Shown here: in pieces, positions 1-64,000 of the stretch
How the letters are laid out: every line of letters begins with the position of its first letter
Numbering within the stretch: the first letter of the stretch is position 1
Assembly: GCA_024679065.1 (NCBI GenBank)
Contig: JAGIQG010000016.1
Coordinates: 8,618,001-8,682,000 of the forward strand
Direction of reading: 5' to 3'
Length of the DNA stretch: 64,000 bases
Source: Sphyrna mokarran
Taxonomy: Eukaryota
Position numbers and translations under genes: made by a program
The notes under the pieces: model-generated
What the model saw: only the letters and a program-made list of their open reading frames with translations
What the model was told of the DNA's origin: nothing
Database searches by the model: none

Positions 1-799
1 ATGAAATACAGATTGAGATTTTGAGATTGAAGGGTTCAAAAATATACGGAGACACGTGCCCTCATGTCTTGATTCTGCCAGTAATATGGGCCATTATTAT
101 CATTTTATGGTCTAGAAAGGTAGAAGGGGTTTAAGATGCTTTCTTTTACACAGAAAATAGTCATGATTACAGCTCGCTCTCACTAATATGGTTGAAGTAA
201 AGAATCATCAAACGTTTCAGCAATGAATTTAATGGAGACTTCAGTGAAACAAACCTGCAAAAAGTTGGTAATAGTGCAGTGGGAGTGACTGCATAGTTCT
301 GAAGAGGGCATAATGAAATAAGTATGCCCAGTAACTTTAAAAAAAAAGTTCTGTATTTTAAAGCGAAGAACACAAATGTGTTCTTCATGTGAATACCAGC
401 TGTCGCTTCTGTAACTTCATGTACTGAGGATTATTTTAGTATAGTAATGACAATCTTTCAAAGACTCGATGAACAAAAGTCATTTTTATGGAAATTACTT
501 GAAGGGACGATTCAAATTGAGGGTAAACCAGGCAAACTGTGGCAAAGAAATGGGGGGTGGGTGGGTTGTGGGGTTGGGAGGAGAGGCGGGGGAGGTGGTT
601 GGGGTGGGGTGTGGAATGACGTTGCACCCAGGTAAATCACTTAACCTTTCATTGCAATTAAAGCATAACTTGATCACAACCATTTAATGAGACAGGAAAA
701 GACTACTTGGACTTTATTTCTGCGCTATTCGGAAGGAAAAAAAAGCAGCGAGCATGTCAAATTCCAATTTCCAACATTGCGTTCCTAGAATTGCAACAT

Positions 800-1440
800 T
801 CTGCATTTGAATTCAATGCTCAATCAGTTATTCAATGTTTTGAGGGTTTCAGTCTCGATTACATTTCCAAGCAGGAATTCCCACACCACAATAACTACCT
901 GGTGACTTATCCCTTCCCCTACCCCAATCTTCCCCCTAATGATTTTGTCAATTACGTTGAAGATACATCTTATATTCCAAGATCATTGAGCTATATGAAA
1001 ATAAGCCCAGTTCTTCCAATCTCTCGAGGCTCCTCATAAATTTATGCATCCCAAAGACATCTTTCTCAACCTCACATTTCCTGGCAGAGTAGGTTGGCCT
1101 ATCAAACCTGTGTTTGAATTTTGCAATTTCCCAATTATTGCAGCATTCTCGTAAATATCCACTATGCCCTCCAAATTGCACGCGAATCTTGTCTGCAATG
1201 TGGTCTCTACAACTACTCGCAAATATTGAATGAAGTAGGGTTTGATTTCGTTGCAGATTAATTATCTCATCTTCTACAGTCTGCTTTGGCGAACAAATGA
1301 CATAATCCCAAAAGCCTTTCTAAACAATTTATCAAAATATCCTGCTACCTGCAGAAACATTTGGACAATCATCCCAACGTCCCTCATGTAAAGTACATTA
1401 ACGACTTTCTACACATATTTGCTTAGATAATGTCGATTAT
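800..1440 (-). mobile_element. Highly decayed CR1 LINE 3' fragment
   Basis: Minus strand retains traces of the CR1 ORF2 C-terminal region (aaaggcttttgggattatgtcatttg, resembling KKAYGMLAFI); many stops. Confidence 0.45.
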
Positions 1441-1649
1441 CTATTGATCATAGTTGGCTCTCTCAGCTTGGCGCATAGGACACGGGACGATTTCTACTGT
1501 CAAGGACACAAAATGGATAACATCATTACTTTCGGTCGGATATTGCTAATATTTGGACAAGAGTGGTTATCTACTATGGATTACGCGATCTCACATTTGC
1601 CGCGGTGATTACATCATCTAAATGTAATTCTATCGGACTGGTGGTCATG

Positions 1650-1681
1650 TCAGTAAAGAAGACCATCCCGGCACTGGCTGC
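1650..1681 (-). CDS. Probable terminal coding exon, (G)SQCRDGLLY-stop
   Basis: Strong acceptor ccttatttctttcag|GCAGCC lies 271 nt downstream of the 1953 donor. The phase-1 frame reaches TGA at 1652-1650. Minus-strand AATAAA at 718-713. Confidence 0.5.
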
Positions 1682-1952
1682 CTGAAAGAAATAAGGTTTA
1701 TTTTTAATTAAATAAAGAAAAAAAAATAAAAAGTTCCCTCATTGACTTGTTTCCTATCATCTTTGATAATAGCGATACATTTGTAACATTTGTCATACCC
1801 GTACGAAACCAAATAGTGCTTTGGAAGGGAGATAATTAAAAAAAAAATAATGTTAACCCTCCGGTGCAAGGACAGATAATTTGCGTTGAAGCAGCAATTT
1901 TCCAAAACATCGTGTTTCCTTGAAAAAAAAATCTGTTCATTTGCATGCTTAC

Positions 1953-1979
1953 CCCTATCTTTGCGGCTAAAATTTAGAC
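1953..1979 (-). CDS. 27-nt micro-exon GLNFSRKDR
   Basis: atgcttcaccag|GTCTAAATTTTAGCCGCAAAGATAGGG|gtaagc; Lys at position 7. Confidence 0.85.
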
Positions 1980-2132
1980 CTGGTGAAGCATAAATAGAAT
2001 GGAATAAATTCAGAGAACTATTAGAATTCACAATCAGCGAGTAGTGATTTGCTTGGACTGTGGCTGATTATTATTTATCAGCGTTTAGAGGCTAGCTTGG
2101 TGTTGAACAGTGGCTGAGAAAATTCATCATCC

Positions 2133-2731
2133 TTTCATTCATCTGTTGTAGCGTCTGCATGGTCTCCCCAATGTGCCATGCTTCCGGACATCCTTCGGGA
2201 CAATGGATGAATGAACATCGCTCGACAATCACCAGGGAATTCTGTTTCCTTCCTGTTGACGAACACTTCAGCGGCCCCCGGCATTCGGCCTCTGACCTTC
2301 GGGTATGCATTCTCCAAAGCATCCTTCACGACGTACGACAACGCAGAATCGCTGAGCAGAGGCTGATAGCAAAATTCGGCACACATGAGGACGGTCTCAA
2401 CAGGGATCTTGGTTTATGTCGCACTATCTGTAACCCCCACGACTTGCCTGGGTTTGCTAAACCACACTTACTGTACTGTCTGGAGATATCTCTTTAAACT
2501 GGGCTTATTGCTCCTTCCACTAACATCGTTGGCCTCTTTAATACTTGAATAGCATGTTAGGTGTAAAGACTCGCATTCTAATTAGTAATATGTAAACTGT
2601 GTGTGCTATTACATGCTCTGTCTGAGGCCTGAACTCTCCATTGGCCTGACGAAGGGGCAACCCCGAAAGCTTGCGAGTTTACAATCAAATAAATTGGTTG
2701 GACTTAAACCCGCTGTTGTCAGATTTCTTAC
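2133..2731 (+). mobile_element. Penelope-like element 3' fragment (GIY-YIG endonuclease C-terminus plus pseudo-LTR) with inverted 5' piece
   Basis: Plus ORF MNEHRSTIT...LPVDEHFS...HSASDL...RRIAEQRLIAKFGTHEDGLNRDLG; minus ORF GCPEAWHIGETMQTL; ends aataaattggttggacttaaacc...gatttcttac. Confidence 0.85.
2640..2676 (+). ncRNA. Minimal hammerhead-ribozyme-like motif in the Penelope pseudo-LTR
   Basis: CTGACGA (2646-2652), GGGG-CAA-CCCC hairpin, GAAA (2665-2668), palindrome AAGCTT (2667-2672). Confidence 0.6.
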
Positions 2732-3564
2732 CAAGCTCAGGAACGAAAGAGAGATTATAAGTGAGAAGGAGAGACCAAATAAGCGAGAAGTACTCAGGCA
2801 CCATCATTTCTTCGTTAGTTTAAATACGCTCTGCACGATTACTCAGTAAATATGTTCAACGCTGCTGCAGACTGGAGTGAGGCTGAACACTCTTGGGAAA
2901 AAAAAAATGGACTTGGACGAAGATAGAAACAATTCCGACATTCGGAAACACGCCGATGATGAGGCTGTAAAAGCTACATTCTTCTTTCGGGAAGGTTAGG
3001 ACAAACAACACGATCTCTGATATTTTGTCATCATGATTGTATTCCCATATAAGACATGAGATGTATGATTGCATCTTGCGATATTTCTGTGGAACGGTAT
3101 TGATGCGGTCAGGAGATACCCTTTGTTCTCTCATAAACAATGTTGTTGATGTATTCGGGGGTGACCTGGAAGTTAGCCATTCTACAATGTGGTTCCAAAA
3201 ACATAATTCGTGCGTATCTTGTCGCCAAGGGTCCTACTTCATTCTCTGACCTCGAGCTTCAATCTCAAGGATAAAAAGATCAATTTGTGAGCCAAAAGAA
3301 TCCAAAGGGCTTGCGTAATTCTATCGAGGAAACTACATAAATGTACGTTTCCAATGACAGGAATAATCCAAACGTTTACGTCTTTATGCATGCATTTGAT
3401 TTTTCTCTTCCCGCAAAAAAATCATTTTTCTTAGAAAACACAGTCGTCTTCATCACTTGTGTTTCATTCCAAACGGCAATTAGGCTCATACTAATGGATG
3501 TAAAAGTGAACAAGACAACTTGATCGGTCAACACGGCACCATTAAATCGATTAATTATACCCAC

Positions 3565-3600
3565 CTAGGTCATTAAGGTTTTCTTTCAGTTTATCGAGTG
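3565..3600 (-). CDS. 36-nt micro-exon ALDKLKENLNDL
   Basis: tcgtcatttgcag|CACTCGATAAACTGAAAGAAAACCTTAATGACCTAG|gtgggt. Confidence 0.9.
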
Positions 3601-3974
3601 CTGCAAATGACGAGATAGAATAAGTTGAAATTTCATCTGACATATGTCTGAATCGAATAAGATTTATTTAAGTGAGAGTAGCACATTGATTGTTCGTATT
3701 ACGTCATGGAACTGACCAAACCTGATGTGATAGGTCATGTGGATGAAATGTTAATTGGAAAGTTTGGCATGGAATCCGCGAGGAACATTAGAATTAAGTC
3801 AGTAGATCAACACTAGGTTATGCAAATTGACCCAATGACTTGAATTTGATTCAATCACGTAAGTGAGGATTACATCATTGCTTTATGATATTAACGCGAG
3901 GAAGCAAATCTTTGTTAGTATTGGAAGATGCATTGGATCATGACTCATGTTTGGTATTCAACTTCATTGCTTTC

Positions 3975-4352
3975 ATTGCCTACAAAAGATGGTGAATGTA
4001 GCCCAATCCATCACGGAAAACAGCCTCCGATCCATTGACTCTGACTATACTTCCCACTGCGTCGGCAAAGCAGCCCTAGTTAGGGACTCCACACACCCTG
4101 GACATTCTCTCTTCCACCTTCTTCCGTCGGGAAAATGATACAAAATCTTAGGTCACGTGCCAACCGACTCAAGATCAGCTTCTTTCCTGCTGCTGTCAGA
4201 CTTTTGAATGGACTTACCTTTCATTAAGTTGATCTATGACTATAACATTAATTCTACACTCTCCATGGACAGTATACTTTGCTTCCTTAATACGCAAGGA
4301 ACAATACTTTTCTCTGTACGTTAATACATATAACAATAAATCAAATCAAATC
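3975..4352 (+). mobile_element. Rex1/Babar-type LINE 3' fragment
   Basis: LQKMVNVAQSIT...L.SIDS.YTSHC.GKA....DSTHPGHSLFHLLPSGK; aataaatcaaatcaaatc tail. Confidence 0.8.
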
Positions 4353-4465
4353 GAACTTAATGACATTGTCAGAGCTACATTGAATGTTTTGATCCAAATA
4401 ATCTCTACCAACTGGCGATTTAAACGACACCGAGGAACCATCATTTGCTTGCAATACAAAAAAGA

Positions 4466-4610
4466 ACAGGTTAAAGTCTCCTAGGTTTATTTGGTAGCAC
4501 GAAAATTCGGAGTGCTGCTCCTTCAAATAAACCTGTTGAGCTTTGACTTGGTGTTGCGAGACGTTTTAATGTACCTATCCCACCCTAACGCCAACATCGC
4601 CACATCATGC
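4466..4610. mobile_element. Two back-to-back inverted Penelope pseudo-LTR remnants
   Basis: Minus strand gaaggagcagcactccgaa...caaataaacctaggagactttaacctg abuts plus strand caaataaacctgttgagctttgacttggtgttgcgagac. Confidence 0.65.
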
Positions 4611-6229
4611 TTCCAAAAATGACTTGCATTGTAGTGTCCATAGCGCAATCACCTGTTTAATGACAGAGTGTAATAGAAAATGTCATTCATTTTATCTCCG
4701 ATTTATTTCGAGTGCCAACTCTGCAGAGAAGTGATGAGCAACATTTCGTAATGTTATAGCAACCATGTAAATGCAACTTGTTTCTATCCTTAGAAATCAA
4801 CTGCGTTCCGGGTATATTGATGTATTAATAGATTTAATGACCGAATTCACTGCAGTCAGTTAGAATTCCAAATGTAGCATAGATCTGACTTTTAGAATAG
4901 CTGGTCAGATCAGAATTGCCCAGCGAAATACCACAGGACCAGCGTTCAGTTCTCCTGGCATTAGCCAACTTATCGCACTGCCATCCGTGCTCCTATTCAC
5001 CCTAAGTTAACTTCAACCATCATTGATCTAATCACTGGTGTGCATTGTTCAAACTCCTCAACTATAAATTTCCAAATATATTTCTTCGAAATCAATAAGT
5101 GATGTCGCTCACTTTGTAATTTTCCGCAGGTCTCAAATATTTCATTGGTTCTGTAATGCTAGTCTTATTAGCTTCCCGCAATTGAATGATAACCAAAAAT
5201 AAATATTTAAAGTCCAATAATGTGTTTCAAAATCCTCACAGTATTTCCACCTATCTTTATGCAATGTGGATGTTTTTCTTTCTGATAATGGTCTATTTCA
5301 CTATTTTCTACTCATTTAAATTATTTGTTTCTACAGCTTAATATAGGGCTTCTGTGAGGTTTTATGAAGTCCCATGAGCTAATAATATTGGCAATGGTGC
5401 TGTAGCTGATGATCCCCGAAACAAAGTAGTAACATATTCGACAAGATCGCTTTAGCAATGAAGACAGTTAATGAAAATATATTTATTACAAATACGTAAA
5501 TACTATTTCCTCAGTCTTACCGATATCCTCTGAATGTCCCGTGTTCTGCATGTTGTGTTTGGTTGAAATGATGTAGATATATTGAGAAATATAAGTAAAA
5601 TGAGTCAGGACTCAGAATTTGCTCACGTTGAAATAGGAAGGATAAAGTTGAGATGAATTTTGTCATAAAAGAGATGATTGTCAGATACGTACATAAAACG
5701 TCTTTATTGACAATGTTGTGGGAAAAAGTAACATTACGAAGTTTGAGAGATAATCGTTTTCAGTAACAATGAAGTGAAGTTTTATTCTCATACTTAGCGG
5801 ACAATATCACTACGGTAGCTTTTGGAAATGAAATTGATGTAATTTATACAATAAAATTGAAAGTTCATCGGTGAAGCGGTGGACATGCCAAAGTTATCTG
5901 CCGTTGGGGAAAAATAAACAAACAGACCGTCCATTCCACGAATAACTTTTCAGCATGCAACTCTTTCCTCCTTTTCAAATCTGGGCAATATATGACTCTA
6001 GACTACCATGACACGATAACTATCAATTGCCCTTTGTATTTGTCAAATACACCTAGAGGCATTACGGGTGGCCAACAGATATTTGTTTTGCCAGCGAATC
6101 TCAAAAATCCATGTAAGTATTTAAAAATGTACAGTTGCTGCGGTAAGGTGAGCTTAATTAGTATACTTGGAACGAACACGTCAAAATGCTGAGACGATCA
6201 CTGAATGTTATAGTCCCTAAAGTGTAGAT

Positions 6230-6530
6230 AGAAACCATTTTGCCCAACGACCAAGCGCCGACTCTGACAGAACAGGCCCACTCCCACGCCCTATCCACAT
6301 AAACTTACATATTCAGCAGGGCGAATCGCTTTAAGCAGCGTGTCCTGGGACACAAAAGTAGAATTTAACATGACCAATCTGCCTAACATGCATACATATG
6401 GACTCTAGGAGGAAACCTGAGCACCCGGAACAAACCGATGGAAACACGGGTAGATCATGCAAACTCTAGACATGCAGGCCCACGAGGGTCCAGTTTAGTG
6501 AGGCAGCACTATTAACTAGTATGATACGGT
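6230..6530 (-). mobile_element. Decayed V-SINE (HE1-like)
   Basis: ggaggaaacctgagcacccggaacaaacc...tgcaaactc is the reverse complement of a V-domain core. Confidence 0.65.
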
Positions 6531-6900
6531 GTTGAATCAATTAAAGTAGATTGAGTGCAGCATCCTGAGAAGCTTGACCCAATTGACTAAAACGCATCCA
6601 TTGGCCTTATCTATCATTCTTTTAAATAGTTATATTTATATCTTTGATATAATAATTGCCCCAGTCTAGGAAACATGAGATGGAATGTTAAATGCTGCTC
6701 TGTCTTTTGTACGTGATTTTTTTTCTGGATATGGGATTGTTAAAAATTGAAAAAAAATTCAATGCATCCGAACTTCAGCAAATGAGAGGAGCGAGATAAT
6801 ATGCAATGTGTTGCAGAAGGAAATTCAAATAGCAGGAAAACTGGTAAGACGTATGATAAGGATGTAGACGTAAAATGTCCAGTAAGCCCCCTCCTCTTAC

Positions 6901-6927
6901 CTTTCTGTTTGTTTGCAAGCTTTAGTT
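6901..6927 (-). CDS. 27-nt micro-exon ELKLANKQK
   Basis: tattctctttag|AACTAAAGCTTGCAAACAAACAGAAAG|gtaaga. Confidence 0.9.
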
Positions 6928-7679
6928 CTAAAGAGAATATGGCGGGTGGCATAGATAGCAAATTATATTCTCAAAACAACATTTTGAATGCTCATATTGA
7001 AACATAAAAAAGAGCGTAATTCGTTGTAGCATTTAGCTTGCTCATGTCCACAGTTCTTTTAATTACTAGGCGTGGCACCATGGAATATGACTTGTGTAAG
7101 ATCGTGCAGCTGCCAGCTCTCTTTGAGTAGCGGTATGGACTCGAGTATAAAACCAATTGTCTTTCTTTTTTCCCTCCTAAATGCTCTATACACTTGATGG
7201 GAGTAGTAATGATGATCATGACGAAATAGGAAAGTGGTGGTAAATTTGGTATTTGTTCCAAAGAATTATTTCAGGTGTTGTAGGCCAACCGACTTCCTTG
7301 CCTGCTGCACTGATCACTAATTCGCAGATTAAAAAAAAAGCAACGGATTAAGTGCGAATGCAAATCATCACTGTTCAGATAGGGGAAAAAAGAACACAAT
7401 GTTGCCCGGGCTTAACGATCAAGCCTTTCTTTCTGTCGCTGAAAGGCCCTCGATCAGCATTAGGTTTGATTGCATAGCTTTTGATTCGAGAAAAAAAAAG
7501 ACACGATAAACATGTTATCGTTTTTAACCAATCGATGGGAAGATCATTCATGGAATCAAAATGACAATTAGTTCTAGCATTATTTTAGCACGCCAGGCTT
7601 GCATTTAACTCTCACAACACGTTCCATAAACGTGAGGGTACTTTTCTTGATATAACAGGAAGTGGAATTACATTACATT

Positions 7680-7960
7680 TGAAGATTTATTTATTAGTGT
7701 CAGAAAAAAAGGCTTATATGGACGTTGCAATGACATTACTTTGAAAATCACCTAGCCGACAGTCCAGCGACTGTTCGGGTACACTGAGGGAAAATTCTAG
7801 CATGGCCAATGCAGCTAACCACAATCTATGATTCAGACTGCTGGACGAAGTCGAATCACCCCGAGGATACATGGGGGGAATATGCAAAGCCCACAAAGGC
7901 AGTGAAGAAAACCAAGGCTCGAATCCAGAGTTGTGGCACTGTGATGCTGCAATGCTGCCC
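7680..7960 (-). mobile_element. Decayed tRNA-derived SINE
   Basis: Plus strand tttattagtgtc...tgcaatgacattact...gggtacactgagggaaaattctagcatggccaatgc...tcgaatccag matches shark SINE layout in reverse, with a B-box remnant. Confidence 0.6.
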
Positions 7961-8247
7961 CTCCTAAAGTGCAAATATTGAGGTACATGAATTAGTAAGA
8001 GCAAATTAGACTACTGCATTTAAGGATAAAATAGTTGAAAAATCAGAATTGAAATAACTTAATGTTCTTATGTGGCACTTAACAGCCGAGTTGAAGCTAT
8101 GTAGGAGGAGGCTCGATTCAAGCTGCTGTTCTGATATGAACAACTGAGCCAGTCGCTATGGTGGCATGTTCTAAAGTTTGCTTAATTCGAAAGGAATAAT
8201 GAACCCGAGCTGAATATTGGTGAGAAAAATAGTGAACATCTACTTAC

Positions 8248-8283
8248 CGCAATCTTCGTAGTCACTTTTTAGTTTATCGACCA
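8248..8283 (-). CDS. 36-nt micro-exon VVDKLKSDYEDC
   Basis: cttttcttcgacag|TGGTCGATAAACTAAAAAGTGACTACGAAGATTGCG|gtaagt. Confidence 0.9.
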
Positions 8284-10370
8284 CTGTCGAAGAAAAGGGA
8301 GATACTGTAACATATATGGCTGGATTCGAGAGGAGCCAAATGTTATGGATGATGCAGCTTGTTTTGCAGAATCGGTCACAACAGACAACACACCAACTTA
8401 GTGAACAAAGCTCAAAAGACTGTTCAACATATATCGAGCTGAGAAATGATGAAAATTGCCGGACATAAAGCTGGATTACTGCGAATCTGTGAGTAAAGTT
8501 TACAGCGAAATATATAAATAGGATTGTCATTCAAAATGGAATAGAGGTTGTCGTTTTCTGTCGGTCCGATTTGCTTGCTATTCGAACTCGAAGAATTCGG
8601 AAGCTTGGAAGGCAATGACGAAAAAAAAAACTATAATGCATTTCTGCAGTGCTCTTTGAAATTAGCTCACATTAAATCTAACTTGGGCAGAGAGATTCAA
8701 TTTTCAAAATGACGGCTGAGATGAAGCGCCATAAAGCTCTTAGCTATGAATGCTGACAAACCTCTCCTTTTTTCCATGTAATGCATACATCTGGGCAACT
8801 GCGGAATATGCCACCACACTTGTGGCTTTTAAAAACATCACATTCATTGAGTAAGTGAAGTATGGTTGGCATACCCATATTAATTTATGCACAGTAACTT
8901 AACGTTTCTCGTGATGGGCATTCCACAGTATGTTCACGTTGAGCGATGCAAAGTTCCTAATGTTAAATGCATGGTATAGTGGTGAATGTTTATCTTGTGT
9001 GAAATGCTAATTGCCTGACCATTATTCAGGAAGTGTTACTTGGAACATTTCAACCCAAGTCTTCCTATTGCCCGTATCTTACTTTTTGCACGTAGGGAAG
9101 GACACATTGTATTTCTAATGACTTTGAGAACTTTTCGCAAAATATGTTTCCTCTTAAAATAATGTTAAGGAGAAGATGGCCCATGAAAGAAGTAAAATGC
9201 CCCTGCCCATGAATCTAACCTAGAAAAAAAAGTCTGAAGAAACGTTATGCTGCTGAAGTGTCTATTTTTCAACAACCACATCTACTTTATTTTGCTTATT
9301 TTAATAAGATTTAAGCCAATGCTATTTTATTCAATATAATCCCATCTGCTACATTGACAAATTATGCCACAAATATTTATTTTGGGTGTCAATCTGTTTA
9401 TAATCTAATGAGTCTAACAAACATTGTGTCAGCTAATGCGATACAGGTAACTGTTAATTAGGCCAGTCGTACAGTCACTGTCATTAAAAAAAAATACACG
9501 TAGACAGAGAGTAAACTTTTGATTGATGTTATACCATAACAGAGCACGAGGTACGAGGAAGAACACAAGTGCCACTATATTTTGTAAATTATGTTGCGCA
9601 ACATTAATATCGCTGCGAAAGCCAGAATTTGGTGAATGTCCATTATTTATCTTAAATTCCGTGACTTGCAAATTAATTTCAGGTAAAAAAGGTTGAGAAT
9701 CAACCATGTTGTCGTAAAATTAGAACCAGATTAGATTAAATGGCAGTCGTGATCCAAATGGTTTCTCAAAAATGGTTCCATCATCATCGAATGTGCAGTT
9801 GCAGACTTTTTGGTTATTCAAATTTCCGAAGTGGGATTTGAGCACAGGTTCCCGGTGAAGAGATTACCCATTCAGTGACAGCACCATTAAAACATGACTT
9901 ACGGTTAAGATCAAAACAATTCACCGAATGCCGTTCTGGTATTCTTAGTTATCATGGAGGTCGGAAATGCAATATGCGAATAAATTGGATAAATAGCCGA
10001 GACCTGTCTGGTCTGTGAAACTGTAGAATGGACAATTTTCACTATCGGCATTTGAATCATTTTAGCCTGCATGTTTAACATTACCAGTCACTCAATCTCA
10101 GGCACACCTTTTCCTAATCCCTCTTACACCGATACAATATCTAGGGAGACTTGTTTTATTGTTTCTCTAAAACATTTTATTTTAAATCTGTCGGCTTTCT
10201 CTTCAGCTTGTATCTATTTATAGACCCTCGATCGATCAATTTACACGATTTTTCTGCTTGCGCCATGCACTTCTGCACTTTCTCAAATTTGATATCACAT
10301 CCTCGAACAGCTGTTTTATACCTCGTTGATTTTTTTATGCTTGTATATGTAAATATGTGGATGCAGTTAC

Positions 10371-10397
10371 CTGATTCTTTGGACTTTATCTTTCCGT
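10371..10397 (-). CDS. 27-nt micro-exon DGKIKSKES
   Basis: ttttttcttgtag|ACGGAAAGATAAAGTCCAAAGAATCAG|gtaact. Confidence 0.9.
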
Positions 10398-10929
10398 CTA
10401 CAAGAAAAAAAAAGAAACAATTATTAACATTGCAACAACAGGACTATAGAGGTGATAATTCATCCACAGAGCAGCATATAACTGGAGAGAAATTAATATT
10501 GACGGCAATTATTTTTTGGCCGTAACTTTTTAGTTTCCAATTACAGTACCAATTTCATATGCACGTCCTCTAATTACATTTAGAATTGCCATCAGCCTAG
10601 AAGAATAATACAGTGAAAATACTGATCATTCTGTATTTGAATCCAGTGTAACATTTGTGCCAATAATTTATCTGTTAAAATATCCTATTTTTCTTGGCAT
10701 TATAAAAATAACTAACACAGACCCAGTTCCGCCGATCCAGGCTCTCGAATTAGTGAGTATATGATTCCTGTCAGACGGGTTGGTTTGATCAAACAACATC
10801 TTCAGCCTCCGTCTGATCAGAATGGAGTAGGTGCAAGTTTCAATCCAGTACCTTGAAATAATGTGGAAACTGATGTTCAATCGTTGTACTGCTGAAAGTG
10901 CCAAATCTCTGTTAAAACCTGAAACTATT

Positions 10930-11391
10930 ATAGAACATAGAACATAGAACATTACAGCACAGAACAGGCCCTTCGGCCTTCGATGTTGCGCCGACCAATA
11001 TAAAAAGCAATGCCCCTCCAAACTAAACCATTCCCTTCTCTTCCATATACTTATCAACTAACCTCTTAAACGCCACCAAACTTGGCGCATCTACAACCGC
11101 TGCAGGCAGGGCATTCCACTCCCGAACCACCCTTTGGGTAAAGAACCTGCCTCTGATATCCGTCCTATAACTATCACCCCTTAATTTAAAGCTGTGTCCC
11201 CTCGTGCTAGCTTTTTCCATCCTAGGAAAAAGGCTATCACTGTCCACCCTATCTAAACCTCTAATCATCTTTTATGTTTCGATCAGGTCCCCTCTTAGCC
11301 GCCTCCTTTCTAACGAAAACAACCTCAAATTCCTCAGCCTCTCCTCATAAGACCTGCTCTCCATACCAGGCAACATCCTGGTAAACCTCCT
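10930..11391 (-). mobile_element. Young 5'-truncated CR1 (HER1-like) LINE
   Basis: Open ORF2 C-terminus IRGLDRVD...TRGHSFKLRG...FFTQRVVREWNALP; 3' UTR ccgaagggcctgttctgtgctg; (TTCTATG)n tail. Confidence 0.95.
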
Positions 11392-12252
11392 ATGAATCAA
11401 AATTTCCGACGACATGTTGAAGAGTTATCCCGTGATTGAAAAAAAAACAAGCTTTATGAAAGGTGATGTTGAATCATACGAGATAATTTTATGCTCTTAA
11501 TTGGAATGATGTTCGTGGTATCAATGTGAACAGACTTTGGTCAAAAATATCGTTTAGAAAGTGGTCTAGAAACACATTGTGTGCATTTAAGTCTAATGTC
11601 AGCATCTGGCACCGAAAAGTTCGGATCACCAACGTCTTTTTTTTTTCCCCCGCAATCTACTGTCATCTTATAAATAAGTATATTCCTCTGGATTAAAACA
11701 AGATGAGTGATGTTTGCGACTTTAACACCTCACATATTCCAAACCAGTTGAGAATCAAGTTGGCGCATTTAAGATGACATCCCGGATCTCACAAGGTAAT
11801 AAACATGTTTATTCTGTGTTAAGCGGAAACAGAGCAATGAGATAACGACCCTAAAATGCATCATTAAGGAATGTTTGATTGATAAATGAAAGAACAATTG
11901 CTCTCCTATTCTTTTCCAAACTCATGTCTTAACATCCTTTATATTCACGTTGAGAGGGAAGATGCCTTCCCCAGCAATACGTCAGCTTTTCGATATTCAA
12001 TATTTGGTTCTGGATGCCCACATTATGGAGCCCATGTCCGTAACGAAGCATTTAAATTGACAACAATTTTTGAAGACATACGTTTGGGTGCAATATCCAG
12101 TCGATGGCAGTGTGACGCTAAGGAAGATCAAAATTGCAATGAAGAGTCATTGCAATTGACATTTCAACTGCGAGGGGGATGCACATATAGATATGTCATT
12201 AAGGTGATTTATCGGCAAGAAATTAAAGATATGTTAAAATTACATAGCTCAC

Positions 12253-12288
12253 CACATTGCTTGATATTGGCTTTCATTTTCATGATAT
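12253..12288 (-). CDS. 36-nt micro-exon DIMKMKANIKQC
   Basis: atctccttacag|ATATCATGAAAATGAAAGCCAATATCAAGCAATGTG|gtgagc. Confidence 0.9.
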
Positions 12289-12647
12289 CTGTAAGGAGAT
12301 GATCTGAGTTATTTTATAGATGAATGTGAAACAATTATTAATCATTGGATTGGCTTGAATTGATGTATCACCTAAACATCTCGGCATCCTCCTTTTTAGG
12401 ATACTCAATAGAGATTGCCCAATTGTGCTTTAATTGAGTAGCAGTAGTAGTGAGCATCTTATGTGACCAAGAAAATCCAAGTTACTTTACTTTGCGACAA
12501 GATTCTGGAATGTTCCACATCTGAGGCCTCCCATATCGCTTCTAAGATATTCGATTTAATTAACGTCAATGAAACTGAATGCCGGGTATAAATGTTAAAC
12601 TAGATACATTAAAAGTTAAGTAATCTCAGTACAAACTATATACGTAC

Positions 12648-12674
12648 CTTCATCTTTCTTAGCGAGATTTTGCT
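12648..12674 (-). CDS. 27-nt micro-exon EQNLAKKDE
   Basis: ctgtaccttacag|AGCAAAATCTCGCTAAGAAAGATGAAG|gtacgt. Confidence 0.9.
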
Positions 12675-12792
12675 CTGTAAGGTACAGAGGAAATACACTG
12701 TTGAATTGAGAAGGATGACAGGGCAACTAGTAGCGTGACAAGTTTGTCATTATCAGCAAAGCTTGACAGGTTGAAATTCTTACCAAATGTAC

Positions 12793-12928
12793 AAAAGAAA
12801 ATTGTAAAGATTTTTTTCTGAGTGTTCACCTTTACGATTACGAAAGATTGTTAAAAAGAAAAGGAAATTGTGAAGACTTCTTTTTTTTCTCTGAATGTTC
12901 ATCTTTAGGATTACGAAAGATTGTTAAA
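12793..12928. repeat. Imperfect tandem duplication of about 70-80 bp
   Basis: aaattgtaaaga...tgttcacctttacgattacgaaagattgttaaa is repeated as aaattgtgaaga...tgttcatctttaggattacgaaagattgttaaa. Confidence 0.8.
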
Positions 12929-14816
12929 TTGCACATGACTGACTGCTCGAAAACAAAATTAAGCTTATTGACATTCAGCAGCAGCTGAGTAAATCAAGAA
13001 AGGATTATACAGAAATTTGTTCAGTTTAACAGATTTGAAGTATGAAAACCTTGCTGGATAACATGATTTTCCCTCATTGAGGCTGCATGCGTTCATAGGA
13101 TTTTGACATAGCAGGCCTGTCACTGGACTTTTCTGTGGTTGTGCTGGTCTAAGCATTGAAGAGTTTTGCTGTTGTCTTGTTCCATTGTTCCACTACGGAA
13201 ATCAGCAAATGTTTGCAATTGCCAAGGGAATAATCTTCAGACCAATTATCAACACATCGTGTATGCATTTTCCAAGTCATCCAGTCAGAGAATGGAACAT
13301 GGCGTCATTTGCTGGGTCGTTCGGCCCTGATCGGAAATTCTCACCTGATTCAATGGACCTTTCCGTTTCACAGCCCTCGCACGCTCTGATTCCGTTGGGC
13401 AAGGTGGTCGAGTTCAGGTTTGCTTTCCCCCGATTAGAAACCACGCTACTGCTGTGCCCACCGTGACTTGACTGGAATGAAAAATAGTTAACCACACTAA
13501 TGCTATACAAAGAAACTTTGACTCTTTCTTTCACAGTTGGCTATTACGCCTAAAACATCAAAAACAAACTTGAATAACCTAATTTAATATCGATTGCTTT
13601 GACTGTAGTATTTTGGGAAACGATCCAAACAACCTTTCCTCCACAAATATACCACAGAGAGAATGATTTTAGTCATCTAGTAATCTTTGCCGAAAATTAT
13701 GATTAGGGATAATCTGAGACTTATTGTTCTGAACAACCATTTTGTTTTCATATGTGTATGTATTCTTCTGATAGGAAATCCAAAATTTAGATTGAAATTA
13801 TTTGGATGAATGTTGCCAGGGTAACACTTCCAAATTTTTGTGGCGTCGAATCACTGCTGCATGGATTTTGTTCTTCATGTTTTAAAGTGCGACGGAAAAT
13901 TACTGTTTTCTGCATTACAGGCGGCTGTCACAGGGTGGTTGGCTATGAGCTAAATAAAAATACACTGTTCAGCAGATACATTTAGGGGATTAATTTCTGA
14001 TGTCTGTGGACAAGCCTTCAGGAGTTTAAATGCATACCTAGGCCAAATGATCATTTTCTGAACTGCAGCCTCCTTGCAATCCCAACTGGTTAAGAAATAC
14101 ATTGAACAACTAATAGTCAGTTCTGCAAACGCTAAGATAAATGACCATATGACGAGGAGTAGAACTGACGGCAGACGCGCTTCCATCGTTTCAGGGCTAT
14201 TTCACCCTGCAGTTTGTAATTTTTAGTCAGGTTCTTGTGAGCCCATCTCAAGTTTATCGATTTTGAGTGACACTTAAGCTGTTTAATTAACATGATTCTG
14301 TGTTCAGAAAAAAAAAGAAACCGCAATTCGATTGTAAGTCAGCATGCTACTGGCACTGTTAAACTTTATCTGCTACCAATGATCAGAAATTCTAAAATAT
14401 TATATTCATATACATTGTCCCACGCTCTTAACTCTTGAGTTTTCTAGGTCTTAATTGATATCAGATGTAGTGATATTTTGTTATGGTTTTCAACGCCATT
14501 ATTAAACAGTAGAGCAGATTCGGTTAACTGATGAAAAATAACATGAATATCATGCAAGGAGAAAAGTTAATCGGTAAGAAGCGTGTTGCTCTCCGATGTT
14601 TTCTAAGGTAACTGCTTATCCTTCAAGAATTTAAAATATTTCATTAAACATAGTAACAACCAAATAAACGTTCATTTGTATTATCCCGTTAGCACATTCA
14701 ACCATGAGCATTAGCAAATTCTACGCATTGTCGATTAATAATTCATGTGGATGATATTGATGTTTCAATAAGGTTACCGATCTTGAGGTTTCAGAAATCG
14801 AATCGCACCCACTCAC

Positions 14817-14852
14817 CACAATCTAGAAGCGTATTCTTCAATATCGCTATCT
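14817..14852 (-). CDS. 36-nt micro-exon EIAILKNTLLDC
   Basis: ccattgcgtacag|AGATAGCGATATTGAAGAATACGCTTCTAGATTGTG|gtgagt. Confidence 0.9.
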
Positions 14853-15126
14853 CTGTACGCAATGGGGAACGAAAAGGTATACATGAGCTTCTGAAGGTTA
14901 CTTCTATCATTTTTGGATACAATATTGGACTTGACATTTTTTGTATAAGGCAAAATGTAAATTAAAATAAATATGGTTGCGAAATAATCAAATATACCGT
15001 CAAAGTACGGATATTACTGAATATCGCGTGTGCTTAGAGGCACACGATGCATGCCTAATGCCAGACTCCAACATGCAAGCAAAATATGCCATAGAATCGC
15101 ATAAACAATGCCAAACGAAACCTTAC

Positions 15127-15153
15127 CTTCATTTTTCTGGGTATTTCCTCGCG
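15127..15153 (-). CDS. 27-nt micro-exon ARGNTQKNE
   Basis: atattgtttaaag|CGCGAGGAAATACCCAGAAAAATGAAG|gtaagg (AAG acceptor). Confidence 0.85.
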
Positions 15154-15670
15154 CTTTAAACAATATCAATTGGTGACAGGTTTTAGTAACAAAAATAACT
15201 CCTACTTAAGTCAGAGATTAAATATTATATGTAACATAATATTGTGTTTCCCTGAATAAAATAATCCTGTTGGAAATGTAATTAAATATTAGGATTTTCA
15301 ATCAAAGTTACATTGGAATGCTCCTTTATGAAGTGTTTCCGAAATTGCAGCAAGGTCGAGAGGCAGAAAAATATGAAGAATTAATCCAGAAATTTAAGTT
15401 CATTTAATTTATGGCATTGTCATCAACGGCAGAATTGGAATTCATTCCGTTAACGTTGTCTGTGTTAAAACAACAGATCTAAGAACTGCAAATGGAGACT
15501 GTTACAATCAGAATGGCTACCATATAAGGCGATTGGAAAGTGATGTCGTGATCAAATTGATGAAGTGCTTTGAGGAGAAGTGGTCAAGTTCAGTGAACAA
15601 AAAAAAAATGGTGAACGAGTGTTTGTGCCAGATAGGGCCCGAACACATACACAAGATGGTCTCAAAACTA

Positions 15671-18600
15671 GAACCACAGAACATTAAAATACAGAAACAA
15701 GTCTGTTGGCCTTCTTGGCTGTGCTGAACCGTTTTTTCTGCCTAGTCCGACTGACCTGCGCCTGGAACATATTCCTCTACATCCCTCTCATCCATGTACG
15801 TGTCCAAGTTTTCTTAAATGTTAGAAGTGAGCCCGCATTTACCACTTCATCTGGCAGCTCATTCCACACTCCCACCACTCTCTGTTTGAAGAATTCCCCC
15901 CCCCCAATATTTCCTTTAAACGTTTCCCCCTTCATTCTTGACCAATATCCTCTAGTTTATTTTTCCCTATCCTCAGTGGAAAAAACCTGTTTGCATGCAT
16001 TCTATCTATACCCATCATAATTTTATACACTTCTATATAAAATCTCCCCTCATTCTTCTACGCTCCAGGGAATAACGACCTAACCTATTCAAACTTTCTC
16101 TGTAATTCAGTTTCTCATGTCCCGGCAAGTTTTGCAAACCGTCTCTGCACTCTTTCAACCTTATTAATTTCCTTCCTGTAATTAGGTGCCCCAAACTGCA
16201 CACAATACTTTAAATTCGGCCTCACCAGTGCCTTATACAACCTCACCAAATCATTCCAACTCTTATACTCAATATTTTGGTTATAACGGCCAATGTTCCA
16301 AAAACACTCTATGACCCTATCTACTTGTGCCATCACTTCTAGGGAATTATGTGTCTGTATTCCTGATCCCTCTGTTCGACTACAATCTTCAGGGTCCTAC
16401 CATTTACCTTGTATGTTCTACCTTGATTTGTCCTTCCAAAGTGCAATACCTCACACTTGTCTGCATTAAACTCCAACTGCCATTTTTCAGCCCATTTTTC
16501 TTGCTGGTCCAAATCCCTCTGCAAACTTTGTAAACCTTTCTCACTGTCCACTGCACCTCCAATCTTTGTTTTATCAGCAATTTTACTGATCCAATTTACC
16601 ACGTGATCATCAGGTCATTGATATAAATGACAAACGACAATGGACCCAGCACTGATCCCTGCGGCATACAACTAGTCACAGGCCTCCACTCAGAGAAGCA
16701 ATCCTCTATTATCACTCGCTGGCTTCTTCCAGTAAGCCAGTGCCTAATCCAATTTACTACCTCTCCATGTATACCTAGTGACTGAAGCTTTCTAACTAAC
16801 TTCCCATGCGGGAACTTGCCAAAGGCCTTACTGAAGTCCATGTAGACAGCATCCACTGCCTTCCCTTCGCACACTCTCCTGGTAACCTTCTCGAGAAAAC
16901 GCTAATAGATTGCTTAAACATAACATTCCTTAATAAGCCCTTATCTATCCAAATATTTGTCGATCCTATCTCTTAGTACTCCTTCCAATAATTTACATAC
17001 TACTGATGGCAAGCTTATCGGCCTATAATTTCCCAGATTACTTTTCGAGCCTTTTTTAAACAGCAGGGAACATGAACTATCCTCCAATCATCTGGCACCT
17101 CATCTGTGGACACCGACATTTTAAATATATCTGTCAAGGCCCCTGCAATTTCAACAATAGTCTTCTTCAAGATCCGAGGGAATACTGGTCCTGGAGATGT
17201 ATCCACTCTGATTTGCCTCAAAATAGCAAGCACCTCCTTTTAATCTGAGTAGATTCAATGACCTCGCTACTTGTTTGCCTTACTGCCGTAGACTCCATGT
17301 CAGTTTTCTTAGTAAATACGGATTCAAACAAACATTTAATATCTCCCCCATTTCTTTTGGTTTCTTACAAAGCCGACCACTCTGATCTTCAAAAGGCCAA
17401 TTTTGTCCCTTATTGTCTTTTTACTCGTAGTATAACTGTAGAATCTCTTCGAATTATCCTTCACTTTGACTGCCAAAGCAGCCTCATGTCTTCTTTTAGC
17501 CCTCCTGATTTCGTTCTAAAGTAGTTCTTGCGCGTTTTATACACCTCAAGCGTCTTATTTTTTTCCCTGTTGTCTATACATGCCATGCACCTCTTTTTCT
17601 ATCAGATGTGGAATACCCTTCGAGGACGAAGTTCCTTATTCTTGTTCACTTTGCCTTTAGCCCTGACAAGAACATACAAATTCAGCACTCTCAAAATTTC
17701 TCCTTTGAAGGTCTCCCACTTACCAATCACATCCGTATCAGAGAACAGCCTGTCCCAGTCCACGCTTTTTAGATCCTTTCTCATTTCTTCAAGTTTGACC
17801 TTCTTTCCTGTTCAGAACCTCAACTTGAGGACCAGATCTATCTTTATCTATGATCAAGTTAAAATTAATGGCGTTATGATCAATGGAAACAAAGTGTTCC
17901 TCTACACACACTTCTGTCATTTGCCCTAACTCATTTCCTTATAGGAGATCTAATATTGCATCCGCTCTCGCTGATACTCTACATATTGATTCAGAAAAAA
18001 AAAATCCTGCAAACATTTTTACAAATTCCACACCGTCCAGACCATTAACAGTATGGGAGTTCCAATCTATTTGTGAAAAAAATAAAATCACCTACTATCA
18101 CAACTTTACATTTCGAGCAGTTGGTTGCTATCTCTCTACAGGTTCGCTACTCCAATTCTTGCTGACTATTGGGTGGTCTATCGTTCAACGCCATTAATGT
18201 GGCCATACCATTCCTGTTCCTCAGCTCCACCCATTATGACATCGGTAGACAAGCCTCTAATCTGTCCTGTCTGAGCATGCTGCAACATTATCCCTGATTG
18301 GCAATGCCACCTCCCGCCCTTTATCCCTCTGCATCTATCTTTGAAAGATTGGAAGCCTGAAACATTGAGCTGCCAGTCCTGCCCTTCCTGAAACCAAGTT
18401 TCACTAATGGCTATAAAGTCATAATTCCATGTGTTAATCTATGCCCTCAATTCGTCTGCCTTCTCCACAATATTCATAGTATTATAATAGACATACCCCA
18501 GAAGAGTATTACCACCTGACATAATCATTCTATTTGTGATTTTGTACGAACTATCACTATTTTTTCTCATTTCCACAATCTGCTCCGGCACTCTGGTTCT

Positions 18601-20118
18601 TACCCTCTGCAAATCTAGTTTAAACCCTCCCCAATAACACAAGCAAACCTCCCTGCAAACATATTCGTCCCCTTGTAGTTCAGGTGTAACCAACTGTCTT
18701 GTAGAGATCACTCCTGCCCTAGAAGAGGTCCCAATGATCTAGAAACCCTGCTTCCTACACCATTCCTCAGCCACTGGCGCATCTGGCTGAGCATCCTACT
18801 CTTACCCTCACTGGCACATGGTACGAAAAGAAATCCTGAGATTATTACCCTCAGGGTCTTGCTTTTTAACCTCCTACCAAGCTCTCTGTACTCACCCTTC
18901 AGGATCTCCACACTATTTCTTCCTACGTCATTGGTACTAATGTATACTATGACATTTCGTTGATCACCCTCCCGCTTCAGAATGCTATGCACATGATCAG
19001 AGACATCACTGACACTGGCACCCGGGAGGCAACAAACCATCCAGGAATATCTGTCACAACAACTGAACCTCCCGTGTGTACCTTTGAATATTGATTCCCT
19101 TATCACTTCCACTCTCCTTTTCTTCTTCTCCGCCACTCCCCCCCCCCCCCCCCCCACTACCACCTCACCTTCTGCGCTTCAGAACCAGACTCAGTGCCGA
19201 AGATCCGGCTGCCACAGCTTGTCCCAGATGAGGCATGGTCCACAACAGTATCCAGAGTGATATGCCTAGTATGGAGGGGAATGGCCACAGGGGAACCCTG
19301 CTCTCCTTGTCCTTTCCCCGTCCTCCGCCTCATGATAATCTAATTACCTGTGCTCTGCGACTTTGGTGTAATTACTCCCTGAAGCTACGATCCTTCTCAT
19401 CCAGCTCCTGCTCCAGTTCCCGAACACTTCCTGCAAGAGAAGCATTCCAGCATCCTGTCTGGCATCTTTCTACTCTGAAAAAAAAACTTACCGGAACCTA
19501 CCCTGGTCTTTGCCTGTTGACGCTGCAGCCGTCCCACTCTGCTCCCTCTCACTGCGCTGCCTGCTGATAGAGTGGTCTGTTTTTAAACCTTTCACGCACT
19601 ACTGGTGACGTCAGCATCTGCGCAGTCTTGGTACCATTTGGTAACACCCTTGCTCCCAGTCCTCTTTTTTTAGCCTGCCGTCACCGAGTCTTTTTTTTAG
19701 GTTAGGGAAGGGGGAAGGGTGGGAGATGTTACACGTGCAGTGTCTCCGGATTCCTCCCTGTTGAAAGTTACTGTACAGAAATCTTCCCAGGCCACCCCAC
19801 GGCCTACTTATCGTTTACTGATTTAACTGAAAAAAAACTCAAATGAAAAATATAGAAGGAAAATCAATCTCTTACCCTCAGCATTCATGACACGAATTGC
19901 CCCTTCTCTGCTTTGCTTCAGTTGAAAATAGAGGTCGATCTTCCTAGGTACGTAACTTTTAAATATAAAAAAAACTTTCCCAGGCCACTCCGTGGCCTAC
20001 TTCCGTTTTACTGATTTAACTGAAAAATCTCGAATAAAAAGGTAGAAAAATAATCAATCTCTTACCCTCAACACTCCTGACACAAGTCACTCCCTCTCTG
20101 CTTTGCTCAGTTGGAAAA
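15671..20118 (-). mobile_element. Near full-length decayed CR1 LINE (ORF1 SGNH esterase-like, ORF2 APE endonuclease and RT)
   Basis: ORF1 MVCCLPGASVSDVSD...VYISTNDVGR; RT VYMDFSKAF, PQGSVLGPL.FVIYINDL, KIADKTKIGG, WAEKWQLEFNADKCEVLHFG; multiple frameshifts. Confidence 0.9.
19782..20118. repeat. Two diverged ~194-bp-period units at the CR1 5' end
   Basis: ttcccaggccac...ggcctactt...tttactgatttaactgaaaaa...aatcaatctcttaccctca...tctctgctttgct occurs at ~19782 and ~19976. Confidence 0.85.
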
Positions 20119-20612
20119 GTATTGACGGTTTCAGCAGCAAAATTAAGGGGAGGGTCTTTGTATTTCGACATGGAAGATGTCTGACTTCAAGCTGATAGTA
20201 TAGGAAAAAAGATATGGTCATTACATTCACGTGTTTCTTTTTAATTCATTTCTCCTTTGAGGCAAGGAGAATGTTGAATGTGCTCAAATTATTAATTGGG
20301 TCCTTCGGAAGCTAACCATGAGCTATATTGAGTTTCTCATATTATGCACAATGTTCAGTGACTTAAAAGATCATACAAATTTTCTACAACTATATTGGCT
20401 GCTGACTGTGTAATTTGGTTTTATCATGTGTTGCCTGACAGACTTTCCAGTGGCTTTGAGGAAATGTATTTGTTGTGCAGGAGGATACTGACTCTGCAAT
20501 GTAATATTTATAACATATGACAAACCACCTACTCTGCAGACGATGAACCAATTAACGCACACACAGAGGAAATCTTATATTTTTCATAGTTAGCAATTTT
20601 CATTCAACATAC

Positions 20613-20648
20613 CATATCCTTGACAGATTTCCTTCTGTTTCTGCAATT
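20613..20648 (-). CDS. 36-nt micro-exon ELQKQKEICQGY
   Basis: ccttttgtgcgacag|AATTGCAGAAACAGAAGGAAATCTGTCAAGGATATG|gtatgt. Confidence 0.85.
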
Positions 20649-22569
20649 CTGTCGCACAAAAGGAAACTAAATCGTGAATAACTGCAGACAAGTAAACAAA
20701 ACAAAGGCTCATACTACTATCTGAGCCTTTCTCACATTCAAGCGAATCGTAGCTGATCACAAATACTAGGCTGTGTTTTATATCGTAACGGTTTGTCGAT
20801 ATAATACAGTGAATTACCCCCAATCATTTCTGAACGAATAAATGAAAAACACATTGTACCCGTTATCAGGAAAGGATATACGCCCACGAAGAGCAATTAT
20901 CTGTTTTGAATTATTCACATTACTCTCTAGAAGCAATGTTAAAGTAATAGGCAAAAGGTGGCAAACTCTTACTTCAGTGGTGGGTCGAGTAGAGAGCATT
21001 CATAAAGTAGGAAAGCGAGACATTATGTCATTGCTCGCATTCGAGAGATCGTTGCCAAAGAGAATAAATATGTTTTAAGTAAATTGTTTGATGTGATAAA
21101 TTAAACACACACATAATGTACAATGAATGAACACTGTCAGGAATCAAATTTACTGAAAAAAAAGATCTACGGCAGAATGAGGAAACATTTATTTTTCTTC
21201 AAACATAAATGCTATGTTAATTAGAATTCACTGAATAAAAACATAGTGAAAGGATTCTCAATTAATCATTGGATAAACAGCAGGAAAAAAAAGACATTGT
21301 ACGAGAGTAAACATGCAGCGCCAGCAATTGAGAAAACCTATAAATTAACGCAGTCAGGCTCACATGCCTTAATACAACAGTTGAATAATTTTTCACGCCG
21401 TCTTCCAGAAATTACATTAAAAATTCTTTGGCAATTCTTATAATTTTCATTAACGTATGACCCCTATTTGCAGCCATGTAGAAATCTAGTCATCAGGGCA
21501 AAAATGCGGCCATTTAGACCTCTTAGTCTGCCTATGGAATAATCCCGTAAGTCAGTGTCCTCAGACACTCAGACTCATAAGACAATTGAATTTACTTTTC
21601 CATTGATCAGCTTTCTTCAATAGATTAAACACACGTTTTATACCAAAGCCACTAAACATTGTTGTTTATCAAAAAAATTTGGTGCCTTATAAAGTCTGAT
21701 TCTTGCTTAAAATCCTGCACATGCCCTCTTACAGTGGTCAAGTTGTTAGGGAGAAAAAGAAACACTCTTCACTGCTCTTTTAGGAGAATTTCCACATAAA
21801 ATATTTTTCTTCAATCTCCACAAATTGGGATTCGCCAAGCTCATATTTCACTTACAGACCTCATTGGCAACATTCAGCAGAATCTCTTGTATGCAGATAA
21901 CAATTCGTATATTCTTCCTAATGTATGGTGGCAGCACATGGATGTGATTCTTCAATTGTTGCAATACAGACCTTAATAAATGTTCTGTTTACCGTTCCTG
22001 TCAGCATATCAATTACATTTACTTATCAGCGTCATGATTTAAGATTTTCTTTTTGCAAATCCTCTGACAAGACGTATCACCACGATCACATGCTTATGCA
22101 CTTCGACCCTTAGCTTCAAACGTTACATGCCCTAACTGCTTTGGAAAGTCTAGCAATCACTGCTTGCATGCTACATTTCCAACTGCCTACTGGTCAAACT
22201 TCCCGAAAATTACGTAGTGAGATCAGCCTTCCAAATTTAATTGTGGGGAAATTATACTGCTTAAAATTAAATTTTACCAGAAGTAATGTAACAAGTTTCA
22301 TTTTTTCACATGAATTGCCGTTTACTATTTACCATTTAACAGAAATACGTAAACGTAGAATTAAAGGAGTAATTCCGGTGTGTAAAAAATCAGATGTTCA
22401 AAAACAATGTTGTTCAGTTAAAGACATAAATCGCCATGTGAAATTGCAGCAATAAAAACAACGTGGCTCAAGGAATGACAGAGATAGGTATTGGATTTGC
22501 TAATAGGTGAAGTGTTCCTGCAAGATAGGATCATGAATATTATTCAGTGAAATTCTCGCTTTGCCAAGG

Positions 22570-24145
22570 GTAACAAGGAACCAACCACTAAGATCTTCGT
22601 ACCAATGGATGACCAAGTGCTCACACTGTTTACTTCTGGCATAAGGAACACTTTATGCACAGTGAATACTTGCAAGGCCGACGGCATTCCTGGACAGGTG
22701 CTGATCAGTTGGCGAATGGAATCTTCAATTTATCACTGGCCCGGGCGGTGGTCTCTGCATGCTTAAACTGCATAACAATTATTCCTGTGCCAAAAGAATT
22801 GAATGTCACAGGCTTGAATGACTACAATTCTTTTGCACTCATCATAATGAATTGCTTCGAGAGATTGGTCCTGAGTCATCCAAAAGCCGATGGCTGCCAG
22901 TCTTGACCAGCACCAGTTTGGCTATCGCGCAAATAGGTCAACAGGAGATGCTATTTCTGCTACTCATCATTCCGTTCTGTCCCATTTGGAAGGCAGTGAC
23001 ACCGATGTTAGAATGCTGCTCATTGACTAGATCTCTGCATTGAACACCATCAACCTCACTAGGTATTTCATAAATTCCATTCTCTAGGAGTCAACAGCTC
23101 CCTCTGTAATTGGATCCTGGACTTCTAAACCAACAGACAATAGTTTGTTCGGTTAGATAACCTTACTTCCCTCAACCTAACCCGAAGTATAGGGGCACCT
23201 CAAAGAAATGTGTTAAACCGACTTCTTGACTTCCTTTACACCTGTGACTGTGTGCCTGTCTGTAATACCAATGTAATCAAGAAGTTCACGAACGATGGTA
23301 CATGGTAGGCCTGATGACTAACAACAATGAGTAAGCATAGAGGGAGAAAGTCAACATCTGGCAATGTGGAATGCTTGAAACAAAATGGCCATAAAAATTA
23401 AGAGGACAAAAAAAAAGTGGACGTTAGGAAGTCCAAAGGCAGGTCAGGCACACTCCATATGCATCAGTGGGATAAAGTCGGAAAGGTTCTTTAGATGCAA
23501 ATTCCAGGGCGTCCACGTCATAGAGGACCTCTCATAACCCATTTTCTCTCAAACGTTTCCCGTTGCACAATAGAGAATATCTTGTTGAACTAGATTATGG
23601 TGTTGTACACAATTGTTGCATTTATGACTGAAGAACTTTGCAGTTAATCATGCTGAATACAATGTAGGCATCCAATTGCCTGCCATTCAGGAAATTTATT
23701 ACAAATGCTATCTGTGGGGATCTCTCACATCACCAGAAGTCCCAACCATTCTAGCTACGGACATCAACACCCAAAACCTACCCCCTTTCGGCCACCCTCC
23801 CTCCCCACCTCCACCACCCCGCGAGCTGGAAAACGTTTCAGATGCTTTTGAGCCAATACAACCAGGCTCAAGAACAGCATCTTCCCCAGAGCTGTTACCC
23901 AGCTGAACTACGTTCTTTAGCATAGTCGCAGGCGCTGGACATTGTGCAATATGCGTGTGTACACTTAACGACTATATGAGAACTACTTTGAAATGACTAC
24001 TGAACTTTTTTGTCTTATTTGTATTTTGGGAGTCTGCAAGCTCACCTTTCTTTGTATTTGTATGTGTGCATTTAACAACAACAATAAAGTTGAATTGACT
24101 TGATTTGAATTGAAATGGCTTGATTTGAATCGTTTTGAATTAAAT
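22570..24145 (+). mobile_element. Decayed Rex1/Babar-type LINE (RT and 3' end)
   Basis: ADQLANGIFNLSL..AVVSACL...TIIPVPK...VTGLNDY...AL..IMNCFERLVL; (TTGAA)n-like tail at 24090-24145. Confidence 0.85.
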
Positions 24146-26924
24146 TAATTGTCTGGCATGGATAGAAATATGTGGGACAAGGAACACTGCTGCCCTCAGT
24201 TTGTTGTTGTTAGCGGACAACACATTTCTGAAGTTAGGTACACAAATGAAACAGGCTAAACTGCACTCAGAACCCCTCCATTAAAGATCACAAGAGAACA
24301 GATCCAGACAAGCAGGCAAAACGCATGCTTTTAAAATGCAAACAAGGTATAAAACACAAAGGGAACTGGACAGATGAAATCAATGGCAACTAAATTGCCG
24401 TTGGTTTCATCTGTCCACCCTCATCTAATCAAATCAGCACGACTGACCTAATCAAGTGATATCAGGAAGCCTCTATAGAAGCACCTAAGGAAAGGAATAA
24501 CAGAACTAAGGAGGCCTTCTTGGCCTCAAAAGACTTCCTGACATCAGCCAAACACCCATTGTTGAAGAAACCTCGGAGATTCTAGACCACTGATAAACCC
24601 ATCAGACAGAAACGATTACTATACTTAAACCATCGATACTGTACTTGAAAACATCGGAACAGAATGGTCAACGTCAAACACTGTAAACAAAACACTAACA
24701 TGTGAATCATACAACGTGTCAAAGTTCGAGTATAACTGTGGCCCATTGCGTTGGGCTTTCACAGTGCTTTCGGGACAGTGTTGTTTTTATATCCTGATTG
24801 CGTCTCCGTCGACGTTAAATAAATCTGTACTGCTGTTGAACCTCTGAGTCCGTAGTAGTCGTGTTCGCCCACTCGTGCTAACAGTCTTGGAATGGTAATA
24901 AATGCATGTACACCCGAAAATGGAGGCAAGTTATTGATTAGTTCGCATATTTCTGTTGTGCAAGTAACGACAAGCATTTATTATTCGCGCTGCTCATCCA
25001 TAAAAAAAGACTCAGGGCCTCTAATTAACGCCAAACGAACTGCATGCACACCACATACAAAGTTTCGGAACCAGTATTGCAAAACAGGGAACTCCTCATT
25101 GTTGAAAGACAATGGAAAAAAAAAAGATGTACGGAAACTTCACCATTTCCAAGTCCCCATTCAAGACGTACATAATCCTGCACGTAATAATTCAGTAAGG
25201 TAGATCCGAAACGCATTATGGAGGAAAAAACACTTTGGAGGTTAGCGACTTCTGCTATTGTGTGTCATCGGGTGTGTGCTACTGTTCAACGTGCTTATGG
25301 CTGATATGTTATCTCGACACTATTTGTCAGCCTCGCCCTATAACTTATTTCGCCTTGAGACCGAGAGATGTTTCGATTTCCTTCTAGTATGTACTTAGTG
25401 ACGAAAACATGATGAAAACTTAAGTTCGTAATGAAACAACAACATTTCCGGAAAGATGGAATGGAACGGTTGGACGAGTGTGTTTGCTTTGATTAAAAGA
25501 ATAATAGATTGCTGGAGGCAGCGTTTGTCCCAGAAACGTCCTGTTTCGTGAAGACTGAAGAATGCTGAATAAGTAGACTACTCTGAACATTTAGGGATAG
25601 GGATTCTCCAGCTGCGGGCGCCTCAAAGGAAGAGAATCCCACCCCGAGGTCAATGCGCATTTGTATGACCCACCCCTACAATTCCTTTGGCTGGCGCAAC
25701 GGGAAAATTCTGGTCCAGGTATGCCATCAACTGGTTGAAAATAAATCGGAGAAAACACTTACATTTGTTTCTACGTGAAACGTACTATAATTAAGGTGGT
25801 CTGAACAGACTTTGTTATTTTCTCTGGCTGGGCAGTCTTGAGGGCAAAAAAAAAGGGGCCACAGATCGGAAACATTGTAGGCCATTCAGCATCGAGTTCA
25901 GGAAAAAAATGTATTCTCTCAGAAGATGGCGAAAACGATGTTCTGCCGAAGAAGACTGCCGAGCCAATCACTAAATACAGCCAAGAAAGAAAGCGAAACA
26001 TTCCTCGGCTCTTAGGGTGAAATAATTTATAGTGAGAGTGCTGACAAACCGTGCTGAGATACAATATCAGCTATAATCACGTTGAACAGCAGGACACACC
26101 GAACGTCCGAATGATGGACTCCTGATCCAAATTTATACGTTCCTACGTATCTACAATGACGTACAAAGACGAACAAGAAACTAACAATTCGTGATAGTTG
26201 TGAGATTTGACCGTCCTAGTAACTATTCTGACAGGAGGAAATGCTTTGGTCAAAGCATTTGCTTTGGTCAAAGCATTTCCTAACATATTTGCAGGAAATA
26301 GTTATATCAAATATGTTTTTCAGTCCAGCAAGTATGTTGTTTTGAATCTTGAGAATGATGTATGTCCAATAGCGAATGGTCATAGATAAGGACCATGTCT
26401 GTCAAATAATTTTAAGATAATTATAAAGATTAATTTATGTTAAATGCAACTTAGTATTATATGCTAAACAAATAAACATCGGAGCTCCAGTTTAACTTCG
26501 CCATGAAAAAGCGTCCTTGTAAAACAAACTGTAGGCAGACTAAAATATGCATGAACAATAGCTCTCTTCTTAAAGACTACTTCGCAAATGGAGATACGTC
26601 GCTACTGGTGTATCTGCAGTAGTTTTGAGGACCCTGAACTAATTTCCAGGTGAATATTTAAATATTTGTTCGTCTGAAATTGGTTAATTTCCTTCCCCAT
26701 AGGGAAAACGATTCTTTTATCGGTACATACACAAAAAAAGGTAGCTCCATTGTTTGAAGTTCCAATTGCTAGCGTTTTCTGTCCAGATCTATCTGAATGG
26801 CTGAATTGAAATTCCCAAGATGCCATGTCGGTCATTCTTAATTATTATCTAATTTATAAGCTAGTAATATTTATAATACTCTCATAGGATCAGCGGACTC
26901 TCATTTTCTCAATATAATTTGTTC

Positions 26925-28014
26925 AGGTTCACAAGTCTCTGAAGGTGTCCTCACAGGTGGAGAAGGTGATAAAGAAGGCGTATAGTATATTAGCTTTCAT
27001 AGAAAAGGGTATAGAATACAAGAGTAGGAGTTTGATGTTGCAGTTGTATAGAACGTTGGTTAGGCCTCACTTGGAATACTGCGTCCAGTTCTGGTCGCCG
27101 TACTATCGGAAGGATGTGGAGTCCTTGGAGAGAGTGCAGAGGAGGTTTACCAGGATGCTGCCTGGTATGGAAGGACTGTCTTATGAGGAACGATTAGATA
27201 GACTGGGGTTGTTTTCCCTTGAAAGACGTCGGCTTAGAGGGGATCTCATAGAGGTGTATAAGATTATAAGGGGTATAGATAGAGTAAATGGAGGTAAACT
27301 TTTTCCACCTTTAGAAATGGATAGGACGAGGGGTCATGGCCATAGGGTGAGGGGGGCTATGTATAGGACGAATATTAGAGGGCAGTTTTTCACACAAAGG
27401 GTAGTGGGGGTGTGGAATGCACTGCCGAGTAAGGTGGTGGGAGCAGGCACGCTGGGGCTGTTTAAGGGTCTCTTGGACAGCCACATGAGCGGTATGCAGA
27501 TAGAGGGATATATTAGGACTGTTTAACTACGGCTTTTTTCCACAGGTAATTCGGTCCATACTTGACCAACATTGAGCATGCATTCGGCAGGTGGTGCGGG
27601 TACAGCTCTTGGCTGTTGATTCATGGGTTGCCTGGTACCTCATGTCGTAAATGAGTGCTTTATGTGGACCATCTGAAGGGCACCATGACAGCTCAGAGAC
27701 TATCGATGTGGCTGTGCAGACACTTGGAATTGGGCCGGTGCCTGCGGGAGTTTGCGCGTTCTCCCCGTGGTTGCGTGGGTTTTCTCCGGACACTCCGGTT
27801 TCCTCCCACAACCCAAAAATTCGCTCTTAGGCTGATTGGGAAACAAATTGTCCCTATAGTGTGAGAATTTTCCATATTAGGAATAATATATATATTATTA
27901 TATAGGAATAATATAATAGGATAATGGATTTGCTACTATATAGTTATGACGGCGGCGCGGGCTCGTTGGGCGGAAGGGCCTGTTTCCCGTGCTGTGTTGC
28001 TCTTTAAAAAAAAA
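26925..28014 (+). mobile_element. Young 5'-truncated CR1 LINE whose long 3' UTR contains a V-SINE core
   Basis: Uninterrupted 193-aa ORF2 C-terminus (26945-27526); V-domain gagtttgcgcgttctccccgtggttgcgtgggttttctccggacactccggtttcctcccaca at ~27748-27810; CR1-type tail gaagggcctgtttcccgtgctgt and poly(A). Confidence 0.9.
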
Positions 28015-28077
28015 ATTCTAAAAACATTCAGTGGAATAAAAGTTGTTCAAACACATGAAAATGATTTTCAAAATTAC

Positions 28078-28104
28078 CAGCTTCTTTCTGCTGAAAGTCG
28101 TTTT
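28078..28104 (-). CDS. 27-nt micro-exon ENDFQQKEA
   Basis: cttattccttcag|AAAACGACTTTCAGCAGAAAGAAGCTG|gtaatt. Confidence 0.9.
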
Positions 28105-30221
28105 CTGAAGGAATAAGCATTTGTGGGTGAGTAATATTGCTGGCAGAAAAGAATAAATAAACAAACATGACCTTGGTCCATGCTTGCAGCAAACATCATC
28201 GTTTCAGAAAGCCCCAAAAGTTACTGACAATTAAAATATTGCTGTACTGTGCTATATTTTGCAAACAACAACAATGCTTTAAGTAAGAACCAGCCTATCA
28301 TATTTTCTATAATAATGCTACTTGAATGGCCCTTTCTGTACGGCGAAGGCCTCTTCGTACTGCAGAGATTCAATCTAAAATATATCGCCATCTACAATTC
28401 TCAATATCTTTGGGAGGTATGAGCTGGAATCTTTCGTTTTCTCTCACGCATGTCTGAGTAGGAATTGGATGAGTGCACGTTTCTCGCTGGAGCTTGAACA
28501 CCAAAATATAAGAGCCACGCTATAGGGCAACCAGTAAAGGATGGGTTGGCAACGTTGTGGAGGTGCAACATTAAAGCTAAGCAAATAAAAATTGACGTGA
28601 ATCTGCATTGCTCTATTCGAAGGGGACAGAGAAAGAGAAAAAAAAAGGAATTGGGAGAGTAAATGTGTTTCATTCGCATTGCAGAGACCTTGGCATTTCT
28701 AGGCTCATGAAAATATATGTATCAATTGAAGATTCCATCTTCCAGATGAAATTATCACTGTAGTCAAATGTTGGATTATTAGACGTGACAAATTTCCGAA
28801 CGCCTTTTTGCTATTAAAGCTACACAGCAATCAGTGAGCCAAAAATATCAATTACATTTAAAGTGAAATACTCTTCTCTACCTAGTTTTCTATTTGTCAA
28901 ATTCCTAATTTTCTGGAAACAACACTGTTTCATTGAAGGTGAATAAAATGTTGGAATGTTTACACAACGTAGGCTCATCATGGTCTATTGCATTCAATAC
29001 TGGGCAGAAAATCGGAAAAGGAAAGGAAGTAAACATTATGTTATTTTTAAAATTAGATTAAGGGTCACAGACACACAATAGTGAGAAATACGTCTATCGC
29101 ATCTTGAGGGACTGACGGTACACAACTAAAGCCTTCGTTGCAGGATTGGAATCAGCGACCAATAAGTGGTCCAGGACGACTAGACGGGAATGGCATGGAC
29201 CCACTACAGTATGAGTCATGAATCGGATTTCCGTTCGGAAAAGTGATAAGGAGATTGGTTCCTGAAAGGGTGCAGTTAGATTCTGATCTGTCGCAAGGCC
29301 AGAGGGTTGCCTATATAGGAGAGAAGTAAGAAGAGGGAAGAACTTTATTGATAAGAAATTCATTATTTATTTGAAAAAAATGCTTCCTGTCATTATCGAC
29401 GTTGTTCAAGGAAAACTTGTTGTCTTCCTGATGCCAGCAACCAGGGCGACATGCAGGAGATGGAGCACATTCGGTTGGGAGGAGATGGTCAGCCAACCTT
29501 TGTATGACATGCGAACCTATGTGTTGAAGGAAAGCAGATGGCGTTATGCAACTCGAAGTTCGACGTCTAGGCAGAAAATTAGCAAACGCGAACTCGAGTA
29601 TAGTAATAGTTGAATTTATCCCACTGTAACTTTAAAATGAGTGCAGAAACCGATGCTAGGCAGATGCGTGAATTGAAAGACGTTGCAGAAGGGATCGTTT
29701 TTGATACTTCAGCGTCTCGAATGGCTTTGTGGCAGATCGGAACTGTGTGACCTGTCGAGTTGCATCTGCAGAGTTGGGGGCAGGATGAATCCGCGCGGAA
29801 AGGAAGGGGGGTGTGCATTAAGCCGATGTAACATCAGAAGTATGTGAAGAAACTGGAAATAATAGAGAGCAATGGAAGAATACCAACGATGTTGGGCGAG
29901 TCAGAGTACCCTTTTGAGGAACATAGTAAGTTCATAAATGGAGTCGCCGTAAGGATGAAGTGCGTGCGTCAAATTCAGTGTTCCTCTGCACTAATGCCAC
30001 TTCATGATGCATTGCCAATATTATTCAGTTATTATCAGCAAGTAATGTTTTCCAGCAATATAATGCTGAGGAATGAACTGACCTGATTCAAAGAGTCGCA
30101 AGAATGTTTGATAAATGTCCCTGTGCACAAGGTTTTCAGAAAATGCAATAAATAAGGAAAGGGAGAGGGTGTTTCAATGCTGGAGAAAGAGGATGTCCCA
30201 GAGGAGTCAAAAAACACTCAC

Positions 30222-30257
30222 CTGCTTCCACAATATCACTTTTCAACGTTTCTATTA
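30222..30257 (-). CDS. 36-nt micro-exon VIETLKSDIVEA
   Basis: ttattttgtgctag|TAATAGAAACGTTGAAAAGTGATATTGTGGAAGCAG|gtgagt. Confidence 0.9.
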
Positions 30258-30439
30258 CTAGCACAAAATAAATTTCCAAAGTAATTATTGTGGAGCCGCA
30301 ATCCATTTAAACACTATGCATTTATACAACATGGGGACCAAAATTGATACAAATCAACCTGAGCCTGCTGTTGTGTTGCAATCATTCACGCATTTTTGCA
30401 CACAGAAAGATTCATGTGGCCACCCGGTGCTCCACATTC

Positions 30440-30752
30440 CATCTCCCTAGTCATTCATCTACCTATCCCATCATTCCTATCATTCACCCATCCAAACATC
30501 TTTCTAGCATCCATAAATTCACCCATCCATCCGTCCTTCTGTCCATCCCTCCGTCTGTCTGCATGATTGTCCGTCAGCCTCACTCGTTTTCTATTAATCT
30601 ATCTTTCTACTTTTTTCTTTCTTTATTCATTACGTTTCTTTCTTTCTGTCCATATCTATCTATCCAACTACCTATGTGTTTATCTGTCATTTGTCTTCCC
30701 TTCTTTCTATCTAATTCTCTCTCTCTCTTTCCCTCTCTCTCTTCATCTATAT
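30440..30752. repeat. Degenerate (CCAT)n/(TCTN)n low-complexity tract
   Basis: Run of ccat, tcta, tctt and tctc tetramers. Confidence 0.8.
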
Positions 30753-32291
30753 ATAAATGCGTGCAGAGAGGAATAACTTGAGGGAACATGAGGAGAGAAA
30801 AAGCTTGGCTTATTAGCAGTTTAAAAGAGGCGTGGCAATGGAGCAAATTGCGGAGTGAATTATCGAGTTTAAGTTCCTGTGAACTGAATAGTGACAGTCA
30901 TTGCTTTAACCATTCAAGTCGACGATGATTAATTCACAGAATTGGTATGGAAAGATTTGAGTAGCTTGAAGCAACCTCGGAACGATCACGGTCGCAAGAT
31001 ATGAGTGGTATTTTCATGAATTGCGTTCTGGCATCCGCAACATGGCGGTTAGTCCATTTGGTGAGTTGTTTAGATATATTTTCTGAAAGAGAATTCGATA
31101 TAATGAACGATTCTAAATTGTGAACACAATGTCAAAGTATCGAATTGTATTGCTCTCTTATATCTTATTATCTCAATTTAATTTTGCATGTTTGGCCTGA
31201 ACTTTTATTTTTTTTTTGGTAACCAAAAAGGGTTTTAGAAAAGTTGCCAATTCTTCTTTGTGGCGATTCATTTCCAGGTGTTCTGTACCGCATATCTGGG
31301 TGATTTGGCATTTTCAAGGCAATACACGAAGGTGACAACGGAGGACGACCGTTTTTTTGCCAGAATGTTTAAATCATTTCCAGTTTATGCCATGCGTGTT
31401 GGATCGATTCGTTAGGTTCCGAATGCATCAAATGAATATAATTGGAAGTACAATTTCCCTTTGCTTGAGGAAAACTTATACGATTTTCTGTGCACCAGAT
31501 TGCACTATTCTTGGAGTGCATTTGAAGAGTATCCAAATGAAATTCAGTAAAAATCTGTGCACTTGCCCAGCATTGACATCGACTCAAGGGCAAAAGCATT
31601 TTTTTAGCATTGGAATACGGGAATGGGGGTTGGGGGAGAAGGAAGGGGACTGGACATGTTTTTGCTTCCATTGGAGGCAGCAGGGAATTACAATGCTATC
31701 ACTTGCAAGATGCATTCTCAATTTCATTTTTCTCAGCAGGTCTGCACATTTATTTATTCCATGAGTGACAACTAATCTACCATCTTATTTTCATATGACT
31801 CTTGTATTGAATCATATAAATTTCTGTAATGGAATTCTGCACACTTGCACCATGTTCGTAAACATACTTCAATTGTTCTCACAACCAAATTATGTTCAGA
31901 GCATAGAGAGGTATGTTATAAATAATTTAGTACATAACTAACGTGTTGGTGCGATGGGCTTCCGTTCATTATTGATGAGGATGTTTTTTTTTAATTGTGC
32001 ATCCACATTCATGACTCTACAGTGCGGCAGAGCGTAGATCTTTGCCAAGAAACGTTGTTATGGGTAGCTTGGTGAAATCTTCCGACAGCAATGTGTAACT
32101 TGTACAGCGGAATCGCAGACGTGATGCAAGTATCGAAGATCTGCCAAGCACTGACAACATCAACAAATTATTTGGGCGACTATTCTGACTGGACATCCAA
32201 ATCTACAAAAATAAATGCCGACAGGATAGAGGATTGAATAAATTTGAGCTGCGACATCGTTGCAACTAAAATAACGACTTTTTGCCAGTAC

Positions 32292-32318
32292 CTTTTGTTT
32301 TATCGATGAGATATTCAT
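32292..32318 (-). CDS. 27-nt micro-exon DEYLIDKTK
   Basis: aaatatatacag|ATGAATATCTCATCGATAAAACAAAAG|gtactg. Confidence 0.85.
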
Positions 32319-33183
32319 CTGTATATATTTGAATATAAAACGTGAACGATAGTATGAAAAATATGAGTGTCATTAATAGTATCAATGCTAATGCACCCGG
32401 TATATTTATTCAAAGCGCAAGTGTTTCTGAGCAATTACTTAATAATGACAGATAAAAATCATATAACTGAAAACAAACTGTCGACACAACTTTGCTAAAA
32501 TCGATAATAATTCACGTAGCAGCTCATCATCACTATTCAATGCATTAGTTTCTCGAAAATTTGCCTTTTCAATCTCATGAACACGAATGTCAATAATAAT
32601 AATCATGAATGTTTGACAGTATTTGAATTAATTAGTATTGGACAGGGGCTGAAACATAATTTGGATAAAGAGGCAGAATACATGCTGACAGCAAAATAGG
32701 CACGTTCGTTTCTAAAATTAAGTGAGCGACTTTTGAGGAGAAAGCAAAATTCTCCCCCTCATTGTGAACCCTTTTTGAAACTTTCCGAGTTGCTAAACTT
32801 GCCTGCATACTTGCACTTTTATTGTGGCGCATACGATATTTGAAACCTTCCGACTCTTCACAGGACACAGTCGATTTTTGTTTTGCGACTGATTGTCAGG
32901 ATGAAGTACAGACACTTATAATTTCATCATTCAAAATTATCTCGAATTTGCACGTCGTTTATTCATTGTTGAATGCCAAATGGACAGTATTAAGCATTTT
33001 TTTGGAATTGTCATTCCCTCAAAATCTGTAACCACTGAAGAGTCATTAGATTCAGCATTTTTTTTAGATTCCCTGCTTCTGAGATTTCATGCAGATGAAC
33101 AATCAAACACCTTATTTTTCGACAATCGGTTCAAACTTTTTTCAACTGTTAAAAAGAACGAAATAAAAACGAAAGATGCTTAC

Positions 33184-33219
33184 CACATTCAGCAAGGCGG
33201 GATTTCAAGTTGTCAATTT
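33184..33219 (-). CDS. 36-nt micro-exon EIDNLKSRLAEC
   Basis: cattctttttaaag|AAATTGACAACTTGAAATCCCGCCTTGCTGAATGTG|gtaagc (AAG acceptor). Confidence 0.9.
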
Positions 33220-33723
33220 CTTTAAAAAGAATGAAAATACGTAATGGTAATTGCATGAAGCTCCCTCCTCTGCTTCTCCTAAAGGAACCAATAACTATTT
33301 CTCTGGCAGCGTTTATTTCAGCTTTAATGGTAGATATCTGTTCAATCTCCACCAGAATTATGGTTTGTGCGTTGTCGCTTTAAAGGCTGCTAGGATAAAT
33401 CGAATGGCTATGAAACCTTCTTTGTCATCTGCTAATGATGCTTACGAAATATTAGATGGCATTTTCCTCCTTGATAAAGGAAATCTACAAGTATTCTGTG
33501 CTTTGTCACATACAGATTTTGTATTGTGATGGGCGTGACTCTGCCCCGTCACCAAATGTGTACTTCACACCCCATTATGAGTAGTAATTGGTAGGAAATG
33601 TGCCTTCATGACGCGCACGTTGGCTGTGATATTCGAAACCAATCGAATAACAGCCAATTGAAAACCAAAAGATTCAAAGGGAAACTGGGATAGCCATCTG
33701 ATGGAAGAAAAATTGGAGCCTTT

Positions 33724-34147
33724 GCAGGTCTTATGAGGAGAGGCTGAGGGGTTTGAGGTTGTTTTCGTTAGAAAGGAGGAGGCTAAGAGGGGACCTGATC
33801 GAAACATATAAGATGATTAGAGGTTTAGATAGGGTGGACAGTGATAGCCTTTTTCCTAGGATGGAAAAAGCTAGCACGAGGGGACACAGCTTTAAATTAA
33901 GGGGTGATAGTTATAGGACGGATATCAGAGGTAGGTTCTTTACCCAAAGGGTGGTTCGGGAGTGGAATGCCCTGCCTGCAGCAGTTGTAGATGCGCCAAG
34001 TTTGGTGGCGTTTAAGAGGTTAGTTGATAAGTATATGGAAGAGAAGGGAATGGTTTAGTTTGGAGGGGCATTGCTTTTTATATTGGTCGGCGCAACATCG
34101 AAGGCCGAAGGGCCTGTTCTGTGCTGTAATGTTCTATGTTCTATGTT
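33724..34147 (+). mobile_element. Young 5'-truncated CR1 LINE, near-identical to 10930-11391 in opposite orientation
   Basis: Identical peptide IRGLDRVDSDSLFPRMEKASTRGHSFKLRG...EEKGMV; same UTR and (TTCTATG)n tail. Confidence 0.95.
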
Positions 34148-36051
34148 TCCACAACCAAACTTAGGTACAGAAAGTATCATGCGATTACATTAGCAATGTG
34201 GCACTGCAACCTGCATTGCTGTTGACATTGAGCTCAGTACCTTCAGCTCTTGCGTTGCCGCTCATTAATTTTAGGAATCATTTAAATTGTGAACTGATGT
34301 ATTCCTTCGAAATAAACCATTGCTGGTTCCCCAATGTTCTCTAATCACTAATTATTAAATATATATTACTAAAATGAAATATCATTCTTATGTGATCAGG
34401 TTGTTCACCAAATGCAGTGATAATTTGCGGTGGCGAAGTGGGAGGGGCGAATGGGGGGGCGGTTGTGAGGAGGGGGAGAACATTATTTTGCCTTTATGCT
34501 CTTAAATTCGGCATCATTATCTGTCTTTCCCAGTGAAATTTTACTGCCGGAAAGGATATTTCTGTTTGGGGCCATTTGCACGACGCGTTCTCGCTGATAT
34601 TTCATTTTATATTTTTTCCTTGAAATTAGCGGAAATATCTTAGTTGTTATAAATTCAACTCTGAAAGCGTTCTAAAATGTCCTGATTATTACATGTTTGT
34701 TGGTCTAAAAGGGTATGTTTACTTCATACACCGTTTTGAACACAATTACATATAATTATTACGTATAAATTATTACTTAAAATGCATATTTTAAATGGTC
34801 GCGACTGTGAAGTGTTATTGTCCACTTAATGTTAATGCTATTAAAGCCAGAACCGTGAATGTATGCCAGCTTGATAGATCCAAGCTTTGTTTAATTTTTA
34901 ACTGATCTTGGATATTAATTGCTGAACAGATTCAACAAAGCCTGCCCAATCACTTTTAACACAAATATCAAATTATATATTAAGCGAGAAACATTAACAA
35001 TATAACACTATGCAACATGCTTGAAAAATTTGTATTTAAAAAAGAGGAAATGATTCAATCTCGCATGCAAATCCCCATAAAATATATAAACCTCTCACGC
35101 CCAAGACTTTGTGCTTGCGTTTGTGCAGTTGCAATCAGAAAATATAATTACAACTTCCTTCTCTGATTGAATCCATGGATTAGACCTTCCATTTTCACAC
35201 TTACCCCACACATTTACTTGGCAAATACATCTAAACTATCCATCTTTATTCTTTGAAACCAATTTTCATCTAGTGGATTGCTGAGCATTCACCATATGCT
35301 TTCAAATAATCACCATTCCAGTTGTCTGTTATATTTATTCACGCAGACAGGTGAGTTTCGTCTGCTCAAATCACCCGGATATATCTTGCTGACAGCTTCG
35401 GAATTCCACATTCACTCTTCATTATACAAAGCTCACTGAACTTCTGTGTATTCCTGTCTGTACTGCGACCTTGGTCTCCTGTCATTAATCAAGTAACTTT
35501 TTATGCTTTTTTCTTTATTTTGCAAAATCACTAAAACAATAAAATATTTGTGATCCGTCTTTTAACTTCATGAGTTAGAAAGCCAAGTTAAAAAAATGCA
35601 TGAAATCGCAAGTTCCTAAATTAAATAAAGTTTAAAACATCCCTTAATACGATAACATACCGTTCCACATTCTAAAGACACGCATTCAAAAATCATTGGA
35701 TATTAAATGAATGCATTTTTTTTCTGAATGATGATAGTCAGCTAACTACATATACTTTATTTTAGATACAACTGAGTGATTTAGTCTACGTTATCTATTC
35801 GAACGTCGATAAATCGACCTTCTTTTGCAATTTAGATTACTGTTCCAGGATAGAATTCTGTCACTGACCTGACACATGTTTAAACATAGCTATAATGTAG
35901 ATGATATCAGGCAGTCAAACATATATCCATCTATTAAAAAAAATCAAATCAGTTGAAACCTCAGTGTGAGCACGCATATCGGATGACCTGGATGTCGCAG
36001 TGAAGTAGTTTCATCAGAATCATTTAAGTGTACATAATTATGATCCATTAC

Positions 36052-36078
36052 CTTTCTGCTTTTGCCGAAAAAGTTCTC
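36052..36078 (-). CDS. 27-nt micro-exon GELFRQKQK
   Basis: cttacttttacag|GAGAACTTTTTCGGCAAAAGCAGAAAG|gtaatg. Confidence 0.9.
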
Positions 36079-37970
36079 CTGTAAAAGTAAGTAAATGAGT
36101 ACACAGGTCGATTAATGAGGAAATAAAAACTCAAATCTCATCATAAAGAAACAATTCTTCCTATTTCCGCTGTCATTGTAAGTTTTCTCTGATCCTATTT
36201 TATTCTTCCCTTTTTTGAAAGTGCAATCTTTGTTTCAAATATTCATCCAAATACCAGTTCAACACGTCCATACTTTACAGTACTCGTCCACGTAAGAAGA
36301 AACATAGATTTTTTTCAATTGCTGAAAACATTTTCTGTCTTGCAATTATCAGGGCACAACTGTATACCTTCTGTATATGGCGAAAGGGGAAAAAAAGATA
36401 CACAGTTAGAAGAGTGTGCTATTATTTCTAAGTGGACTCTCTTTGGTACAAGACTTCCCAGAAATAATAGACAGTAATAGACTGTTAAAGCCGAGCGTTG
36501 TAGGAAACCTGAATGGAGCACCAACACACCGATTCAAACATGGTTTAGAAAGTAACTGTCAGTCACGAACTGCTGATGACACCTCTGTCAATCAAACTTT
36601 CTGACCATGCAATCAGTATTTTCTCGAGCTATATAGATTGTTGTTTCCTCTTCTACTGCCTTCCACGTGGAATGTTCTGGTTTATGCACGTTTGAACGCT
36701 TGACTGTTTTTCAGCTTATCTTATGTTGTATGCTGCTAAAAATAACTTCCAAATTGAGACAAATGAACACAGTCGGAGGAACAAACAAAAATGAACAGCT
36801 GGCCATATTACATAAAGTGAGACGTCAGAGATGTGCCATTATACAAGTGAAATTAAGGGACTCAAACTTTTGATGGACAGCCAGAAAAACAGTAATATTA
36901 CATGAATTCAAAGTTTGTTTGAAAAACATAGAGACTTTTTTGCCCCAGACAGAAGAAATGCTTTTCAAAATGAGAAACACTCAGCATTCTGAGCTGAGGT
37001 AATCCAATGGTCGTACATACATTCCCACATACATTGCCATCTGTACATTGGCAAATCGTACATCCGGACACAGCAATACTCTCACAGAACTTCCAACTAA
37101 GATAGTCTACACGCTAAACCCAATTAGTCACCTATTCATACGAACCATCCATTCAGAATACAACCCCGAAACAACGACACATGTTGCATCTTATTTATCG
37201 CAACTTGTGGCTGATGATTCAAATTCTCAGTTGTCACAACAAATCAAATCATGCCCACTTGCCGATCTTCATGCCACTCAAGTAATCAAATATGGACTGA
37301 TGCATATACTAAGTATGGAGCTGTCACTTTCAGAGAATATGTATACCATGTGTAACAATGTGCATGAGACAAAGTGGGCTGCTGTTTAAAGGGACACATG
37401 ACGGCGTTCTTTCAGTGCACCTTTGCTTTGATTGAAATAATTGAAAACAACAGAAAAAAAAATCACGAGCTAGAGCCCCTACTGCGTTATTTGTTTACAA
37501 AACACAAAGTACTTGATGTGTGGAAGAGCTACTTTGGGGCGATTGGAAGCAGCATATCTATTCTCGGTTCTGCTATATGGTTAGCTTTACTTTGGCAATA
37601 ATTCTGCAGCACATTTTAAGTATTCGTAGCTGCAGTTTCAATATAAAACAATCACATGCACACAAACACACAAACATGGGCAAAGCAGAATAAAGGTGTT
37701 GTTTTGATGTGTGGCAAGATGTTTAAAATTTCATATATATTCAGAACATAGGATAGTCAAAATATCCCAGGTTTGTTTGGAGGTTAAGGATTTCTGATCG
37801 AATTTGATATTCTTATACATGGGATGGAATGATATTTTATGAATTATTTTTTTAGAAATGCGGAAAATGTGAAAATTAATTACTCAATTGAAATAGTCAA
37901 TGGAGCTACCTTCAAAATATTGAAAGTTGCATGTGAAGCAATTAATGACCTTGAGGATAATTTATTTATA

Positions 37971-37973
<3 letters not shown>

Positions 37974-38001
<28 letters not shown>
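37974..38001. repeat. (GT)n microsatellite
   Basis: Perfect GT run of about 14 units. Confidence 0.95.
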
Positions 38002-40287
38002 CTATACCTATGTCACGTTTTAAAATTGGAGCTGATAGTTACACACAACAACCACAATGATGTACTAAGCAATTCGTAAGCAAATACCGCGGTAAAGAAA
38101 ACTGTGGTTTATTTTGGGACCATATCCTTTATTTATAGCTGTCTAAACGAATGGTGGAACTGCTTATAACTTCGAAAATAATTTCCTCGATAAGGAACTG
38201 AGTGGAAAGTCATAAAAACACTTCTTACGAACAAAGAACAAAAGAAGTTCAGTTGGCCAACAATATTTGCAAGCACTTTATGAAGCTACTAGGAGTGGCA
38301 CAGTCATGGGTTCACGGACGCAAGCAAGTGATCTGAGAAGTTGGAACTCATTCATTAAGGACAACACTGTGCGTTTCATCCCGAGTCAGTTGCACGAAAT
38401 GTGGCCCAAGGGAACATTGGACGAGCTGTTGCAGGAAACGTTCTTCTTCATTTGCGATAAGATTCAGTGTAACAAAACATATATGCGGCATACCAGAAAT
38501 ATCGGAAATTAGAGCAAAAGAAAGCTGACATAAATACAAGCACAAAGATGAATCCAATGACCTGATAGATCCAGCTGCCAATGATTAATGCCGATCTCTT
38601 CAATAAAGAAGGTAATCACTTTTTTTTTTCCGGAAATCGGAAATAGGAATCATTATGTTGATTCGGTCAAGCAGATATAGGTTTTGCCTCCTTTCAACAT
38701 AACAGACTGAAGGAAATGAATCATCGAAGCAGAGACTATGCTCTTTCCTTGATTTATTGGGACTTAAGCGAAAGTGTAGAGAACACACGCTCCAGCTGTT
38801 TAAGAGATAAATCTGTCTGTAAGAAAATGCTATTTTTGCTGGACATGAACTAAGACCATCCGCGAGGAAATACTGTCCCCAACAAACACGGGTGCATCGG
38901 TCCAGTAAGGATATTTGCATCTATGGAACTTAACATTGATTCAATGATGACAAATAGATCAATCAAGACGGACGGTGCACAAAATATTGGTACTGTGTCT
39001 GTCGGCTATGTACAAATGACACAATCCAGACATAATTAATTTTTAGAGCTGATAGTGTCAAAGGTGCGAAAAAAAATGCATTGGCCGTCTGTACCGGCCT
39101 TGTAGATGCAGGCTGTACACAACAAATAAGACTAGGAAGAAATGATTTGACATGAAGTATACTGCAGTAATCCATAATATGCGTCAGCATAACCATTGGG
39201 ATATCGTGTTTTGACTGAGAAAGGATGGAAATTCAAAGATGTTTATGCCACAAAATATCTAACCCCATGCAGTAATATGATAGACGTTCCCAATTCCTGA
39301 CGTTAGCCAAACTACAGAGGGGCGACAATGAATCTTCCTTTTCAGGATAAACTTCGACAGGTGCTGATTGCATTATACGTTATATTGTTGCATCCATCCA
39401 TCAAGATCGCCTAAGGAGTATATTTCACACATATTCAGCGAAAAAAAAAAGGTTCTTACATGCAACAGCATTGATAATGACCTTTGGAGTCGTTTCAAAC
39501 TAAAATGGCAGCATGGTCGAACTTTATGCTAAGAAATCATAATGAGACACTCGTCTGCAGAGTCAAAAAATCCTACTTTATCAAATCAATCCTAATGTTG
39601 CAGGACATATTGATAGGCCCAGGATGCAGATGTCTACAGATATATTACACGTTCTTCAATTTATTAACATCATGAACAGCCAAGGAAACTTAAAGAGCAT
39701 TATCACTTCGAGAGATTTATTTCAGGTTTTCCCATGTGTATTGCAAGAAAACCACCAAGACGTGCTCGACACATGTGAAGCGTCACTATTAGAAGAGACA
39801 TACGCCTGTAGATAGATCCACCCAGTATGGGTAGCGTGTGCAATATGTCAGTTGAAAATGTAAATAGACTTCAATCATTCAATCTAGGACAACTGGAATC
39901 CTGTTATTCGACCATAACACCTGAGGAATTTACTCTGGCATGTGGGATCACAGGATTGCAAACATGTCCTATTGTGAATTATTGCACAAATTACGGCAAC
40001 AACTATCGCAAGCCACTGAGAAATGTGCAGCTGTGAATATGCGGTCTATAATTAAAAAGAAACGAAGTTGAGATACCAATCTGATATCAAAGTGACTACT
40101 TAAGAGTCATTGAACAGTTCACTGAATCTGGTGCAAAGTGCCAGTTTTGGTAGTCCACGAAATTGACAGGAAGAACACTGACGTTGAAAACATAACAATG
40201 ATCTCATCCGCAATATATATAAAAATAAACTTCAGAAGGAAACTCTGCAGCAGTATGTCCTTTAGGATTTCTTACATGAAGCGACAC

Positions 40288-40460
40288 AAGAATGAGATTG
40301 CGGGACATTTAGCTTTGATCTTTGGGTCCTCGCTGTCCACAGGGATAGTGCCAGAAGGCTGGTGAGCGACAAATATTGGTCCTCTTTTAAGAAAGGAAAC
40401 AGGAATGACCTTAGTAATTATAGGCCAGTTATTCTTAATTTGGTGGCCGGTAAGTTAATG
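40288..40460 (+). mobile_element. Internal CR1 ORF2 fragment
   Basis: EIAGHLALIFGSSLSTGIVPEGW...KKGNR...NYRPV. Confidence 0.8.
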
Positions 40461-41571
40461 CTTACTACAACCCAGCAGTCATAACAGGCCAAGTTTTAAT
40501 AGTGAATTGCATCTGTCCATCGATCACGCGTGTAAATATTTTCTATATTTTTTGAAATTGACAGAATTCAATCAGACCAAACCTCGTTTAACCTTAGCAA
40601 AAGGAATCTTAAGGTAAAATGAATTTAACCTTAGCAAAATGAATCTTTTTTCAAAAAAAGAAAGAAGTCAGAAGCATCATATCCAGCAACCATGTATCCA
40701 CTCCCGCACTTGCTCACATCGATTGAATTTATCACTAATAGCTGACGGCTATACATGAAATTATGGGACAATATTCGCAAATATAAAATCGGATAGAAAT
40801 TTTGGTATTCATTTCGGTAACTTAAAATGCAAATATTGCCAATGCGTTTTCAATGCATGATGTTAAGGTCACACTCCTGTGAAGCACGGCGTATTGATCT
40901 GACAACGTTCTAAATGAGTAACAACTCAATGGATGGGAATAACAATGCGCACAGTTCATTCAATTATAGATAATTACTGTTTATCAGTATTTTCAGAAAA
41001 AAAGTCATCATGGCAAATGAAACAATTGATAGTTAAATTGCAACGAAATAAAAAAAAGGCTGGAAATCACTTAACAGTTTAATCAGTAATTATTAGAGAA
41101 ACCTGATTATTCTGTACACTTTGAGATATTTTCAGGTACATATGTTAGGCATGACGAAAGATTTAAGAAGAGCTATCAGAATGAGCTCGGAAAGGAAAAT
41201 AATACTAATAAAAATGCCTTTTAGAGTAAGTGAGATTATAATCGCCTGAAATAAAAAAAAATGACAGCTGACTCGATCAGTTTCCAGAAAGTTAATTGAA
41301 ATTGGCAATGAGATGAAAACTACTTTACTTTGCTGGCTGATGACTTAAGCGTTAAAAACTTTCAAGATTAGATTTGCAAAACACATCAAGATTCGATGTT
41401 TAACATACATTTAGCACACGATTCTGAAATGGCAAGTTATCTAGTTTGCAAGAGAAAACATAAAGATTTGAGTTAAAACAGGTTCTGCTACAGTGACGAG
41501 CAGTTTATGCTCTTGAGTTGTGATTAAATGACCAACGTTATTTCCATATTCCTGCGTTATTTTATTCTCAC

Positions 41572-41607
41572 CTGCATCTTGTAGTTCCTTATTTAAAGCT
41601 GCTATTT
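41572..41607 (-). CDS. 36-nt micro-exon EIAALNKELQDA
   Basis: ggtattcatgacag|AAATAGCAGCTTTAAATAAGGAACTACAAGATGCAG|gtgaga. Confidence 0.9.
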
Positions 41608-42269
41608 CTGTCATGAATACCAAAAAAAAAAATGGTTTGCTTGTATTAAAATTAAATAATCACAATCTGGCTTCTGACTCAATTATATTGCTCTTGGGAA
41701 TCTGCTGACGCGGCACCGAACACATTGAGCTTTACAAGCCGATTTTTTCGGCAGATTTCGTGTTGGTAAACCTCGTCTGCTCACTATTCAGAATAGGAAT
41801 AGTGTTTCCCTCTCAAGCATTTCACATAGCTAGTTGTATTCCAAAAATCAACTAAGTGGGCAGAATCAGAGCTTCATTGCAATGAAGAAGGGCTGGCACA
41901 CTCTAAGAGGTGTGTTTCGGATGGAGCAGTATTCATGCCAGATATATATATATTTTCCCCTACGGACGCCAAGTTACCCTTTGTCAAAATGCGTTATACA
42001 ATAATGTAGCTGCGTTATATTTTTCCTGATTCGATAATTGTGGGATCCTTTTGCAGAACTATCGCACAACAGTGAAAGAGTAATCACCTTCAAAATTTTA
42101 CCGGTCAGCCAATTGATTATTACCAGGAGTCGCAAGATGTCTCTCTCTAAATCTTCAGATGCAGTTAAATAACTGAAGGAGTGTATACTCACATTCAGGA
42201 AATATATCGCACTTAAGATATATCTATAAAAACAGATCTATAAACATAGGTTGGATCTATAAACATATA

Positions 42270-42368
42270 CAGGGATCACGGGTAGAAGTGGGAACATCGA
42301 GGTGGCGGCGCGGGCTCGTTGGGCCGAAGGGCCTGTTTCCCGTGCTGTTTTGTCCTTTGTCCTTTGTT
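42270..42368 (+). mobile_element. Short CR1/SINE 3' tail fragment
   Basis: ggcggcgcgggctcgttgggccgaagggcctgtttcccgtgctgt is nearly identical to ~27951-27995; (TGTCCTT)n tail. Confidence 0.8.
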
Positions 42369-42387
42369 ATTTAATACAAAACGTTAC

Positions 42388-42414
42388 CTGAGTCTTTTTC
42401 TCGCGTTTCCTCAT
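42388..42414 (-). CDS. 27-nt micro-exon DEETREKDS
   Basis: attttatcttcag|ATGAGGAAACGCGAGAAAAAGACTCAG|gtaacg. Confidence 0.9.
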
Positions 42415-42619
42415 CTGAAGATAAAATGCAAGAGAACATAATTTAAACAAATGCAAATGATAGAATTTTACGTTGCTAAAGAAAAGTGAAACGACGTAAT
42501 TTAAACTTAAGTAATGTTGTCAGATAAATATTCATATTCAGGAACAGTTTGAAATTCAGATCGCCGTCTTTGATTCGGACTATGTACTTTTTCTTCACAA
42601 GTGACCTCGGTTTAAGAGA

Positions 42620-43840
42620 CGATTTTTATGGAATACACCTCTAGTCTGACTAACTTAATGGAGATTTTAGAGGTAGTCTCCACTAGAGCGGTGGAGTGAC
42701 ATTAATAGACAGTTTTTAAAAAATATATGTTTATAGCTAAAAGGGGTTTGGCAAGGTATGCTAAGTCATGAGATAAGATTCAATGGCGTTGGAAAATATA
42801 TACTGGCATGGATAGGAAACTAGCCCTGCAGGAAATAAGGACTGGAGTTAAAAGTGTCCTTTACATGTTGGCAGCCCACAACCGTGATGTTCAATCAGAA
42901 TCAGTGTTGGGCTCGCAGCTGTTCACTATATATATGAATTACATGGAGGAAAGGAGCTGATGTTCTGCAGCCAATTTGCAGATTGCAATACCGAATGGAA
43001 ATACAAGTGAGAGGGAAAGAGATATTGAAAGGTTATTTAAGAGTATAGACCGTTTGCAAAACGAGTGCAACATACGAATATATGAAGTTGTTCAAATTGA
43101 AAGGGAGAACGGAACATATAAATGGAGAAATATTGCAAAAAATCGGCAGCACAACAGAATTTAGAGATACTTGTGCAGAGAACACATAAAACAATCACAT
43201 ATGCGCAGCAGATCATCGGCAAGCTGAATTCAACATTTGCACTTCTTCCAAGAGGTTTGGAGTAAAGAAGTATGGAACACTAGCTGCAACTGCACAAGGT
43301 ACTGGTCAGGCCATATCCGGAATACTGTTAATTGTTTCGTCCCCCTTATTTAAGTAAATATGTTATTGGACACAGATCAGGGTAGGTTCACTATCATGAT
43401 CCCTAATATCGAGTAACAAATGTGAGACACGTTGGGTCTCTCGTCATTTGATTTTAGATGAATAATTACTTATGTAATCGAAACAGGTAAGATTTTTGAA
43501 GTTCTGATCTGGTAAATGTTGAGAGGCTATTTCCCTGCAGTGGTCAGTCTGGGACTAATGGGCATACTGTTAGAATAAAGGGGCGCCAATTTAACACTGG
43601 CTATACAGGAATTTCTTCTCTCAATTGGCTGTGTGTTCGCAACGTTTTACCACGTACAGTTTTGGGGCTAGATAAGTTGTTCACATTAAGGGCGGAGATG
43701 GATGGATTTTTGATCAGTAAATATTCAAGTGTTACAAGGAGGGAACAGGGAAATTGGCATGCAGAATGCCTGATTAACCACTTTCCCATTAAATGGCGGA
43801 ACAAATTCGAGGGTTCGACCTAATTCTGTTCCTATGTAGT
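42620..43840 (+). mobile_element. Decayed CR1 LINE (RT to 3' end)
   Basis: Traces of SVLGSQLFTIYMNY, LLQLHKVLVRPYPEYC and T.GH...IKGRQF; tail cctaattctgttcctatg. Confidence 0.75.
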
Positions 43841-44159
43841 AACGTCCGCTGTAATTTCACTTCAAAGACAAATGTGATCCTGAATTTTAATTTCACTTAA
43901 ATTGCTTCACAGTTCTTGGGTCAATCACCTCAAGCTCCGGATCTTACACCGTCCCCACCCCACCAGTGGACGAATGTATGCAAACTGAGCTGCAACAATG
44001 GTGATATTCGGTCATCACTACTTCCTCAGGGGAAATTGTTCATGGGTAATGAATACGATTCTAACCAGTGACCCCAACATTCTCTCTAATAAGTGGCAAG
44101 TAATAGATTAGGAGATAGTTAGAGGTGGAAACATCTCATGGCTGAAATGGGTATACGCC

Positions 44160-44880
44160 TCTGAATGTACAGCCAAAATACTTTCCAACTCTATTTTCAA
44201 ATTTGTTGATGCAATCATCATTGCGGGGTCTAAAACAATGGCAATAGTACAGGGTAATCTCTCCCTCAATGTTAGCAAATCGAATTAGATAGTCATCGAC
44301 TTAAACAAGCAGTGGCAGGCATGCCGCTCTCTATATCAAAGGGGATGAGTAGAAATTGTCGAGGGCTTCACGTTTTTAGAATCCAGATCACCAACAAACT
44401 GTCATTGGACGCTACATGCAAGCGCTATAGTTCAGAAAGCCCGCCAATACCTTTACTCCCTAGGGAGACTAAGAAGATTCGGCATGTCTGCTACAACTCT
44501 TCCCAACGTACACCATTGAAAACATTATTTACGGTTGTATCACTGCTTGATGTGGCCTCCACTCTGTCCAAGGCGGCAGTAAACTACACAGGAAGTCTTA
44601 TCCATCACTCAAATCGCCCTCTCACCCATTAATGTTGTCTGCTTTCTCCACTGCCTCGAAAAAAAGCACCAGCACTATCAAGACCACACACACTGGAAAC
44701 TCTCTTCCTTTCTTCGATGTTGCAGAAGGTACAAAGTTCTGAGTACAAGAAATAGACTAACTGATTCAAAAACAAGTTCTTCCCTGCTGCCATCCCTTGG
44801 AGAATGGGATAATAAACGAGGCACCCTTCCAAAACCTAAGTTTTGCAGCACCCTTCTGTCAGTGCGCACCCACTAATATG
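44160..44880 (+). mobile_element. Decayed Rex1/Babar-type LINE 3' part
   Basis: aatctctccctcaatgttagcaaa (NLSLNVSK); ccagcactatcaagaccacacacactggaaactctcttcc; aacaagttcttccctgctgccatc. Confidence 0.7.
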
Positions 44881-46099
44881 ATGTTTTATGCAATATAATG
44901 AGAAGTTTGAGATAAACCGTCATGCCGCATAAAGTACGGTAATGGATCTCCATGACGAAAGTGTCCTAATCGTTAATCCATTGCAAGGCACATCCCCACG
45001 TGAAAACCCGGTTACATTTCAGCTCCAGATATACATTGGTGGAATAGTAGAACATTGTGCTCTCGAAGGTGCATAGCTGGCATGGTGCAAATTTAATTAT
45101 TCCATGTATGTTCACACTGGCTCGCTGAACTATGCAGAAAGAAAGTTAAATTAGTGCAAATCATCAGGCTTCCTCCAGTTGATTTTAGTAAGCCTGCATA
45201 AGCAGTCAATGTTCACCAGCCTGAACGAAAATTGAATTTTTGAAGTCCATGTTGCATTAATATGCAATACACTGCATTATCCCTAGAGACACCCGCACAC
45301 TGCCTGTAATGAACCTGTTACACAATAATCACCTTCAATTATACCGGCATCGCATGGTTCCCAGTGACGGATCTCCCTTGAGAGCATCTACATTCTGATG
45401 TTGCAATCATATTTCAATTCCTGTGTTTTCTTCTAACGGAGTTTTAGAGTTGCAGCCATCAGTGTTCTGCATGCAGAGCATTGATGTGCCATAATTTCTA
45501 TTGCACATCTGTTGAAGGGTTCTGGGCTTCTTCTCTCCATAAATATTTGACGCTGCTGTCTTCCTCGCCTCAAATCCCACAACATTGTGTACCTTTTCTT
45601 CCAGGCATCCTGTCAGCTTCCCCCTTCTCATGTTCTTCTACTTTTCCTCAATGGATGTTATCGCTCCAATTTACACCACAATGCCCGGCTCTCTGAATCG
45701 TTGAACTTGGAATTACTAAAAAAGGCATTTTCAATTAAAAAAACACAAACGAATAATTATAACAGAGAGGAGATTTGGCCTCATCAAAATGAAATGAATC
45801 CAACATATTAATTTGTGCACTTAAATGTTCCAGCCATACTGATAATTGGTTCCAACTGCATTTTGGAAAGATAGATATACACATTTCTCCTTCAAAAACG
45901 GAACAATGATTTTCCAAAACTCTGACACTGGAGATGTACCTTCTAAAAGTGTTATTGCAGCGAGAAGAAAATTTACTTAATTACACAGATCGACCACCTT
46001 TAAAAAAATAAATACACTGGATGGTCTTCAAGCATTTTGTTTTGCCTAATACTGTATTCATTTAAACCACGTGGTCACATCATAAATAGCAACCAATAT

Positions 46100-47560
46100 C
46101 ACCAACTCTAAATTGGGTACCCGGATAACCACACAGGTTATCTGGGACCAGCTGGCGGTACATTCGTAGACATCTTTAAGCACTCTGTACACCAACGTGA
46201 GTTTCCTATCTGCTTCAATCGGCTTCATTATCCCTGCATCAAAGGAACGCCAGGCAGCGTGTCTTCATATGTATCACAAATTAGCTCTGACACCCATCAT
46301 TACAAAGTACTTTGCAAGGTTACTCATGGCTTAGGTCAATTTGGCTTCCAAGTTTGCCTTGTTCCACTATAGTTTGCAGATTGCTGCAACAGGTCCACAA
46401 CAGACGTCACTCCTCTTGGCTGTACACTCATGGCAGGAACACCTGGATAACAAACACATTTATTTCAAACCCGTATTTATTGATTGCAGCTGGGTCTTTA
46501 ACACCACTGTACTCAAAGTTTATCCACCAAACTTCATTCCCTGGGGATTGGCTCCTCCAAATGTGTCTACATCATAGGCTTCCTAATCCCCACACCAAAA
46601 TCATCAAGGACAGACAACAAAACATCCTCCACAATTAATGTCAACACTGGTAGTGGACAAGGCTCTGTCCTCACATCATTATTATACTGCTTATACACCT
46701 ATGACTCTGTGGTCAATTTCACCTACAATTCCAATTTTTTAGCTTGCTGATAACACAACAGTATTGAGAAGGATCTCAAACAATGATGAGACAGATAATA
46801 GGAAAGAGATAGAGAATCTGGTGGACTGACACAACAACAATATTCTCTCCCTCAAAGTCAATGAAATGAAGGAAATAATCTCGACTTCGGATCGCATAGT
46901 GGAAGACATGTCCATCTCTACCTCAACAGGAGAAGTGAACATGGTTGAGGAAATCAGTCTTTTTGGGTATCCAGTCACCAACAACCTTCCTTAGTCCCAG
47001 CACGCAGACACAGAAGTTAGGGAAGCTTGCCAATGTTTCCACTTTCTCAGGAGGTTCAGGAAATTTGTCATGTCTGCTAAGACGCAAAACAACAGATTCA
47101 TTACACAAATCATTATTTATGTTTGAATCACTGCTTCGCATAATTACTGCTCTGCCCAGGACCACAAGAAATTACAAACTCCATGAACCAAGCACGGTCA
47201 ATCATGCAAACCATCCACAAACCAACCATTCATTCACGCAGTCCACACTTCTGGCTGCTTCGAAAAAGTTGCTTGCATAATCAGTGACCGCACGCATACA
47301 AGATATGGTATCTTCCAACTTTCCTCCAAGTGGAAGATACAAAATATCTGACACCACGATCAACTGACTTTAGTACAGTTACTTCCCTACTGGCATCATA
47401 ACATATAATGAGTTGATCTTACTATATACCCGAGGCATCACTGAGAAACCATCTTCCGCAAGGTCTCCTTTCCCTCTCCATGAATATGTTTTGCCTCTAT
47501 GGTGTGCAAGAAACAATGTTTCTCATTAAATTAATGCAAGTGGCAATAATGAATCGATAA
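46100..47560 (+). mobile_element. Decayed Rex1/Babar-type LINE (RT and 3' end)
   Basis: EHLDNKHIY...FIDCSWVFNT; LYCLYTYDSV; LADNTTVL.RISNNDETDNRKEIENLVD. Confidence 0.8.
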
Positions 47561-47784
47561 TACACGCCCAAACATTTGCTCCCTAATGATGGAAAAGTTC
47601 ACAATTTTGCAAAGCACAGTTAGTGGTGGAGGGATATCTATTCTAGTAGGCTTCAGGTCTTCATATGGCGCAAGTGAATGTCCTTCATATACCTTAGCAT
47701 TCCCCGCCCTTTCCCCAGCAGAATATGCTGTCTATCTACTGCATGGGAGATTTCGCCTCCAAATGCACCGAAAATTAGAAGACC

Positions 47785-48310
47785 TTAAGACCATAAAATA
47801 TTGGAAATGAATTAGACCATTCGGCCCATCAAATATACTCCACCATTCGGCTCGTATGACTTTCATCTCATTCTCCTTCCGTCACCCTACAATCTTTAAT
47901 TCCATTACTGACAAAGACCTTATCTATCTTAAACCACTCAATGACTTGGCCACAACAGCCTTCTATAACAATATAACAATATGTTCCACAGATTCCGATC
48001 TGCGTGAGCAACTTTAAAGCATTGAATAATGCAAAGGAATAATGGGCAATAAAAACAGACTTCCGCATCACGGAAATGACTTTGTCGTGAAACAATACAA
48101 ATGAGGCGCCTCTTATCATTCACAAGATAGTTTACTTCAGTAAGAGATTCATAAAGGAACAAGCATAGAAACAGGTCATTTAGCCCAACCAGTCTAGGCC
48201 AAACACGGTGACAACCCAATTAATCCCAATCTTTCACGGTTGCCTCATGTCCCTCTAATCCTTTCCCATTCATGTGCTTATCCATATGTTTTGTATATGA
48301 TGCTACTATC
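47785..48310 (-). mobile_element. Two short decayed CR1 3'-end fragments (~47785-48000 and ~48150-48310)
   Basis: agaccataaaatattgg...gaccattcggcccatc and catagaaacaggtcatttagcccaacc are reverse CR1 tails. Confidence 0.6.
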
Positions 48311-49140
48311 ATGCATTGGAAGCGGCGTTGGGGAGGCGAGGTCAGGCTGCAGGGATTGGCATAGGGTTGTAGCTTCAGTTAATGAAGTGTTACCCTGATA
48401 GTTGAAATTTAGTTCACATCTGCAAATTCTAGACGCTCCAGCATAAGTTTACCAATAATGCATGGATTCTTGCTCCCTGCTGAATGCATTATGCAATTGA
48501 GTGTGGGCCGCGGTGGCTATTAAGAGTTACTGAATTACAACTTCAATATCGTGGGCTCTCTTTCGAATACGGGGCTTTCCTGGTGCGCGTAGTCTGCAAA
48601 CCACTGCAAAACAGCACACAGGCAACATCGTCAGGTCGGATATTATGTTAGGAAAACCAAGACACATAACAAAACGTGTTTTCCACCCAAAGCTTCCGTG
48701 GAGGATCATGGAAATAATTGGAGGTAAATGTGGGAACACTATATTAAATAACTGCATTACTGGGACAAGATGCATGTCGCCCCTCTTCCCGCGGATGTAC
48801 TGACAATTGGACAGCATTCTATGCAAGATACTTCTAAGGACACCTTTGTTGTCATATTCGTTTCATGTTCGTATACATTAATCAGAAATAATACATATTC
48901 GAGCAAACTGATATAATGGATCTCGTGTTTTTACCGTCATGAAACGCCTCACTGATTTTATGTTTTTTTTTACCAAAACAGAGCTCATAATATGCAACTG
49001 TTCTGGGCTGGTGTGTAACGTTTTCTTTATGCATAAGTAGTCAATAAGCAATGATGATTTAACTCCGAATGCCCTTGTTCAATTAGAATGCATTTTACTA
49101 TATTGTGGGTAACTTCAAAATAGACCATATGTTTCCTCAC

Positions 49141-49167
49141 CGTCAAGTTTTTCCTTTGCTTCGAGTA
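49141..49167 (-). CDS. 27-nt micro-exon VLEAKEKLD
   Basis: catcatattttag|TACTCGAAGCAAAGGAAAAACTTGACG|gtgagg. Confidence 0.85.
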
Positions 49168-49619
49168 CTAAAATATGATGAGGAAAATACAATGTAAGAT
49201 AAGTAGTGTCATGCAGGCTCCTTCAGCACCACGTGCCTTATCAAAATAAACTAATGAAAGAATGTTAATCTAGTTTAATCTATAAAAAGGTGTGAATTGA
49301 CGTCATTCCTCTGAGACAATCTAAAATTAATGGCATGCTAAAATATATTAACACATTCATTATAAAGCGAAATAAAACATTAAATAAAACCTTGATTCGT
49401 TTTACTGGTAAATAAATGAACAATACATTGTTGCAAGCGTTGGACAATCAACTCGATCTAGAGCCCCATTATTCAAAAAGCGCAGGGTTATATTCAGTTC
49501 CATTATGTGTTAAATATCGCTCAATATTGTAGCGAGTAAAACCAAAATTAACTGTAATTCAGACAGTATAGCCATTTCCTGAATTTTGAGAGCTCTAATT
49601 GTTCTGTGATTGCTAAGAA

Positions 49620-49880
49620 TCATAGTGCTACAATGCAAAAGAAGGTCATTCAGCTGGTACCCACGCAAGACTGGTTAGCGTAACCATATGCATTTACCCC
49701 TGTAGTCCGTCTGACACCAATATGCAATTTAGCATGACCAATCCACATATCTGTGGATTACAGGAGGAACGCAGAACGCTCGAAGGAAACCACAGACAGT
49801 GATCTAAGCCAGAATTCGAAACCAGGTTTTTTGTCGCTGACAGGCAGCAGTGCCAAGTGCTTGCGCCATCATTTGGCCCC
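49620..49880 (-). mobile_element. Decayed V-SINE
   Basis: gcaatttagcatgaccaatccac...tgtggattacaggaggaacgcagaacgctcgaaggaaaccacagacagtga...gaattcgaaacc. Confidence 0.6.
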
Positions 49881-50438
49881 TTTGGCTTCGCCTTTTTGTT
49901 TTTGTTTGAGCGGTCTAGCAGTGTTTTCTCTTTTTTATTTAAAGCCGTCATATTCACTGCAATTAATTGTGTGAAGTGATTTGTGGGTATGTTTCCAAAA
50001 CAGCTTAAAAATTATGAAATTGAAGGACGAAGTCGGGTTTTGCAGTTTTTTTATTAATTACTTTAAAATATTAGATAGATTGAATACTTGTTGAATAAGA
50101 TGCTTGTGAATATTAGTGTCAGAAAAGTAAAACATACTTCGGATATGCAGATACATCTGGTGGAATACAGACGATATTGTCAACTCTTTAAGGCAACTGC
50201 TTTTGCAAATGTAGTAATGAAGTGCAAACAGAAACTTTCCGGTGGAAAACATGGAAATGTCAATGGCATACTGAAGAACCAAGAGTGCAACCAATATAGC
50301 ACTGATTAAAAAAAGTTCACTCACTTCAAATGAGACACGCATTACATTGAATATACAAACTTATGCTAACATGGTATTGCTCCTGATGATTTTGTTCCTC
50401 AATATGATATATTAACGACTTGAGATATAACTCCTTAC

Positions 50439-50453
50439 CATTGTTTGCTTTTT
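50439..50453 (-). CDS. Candidate 15-nt phase-1 micro-exon EKANN
   Basis: aacttgttcacag|AAAAAGCAAACAATG|gtaagg. Good splice sites and frame-preserving, but outside the 36/27 pattern. Confidence 0.4.
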
Positions 50454-51839
50454 CTGTGAACAAGTTGAACACATATAAGACAAGTTAAATTAATGAAATA
50501 TTACATGCAACATTTAGCATTGTTTCATTGTATTCTCTATTTCAAAGAGAGGAGATTACTTGAAAATCACAATATGGTGCATCTTATTGTATGAAGATGA
50601 ATAACCCTTGGAACGTGATCGGATCATGAGTAAATACCAGGACTTGTCCGAATACGGACTCCACATTCCCGTATTTTGCATATGACTATACATCCTTTGA
50701 TTGGAGAGAGAGAGAGAAAAAAACAATGTTAGGCTTGGGAGAATAAGTTGTGTTTTTTTTTCAGAGGCTAAGTTTTGCGCTGAACTCTAGCAAACAGAAA
50801 GAATCATAGCCACACTATTCAGGTGAAACACATTAATTATTGATCAACTTGCACTGGGCGGCAAATGTTTGGCATTCCAACATTTCTTTGAAGTTACATC
50901 ACATTGACAATTTAATTACACAATTCCCTAAGATTAGCTAACATGTCCACTGATTCATTTCGCTCAAATGAACTAATTATCATTAGTGCATTTCAATCAT
51001 TATTAGTACATTTTGCCATCCTTGGCCAATGATATTTATTTTATTATTGTCATGACACAAGTGATTCACTTTTATTAATTTCTCATGATGCTGTAGAACA
51101 CTGTGCTAATTGGCAAGATATCTGCTTTTTCAATGCGCACTTTTCAGAAATGCTCTTCTGAATATTCTAACAGTGGTATTTGAGTTTATATATAAACACC
51201 ACCTCTGTAATGTATACATTTATGCATAAGGCCGTTTGTGATTCCTATCCTAAATTAATCCACTCAATGTTAATAGTTTGCGAATGTTGTAGTCCCAGAG
51301 TATTCTGAATCCTCTAGCGCAATGGATCGCGACTCCATTGCTGTGTGCGATGCTGAAATTGGAATCCTTTCCCTGTGCATAGCGACAACATCAGCTATCA
51401 ATGAGAATTTGAGTCAGGTATTGATAAAGTATAAACAAAGAGTGATTGTTGGAAAAGACAGGGCTGTAAAAATCAACGTAAGGCTGCATCACCCAAATTG
51501 TATGTGAAAAACACCACAGTACGTCCGCCTTATATACATACACCAAACAGCCAGTCACCTTTCAGAGTAACCAATTTCCAGACTTGCTTGTTGCAATAGC
51601 TTTTACAATGTCCCCTTGCAATGTTCAGACAGCTTCATTTTATAATTTTATACAAGTGTATACAAGTTGTAAATATAATTTGTAATTGTGGTTCCATGAA
51701 AAGCTCACACTACACCCGTTGATGTCTAGATGTCTAATCACAATTTGATATGTTTGGAACGTGACTTCTTTCCTTGTGTATTGTAGTTTGCATGACATGA
51801 AGACGAAAATGCCAGTCACCAATTAACATGATTTTTTGG

Positions 51840-51843
<4 letters not shown>

Positions 51844-51884
<41 letters not shown>
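51844..51884. repeat. (CA)n microsatellite
   Basis: Perfect CA run of about 20 units. Confidence 0.95.
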
Positions 51885-51886
<2 letters not shown>

Positions 51887-54724
51887 TTAAATGTGGAAAA
51901 TATTGCGTATCAGCGAAGCTAAGTTATTATGATTCCAACCACCTAAACTCCGTGCCTTGGAATTAGGATATATCTTGGCTTTGCGTGTTATGCACTTATA
52001 TTACTACGTTGAAAAGTACAGGAACTATAGTCTTGAAATACGCCTTGCAGATTTCAGATAAGTTTTAATCAGCCAGCGATTGAGATAATGGCAAACGTCT
52101 GTTCTCCTCTAGATTGCGCTTGTAAAATGTGAATCGGACGGATAAGCAAAACGGTAAAGGCTGAGACACACTTTGCTAGCATTGGCAACATGCCATGCAT
52201 TAATTGAAACAGGGATGGAATGAACCATTACTCATCCTTCGTCGTGAAAATCATTGTCATAACCTCTGACTCTTTTCTAGTATATTGCAAAGTTCAGCGA
52301 GTGGGCCAGAATGAAAACACAGCAGCCAGATGAATATCCCATTGCTGGGAAACGGCGCCTCAGTCATTTGGTTTTGAAATCGCTAATCTGCTCATTCCAA
52401 TACACAGTCCAGCAATAATATATCTAATGACTGATGTGATACGATGCAGAGCTTGCAAATGTCCCACAATAATACATCCCTTTACTAAAAGACGCATCAT
52501 GCGTATGTGAATCGGTCGTCAATATGCCGGTGCACTGCAAAAATCAGATTGGTAGTGGATGCCAATCTTCGCAATAGCTTTTCGGAGCTACTTGAAATGT
52601 AACCCACTGTGGAATAGACAATTCTGGATATGGTGACAAGAAGAAGAAAATCACGTTTCAGAATCCATTTCAGTTCCCCCACGGGGCAGAGTGAACCGCA
52701 AACTGACTACGCCAACTGTAGCCACCCAACGTAAAACAGACACCATATTTGGACCTCTGTCCCAATGAAATTCGCACTTTATATGTAACATGAAAGAACA
52801 AGCCAGAATTTGAACAACAGTCCAGTAATATAAGCTCTACGCTGTATTGAAATTGATGCATTTTACCTAGGCTCTGGAGTAAAAGTGTGTTCACGGAATG
52901 GCGAATGCTGACTCGGGATAAGTTCCAAACATGCCTATTTAATTCCAGCTTTCCCTCGCAAATTACATGATGATTTATATTATATTATGCTTACTACCTC
53001 CTAAAAGATCTTTTAACTTGAGCTTCCTTCTCTAGTTTGCCTTATTACCAAATCACAGTTGATAAATGTATTTTTTGAGGCATGTGGGGGGAACTGGCCA
53101 GCGTTAATTGAGAGAGGAACATTGAATAAATATTCGCGGATTAGCAATGGCAGGAATTTCTGGGGGTAACTCAATAGACACAACAAAACAGTATCCCAAT
53201 CAGACAAAACAGATTGATGGGTAGACGAGTTCACCGTAGCTGACGAGGAACATCAGGGACAACATGAAAGCAAAATAAATAAAAAAAAATACACTACTGT
53301 GGTGATTAACGAGGAGCCAGATGATATCGAGAAACCTGTATATACCAATAGAGAACCAATAAAATAAATAACACGGGCGAGGGTGAAACATTTAGGGTGA
53401 AGTAACCAGTATTATCAAATAAATTTGCATGAGTTTTATTGTTTACTTTAGATTCATAAATGGTAAGAAAATGAGTCAAAGATCGACATTGAACAATTGA
53501 CATTGTTGTTGCAAGGATGGAATCGAAAAGTTCATGTGGTTTCCAATCGTGCAAAACAAGCCATAGTGGTGATTTGTTTCAGAGGTACCAATGATGTGTT
53601 ACCGTTAAACGGTAGACGAAAATGTCCCATTGAGTATGTTTTAATGTTCACTGGTCGACCAGGAATGGTCCTGCGTGACAAAATCGTAGTGGGGAAACAA
53701 GGAACAATGTTTTTAATTTTTCTTCCGCCTTGAGTAGATCGTTGTTTGACTTTCTTTTTGCATTAAATGATAGTAGAGGTAAAACTTTTCATCTCAGTTA
53801 GAAGTTGTCTGCACGTGCAGCTCTGTGCGTTCTAATATCCCGGGCTATGCATTAAATCTCGCAAAAGGTTAATTCGACTGGATGGCTGTGCAGAAACATA
53901 ACATACTGTTAAGTGGTGCACTAAACATGCTATGGTTCAACTTGCCTCCTCTCCGATCGTTGTGTCGATCAAATATCATCTCTTTGCTTTTCCACGAGTA
54001 ATGCAACGCGTACCCGTTGCTCATTGTAGGTGGATAAAAATGCCTTTAGCACAATTGGAATTACCACATAATGCAGTTCACACCGTAGCACTCCCTACCC
54101 CTGTACTGACATTTTATATCTCACGCGTCCCCACCAAATAACATTTATTTGTGTGAAAATAAATTTTCACAATAAATCCGTCTCCAAAACGACTTTTGCA
54201 GAACTCTATATGATTTCACAAACTATGTAGATTCACCAATATGCACTGCACCAACACGGAACATTACATGACCTGAGCAGCACGCATTCTCTGGAAAAAT
54301 AAAACAATATCCAAATCATTGCTGATGTCAATAATCAATACGATGAAGTTACCCCTCTCTCTTGTACAAACTCTCCAATAAACGAACTCGTGCTTACGTA
54401 ATACCACCTGCATAACATGTCACAAGAACTGACCACAAACGCATAGTTCCTCACCATACCAAAACTCACGCACGCATTGTATCACGCTTTTCCAAAATTA
54501 TTTTAAAATCACGCTGAAATGAAGATTACAAACCTGATAATTTATCCACTTCACATTTTAACATTATGTTCGTCCGACTGAAACGTTAGCACAGCAAACC
54601 CCCATGTAATAGTGAAGGATCAAAATTTGCAGTCAGGTTAATTGATGTTCAATTAATTTAATACAAATTGCACACAAATTGAACTTGAAATGTGCTTGTT
54701 TACTATTTCATATACTTTGCTCAC

Positions 54725-54760
54725 CTAATTGTTCGCATTTTTTTTGGAGGTCCTTTATTT
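54725..54760 (-). CDS. 36-nt micro-exon EIKDLQKKCEQL
   Basis: gatctgttttgaag|AAATAAAGGACCTCCAAAAAAAATGCGAACAATTAG|gtgagc (AAG acceptor). Confidence 0.9.
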
Positions 54761-55741
54761 CTTCAAAACAGATCAAATATGTTTTATAAATCACATTCCG
54801 GCACTTTTGCAAATGAAAACTTTTCGCAATTTACGGAGGATAGAACAATGTTACACAAGTTTCGGACATGATTCTGGCCATTGAAGATGCAGATGATGAG
54901 TAATACATTCATTCTGATGGTTGAGAATGGTTGCAATTCACTTCTTTGGAGGATTTTGGAGGATACGCCACTGATTATATTCAAGGCTGCGATCAATAAC
55001 TTTTTACATGTTAAGTAAAATCGAGAGATTGGCGATTGTGCAAGGCAATTGTCCTGAAGGGAAGACCCTCATGATCACATTCCATGGCCTTGCTGAAAGT
55101 TCAACACTTCCATCCGTGTACCAATTTCATTACGTTGAAAAACACAATATTTTGCCAGACGAGATGCAGCTGCATCGTTATTCCAGGAGATCAACTGACA
55201 CTTCATATTCTCGTCTTCTGTAACTGCTCTGACCTCAGGATATTAAAACGCGTTGAAAGTGGACTATGGGCGATCACCCAATTATAACTGTTAGGTGATG
55301 CTAATATTTACTCTGAGTTTTACGTATGTATCAACATATTTTAATCTAGACAAACAGTGTTTCATTACTCTGTTTAACGGATTCAAAATTACACAAAGTC
55401 GCAGGGTGATCTATTGATCTGTAGTCCAATCATAATGCGAGGATGGGGTGATGGAATGTGTGAAAGCCACGTGAGGGATCTGGATAATTAACAATACTGG
55501 ATGCTCATGGTGAAGCATATTTTCGGCCCTGTGGTGTCAATGCTTCAGCCTGAGACTTCTTTCCAATTTTGTTGGATTGAAACGAAAATCCATGTAAATA
55601 TGTCACCAGAAGGAGACTGCTAGCGAGTGACGAAATGTGGATATCCAGACCTTCCCGTATATTAATTCATCACTTGGCAAATATCTCACAATTTTTTTTC
55701 TCATTATGTCAGTAAGTGTGTCGAATTATTCTTAAATTTAC

Positions 55742-55768
55742 CTGAATCTTTTTCTTGCAAAGCAGCTT
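55742..55768 (-). CDS. 27-nt micro-exon (Q/E)AALQEKDS
   Basis: gtgttctcttacag|AAGCTGCTTTGCAAGAAAAAGATTCAG|gtaaat. Confidence 0.9.
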
Positions 55769-55785
55769 CTGTAAGAGAACACGAA

Positions 55786-58700
55786 AAGGGCCATTTGCAA
55801 TTGAACCAGAGGGGCACCAATATCCTAGCAGGGAAATTTGCTACGGCTCAGGAAGAGGGTTTAAAATAATTTGTGAGCTGTAGGCCAATGTTGAAAGCAG
55901 TGAGGTACTGAGGAGGGTCTCAAGGTCGCAGGAGTGTACCGGCAGACGGGAAGGTGGGTTGAAGTGTGTCTACTTCAATGCAAGGAACATCAAGAATAAA
56001 GTAAGTGAACTTGGAACGTGGATTAGGACTTTGGACTAGGATGTTGTGGCCATTACGGAAACATGGTTAGAACAAGGACAGGATTGATTACGGGTATAGA
56101 TGTTTCAGTGAGAGTGCGGAAAATGGTAAAGGAGGTGGAGGAGTAGCATTATTAATCAAGGATAGATTAACGGATGCAGAAAGGCAGTGCGAGAGGAGAA
56201 TCTGCACACTGAGAAATGTGGCTGAAGTTAGAAATAGGAAAGGACCGGTAACTTCATTACGGATTTTCTATAGGCCCCCAGTTAGTGATAGAGATGTGAA
56301 GGAAGAAATTGTAAAGCAGATTACGGATAGTTGTGGAGCCCTCAGCGTATTTGTCATGGGTGATTTTTATAGGTCGAATAGTTCGGATGGAACAGTTTTT
56401 TATAGTGTGTGCAGGAAGGTTTCTTGACACAATATGTGGATAGGCCGACAAGAGGTGGGGCCACATTGGACATGGTACTAAGTAATGAACGAAGTCAAGT
56501 GTTAGATTTGTTTGTGGGAGAGCACTTTGGATATAGTGACCACAATTCAGTGTCTATCAGTATTGCAGTGGGGAGGGACAGGGCCGTACAGCAAGTCAAT
56601 TAGGGGTGGGTAATTATGATGCGACTAAGCTAGTATTAAGGAGCATAAGGTGGGAACAGAAACTGTCAGGGAAAGACTCAAATGACAGATGAAGCTTGTT
56701 CAAGGAACAAATACTGCATATCCTTGACAATATATTCCTGTCAAGCAGAGAGGAGGGAGCCATCTCAGTTATCAGAGAGGAAATGGCCGATTGAAGAAAC
56801 CATCTCATCTCTTTTGAGGTTGATTGGAGGTTCAATTTCTTGTAAAGACGTTGAATATCTTGTAAAAGAGGTTGAATGTCTTGTAAAAAATGAAAAAAAG
56901 TATATGTGAGGATGAGAAAACAAAGCTCATTTGAGTTGCTTGAGGGTTACAAGATAGCAAGGAATGAACTATAAAAAAGGACTCAGGAGAGCTAGGAGGG
57001 AACACAAAATACCCTTGGTGTGTAAGATCAAGGAAAACCCTAAGACTTTTTACTCTTCTGTGAGAAATAAAAGAATGACCAGGGTGAGGTTAGGGCTGGT
57101 CAAGAATAGTAGTGGAAAGTTGTGCATAGAATCAGAAGATAAAGGAAATGTGATGAATGAATTCTTCAGTGTTCACTAAGGAGAGGGCCCATGTTTTTGA
57201 GGATGAGAGTATGATACAGCCTGATAGGCTGGAGGGGGTAGATGTTCTGAGGGAATATGTATTAGCAATTTTGACGAAAAGAAAGGGTCGATAAATCCGC
57301 TGGGTGAGATAAGATGGACAAAGGAATTTTTGGAATACAAAGGAGGAAATTGCAGAAACTTTGGTTTTGATTTTGGGTCCTCACTACCCACGGGGATAGT
57401 GCTAGAGAACTGGAGAGTAGCGAGTGTTGTTCCTCTGTTTAAGAAAGGGAATAAGAATGACTCTGGCAATATCAGGCTGGTCAGGCTTACTCCGATGGTC
57501 GATAAGTTAATGGACAGGATTCTGAGGGATATGATTTATGATCATTTGGAAAGATGCAGCTTAATTTGAGATAATCAAAATGGATTCGGGGAGGGTACGT
57601 CCTGCCTCACGAATTTGATTGAATTCTTTGAGGAGATAACGAAGTGTGTGGATGAAGATAGAACAGTTGATGCCCTATATATGGACTTTAATAAGGTGTT
57701 TGATAAGTTTCCCCATTGTCAGCTCAAGAAGAAAGTAAGGAAGTGGGAAATAAAGGGAAAGTTGGCTGATTGGATAAGTAACTGACTGTCTCATAGAAGA
57801 CAGAGTGATCGTGGATGGAATATTTTCAGACTAGTGACTATTTACCAGGAATCTGTGCTGGGTTCTCTGCTGTTTGTGATTTTTACCAATGAATTGGAGG
57901 AGGAGGCTGCAGGATCGGTCAGCAAATTTGGGTCAGCTGATGACACCAAAATTGGTGGACAGTGGATGAGTTGGAGGCTGGTGTAGGCTGCAAAGAGACA
58001 TTGATAGGATGTAGAAGTGGGCCGGAAATGGCAGATAGAGTTTAATCCTGATAAGTGCGAGGTGATTCATCTTGGTATGACAAATTAGAATGTAGTTTAA
58101 AAAGACAACAGCAGGGTCCTGATGAATGTGGAGGAACAGAGATCTTGGGATTCATATCCACAGATCTCTGAAATTTTCCCTCAAGTGGACAAAGCCGTGA
58201 AGAAGGCCTATAGTGCGTTAGTGATTATACACAGGCGATTAGATTTTAAGAGCTGTGGGATTATGCTGCAACTGTACAGGATCTTGGTGAGATCATATTT
58301 GGAATATTGTCTGCAGTTCTGGTCACTTCACTAAAAGAAAGACGTGGGAGCATTGGAGAGAGTGGAGAAGAGTTTTACCAGGATGCTGCCCGGTTTGGAG
58401 GTTATGAGGAAAGATTGATGGAGCTAAGGCTTTTCTCTTTAGAGTGTAGTTGGATGACAGGGGACTTAATAGAGTTTTATAAGAAGATGAGGTGGATAGG
58501 TAGGATGAACGCTGAGTGACTATTTCCTTAGAGGATGTAGCTATTATATACTATATAACTATTATATAACTGTAAGGATCATGACGGGAGATATAGAAGG
58601 GATGTCCAAGGTAGGTTCTTTATTCAGTGAGTGATTGGGGTGTGGTATTGACTGCCTGCTGTGACAGTGGAGTTGGGCATATAAGATCTTTCAAGCAGTT

Positions 58701-58830
58701 ATTGGGTAGGCACACAGAACACATCAGAATGATGGGGAGTTGGATAGCTTGATCTTGGTTTCGGACAGACCTTGGCACAACATTGAGCACCAAAGGGCCT
58801 GAACTGTGCTGTACTGTTCTGTGTTTCTAA
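55786..58830 (+). mobile_element. Decayed CR1 LINE (end of ORF1, ORF2 APE and RT, 3' tail)
   Basis: LKCVYFNARNIKNKVSEL, VMGDF, QYVDRPTRGGATLDMVL, EHFGYSDHNS, WRVASVVPLFKKG, LEYCLQFWS; tail aagggcctgaactgtgctgtactgttctgtgtttctaag. Confidence 0.9.
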
Positions 58831-59412
58831 GTTTATTTTACTTTTCATTTGGACAATGGAAAATTCTGCTGAATGTCTAGTCGAGGGAAGCTGCCATTCT
58901 TTTAAAGCAAATCTCATTTACTTTCGGGATAATTTGCTAATTTCAGTGCAGTAACAAAGTTAATTAGTCATTCACAACAGGAGGAAGATTCTGAAATTAG
59001 GCCTTGGCCCTCCATCTATTGTTGCCATACTGCTATTTCCCAACTGTTTTCTTTTTGCCAATTTGATCATTTTCATTATCATGTATGGAAATGGCTATTT
59101 TTAAATTTCAATAGGTTTATTAGTGATTGAAACATTCAAGCTATGTTGGAAAAAAGATGTCTCTTGTCCTGTCTTACTTCAAGGAAAAACTGCACAAATT
59201 CAGATAACCCTAGCAGGACACCCCTCAACATTCATGCTGCTACACGTTCAGACTTCCTTGTAAACTATATTTTTCTTCACGTAAATTACTCGGACATTTC
59301 TTGAAGGCCATGTTTGGTGCAATTTAACCAGATCGTTCATTCGAGAAAACATGGAATTTATTGCAATCAAAAAAATCACGTTAGGTCCGAGGTAGGGTTA
59401 TCCAGAACTTAC

Positions 59413-59439
59413 GGAACTTTTGCTGCAGGTCGTCAAATT
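59413..59439 (-). CDS. 27-nt micro-exon EFDDLQQKF (36-nt-type sequence shortened by 9 nt)
   Basis: gcttcctttttag|AATTTGACGACCTGCAGCAAAAGTTCC|gtaagt; aligns with EIKDLQKKC of exon 54725. Confidence 0.8.
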
Positions 59440-59819
59440 CTAAAAAGGAAGCAGAGAATACAGATATTTTATTAAACATATTGATTTGAAATTTATAATT
59501 TTACCTGATTTCCCCAGTAGCTTTGCAAAACCTCTTCACACAGCGAATCACTAATGCCCACCAGAATACTGTTACTGAAGCATTTTTGTTGCAATATCCT
59601 CTAGGTTAATCGCAGTGTTGTAAGTGCCTTGAATTATGGTTTTATACAAAGGATTTGCAGCACGAAAACATGCGCTGAATGCCGTTGCTATGAACAAAAA
59701 AATTGAATTTATTCGGTAATGCGAGAATATATGTTCAGAGTTTCTTCAGAGAACATGAAGTTCTACTCCACAATTGCTTTGAAAGAGCTATAGAAAGCAA
59801 ATTCAGAATTTATTGCAGT

Positions 59820-59968
59820 GAAACAGAAAATGCTGGAATAAACATGACCGACATCTGCGGAAAGAAACAATGTTATTTCGGATCCTATTGTTATAGTTCT
59901 AATAACTCATTTCTTCTCTTAGATGTGGCGACACCTTTTGAGTTGACCCAACATCTTCTGTGTCTTTT
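59820..59968. mobile_element. Decayed self-inverted Penelope-derived or MITE-like short repeat (related piece at ~62455-62560)
   Basis: Begins aaacagaaaatgctggaa...catctgcggaaagaa and ends with the roughly complementary ttctcttagatg...caacatcttctgtgtc. Confidence 0.45.
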
Positions 59969-61437
59969 TGCATGTCAAGCGTTCACAGTATTTTGGTATT
60001 ATCCAGATTACTTATCCGTACACAATTCCTCTCCAGAACAGGAAAATGAACAGATTTTACGGAGTTTAAGTTCGAATAGTATGGCTGCAACAAACGTTTG
60101 CAGGTTTACATTTCCATGAGTTTGCCTCAGCAACATGGAAGGACATTTTTCCAAAAACAATTGTATGACAGCAAGGAGAAATGTTTGTTATAGTAAATCT
60201 ATTTGCCGTATGTACCTTCGAAACGGAACTCGTGATATTGGCAAACATATGGAATGCGTTATTTCTGTGTAATGCATTCCAGCGCATACCTGCAGAGCAG
60301 GCTATGAATTTTGATTGTGCTGAATTTGGCGCAGATCAATAGGTATGATTATGTTGGTGCGCTCAAACTTTTTGACTGCTGTGGAACCTGCGATCATGTT
60401 GCGGATTAATCAATCACACCGCTGAAGCACGCATTGTAGGTTATCGACAATTTATTACCGAAAAGGTCGGTAACACTTTCTGGTCGAATTAATATTTGGA
60501 TGGTTGAATCCGTTAATATTCTGGCCAACAAGGACAATAGGTTTCATGTGCTGGAGAGCTGAACAACACGAATAAAACCGCACTCGAACATCACATTCTG
60601 CCTTGTTCAGGGTGGCAGCTTTCTGGTATTTACAGTGACACGCAGTGTTCAGATGATAATTGCCAATACTGCGTGAATTTGCTACGCTGCCCACTTGCTT
60701 TATACATGAATAACAGAAAATTCAGCATCGTTTGCGTTTTGTAGCCCTAATCAAACATCTCGCTTTTCGAGCACATGCTATCATGAAGGTTGTTGAAAAA
60801 ACATTGTTGTTGATAACACATTTCAATGTGTCTCACGCTGGAAAACGATTTTGAGAATTTCCTTTAGCAATGCATTTCAGTTTCGACTTTGGGCTTTCCA
60901 CAAAGGCGGGAATTCTATTGTGATGCTTGTAACTCTAAACCCCGCTCAGCTTACCATGTTTTTCAATCACTTTGGCGTTCATAGCATTAACACGCGACCA
61001 CACATAACTACGATTTATCAATTCAGTTGTTTTTTCTTTCTCTACCTTTGGAACAACTGTTATGATGTTTGTTCCTGGCCCAAATCAGCATGCAAAACAG
61101 TGAACAGACTGTTAATTACTGCGAATGGAATGAAATGCCAGGGATATATATAATAATCAGTCCGGAATGGTCCTTAAATATCGGCCGAATTTTGAAGGGC
61201 GACCTTTAGATATTACCTTAATAATGATGTTGGATCAACGTCATCTTTAACAATCCTGAAAAGAAACACTGCCCCGAAAGTGTGTTGCCTTTGTAAATCA
61301 TCATATCCGGCTGTACCAGCAGTGTTCAGGGAAATATTTTAACAAATTTCCGAAGTCAAAATATGTCCGACAGCTAACGTTAACAGACTAACGATCATAC
61401 AAATCATACGATCTCAGAGCTAAAATTGATACTTTAC

Positions 61438-61473
61438 CCATTGAAGAAGCTTTATCATTTAAGGTGATCATCG
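61438..61473 (-). CDS. Candidate 36-nt micro-exon AMITLNDKASSM
   Basis: ctctaagatcag|CGATGATCACCTTAAATGATAAAGCTTCTTCAATGG|gtaaag. Right length, phase and Leu5, but poor polypyrimidine tract and no 27-nt partner found. Confidence 0.35.
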
Positions 61474-63232
61474 CTGATCTTAGAGCCTCAGTGGCATAGA
61501 ATTAGTGTGTGGTGCCTTGAACTTGTGGGAATAAAGACAATACTCTCAATAAGACATTCAAAATGGTAACAATCGACAGCGGCCCGTGTTGCTAGGCTGG
61601 TAGTGCAACGGTTTAAACAAATTATCAATGGCATAGATATAAATTTGGTGCCAACTTCAACTGTAATTTAATTGTATCTTCGAAAATGCTCGCTTGTCGT
61701 TGGAGAGAGAAAAAAAAACAATTTGTTCCAGTAGGAATGGTCAATGATCCATCATCCCTCTGGCAATTTTGTTACGTTAAATCCAAAGAAATGCGCTGGC
61801 TAATTAACCTCCTTTTGAAATCAAATGTTTCGCATCTCTACATATTTGCCGAAGCAATATGCGTTATGATATATGTATACACTCCGTCAATGCGCACCAA
61901 AGACGCACTCGTATTTTACTCCACTGACCTGTGCGTTATTGATAGCCCTTCAAAGCCTTAAAAAATGGTCCGCCTCTTCCTTAAATTTAGTCAAAGGTCC
62001 AGTATTCACCACATCTGCGGTGGTGATTTCTGTAGAGTTAAAACTCTTGTACAAATTTAATTTCTGCTCATCACTGTTTTATATCCGCCCTTAGTTATCC
62101 TAAAGTTCCGAGTGATATTTATGACTGCTTAACAAATGAAACAACCACTCCAAATACAGACAGCCACTCTCACTTATTATCGTCTACGTCTCCAATAAAT
62201 GCCCTCTCATTTTTCTAAACTCTAGGATGTGTATGTCGAAATTGTGTAAATCATTTTCGAAAGTCAAACCCCTCAATCTCCTCAACTTGCTGTGAATCGC
62301 CACCACTGCATTTCACTTCGAGTAAGAGGATCAAACTTACCCTTGTTCTGTCATTGTTCATAGAAATTGCGCTATGATGAAACAACAGTTCACAGCGACA
62401 GAGGATGACATTTATTGGTTCTCAGCTGCAGTAGGTACCTTTAGAAATGTAAAACCAACAGAGAAAATGCTGGAAAATCTTAGCAGAACTGGCAGCGTTT
62501 GCATGGACTGAAAAGAGCTGACATTTCGAGTCCAGTCCTTTGTCAAAGCTGAAACGTATATGTAAAAAGGGGGTGAAAAAGAGAAGCAGAATTAAAACGG
62601 TTTCGTATGTCCAACACATCATTGCTTGCTATATTTTGTCCACCATTGCTTTTTGGCTACATTGCATAAGGAGGATAGTTAAGTGCTCTTTGTTTGGTAA
62701 AATACGAGTGTGTCTTTGTTGCGCATAGACGGAGTGCGTGTATTTATCATAATATATATTTTGCCTTTGGCAAAGACGAAGAGATGCATAAACAATTGAT
62801 TTCAAAAGGACCTTAATTGGTCAACGCGTTTCTTTGGATTTAACGTAACAAAACTGCCAGAAGAATGGATGGATCATTGACTTTCCTACTGCAACAAATT
62901 GTTTTTTCTCTCTGTCCAATGACAAGCGAGCATTTTCGAAGATGCAATTAAATTACAGTTGATGCTGGTACCAAATTTATACTTGGGCCATTGGTAATTT
63001 GTTTAAACCGTTGCACTACCAGCCTAGTAATCGCTGTCAATTGTTATCATTTTGAATGTCTTTATTCCCACAAGTTCAAGGCACCACACTCTAAGTCCAT
63101 GCCACTGAGGCTTGAATTGGAGGATTTCCGGCGAATCGTGAGAAAATCAGTTTGCAAAGAAAAAAAAAGAACAACAGAATGACAAAATTCATCACTTTAT
63201 TGTTAGAGGAAGGAAATTAATATTTCAATCAC

Positions 63233-63259
63233 CTTTTACTTGTCCTTTCATTTGTTCTT
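63233..63259 (-). CDS. 27-nt micro-exon EEQMKGQVK
   Basis: ttcctacttaacag|AAGAACAAATGAAAGGACAAGTAAAAG|gtgatt. Confidence 0.75.
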
Positions 63260-64000
63260 CTGTTAAGTAGGAAATTAAGTAATCAAAAAATGAAAGGGCA
63301 TGTTTTCTTTGGCCATTGCTTTTAAAATTGTCAGGACGTAGGATAATAAGACGCTACCATTTAAATTCACTTTCGTACTATCTAATAAAAGTATTGCTCT
63401 TTGCTGCCCAATTCTTGACGCTCCCTTTGTGTCGTTTTATTCTGAGCATCACTTACAAATCATGCCGCCAAGTGGTCTCTCTGGTTTCATAACGGGGTAT
63501 GAGAAGAGTGATTTAAAATTTTCTGATTTTGCCCCACCAACAAACCAGTCATGTTCACTAATTGAAAGAGTGTGAATCGTCATTTTACCCAAATTAGTGG
63601 CTTTGTGACACTACGAGATTTGAATTGGCTCTGTGTTGAAAAAAAATGCATTACATTATCAATAAAAGCTGTTGAAAAGCTGTTGCATGGGGTTTGCTAC
63701 CAATTCTTAAAAAAAAAGCAAAATGCTGCACAGAAGTACAACTGTCCCATTTTTACAAATAGCTTTATCATTTCAGGCGAGGTGACCTTCTCTGGAAAGG
63801 TCATAATTTCTTGCGCATGCCTCTTGCCTATGAACTGATTAGTTTGCTCGCGCAGTTCAAAGGCAGCAAAGAACAAATCAAGTTGCGATCAATCCGCATA
63901 CATGTGTCAATCAGACAAGTTAAGGTCCAGATTTTCTTTCTCATTAGAACATTGGTGAGCAACGTAGATTTAATGACAATCGTAAATGTTTTGATAGCCA

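Follow-up and report, generated by a model that had tools for sequence, protein, structure and literature searches.

The question raised by this locus is whether the tiny exon-like segments on the minus strand of the 64,000-nucleotide stretch of Sphyrna mokarran DNA analysed here (the window, 1..64000) form a gene and, if so, to which family that gene belongs. Our best explanation, which we regard as probable, is that a coding gene of at least 374 kb passes through the window, which covers a part of it towards the 3' end; the gene would belong to the BTN/BG/TRIM B30.2 lineage, use a new exon module and encode a rod. The window would then lie wholly inside one giant micro-exon gene, or inside a tight tandem of genes.

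The first point to establish is that the micro-exons are real. The minus strand of the window carries 22 of them, 13 measuring 27 nt and 9 measuring 36 nt, together 675 nt, all with AG/GT borders, in phase 1-1 and without a stop in 224 conceptual residues. The preliminary description had claimed such segments, and re-reading coordinates, frame and borders bore it out, as it did the strict 27/36 alternation of the 17 exons from 42414 to 1953, in which no exception was found. A scan based on splice sites only, which used approximate textbook matrices and left exon content aside, returned nine candidates at 27 nt and eight at 36 nt on this strand, against a mean of 0.53 (maximum 2) at the other lengths from 12 to 60 nt and against two and one, respectively, on the plus strand. 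The phase-1 frame is open in 16 of these 17 candidates, whereas 60 local 3-mer shuffles, the control named beforehand, gave a mean of 0.77 and a maximum of 3. Over 364 kb the same scan yielded 26 and 29 candidates at 27 and 36 nt, where other lengths average 3.8; of these 55, the phase-1 frame is open in 49 and the two remaining frames in 17 and 23. Stops occur in none of the 84 exons of the gene in the phase-1 frame versus 54/84 and 48/84 in the other frames, a count that is partly circular because the exon model demanded open frames. By a crude estimate over 68 nearest exon pairs, pS (0.52) exceeds pN (0.36). Lengths peak at 27 and 36 nt, with a weak third peak at 15 nt; a 21-nt class, with two and four candidates, is at background level.

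Read along the minus strand, the window begins with a 27-nt exon in phase 1-1 at 63233..63259 (leave-one-out score 22.7, the cut-off of the exon model being 12). It is followed at 59413..59439 by a 27-nt exon of a minor subtype that falls below the cut-off (model 6.1; acceptor 10.1, donor 4.0). The hydrophobic positions 2, 5 and 9 of this minor exon resemble the start of a 36-nt exon, and similar exons lie at extended coordinates 90687, 138802 and 162962. Next come a 27-nt exon at 55742..55768 (34.9), a 36-nt exon at 54725..54760 (31.4), a probable 15-nt exon at 50439..50453 (acceptor 8.9, donor 9.8) and an atypical 27-nt exon at 49141..49167, again below the cut-off (5.2; acceptor/donor 6.8/8.7). 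The 15-nt exon, which had been overlooked, probably belongs to the gene as a further exon class: with it, 36+15+27+27 makes 105 nt, or five heptads, and the closest paralogue has a held-out 15-nt match in a parallel place, 5 kb before its counterpart 27-nt exon. The alternating run is opened by a 27-nt exon at 42388..42414, placed by the exon model, whose in-exon peptide is identical in the paralogue at C668:11204729. From there 36-nt and 27-nt exons take turns at 41572..41607 (30.6), 36052..36078 (25.2), 33184..33219 (22.9), 32292..32318 (22.2), 30222..30257 (21.5, with a weak acceptor; acceptor/donor 1.6/10.8), 28078..28104 (28.3), 20613..20648 (22.1), 15127..15153 (11.6, just below the cut-off and likewise with a weak acceptor; 2.9/11.7), 14817..14852 (21.7), 12648..12674 (27.4), 12253..12288 (20.1), 10371..10397 (30.3), 8248..8283 (25.9), 6901..6927 (18.9), 3565..3600 (37.1) and 1953..1979 (15.1), the last being the final exon of the window. 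The three of the 22 exons that score under 12 (those starting at 59439, 49167 and 15153) were retained for their splice sites.

The gene continues beyond both edges of the window. We found 84 micro-exons over 357 kb, reaching 295 kb to the right, and three further family exons to the left, which carry the gene at least 14.6 kb past that edge. Together these make no fewer than 87 exons in a gene of at least 374 kb, which on the contig C668 starts at or below 8,603,350 and reaches 8,977,170 or higher; on the 5' side, exon-like matches run to 8,977,170 and perhaps to 9,046,012. We infer that these exons are spliced into a single transcript, with gaps between exons of up to 18.7 kb in which gene borders could hide. 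The hidden gene of the preliminary description stands, and its size of 61 kb does not. Nor does its end: the implied terminal exon at 1650..1681 (minus strand, ten codons and then TGA) has an acceptor of 5.1 versus a member median of 10.2, and family exons lie farther left, so that this stop is probably not the end of the gene and at most a minor alternative one. A 33-residue frame at 1577-1675 contains no PRY remnant detectable by Pfam, and window positions 1200-2050 gave no paralogous match.

What would such a gene encode? In the units of the window, hydrophobic residues (Ala counted) occupy position 2 in 8/8, position 5 in 7/8, positions 9 and 12 in 8/8 each and position 16 in 7/9, much as had been claimed, and position 19 in 0/9. 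At period 3.5 the hydropathy power is 14.6; the highest value among 1000 shuffles was 7.8. This supports the earlier reading of the 36+27 module as three coiled-coil heptads. The conceptual rod of the 84 exons has two Pro in 875 residues, and the 27/36 alternation holds in 61 of 83 steps versus 41.9 in shuffles. These sequences are best read as encoding an alpha-helical rod of at least 875 residues, an oligomeric coiled coil that would measure about 130 nm if continuous. The 36-nt exon would supply the core a-d-a-d and the 27-nt exon an a plus a Lys at d, a pair amounting to exactly three heptads, with the minority 15-nt and variant 27-nt exons presumably shifting the register. With every exon in phase 1-1, the rod can grow or shrink by three heptads through the duplication or skipping of a 36+27 pair while frame and register are kept.

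The second finding is that this gene has relatives. Strand-coherent micro-exon arrays recur at 10.7-14.3 Mb of C668, which carries at least six, and there is another on contig C1548. The 27-nt pattern has 97 matches, 18 in the window's gene, 46 held-out ones in strand-coherent clusters and 33 scattered, versus 45 in the control; matches to the 36-nt pattern fall in the same clusters and on the same strands. Three C668 clusters are followed, on their own strand, by Pfam SPRY exons at distances of 55, 34-82 and 21 kb (the profile search scored 150 of 228 candidates), and a fourth array, at 11.5-11.8 Mb, has a SPRY exon 105 kb downstream, also on the same strand, recognised by motif only. All four B30.2 exons seen at C668 11.8-14.4 Mb are downstream of a strand-matched array, an association of position and strand that includes a converging pair at 11.879 (plus) and 11.926 Mb (minus), 46 kb apart. 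The single-gene view of the preliminary description was right about a hidden gene and overlooked both the probable 15-nt class and the existence of several related genes associated with B30.2 exons. Downstream of the window's gene, three tests that each recovered three of the four paralogous exons detected no B30.2, and the same tests detected none for the closest paralogue (C668 10.97-11.30 Mb). Such negatives are weak, because the 11.5-11.8 Mb array was also missed by the earlier B30.2 tests and its motif was seen later; a PRY motif matched 0/4 paralogous B30.2 exons and is uninformative. In these two genes the B30.2 exon may be too divergent to detect, or may have been lost as in BG tails. 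The C1548 array has no assigned B30.2: the SPRY exon nearest to it, at C1548:98912563, was rejected for this role, as a RING and a B-box 19 kb upstream mark it as an ordinary TRIM. More than 100 B30.2 exons occur on C1548.

The arrays share features with several known systems and differ from each in others. As in TRIM-B30.2 proteins, a coiled coil appears to be followed by B30.2, and the C1548 array shares its contig with many such exons; unlike in TRIM genes, RING and B-box had no match near the C668 arrays among the candidates scored. TRIM coiled coils are short and are not known to be built from dozens of micro-exons. Enterophilins, which occur as soluble proteins in the intestine, likewise combine a long heptad rod, a leucine zipper, with B30.2 and are not known to have an ectodomain, but they are mammalian and much shorter. 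Their role has been linked to SNX1/EGFR (PMC13749957). According to PMC5938342 and PMC4046983, chicken BG genes use 21-nt exons (a few of 18 or 24), one heptad each and 27-37 per gene, BG tails have many heptad exons with cysteines, and BTN tails end in B30.2. The arrays and BG have in common dozens of tiny exons, split first codons, a heptad crossing exon borders, rod cysteines and a multigene cluster, which supports the likeness to the small symmetric exons of BG and butyrophilin tails proposed earlier. In contrast to BG, the unit here is 36+27 nt and three heptads, the gene counts 87 exons or more and covers at least 374 kb, 21-nt one-heptad exons stay at background level, no Ig-V or TM exon was found in 364 kb, and sister genes appear to retain B30.2. 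BTN genes, according to PMC6790196 and PMC12841164, have very short heptad exons and few heptads before B30.2; BTN/BTNL occur in cartilaginous fishes, and heptad number is variable in squamates. The arrays resemble them in their short symmetric heptad exons (84 in phase 1, period 3.5), but have far more of them and of other sizes, and BTN/BTNL have IgV, IgC and TM, whereas no BTN-type IgC lies near the C668 arrays.

This last point bears on the strongest rival, a sub-case of our best explanation that differs at the N terminus: a membrane receptor of BG/ERMAP/butyrophilin type, with signal peptide, Ig-V and TM exons beyond the region read and the rod as a giant cytoplasmic tail. We consider it possible, with the balance against it. 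BG genes show exactly such a layout, with 27-37 heptad exons and tail cysteines (PMC5938342), the 5' end of the gene probably lies beyond the 364 kb, and the V-set search covered 150 of 1261 candidates. Against it, the Ig/TM exons that had been expected to the right of the window were not found in the next 300 kb or in the 364 kb as a whole, BTN-type IgC (PF22705) has no match at C668 8.4-14.4 Mb with 88/88 candidates scored, its matches in the genome lying on C1548, C224 and in other places away from the arrays, and an Ig-V motif, only partly sensitive, has none at C668 6.65-32 Mb, a range that spans the 5' sides of all arrays there. As to TRIM-like N termini, at C668 8.4-14.4 Mb we found no RING among 150 of 391 candidates and no B-box among 150 of 325, and neither occurs in the ORFs submitted from the 364 kb. 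Pfam on 212 of these ORFs gave matches over the cut-off to retroelement-type domains only; they are mostly minus-strand ORFs, drawn from 379 non-LINE ORFs of at least 90 aa, with four border-crossing minus-strand and most plus-strand ones left out.

A second rival, that the arrays are stand-alone structural coiled-coil proteins and the neighbouring B30.2 exons separate genes, is unlikely. It would fit the lack of a detected B30.2 for the window's gene and its closest paralogue and of an assigned one on C1548. It is opposed by the placement of all four B30.2 exons, converging pair included, downstream of strand-matched arrays, and by the absence near them of a RING, B-box or BTN-type IgC of their own among the candidates scored. 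Decay of the window's gene into a pseudogene that has lost its terminal domain seems very unlikely: B30.2 is indeed undetected, introns contain inverted exon-like pieces and one of 85 high-scoring exon-like matches, a 27-mer at extended coordinate 273085, has a stop, but the remaining 84 keep an open frame and their AG and GT/GC borders, and the heptad pattern persists. Least probable is that the rod is the extracellular stalk of a tetherin/TMCC(aT)/PLVAP-like or CD23-like type II membrane protein, with core cysteines in interchain disulfides, for although 19 of 24 Cys lie at core positions 5, 9 and 12 of the 36-nt exon, cysteines are likewise present in BG cytoplasmic tails (PMC5938342), N-glycosylation sequons number 4 versus 3.6 in shuffles, C668 has no Lectin_C match with 150 of 152 candidates scored, and the PLVAP-type PF06637 match is on C838, not C668, whereas tetherin orthologues sit between CILP2 and PLVAP (PMC10617486).

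Our best explanation, a giant rod gene of the B30.2 lineage, suggests how the product might work. By analogy with butyrophilin and BG heptad segments, the rod would dimerise its chains, most likely in the cytoplasm, and could act as a spacer keeping paired B30.2 binding domains at a fixed distance from the N terminus. More tentatively, with the odds somewhat against us, we propose that, next to TRIM and butyrophilin, the B30.2 superfamily has a third branch, so far undescribed, to which these genes belong. In place of a RING, B-box or Ig ectodomain its members would have just a rod of at least 130 nm made of the two-exon three-heptad module, in a gene cluster of several megabases, with B30.2 in some of them and a length set evolutionarily, and perhaps by splicing, through exon pairs added or skipped. 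A literature search found no paper describing the 36+27 module or a family of these arrays. When 12 natural stretches of 40 residues, each an exon read through into flanking intron sequence, were aligned and used for a protein search, none of 7999 candidates reached E<=10, which is weak evidence. The sole match among 1.84 billion representatives (P0001, E 1e-16) was rejected as a tick tandem-repeat protein aligned via intron-derived columns.

With sister arrays that lie upstream of B30.2 exons, the gene looks like an undescribed relative of the butyrophilin/BG immune genes. The module of 36+27 nt, set beside the 21 nt of BG, would be a second, independent route by which symmetric micro-exons near B30.2 have come to encode long heptad rods, and bears on the relationships among BTN, BG and TRIM genes and on the strong variation of heptad number. 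Its modular exon pairs make rod length countable across species and splice forms. Finally, a family of genes of 300-600 kb, less than 1% of them coding, appears to be missing from the protein collections searched, and part of the immune-type gene repertoire of this lineage may therefore be unannotated.

The minus-strand micro-exon feature crossing the window is real, and it appears to encode a heptad rod of a known kind but built from a 36+27-nt exon module that is new as far as the literature searched shows, no description of it having been found there; profile searches, which were weak, returned no protein relatives. All 22 segments proposed in the preliminary description are present (13 of 27 nt and nine of 36 nt, 675 nt in total), with AG/GT borders, phase 1-1 and no stop in 224 conceptual residues, and 17 of them, from 42414 to 1953, alternate between the two lengths as claimed; three (59439, 49167 and 15153) score under the leave-one-out cut-off and were kept on their splice sites. 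A scan with splice-site matrices alone, which are approximate, gives nine candidates at 27 nt and eight at 36 nt on this strand of the window, versus a mean of 0.53 (maximum 2) at other lengths and two and one on the plus strand. The phase-1 frame is open in 16 of these 17 candidates, whereas 60 local shuffles, a control named in the preliminary description, give at most three. The proposed heptad spacing also holds in the alternating run, with hydrophobic residues (Ala included) at positions 2, 5, 9, 12 and 16 of the unit in 8/8, 7/8, 8/8, 8/8 and 7/9 cases, respectively. Position 19 is never hydrophobic in this run and, over the whole gene, is Lys in 29 of the 27-nt exons, and hydropathy power is maximal at period 3.5 (14.6 versus 7.8, the maximum over 1000 shuffles).

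Exon matches on both sides of the window, which sits within a 2.77-Gb assembly, span at least 374 kb and therefore give the gene at least that size instead of the 61 kb first proposed; we infer that the entire span is a single transcript. To the left, a pattern from the window 27-nt exons finds held-out same-strand matches at 8,612,226, 8,609,465 and 8,603,350 of contig JAGIQG010000016.1 (C668), on which the window occupies 8,618,001–8,682,000, among 100 listed of 143 genome-wide, and the end placed earlier at 1650, where the acceptor is modest (5.1 versus a median of 10.2), is probably not that of the gene. To the right, 300 kb were scanned with iterated exon models, carrying the window numbering on to 364 kb (extended coordinates). 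At a leave-one-out score of at least 12 there are 77 exons, with only three and one plus-strand matches at that score, and seven weaker ones restored by hand bring the set to 84 (44 of 27 nt and 40 of 36 nt), or 2628 nt encoding 875 residues with no stop, two Pro, 24 Cys and no transmembrane-like window. Exon 177927 (extended), with a GC donor, is a doubtful member. Alternation holds at 61 of 83 junctions, versus 41.9 in shuffles, and the splice-only scan over 364 kb yields 26 and 29 candidates at 27 and 36 nt, versus a mean of 3.8, with 49 of the 55 open in phase 1. The exons go back to old duplications, their pairwise identity averaging 43–45% (maximum 78%), and a crude estimate over 68 nearest exon pairs gives pS 0.52 and pN 0.36. 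Introns measure 274–18,678 nt (median 2832). They are occupied by LINE-type retroelement fragments, which supply most long ORFs (window 26918–27526, plus strand; 16118–16850, 18708–19430, 33789 and 58460), and also contain a GIY-YIG ORF, presumably from a Penelope-like element (6388–7044, minus strand, of extension piece L009), and an RNase H ORF (L019:5284–5745, plus strand).

A third exon class, of 15 nt, probably exists. With members removed, candidates of this length number 16 on the minus strand versus three on the plus strand, and 1–10 at other lengths; they sit at breaks in the 27/36 alternation, and one, at 50439–50453, gives 36+15+27+27 nt, or five heptads. The 15-nt pattern has two held-out matches in the closest paralogue, on the correct strand, and also two plus-strand matches within the gene, because of which we grade the class as probable, not certain. 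The 5' third of the gene (extended 275555–358000, pieces L022–L030) has different exon types, including runs of 36-nt exons, 27-nt exons starting like 36-nt ones (357973, 296314 and 275555), 18-nt candidates (278879 and 291251) and two Pro-containing 27-mers (341723 and 279244); most unusual types from this third are left out of the 84-exon count. Between 55768 and 166113 (extended), the order 27, variant 27, 27, 36, 15, 36, 27, 36 seems to be repeated about three times, with introns now unalignable save at three exon pairs. The sole high-scoring 27-nt match with an in-frame stop (L021:9059–9085, extended 273085, minus strand) is a possible dead exon. On the plus strand of one intron (L016:6798–7007; C668:8,838,798–8,839,007), a 15-nt exon-like site is followed about 170 nt further on by a 35-nt stretch, equipped with a donor, that nearly repeats a 36-nt exon, and these inverted pieces are possibly a small inverted duplication.

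The gene belongs to a multigene family. Genome-wide, the 27-nt pattern has 97 matches versus 45 for the control: 18 in the gene, 39 in strand-coherent clusters at C668 11.1–14.1 Mb, seven on the minus strand of a second contig (C1548, 99.1–101.4 Mb) and 33 scattered; the 36-nt patterns match the same clusters on the same strands. On C668, exon patterns mark arrays, or candidate paralogous genes, at 10.97–11.30, 11.51–11.78, 13.00–13.68 and 13.83–14.30 Mb on the plus strand and at 11.98–12.56 Mb on the minus strand, with putative borders that rest partly on 100 listed of 143 pattern matches. Judged from sequence and among the matches listed, the 10.97–11.30 Mb array is the closest paralogue; the in-exon peptide of its exon 11,204,729 is identical to that of window exon 42414, and a 15-nt match lies 5 kb before. 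Also among the matches listed, the 27-nt pattern marks a plus-strand array at 10.71–10.76 Mb (10,705,659–10,755,109), perhaps an additional family member, and a minus-strand 27-nt-type match at 9,046,012, beyond the mapped arrays, is either a further 5' part of the gene or an additional member. A third contig carries a 36-nt-type and a 27-nt-type match separated by 1.8 kb (C794:41,429,772 and 41,431,595, plus strand), which possibly mark another. The C1548 array lies inside a large TRIM/BTN B30.2 region (about 91–113 Mb), which may be the birthplace of the family.

B30.2 exons accompany four arrays on C668. Pfam identifies SPRY exons at 11,925,637 (minus strand), 13,716,103 (plus) and 14,320,472 (plus), respectively 55, 34–82 and 21 kb downstream of a same-strand array, and a SPRY motif alone identifies one at 11,879,310 (plus), 105 kb after the 11.51–11.78 Mb array. 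No RING or B-box to which these exons might belong was found at 8.4–14.4 Mb (best 150 of 391 and best 150 of 325 candidates scored, respectively). On C1548, the SPRY exon nearest the array is part of a normal TRIM, which counts against a simple array–B30.2 picture; the C1548 array itself has no assigned B30.2.

We consider it likely that the spliced micro-exons form an oligomeric coiled-coil rod that dimerises chains and spaces paired B30.2 domains from the N-terminus. What the sequence shows is exons that are symmetric and keep the frame open, a module of three heptads, a family of several genes and B30.2 exons beside four arrays; splicing into one helix, the oligomeric coiled coil, and the dimerising and spacing roles are predicted. 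The rod would operate like the heptad segments of BG and BTN proteins. According to PMC5938342, PMC4046983 and PMC6790196, the 21-nt exons of BG genes number 27–37, and in BTNs B30.2 is preceded by a few heptad exons; PMC12841164 places BTNs in cartilaginous fishes. The gene differs from BG in exon size (27/36 versus 21 nt) and from BTNs in being without a BTN-type IgC at C668 8.4–14.4 Mb, where all 88 of 88 candidates were scored.

Within this explanation, a BG-like membrane receptor is a tentative option. The Ig and TM exons earlier suggested to lie to the right of the window did not appear: searches of the 364 kb found neither Ig, RING or SPRY exons nor a convincing TM exon; an only partly sensitive Ig-V motif has no match on C668 6.65–32 Mb, and the V-set profile search saturated. 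Stand-alone rods are unlikely. In their favour, three tests, each recovering three of four other B30.2 exons, detected no B30.2 for the gene or its closest paralogue; the 11.879-Mb exon was found by one of the three and missed by two, in misses that are not independent, and a divergent B30.2 in the gene is therefore possible. That the gene is a pseudogene is improbable: only one of 85 high-scoring exon-like matches carries a stop. Least probable of all is an extracellular stalk, with sequons at chance (4 versus 3.6). Of the 24 Cys, 19 occupy core positions, an arrangement compatible with interchain pairing and silent on compartment because BG cytoplasmic tails likewise contain Cys (PMC5938342). 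A CD23 reading is ruled out by the lack of a lectin domain on C668 among the 150 of 152 candidates scored, and a tetherin-cluster reading by PLVAP lying on another contig (C838).

In the B30.2-spacing explanation that we favour, the exons would splice to one helix, and the coiled coil that it forms would measure roughly 130 nm or more. Gain or loss of a single exon would stay in frame and register would be kept only by the 63-nt pair, which would explain the alternation and permit the rod to change length in three-heptad steps.
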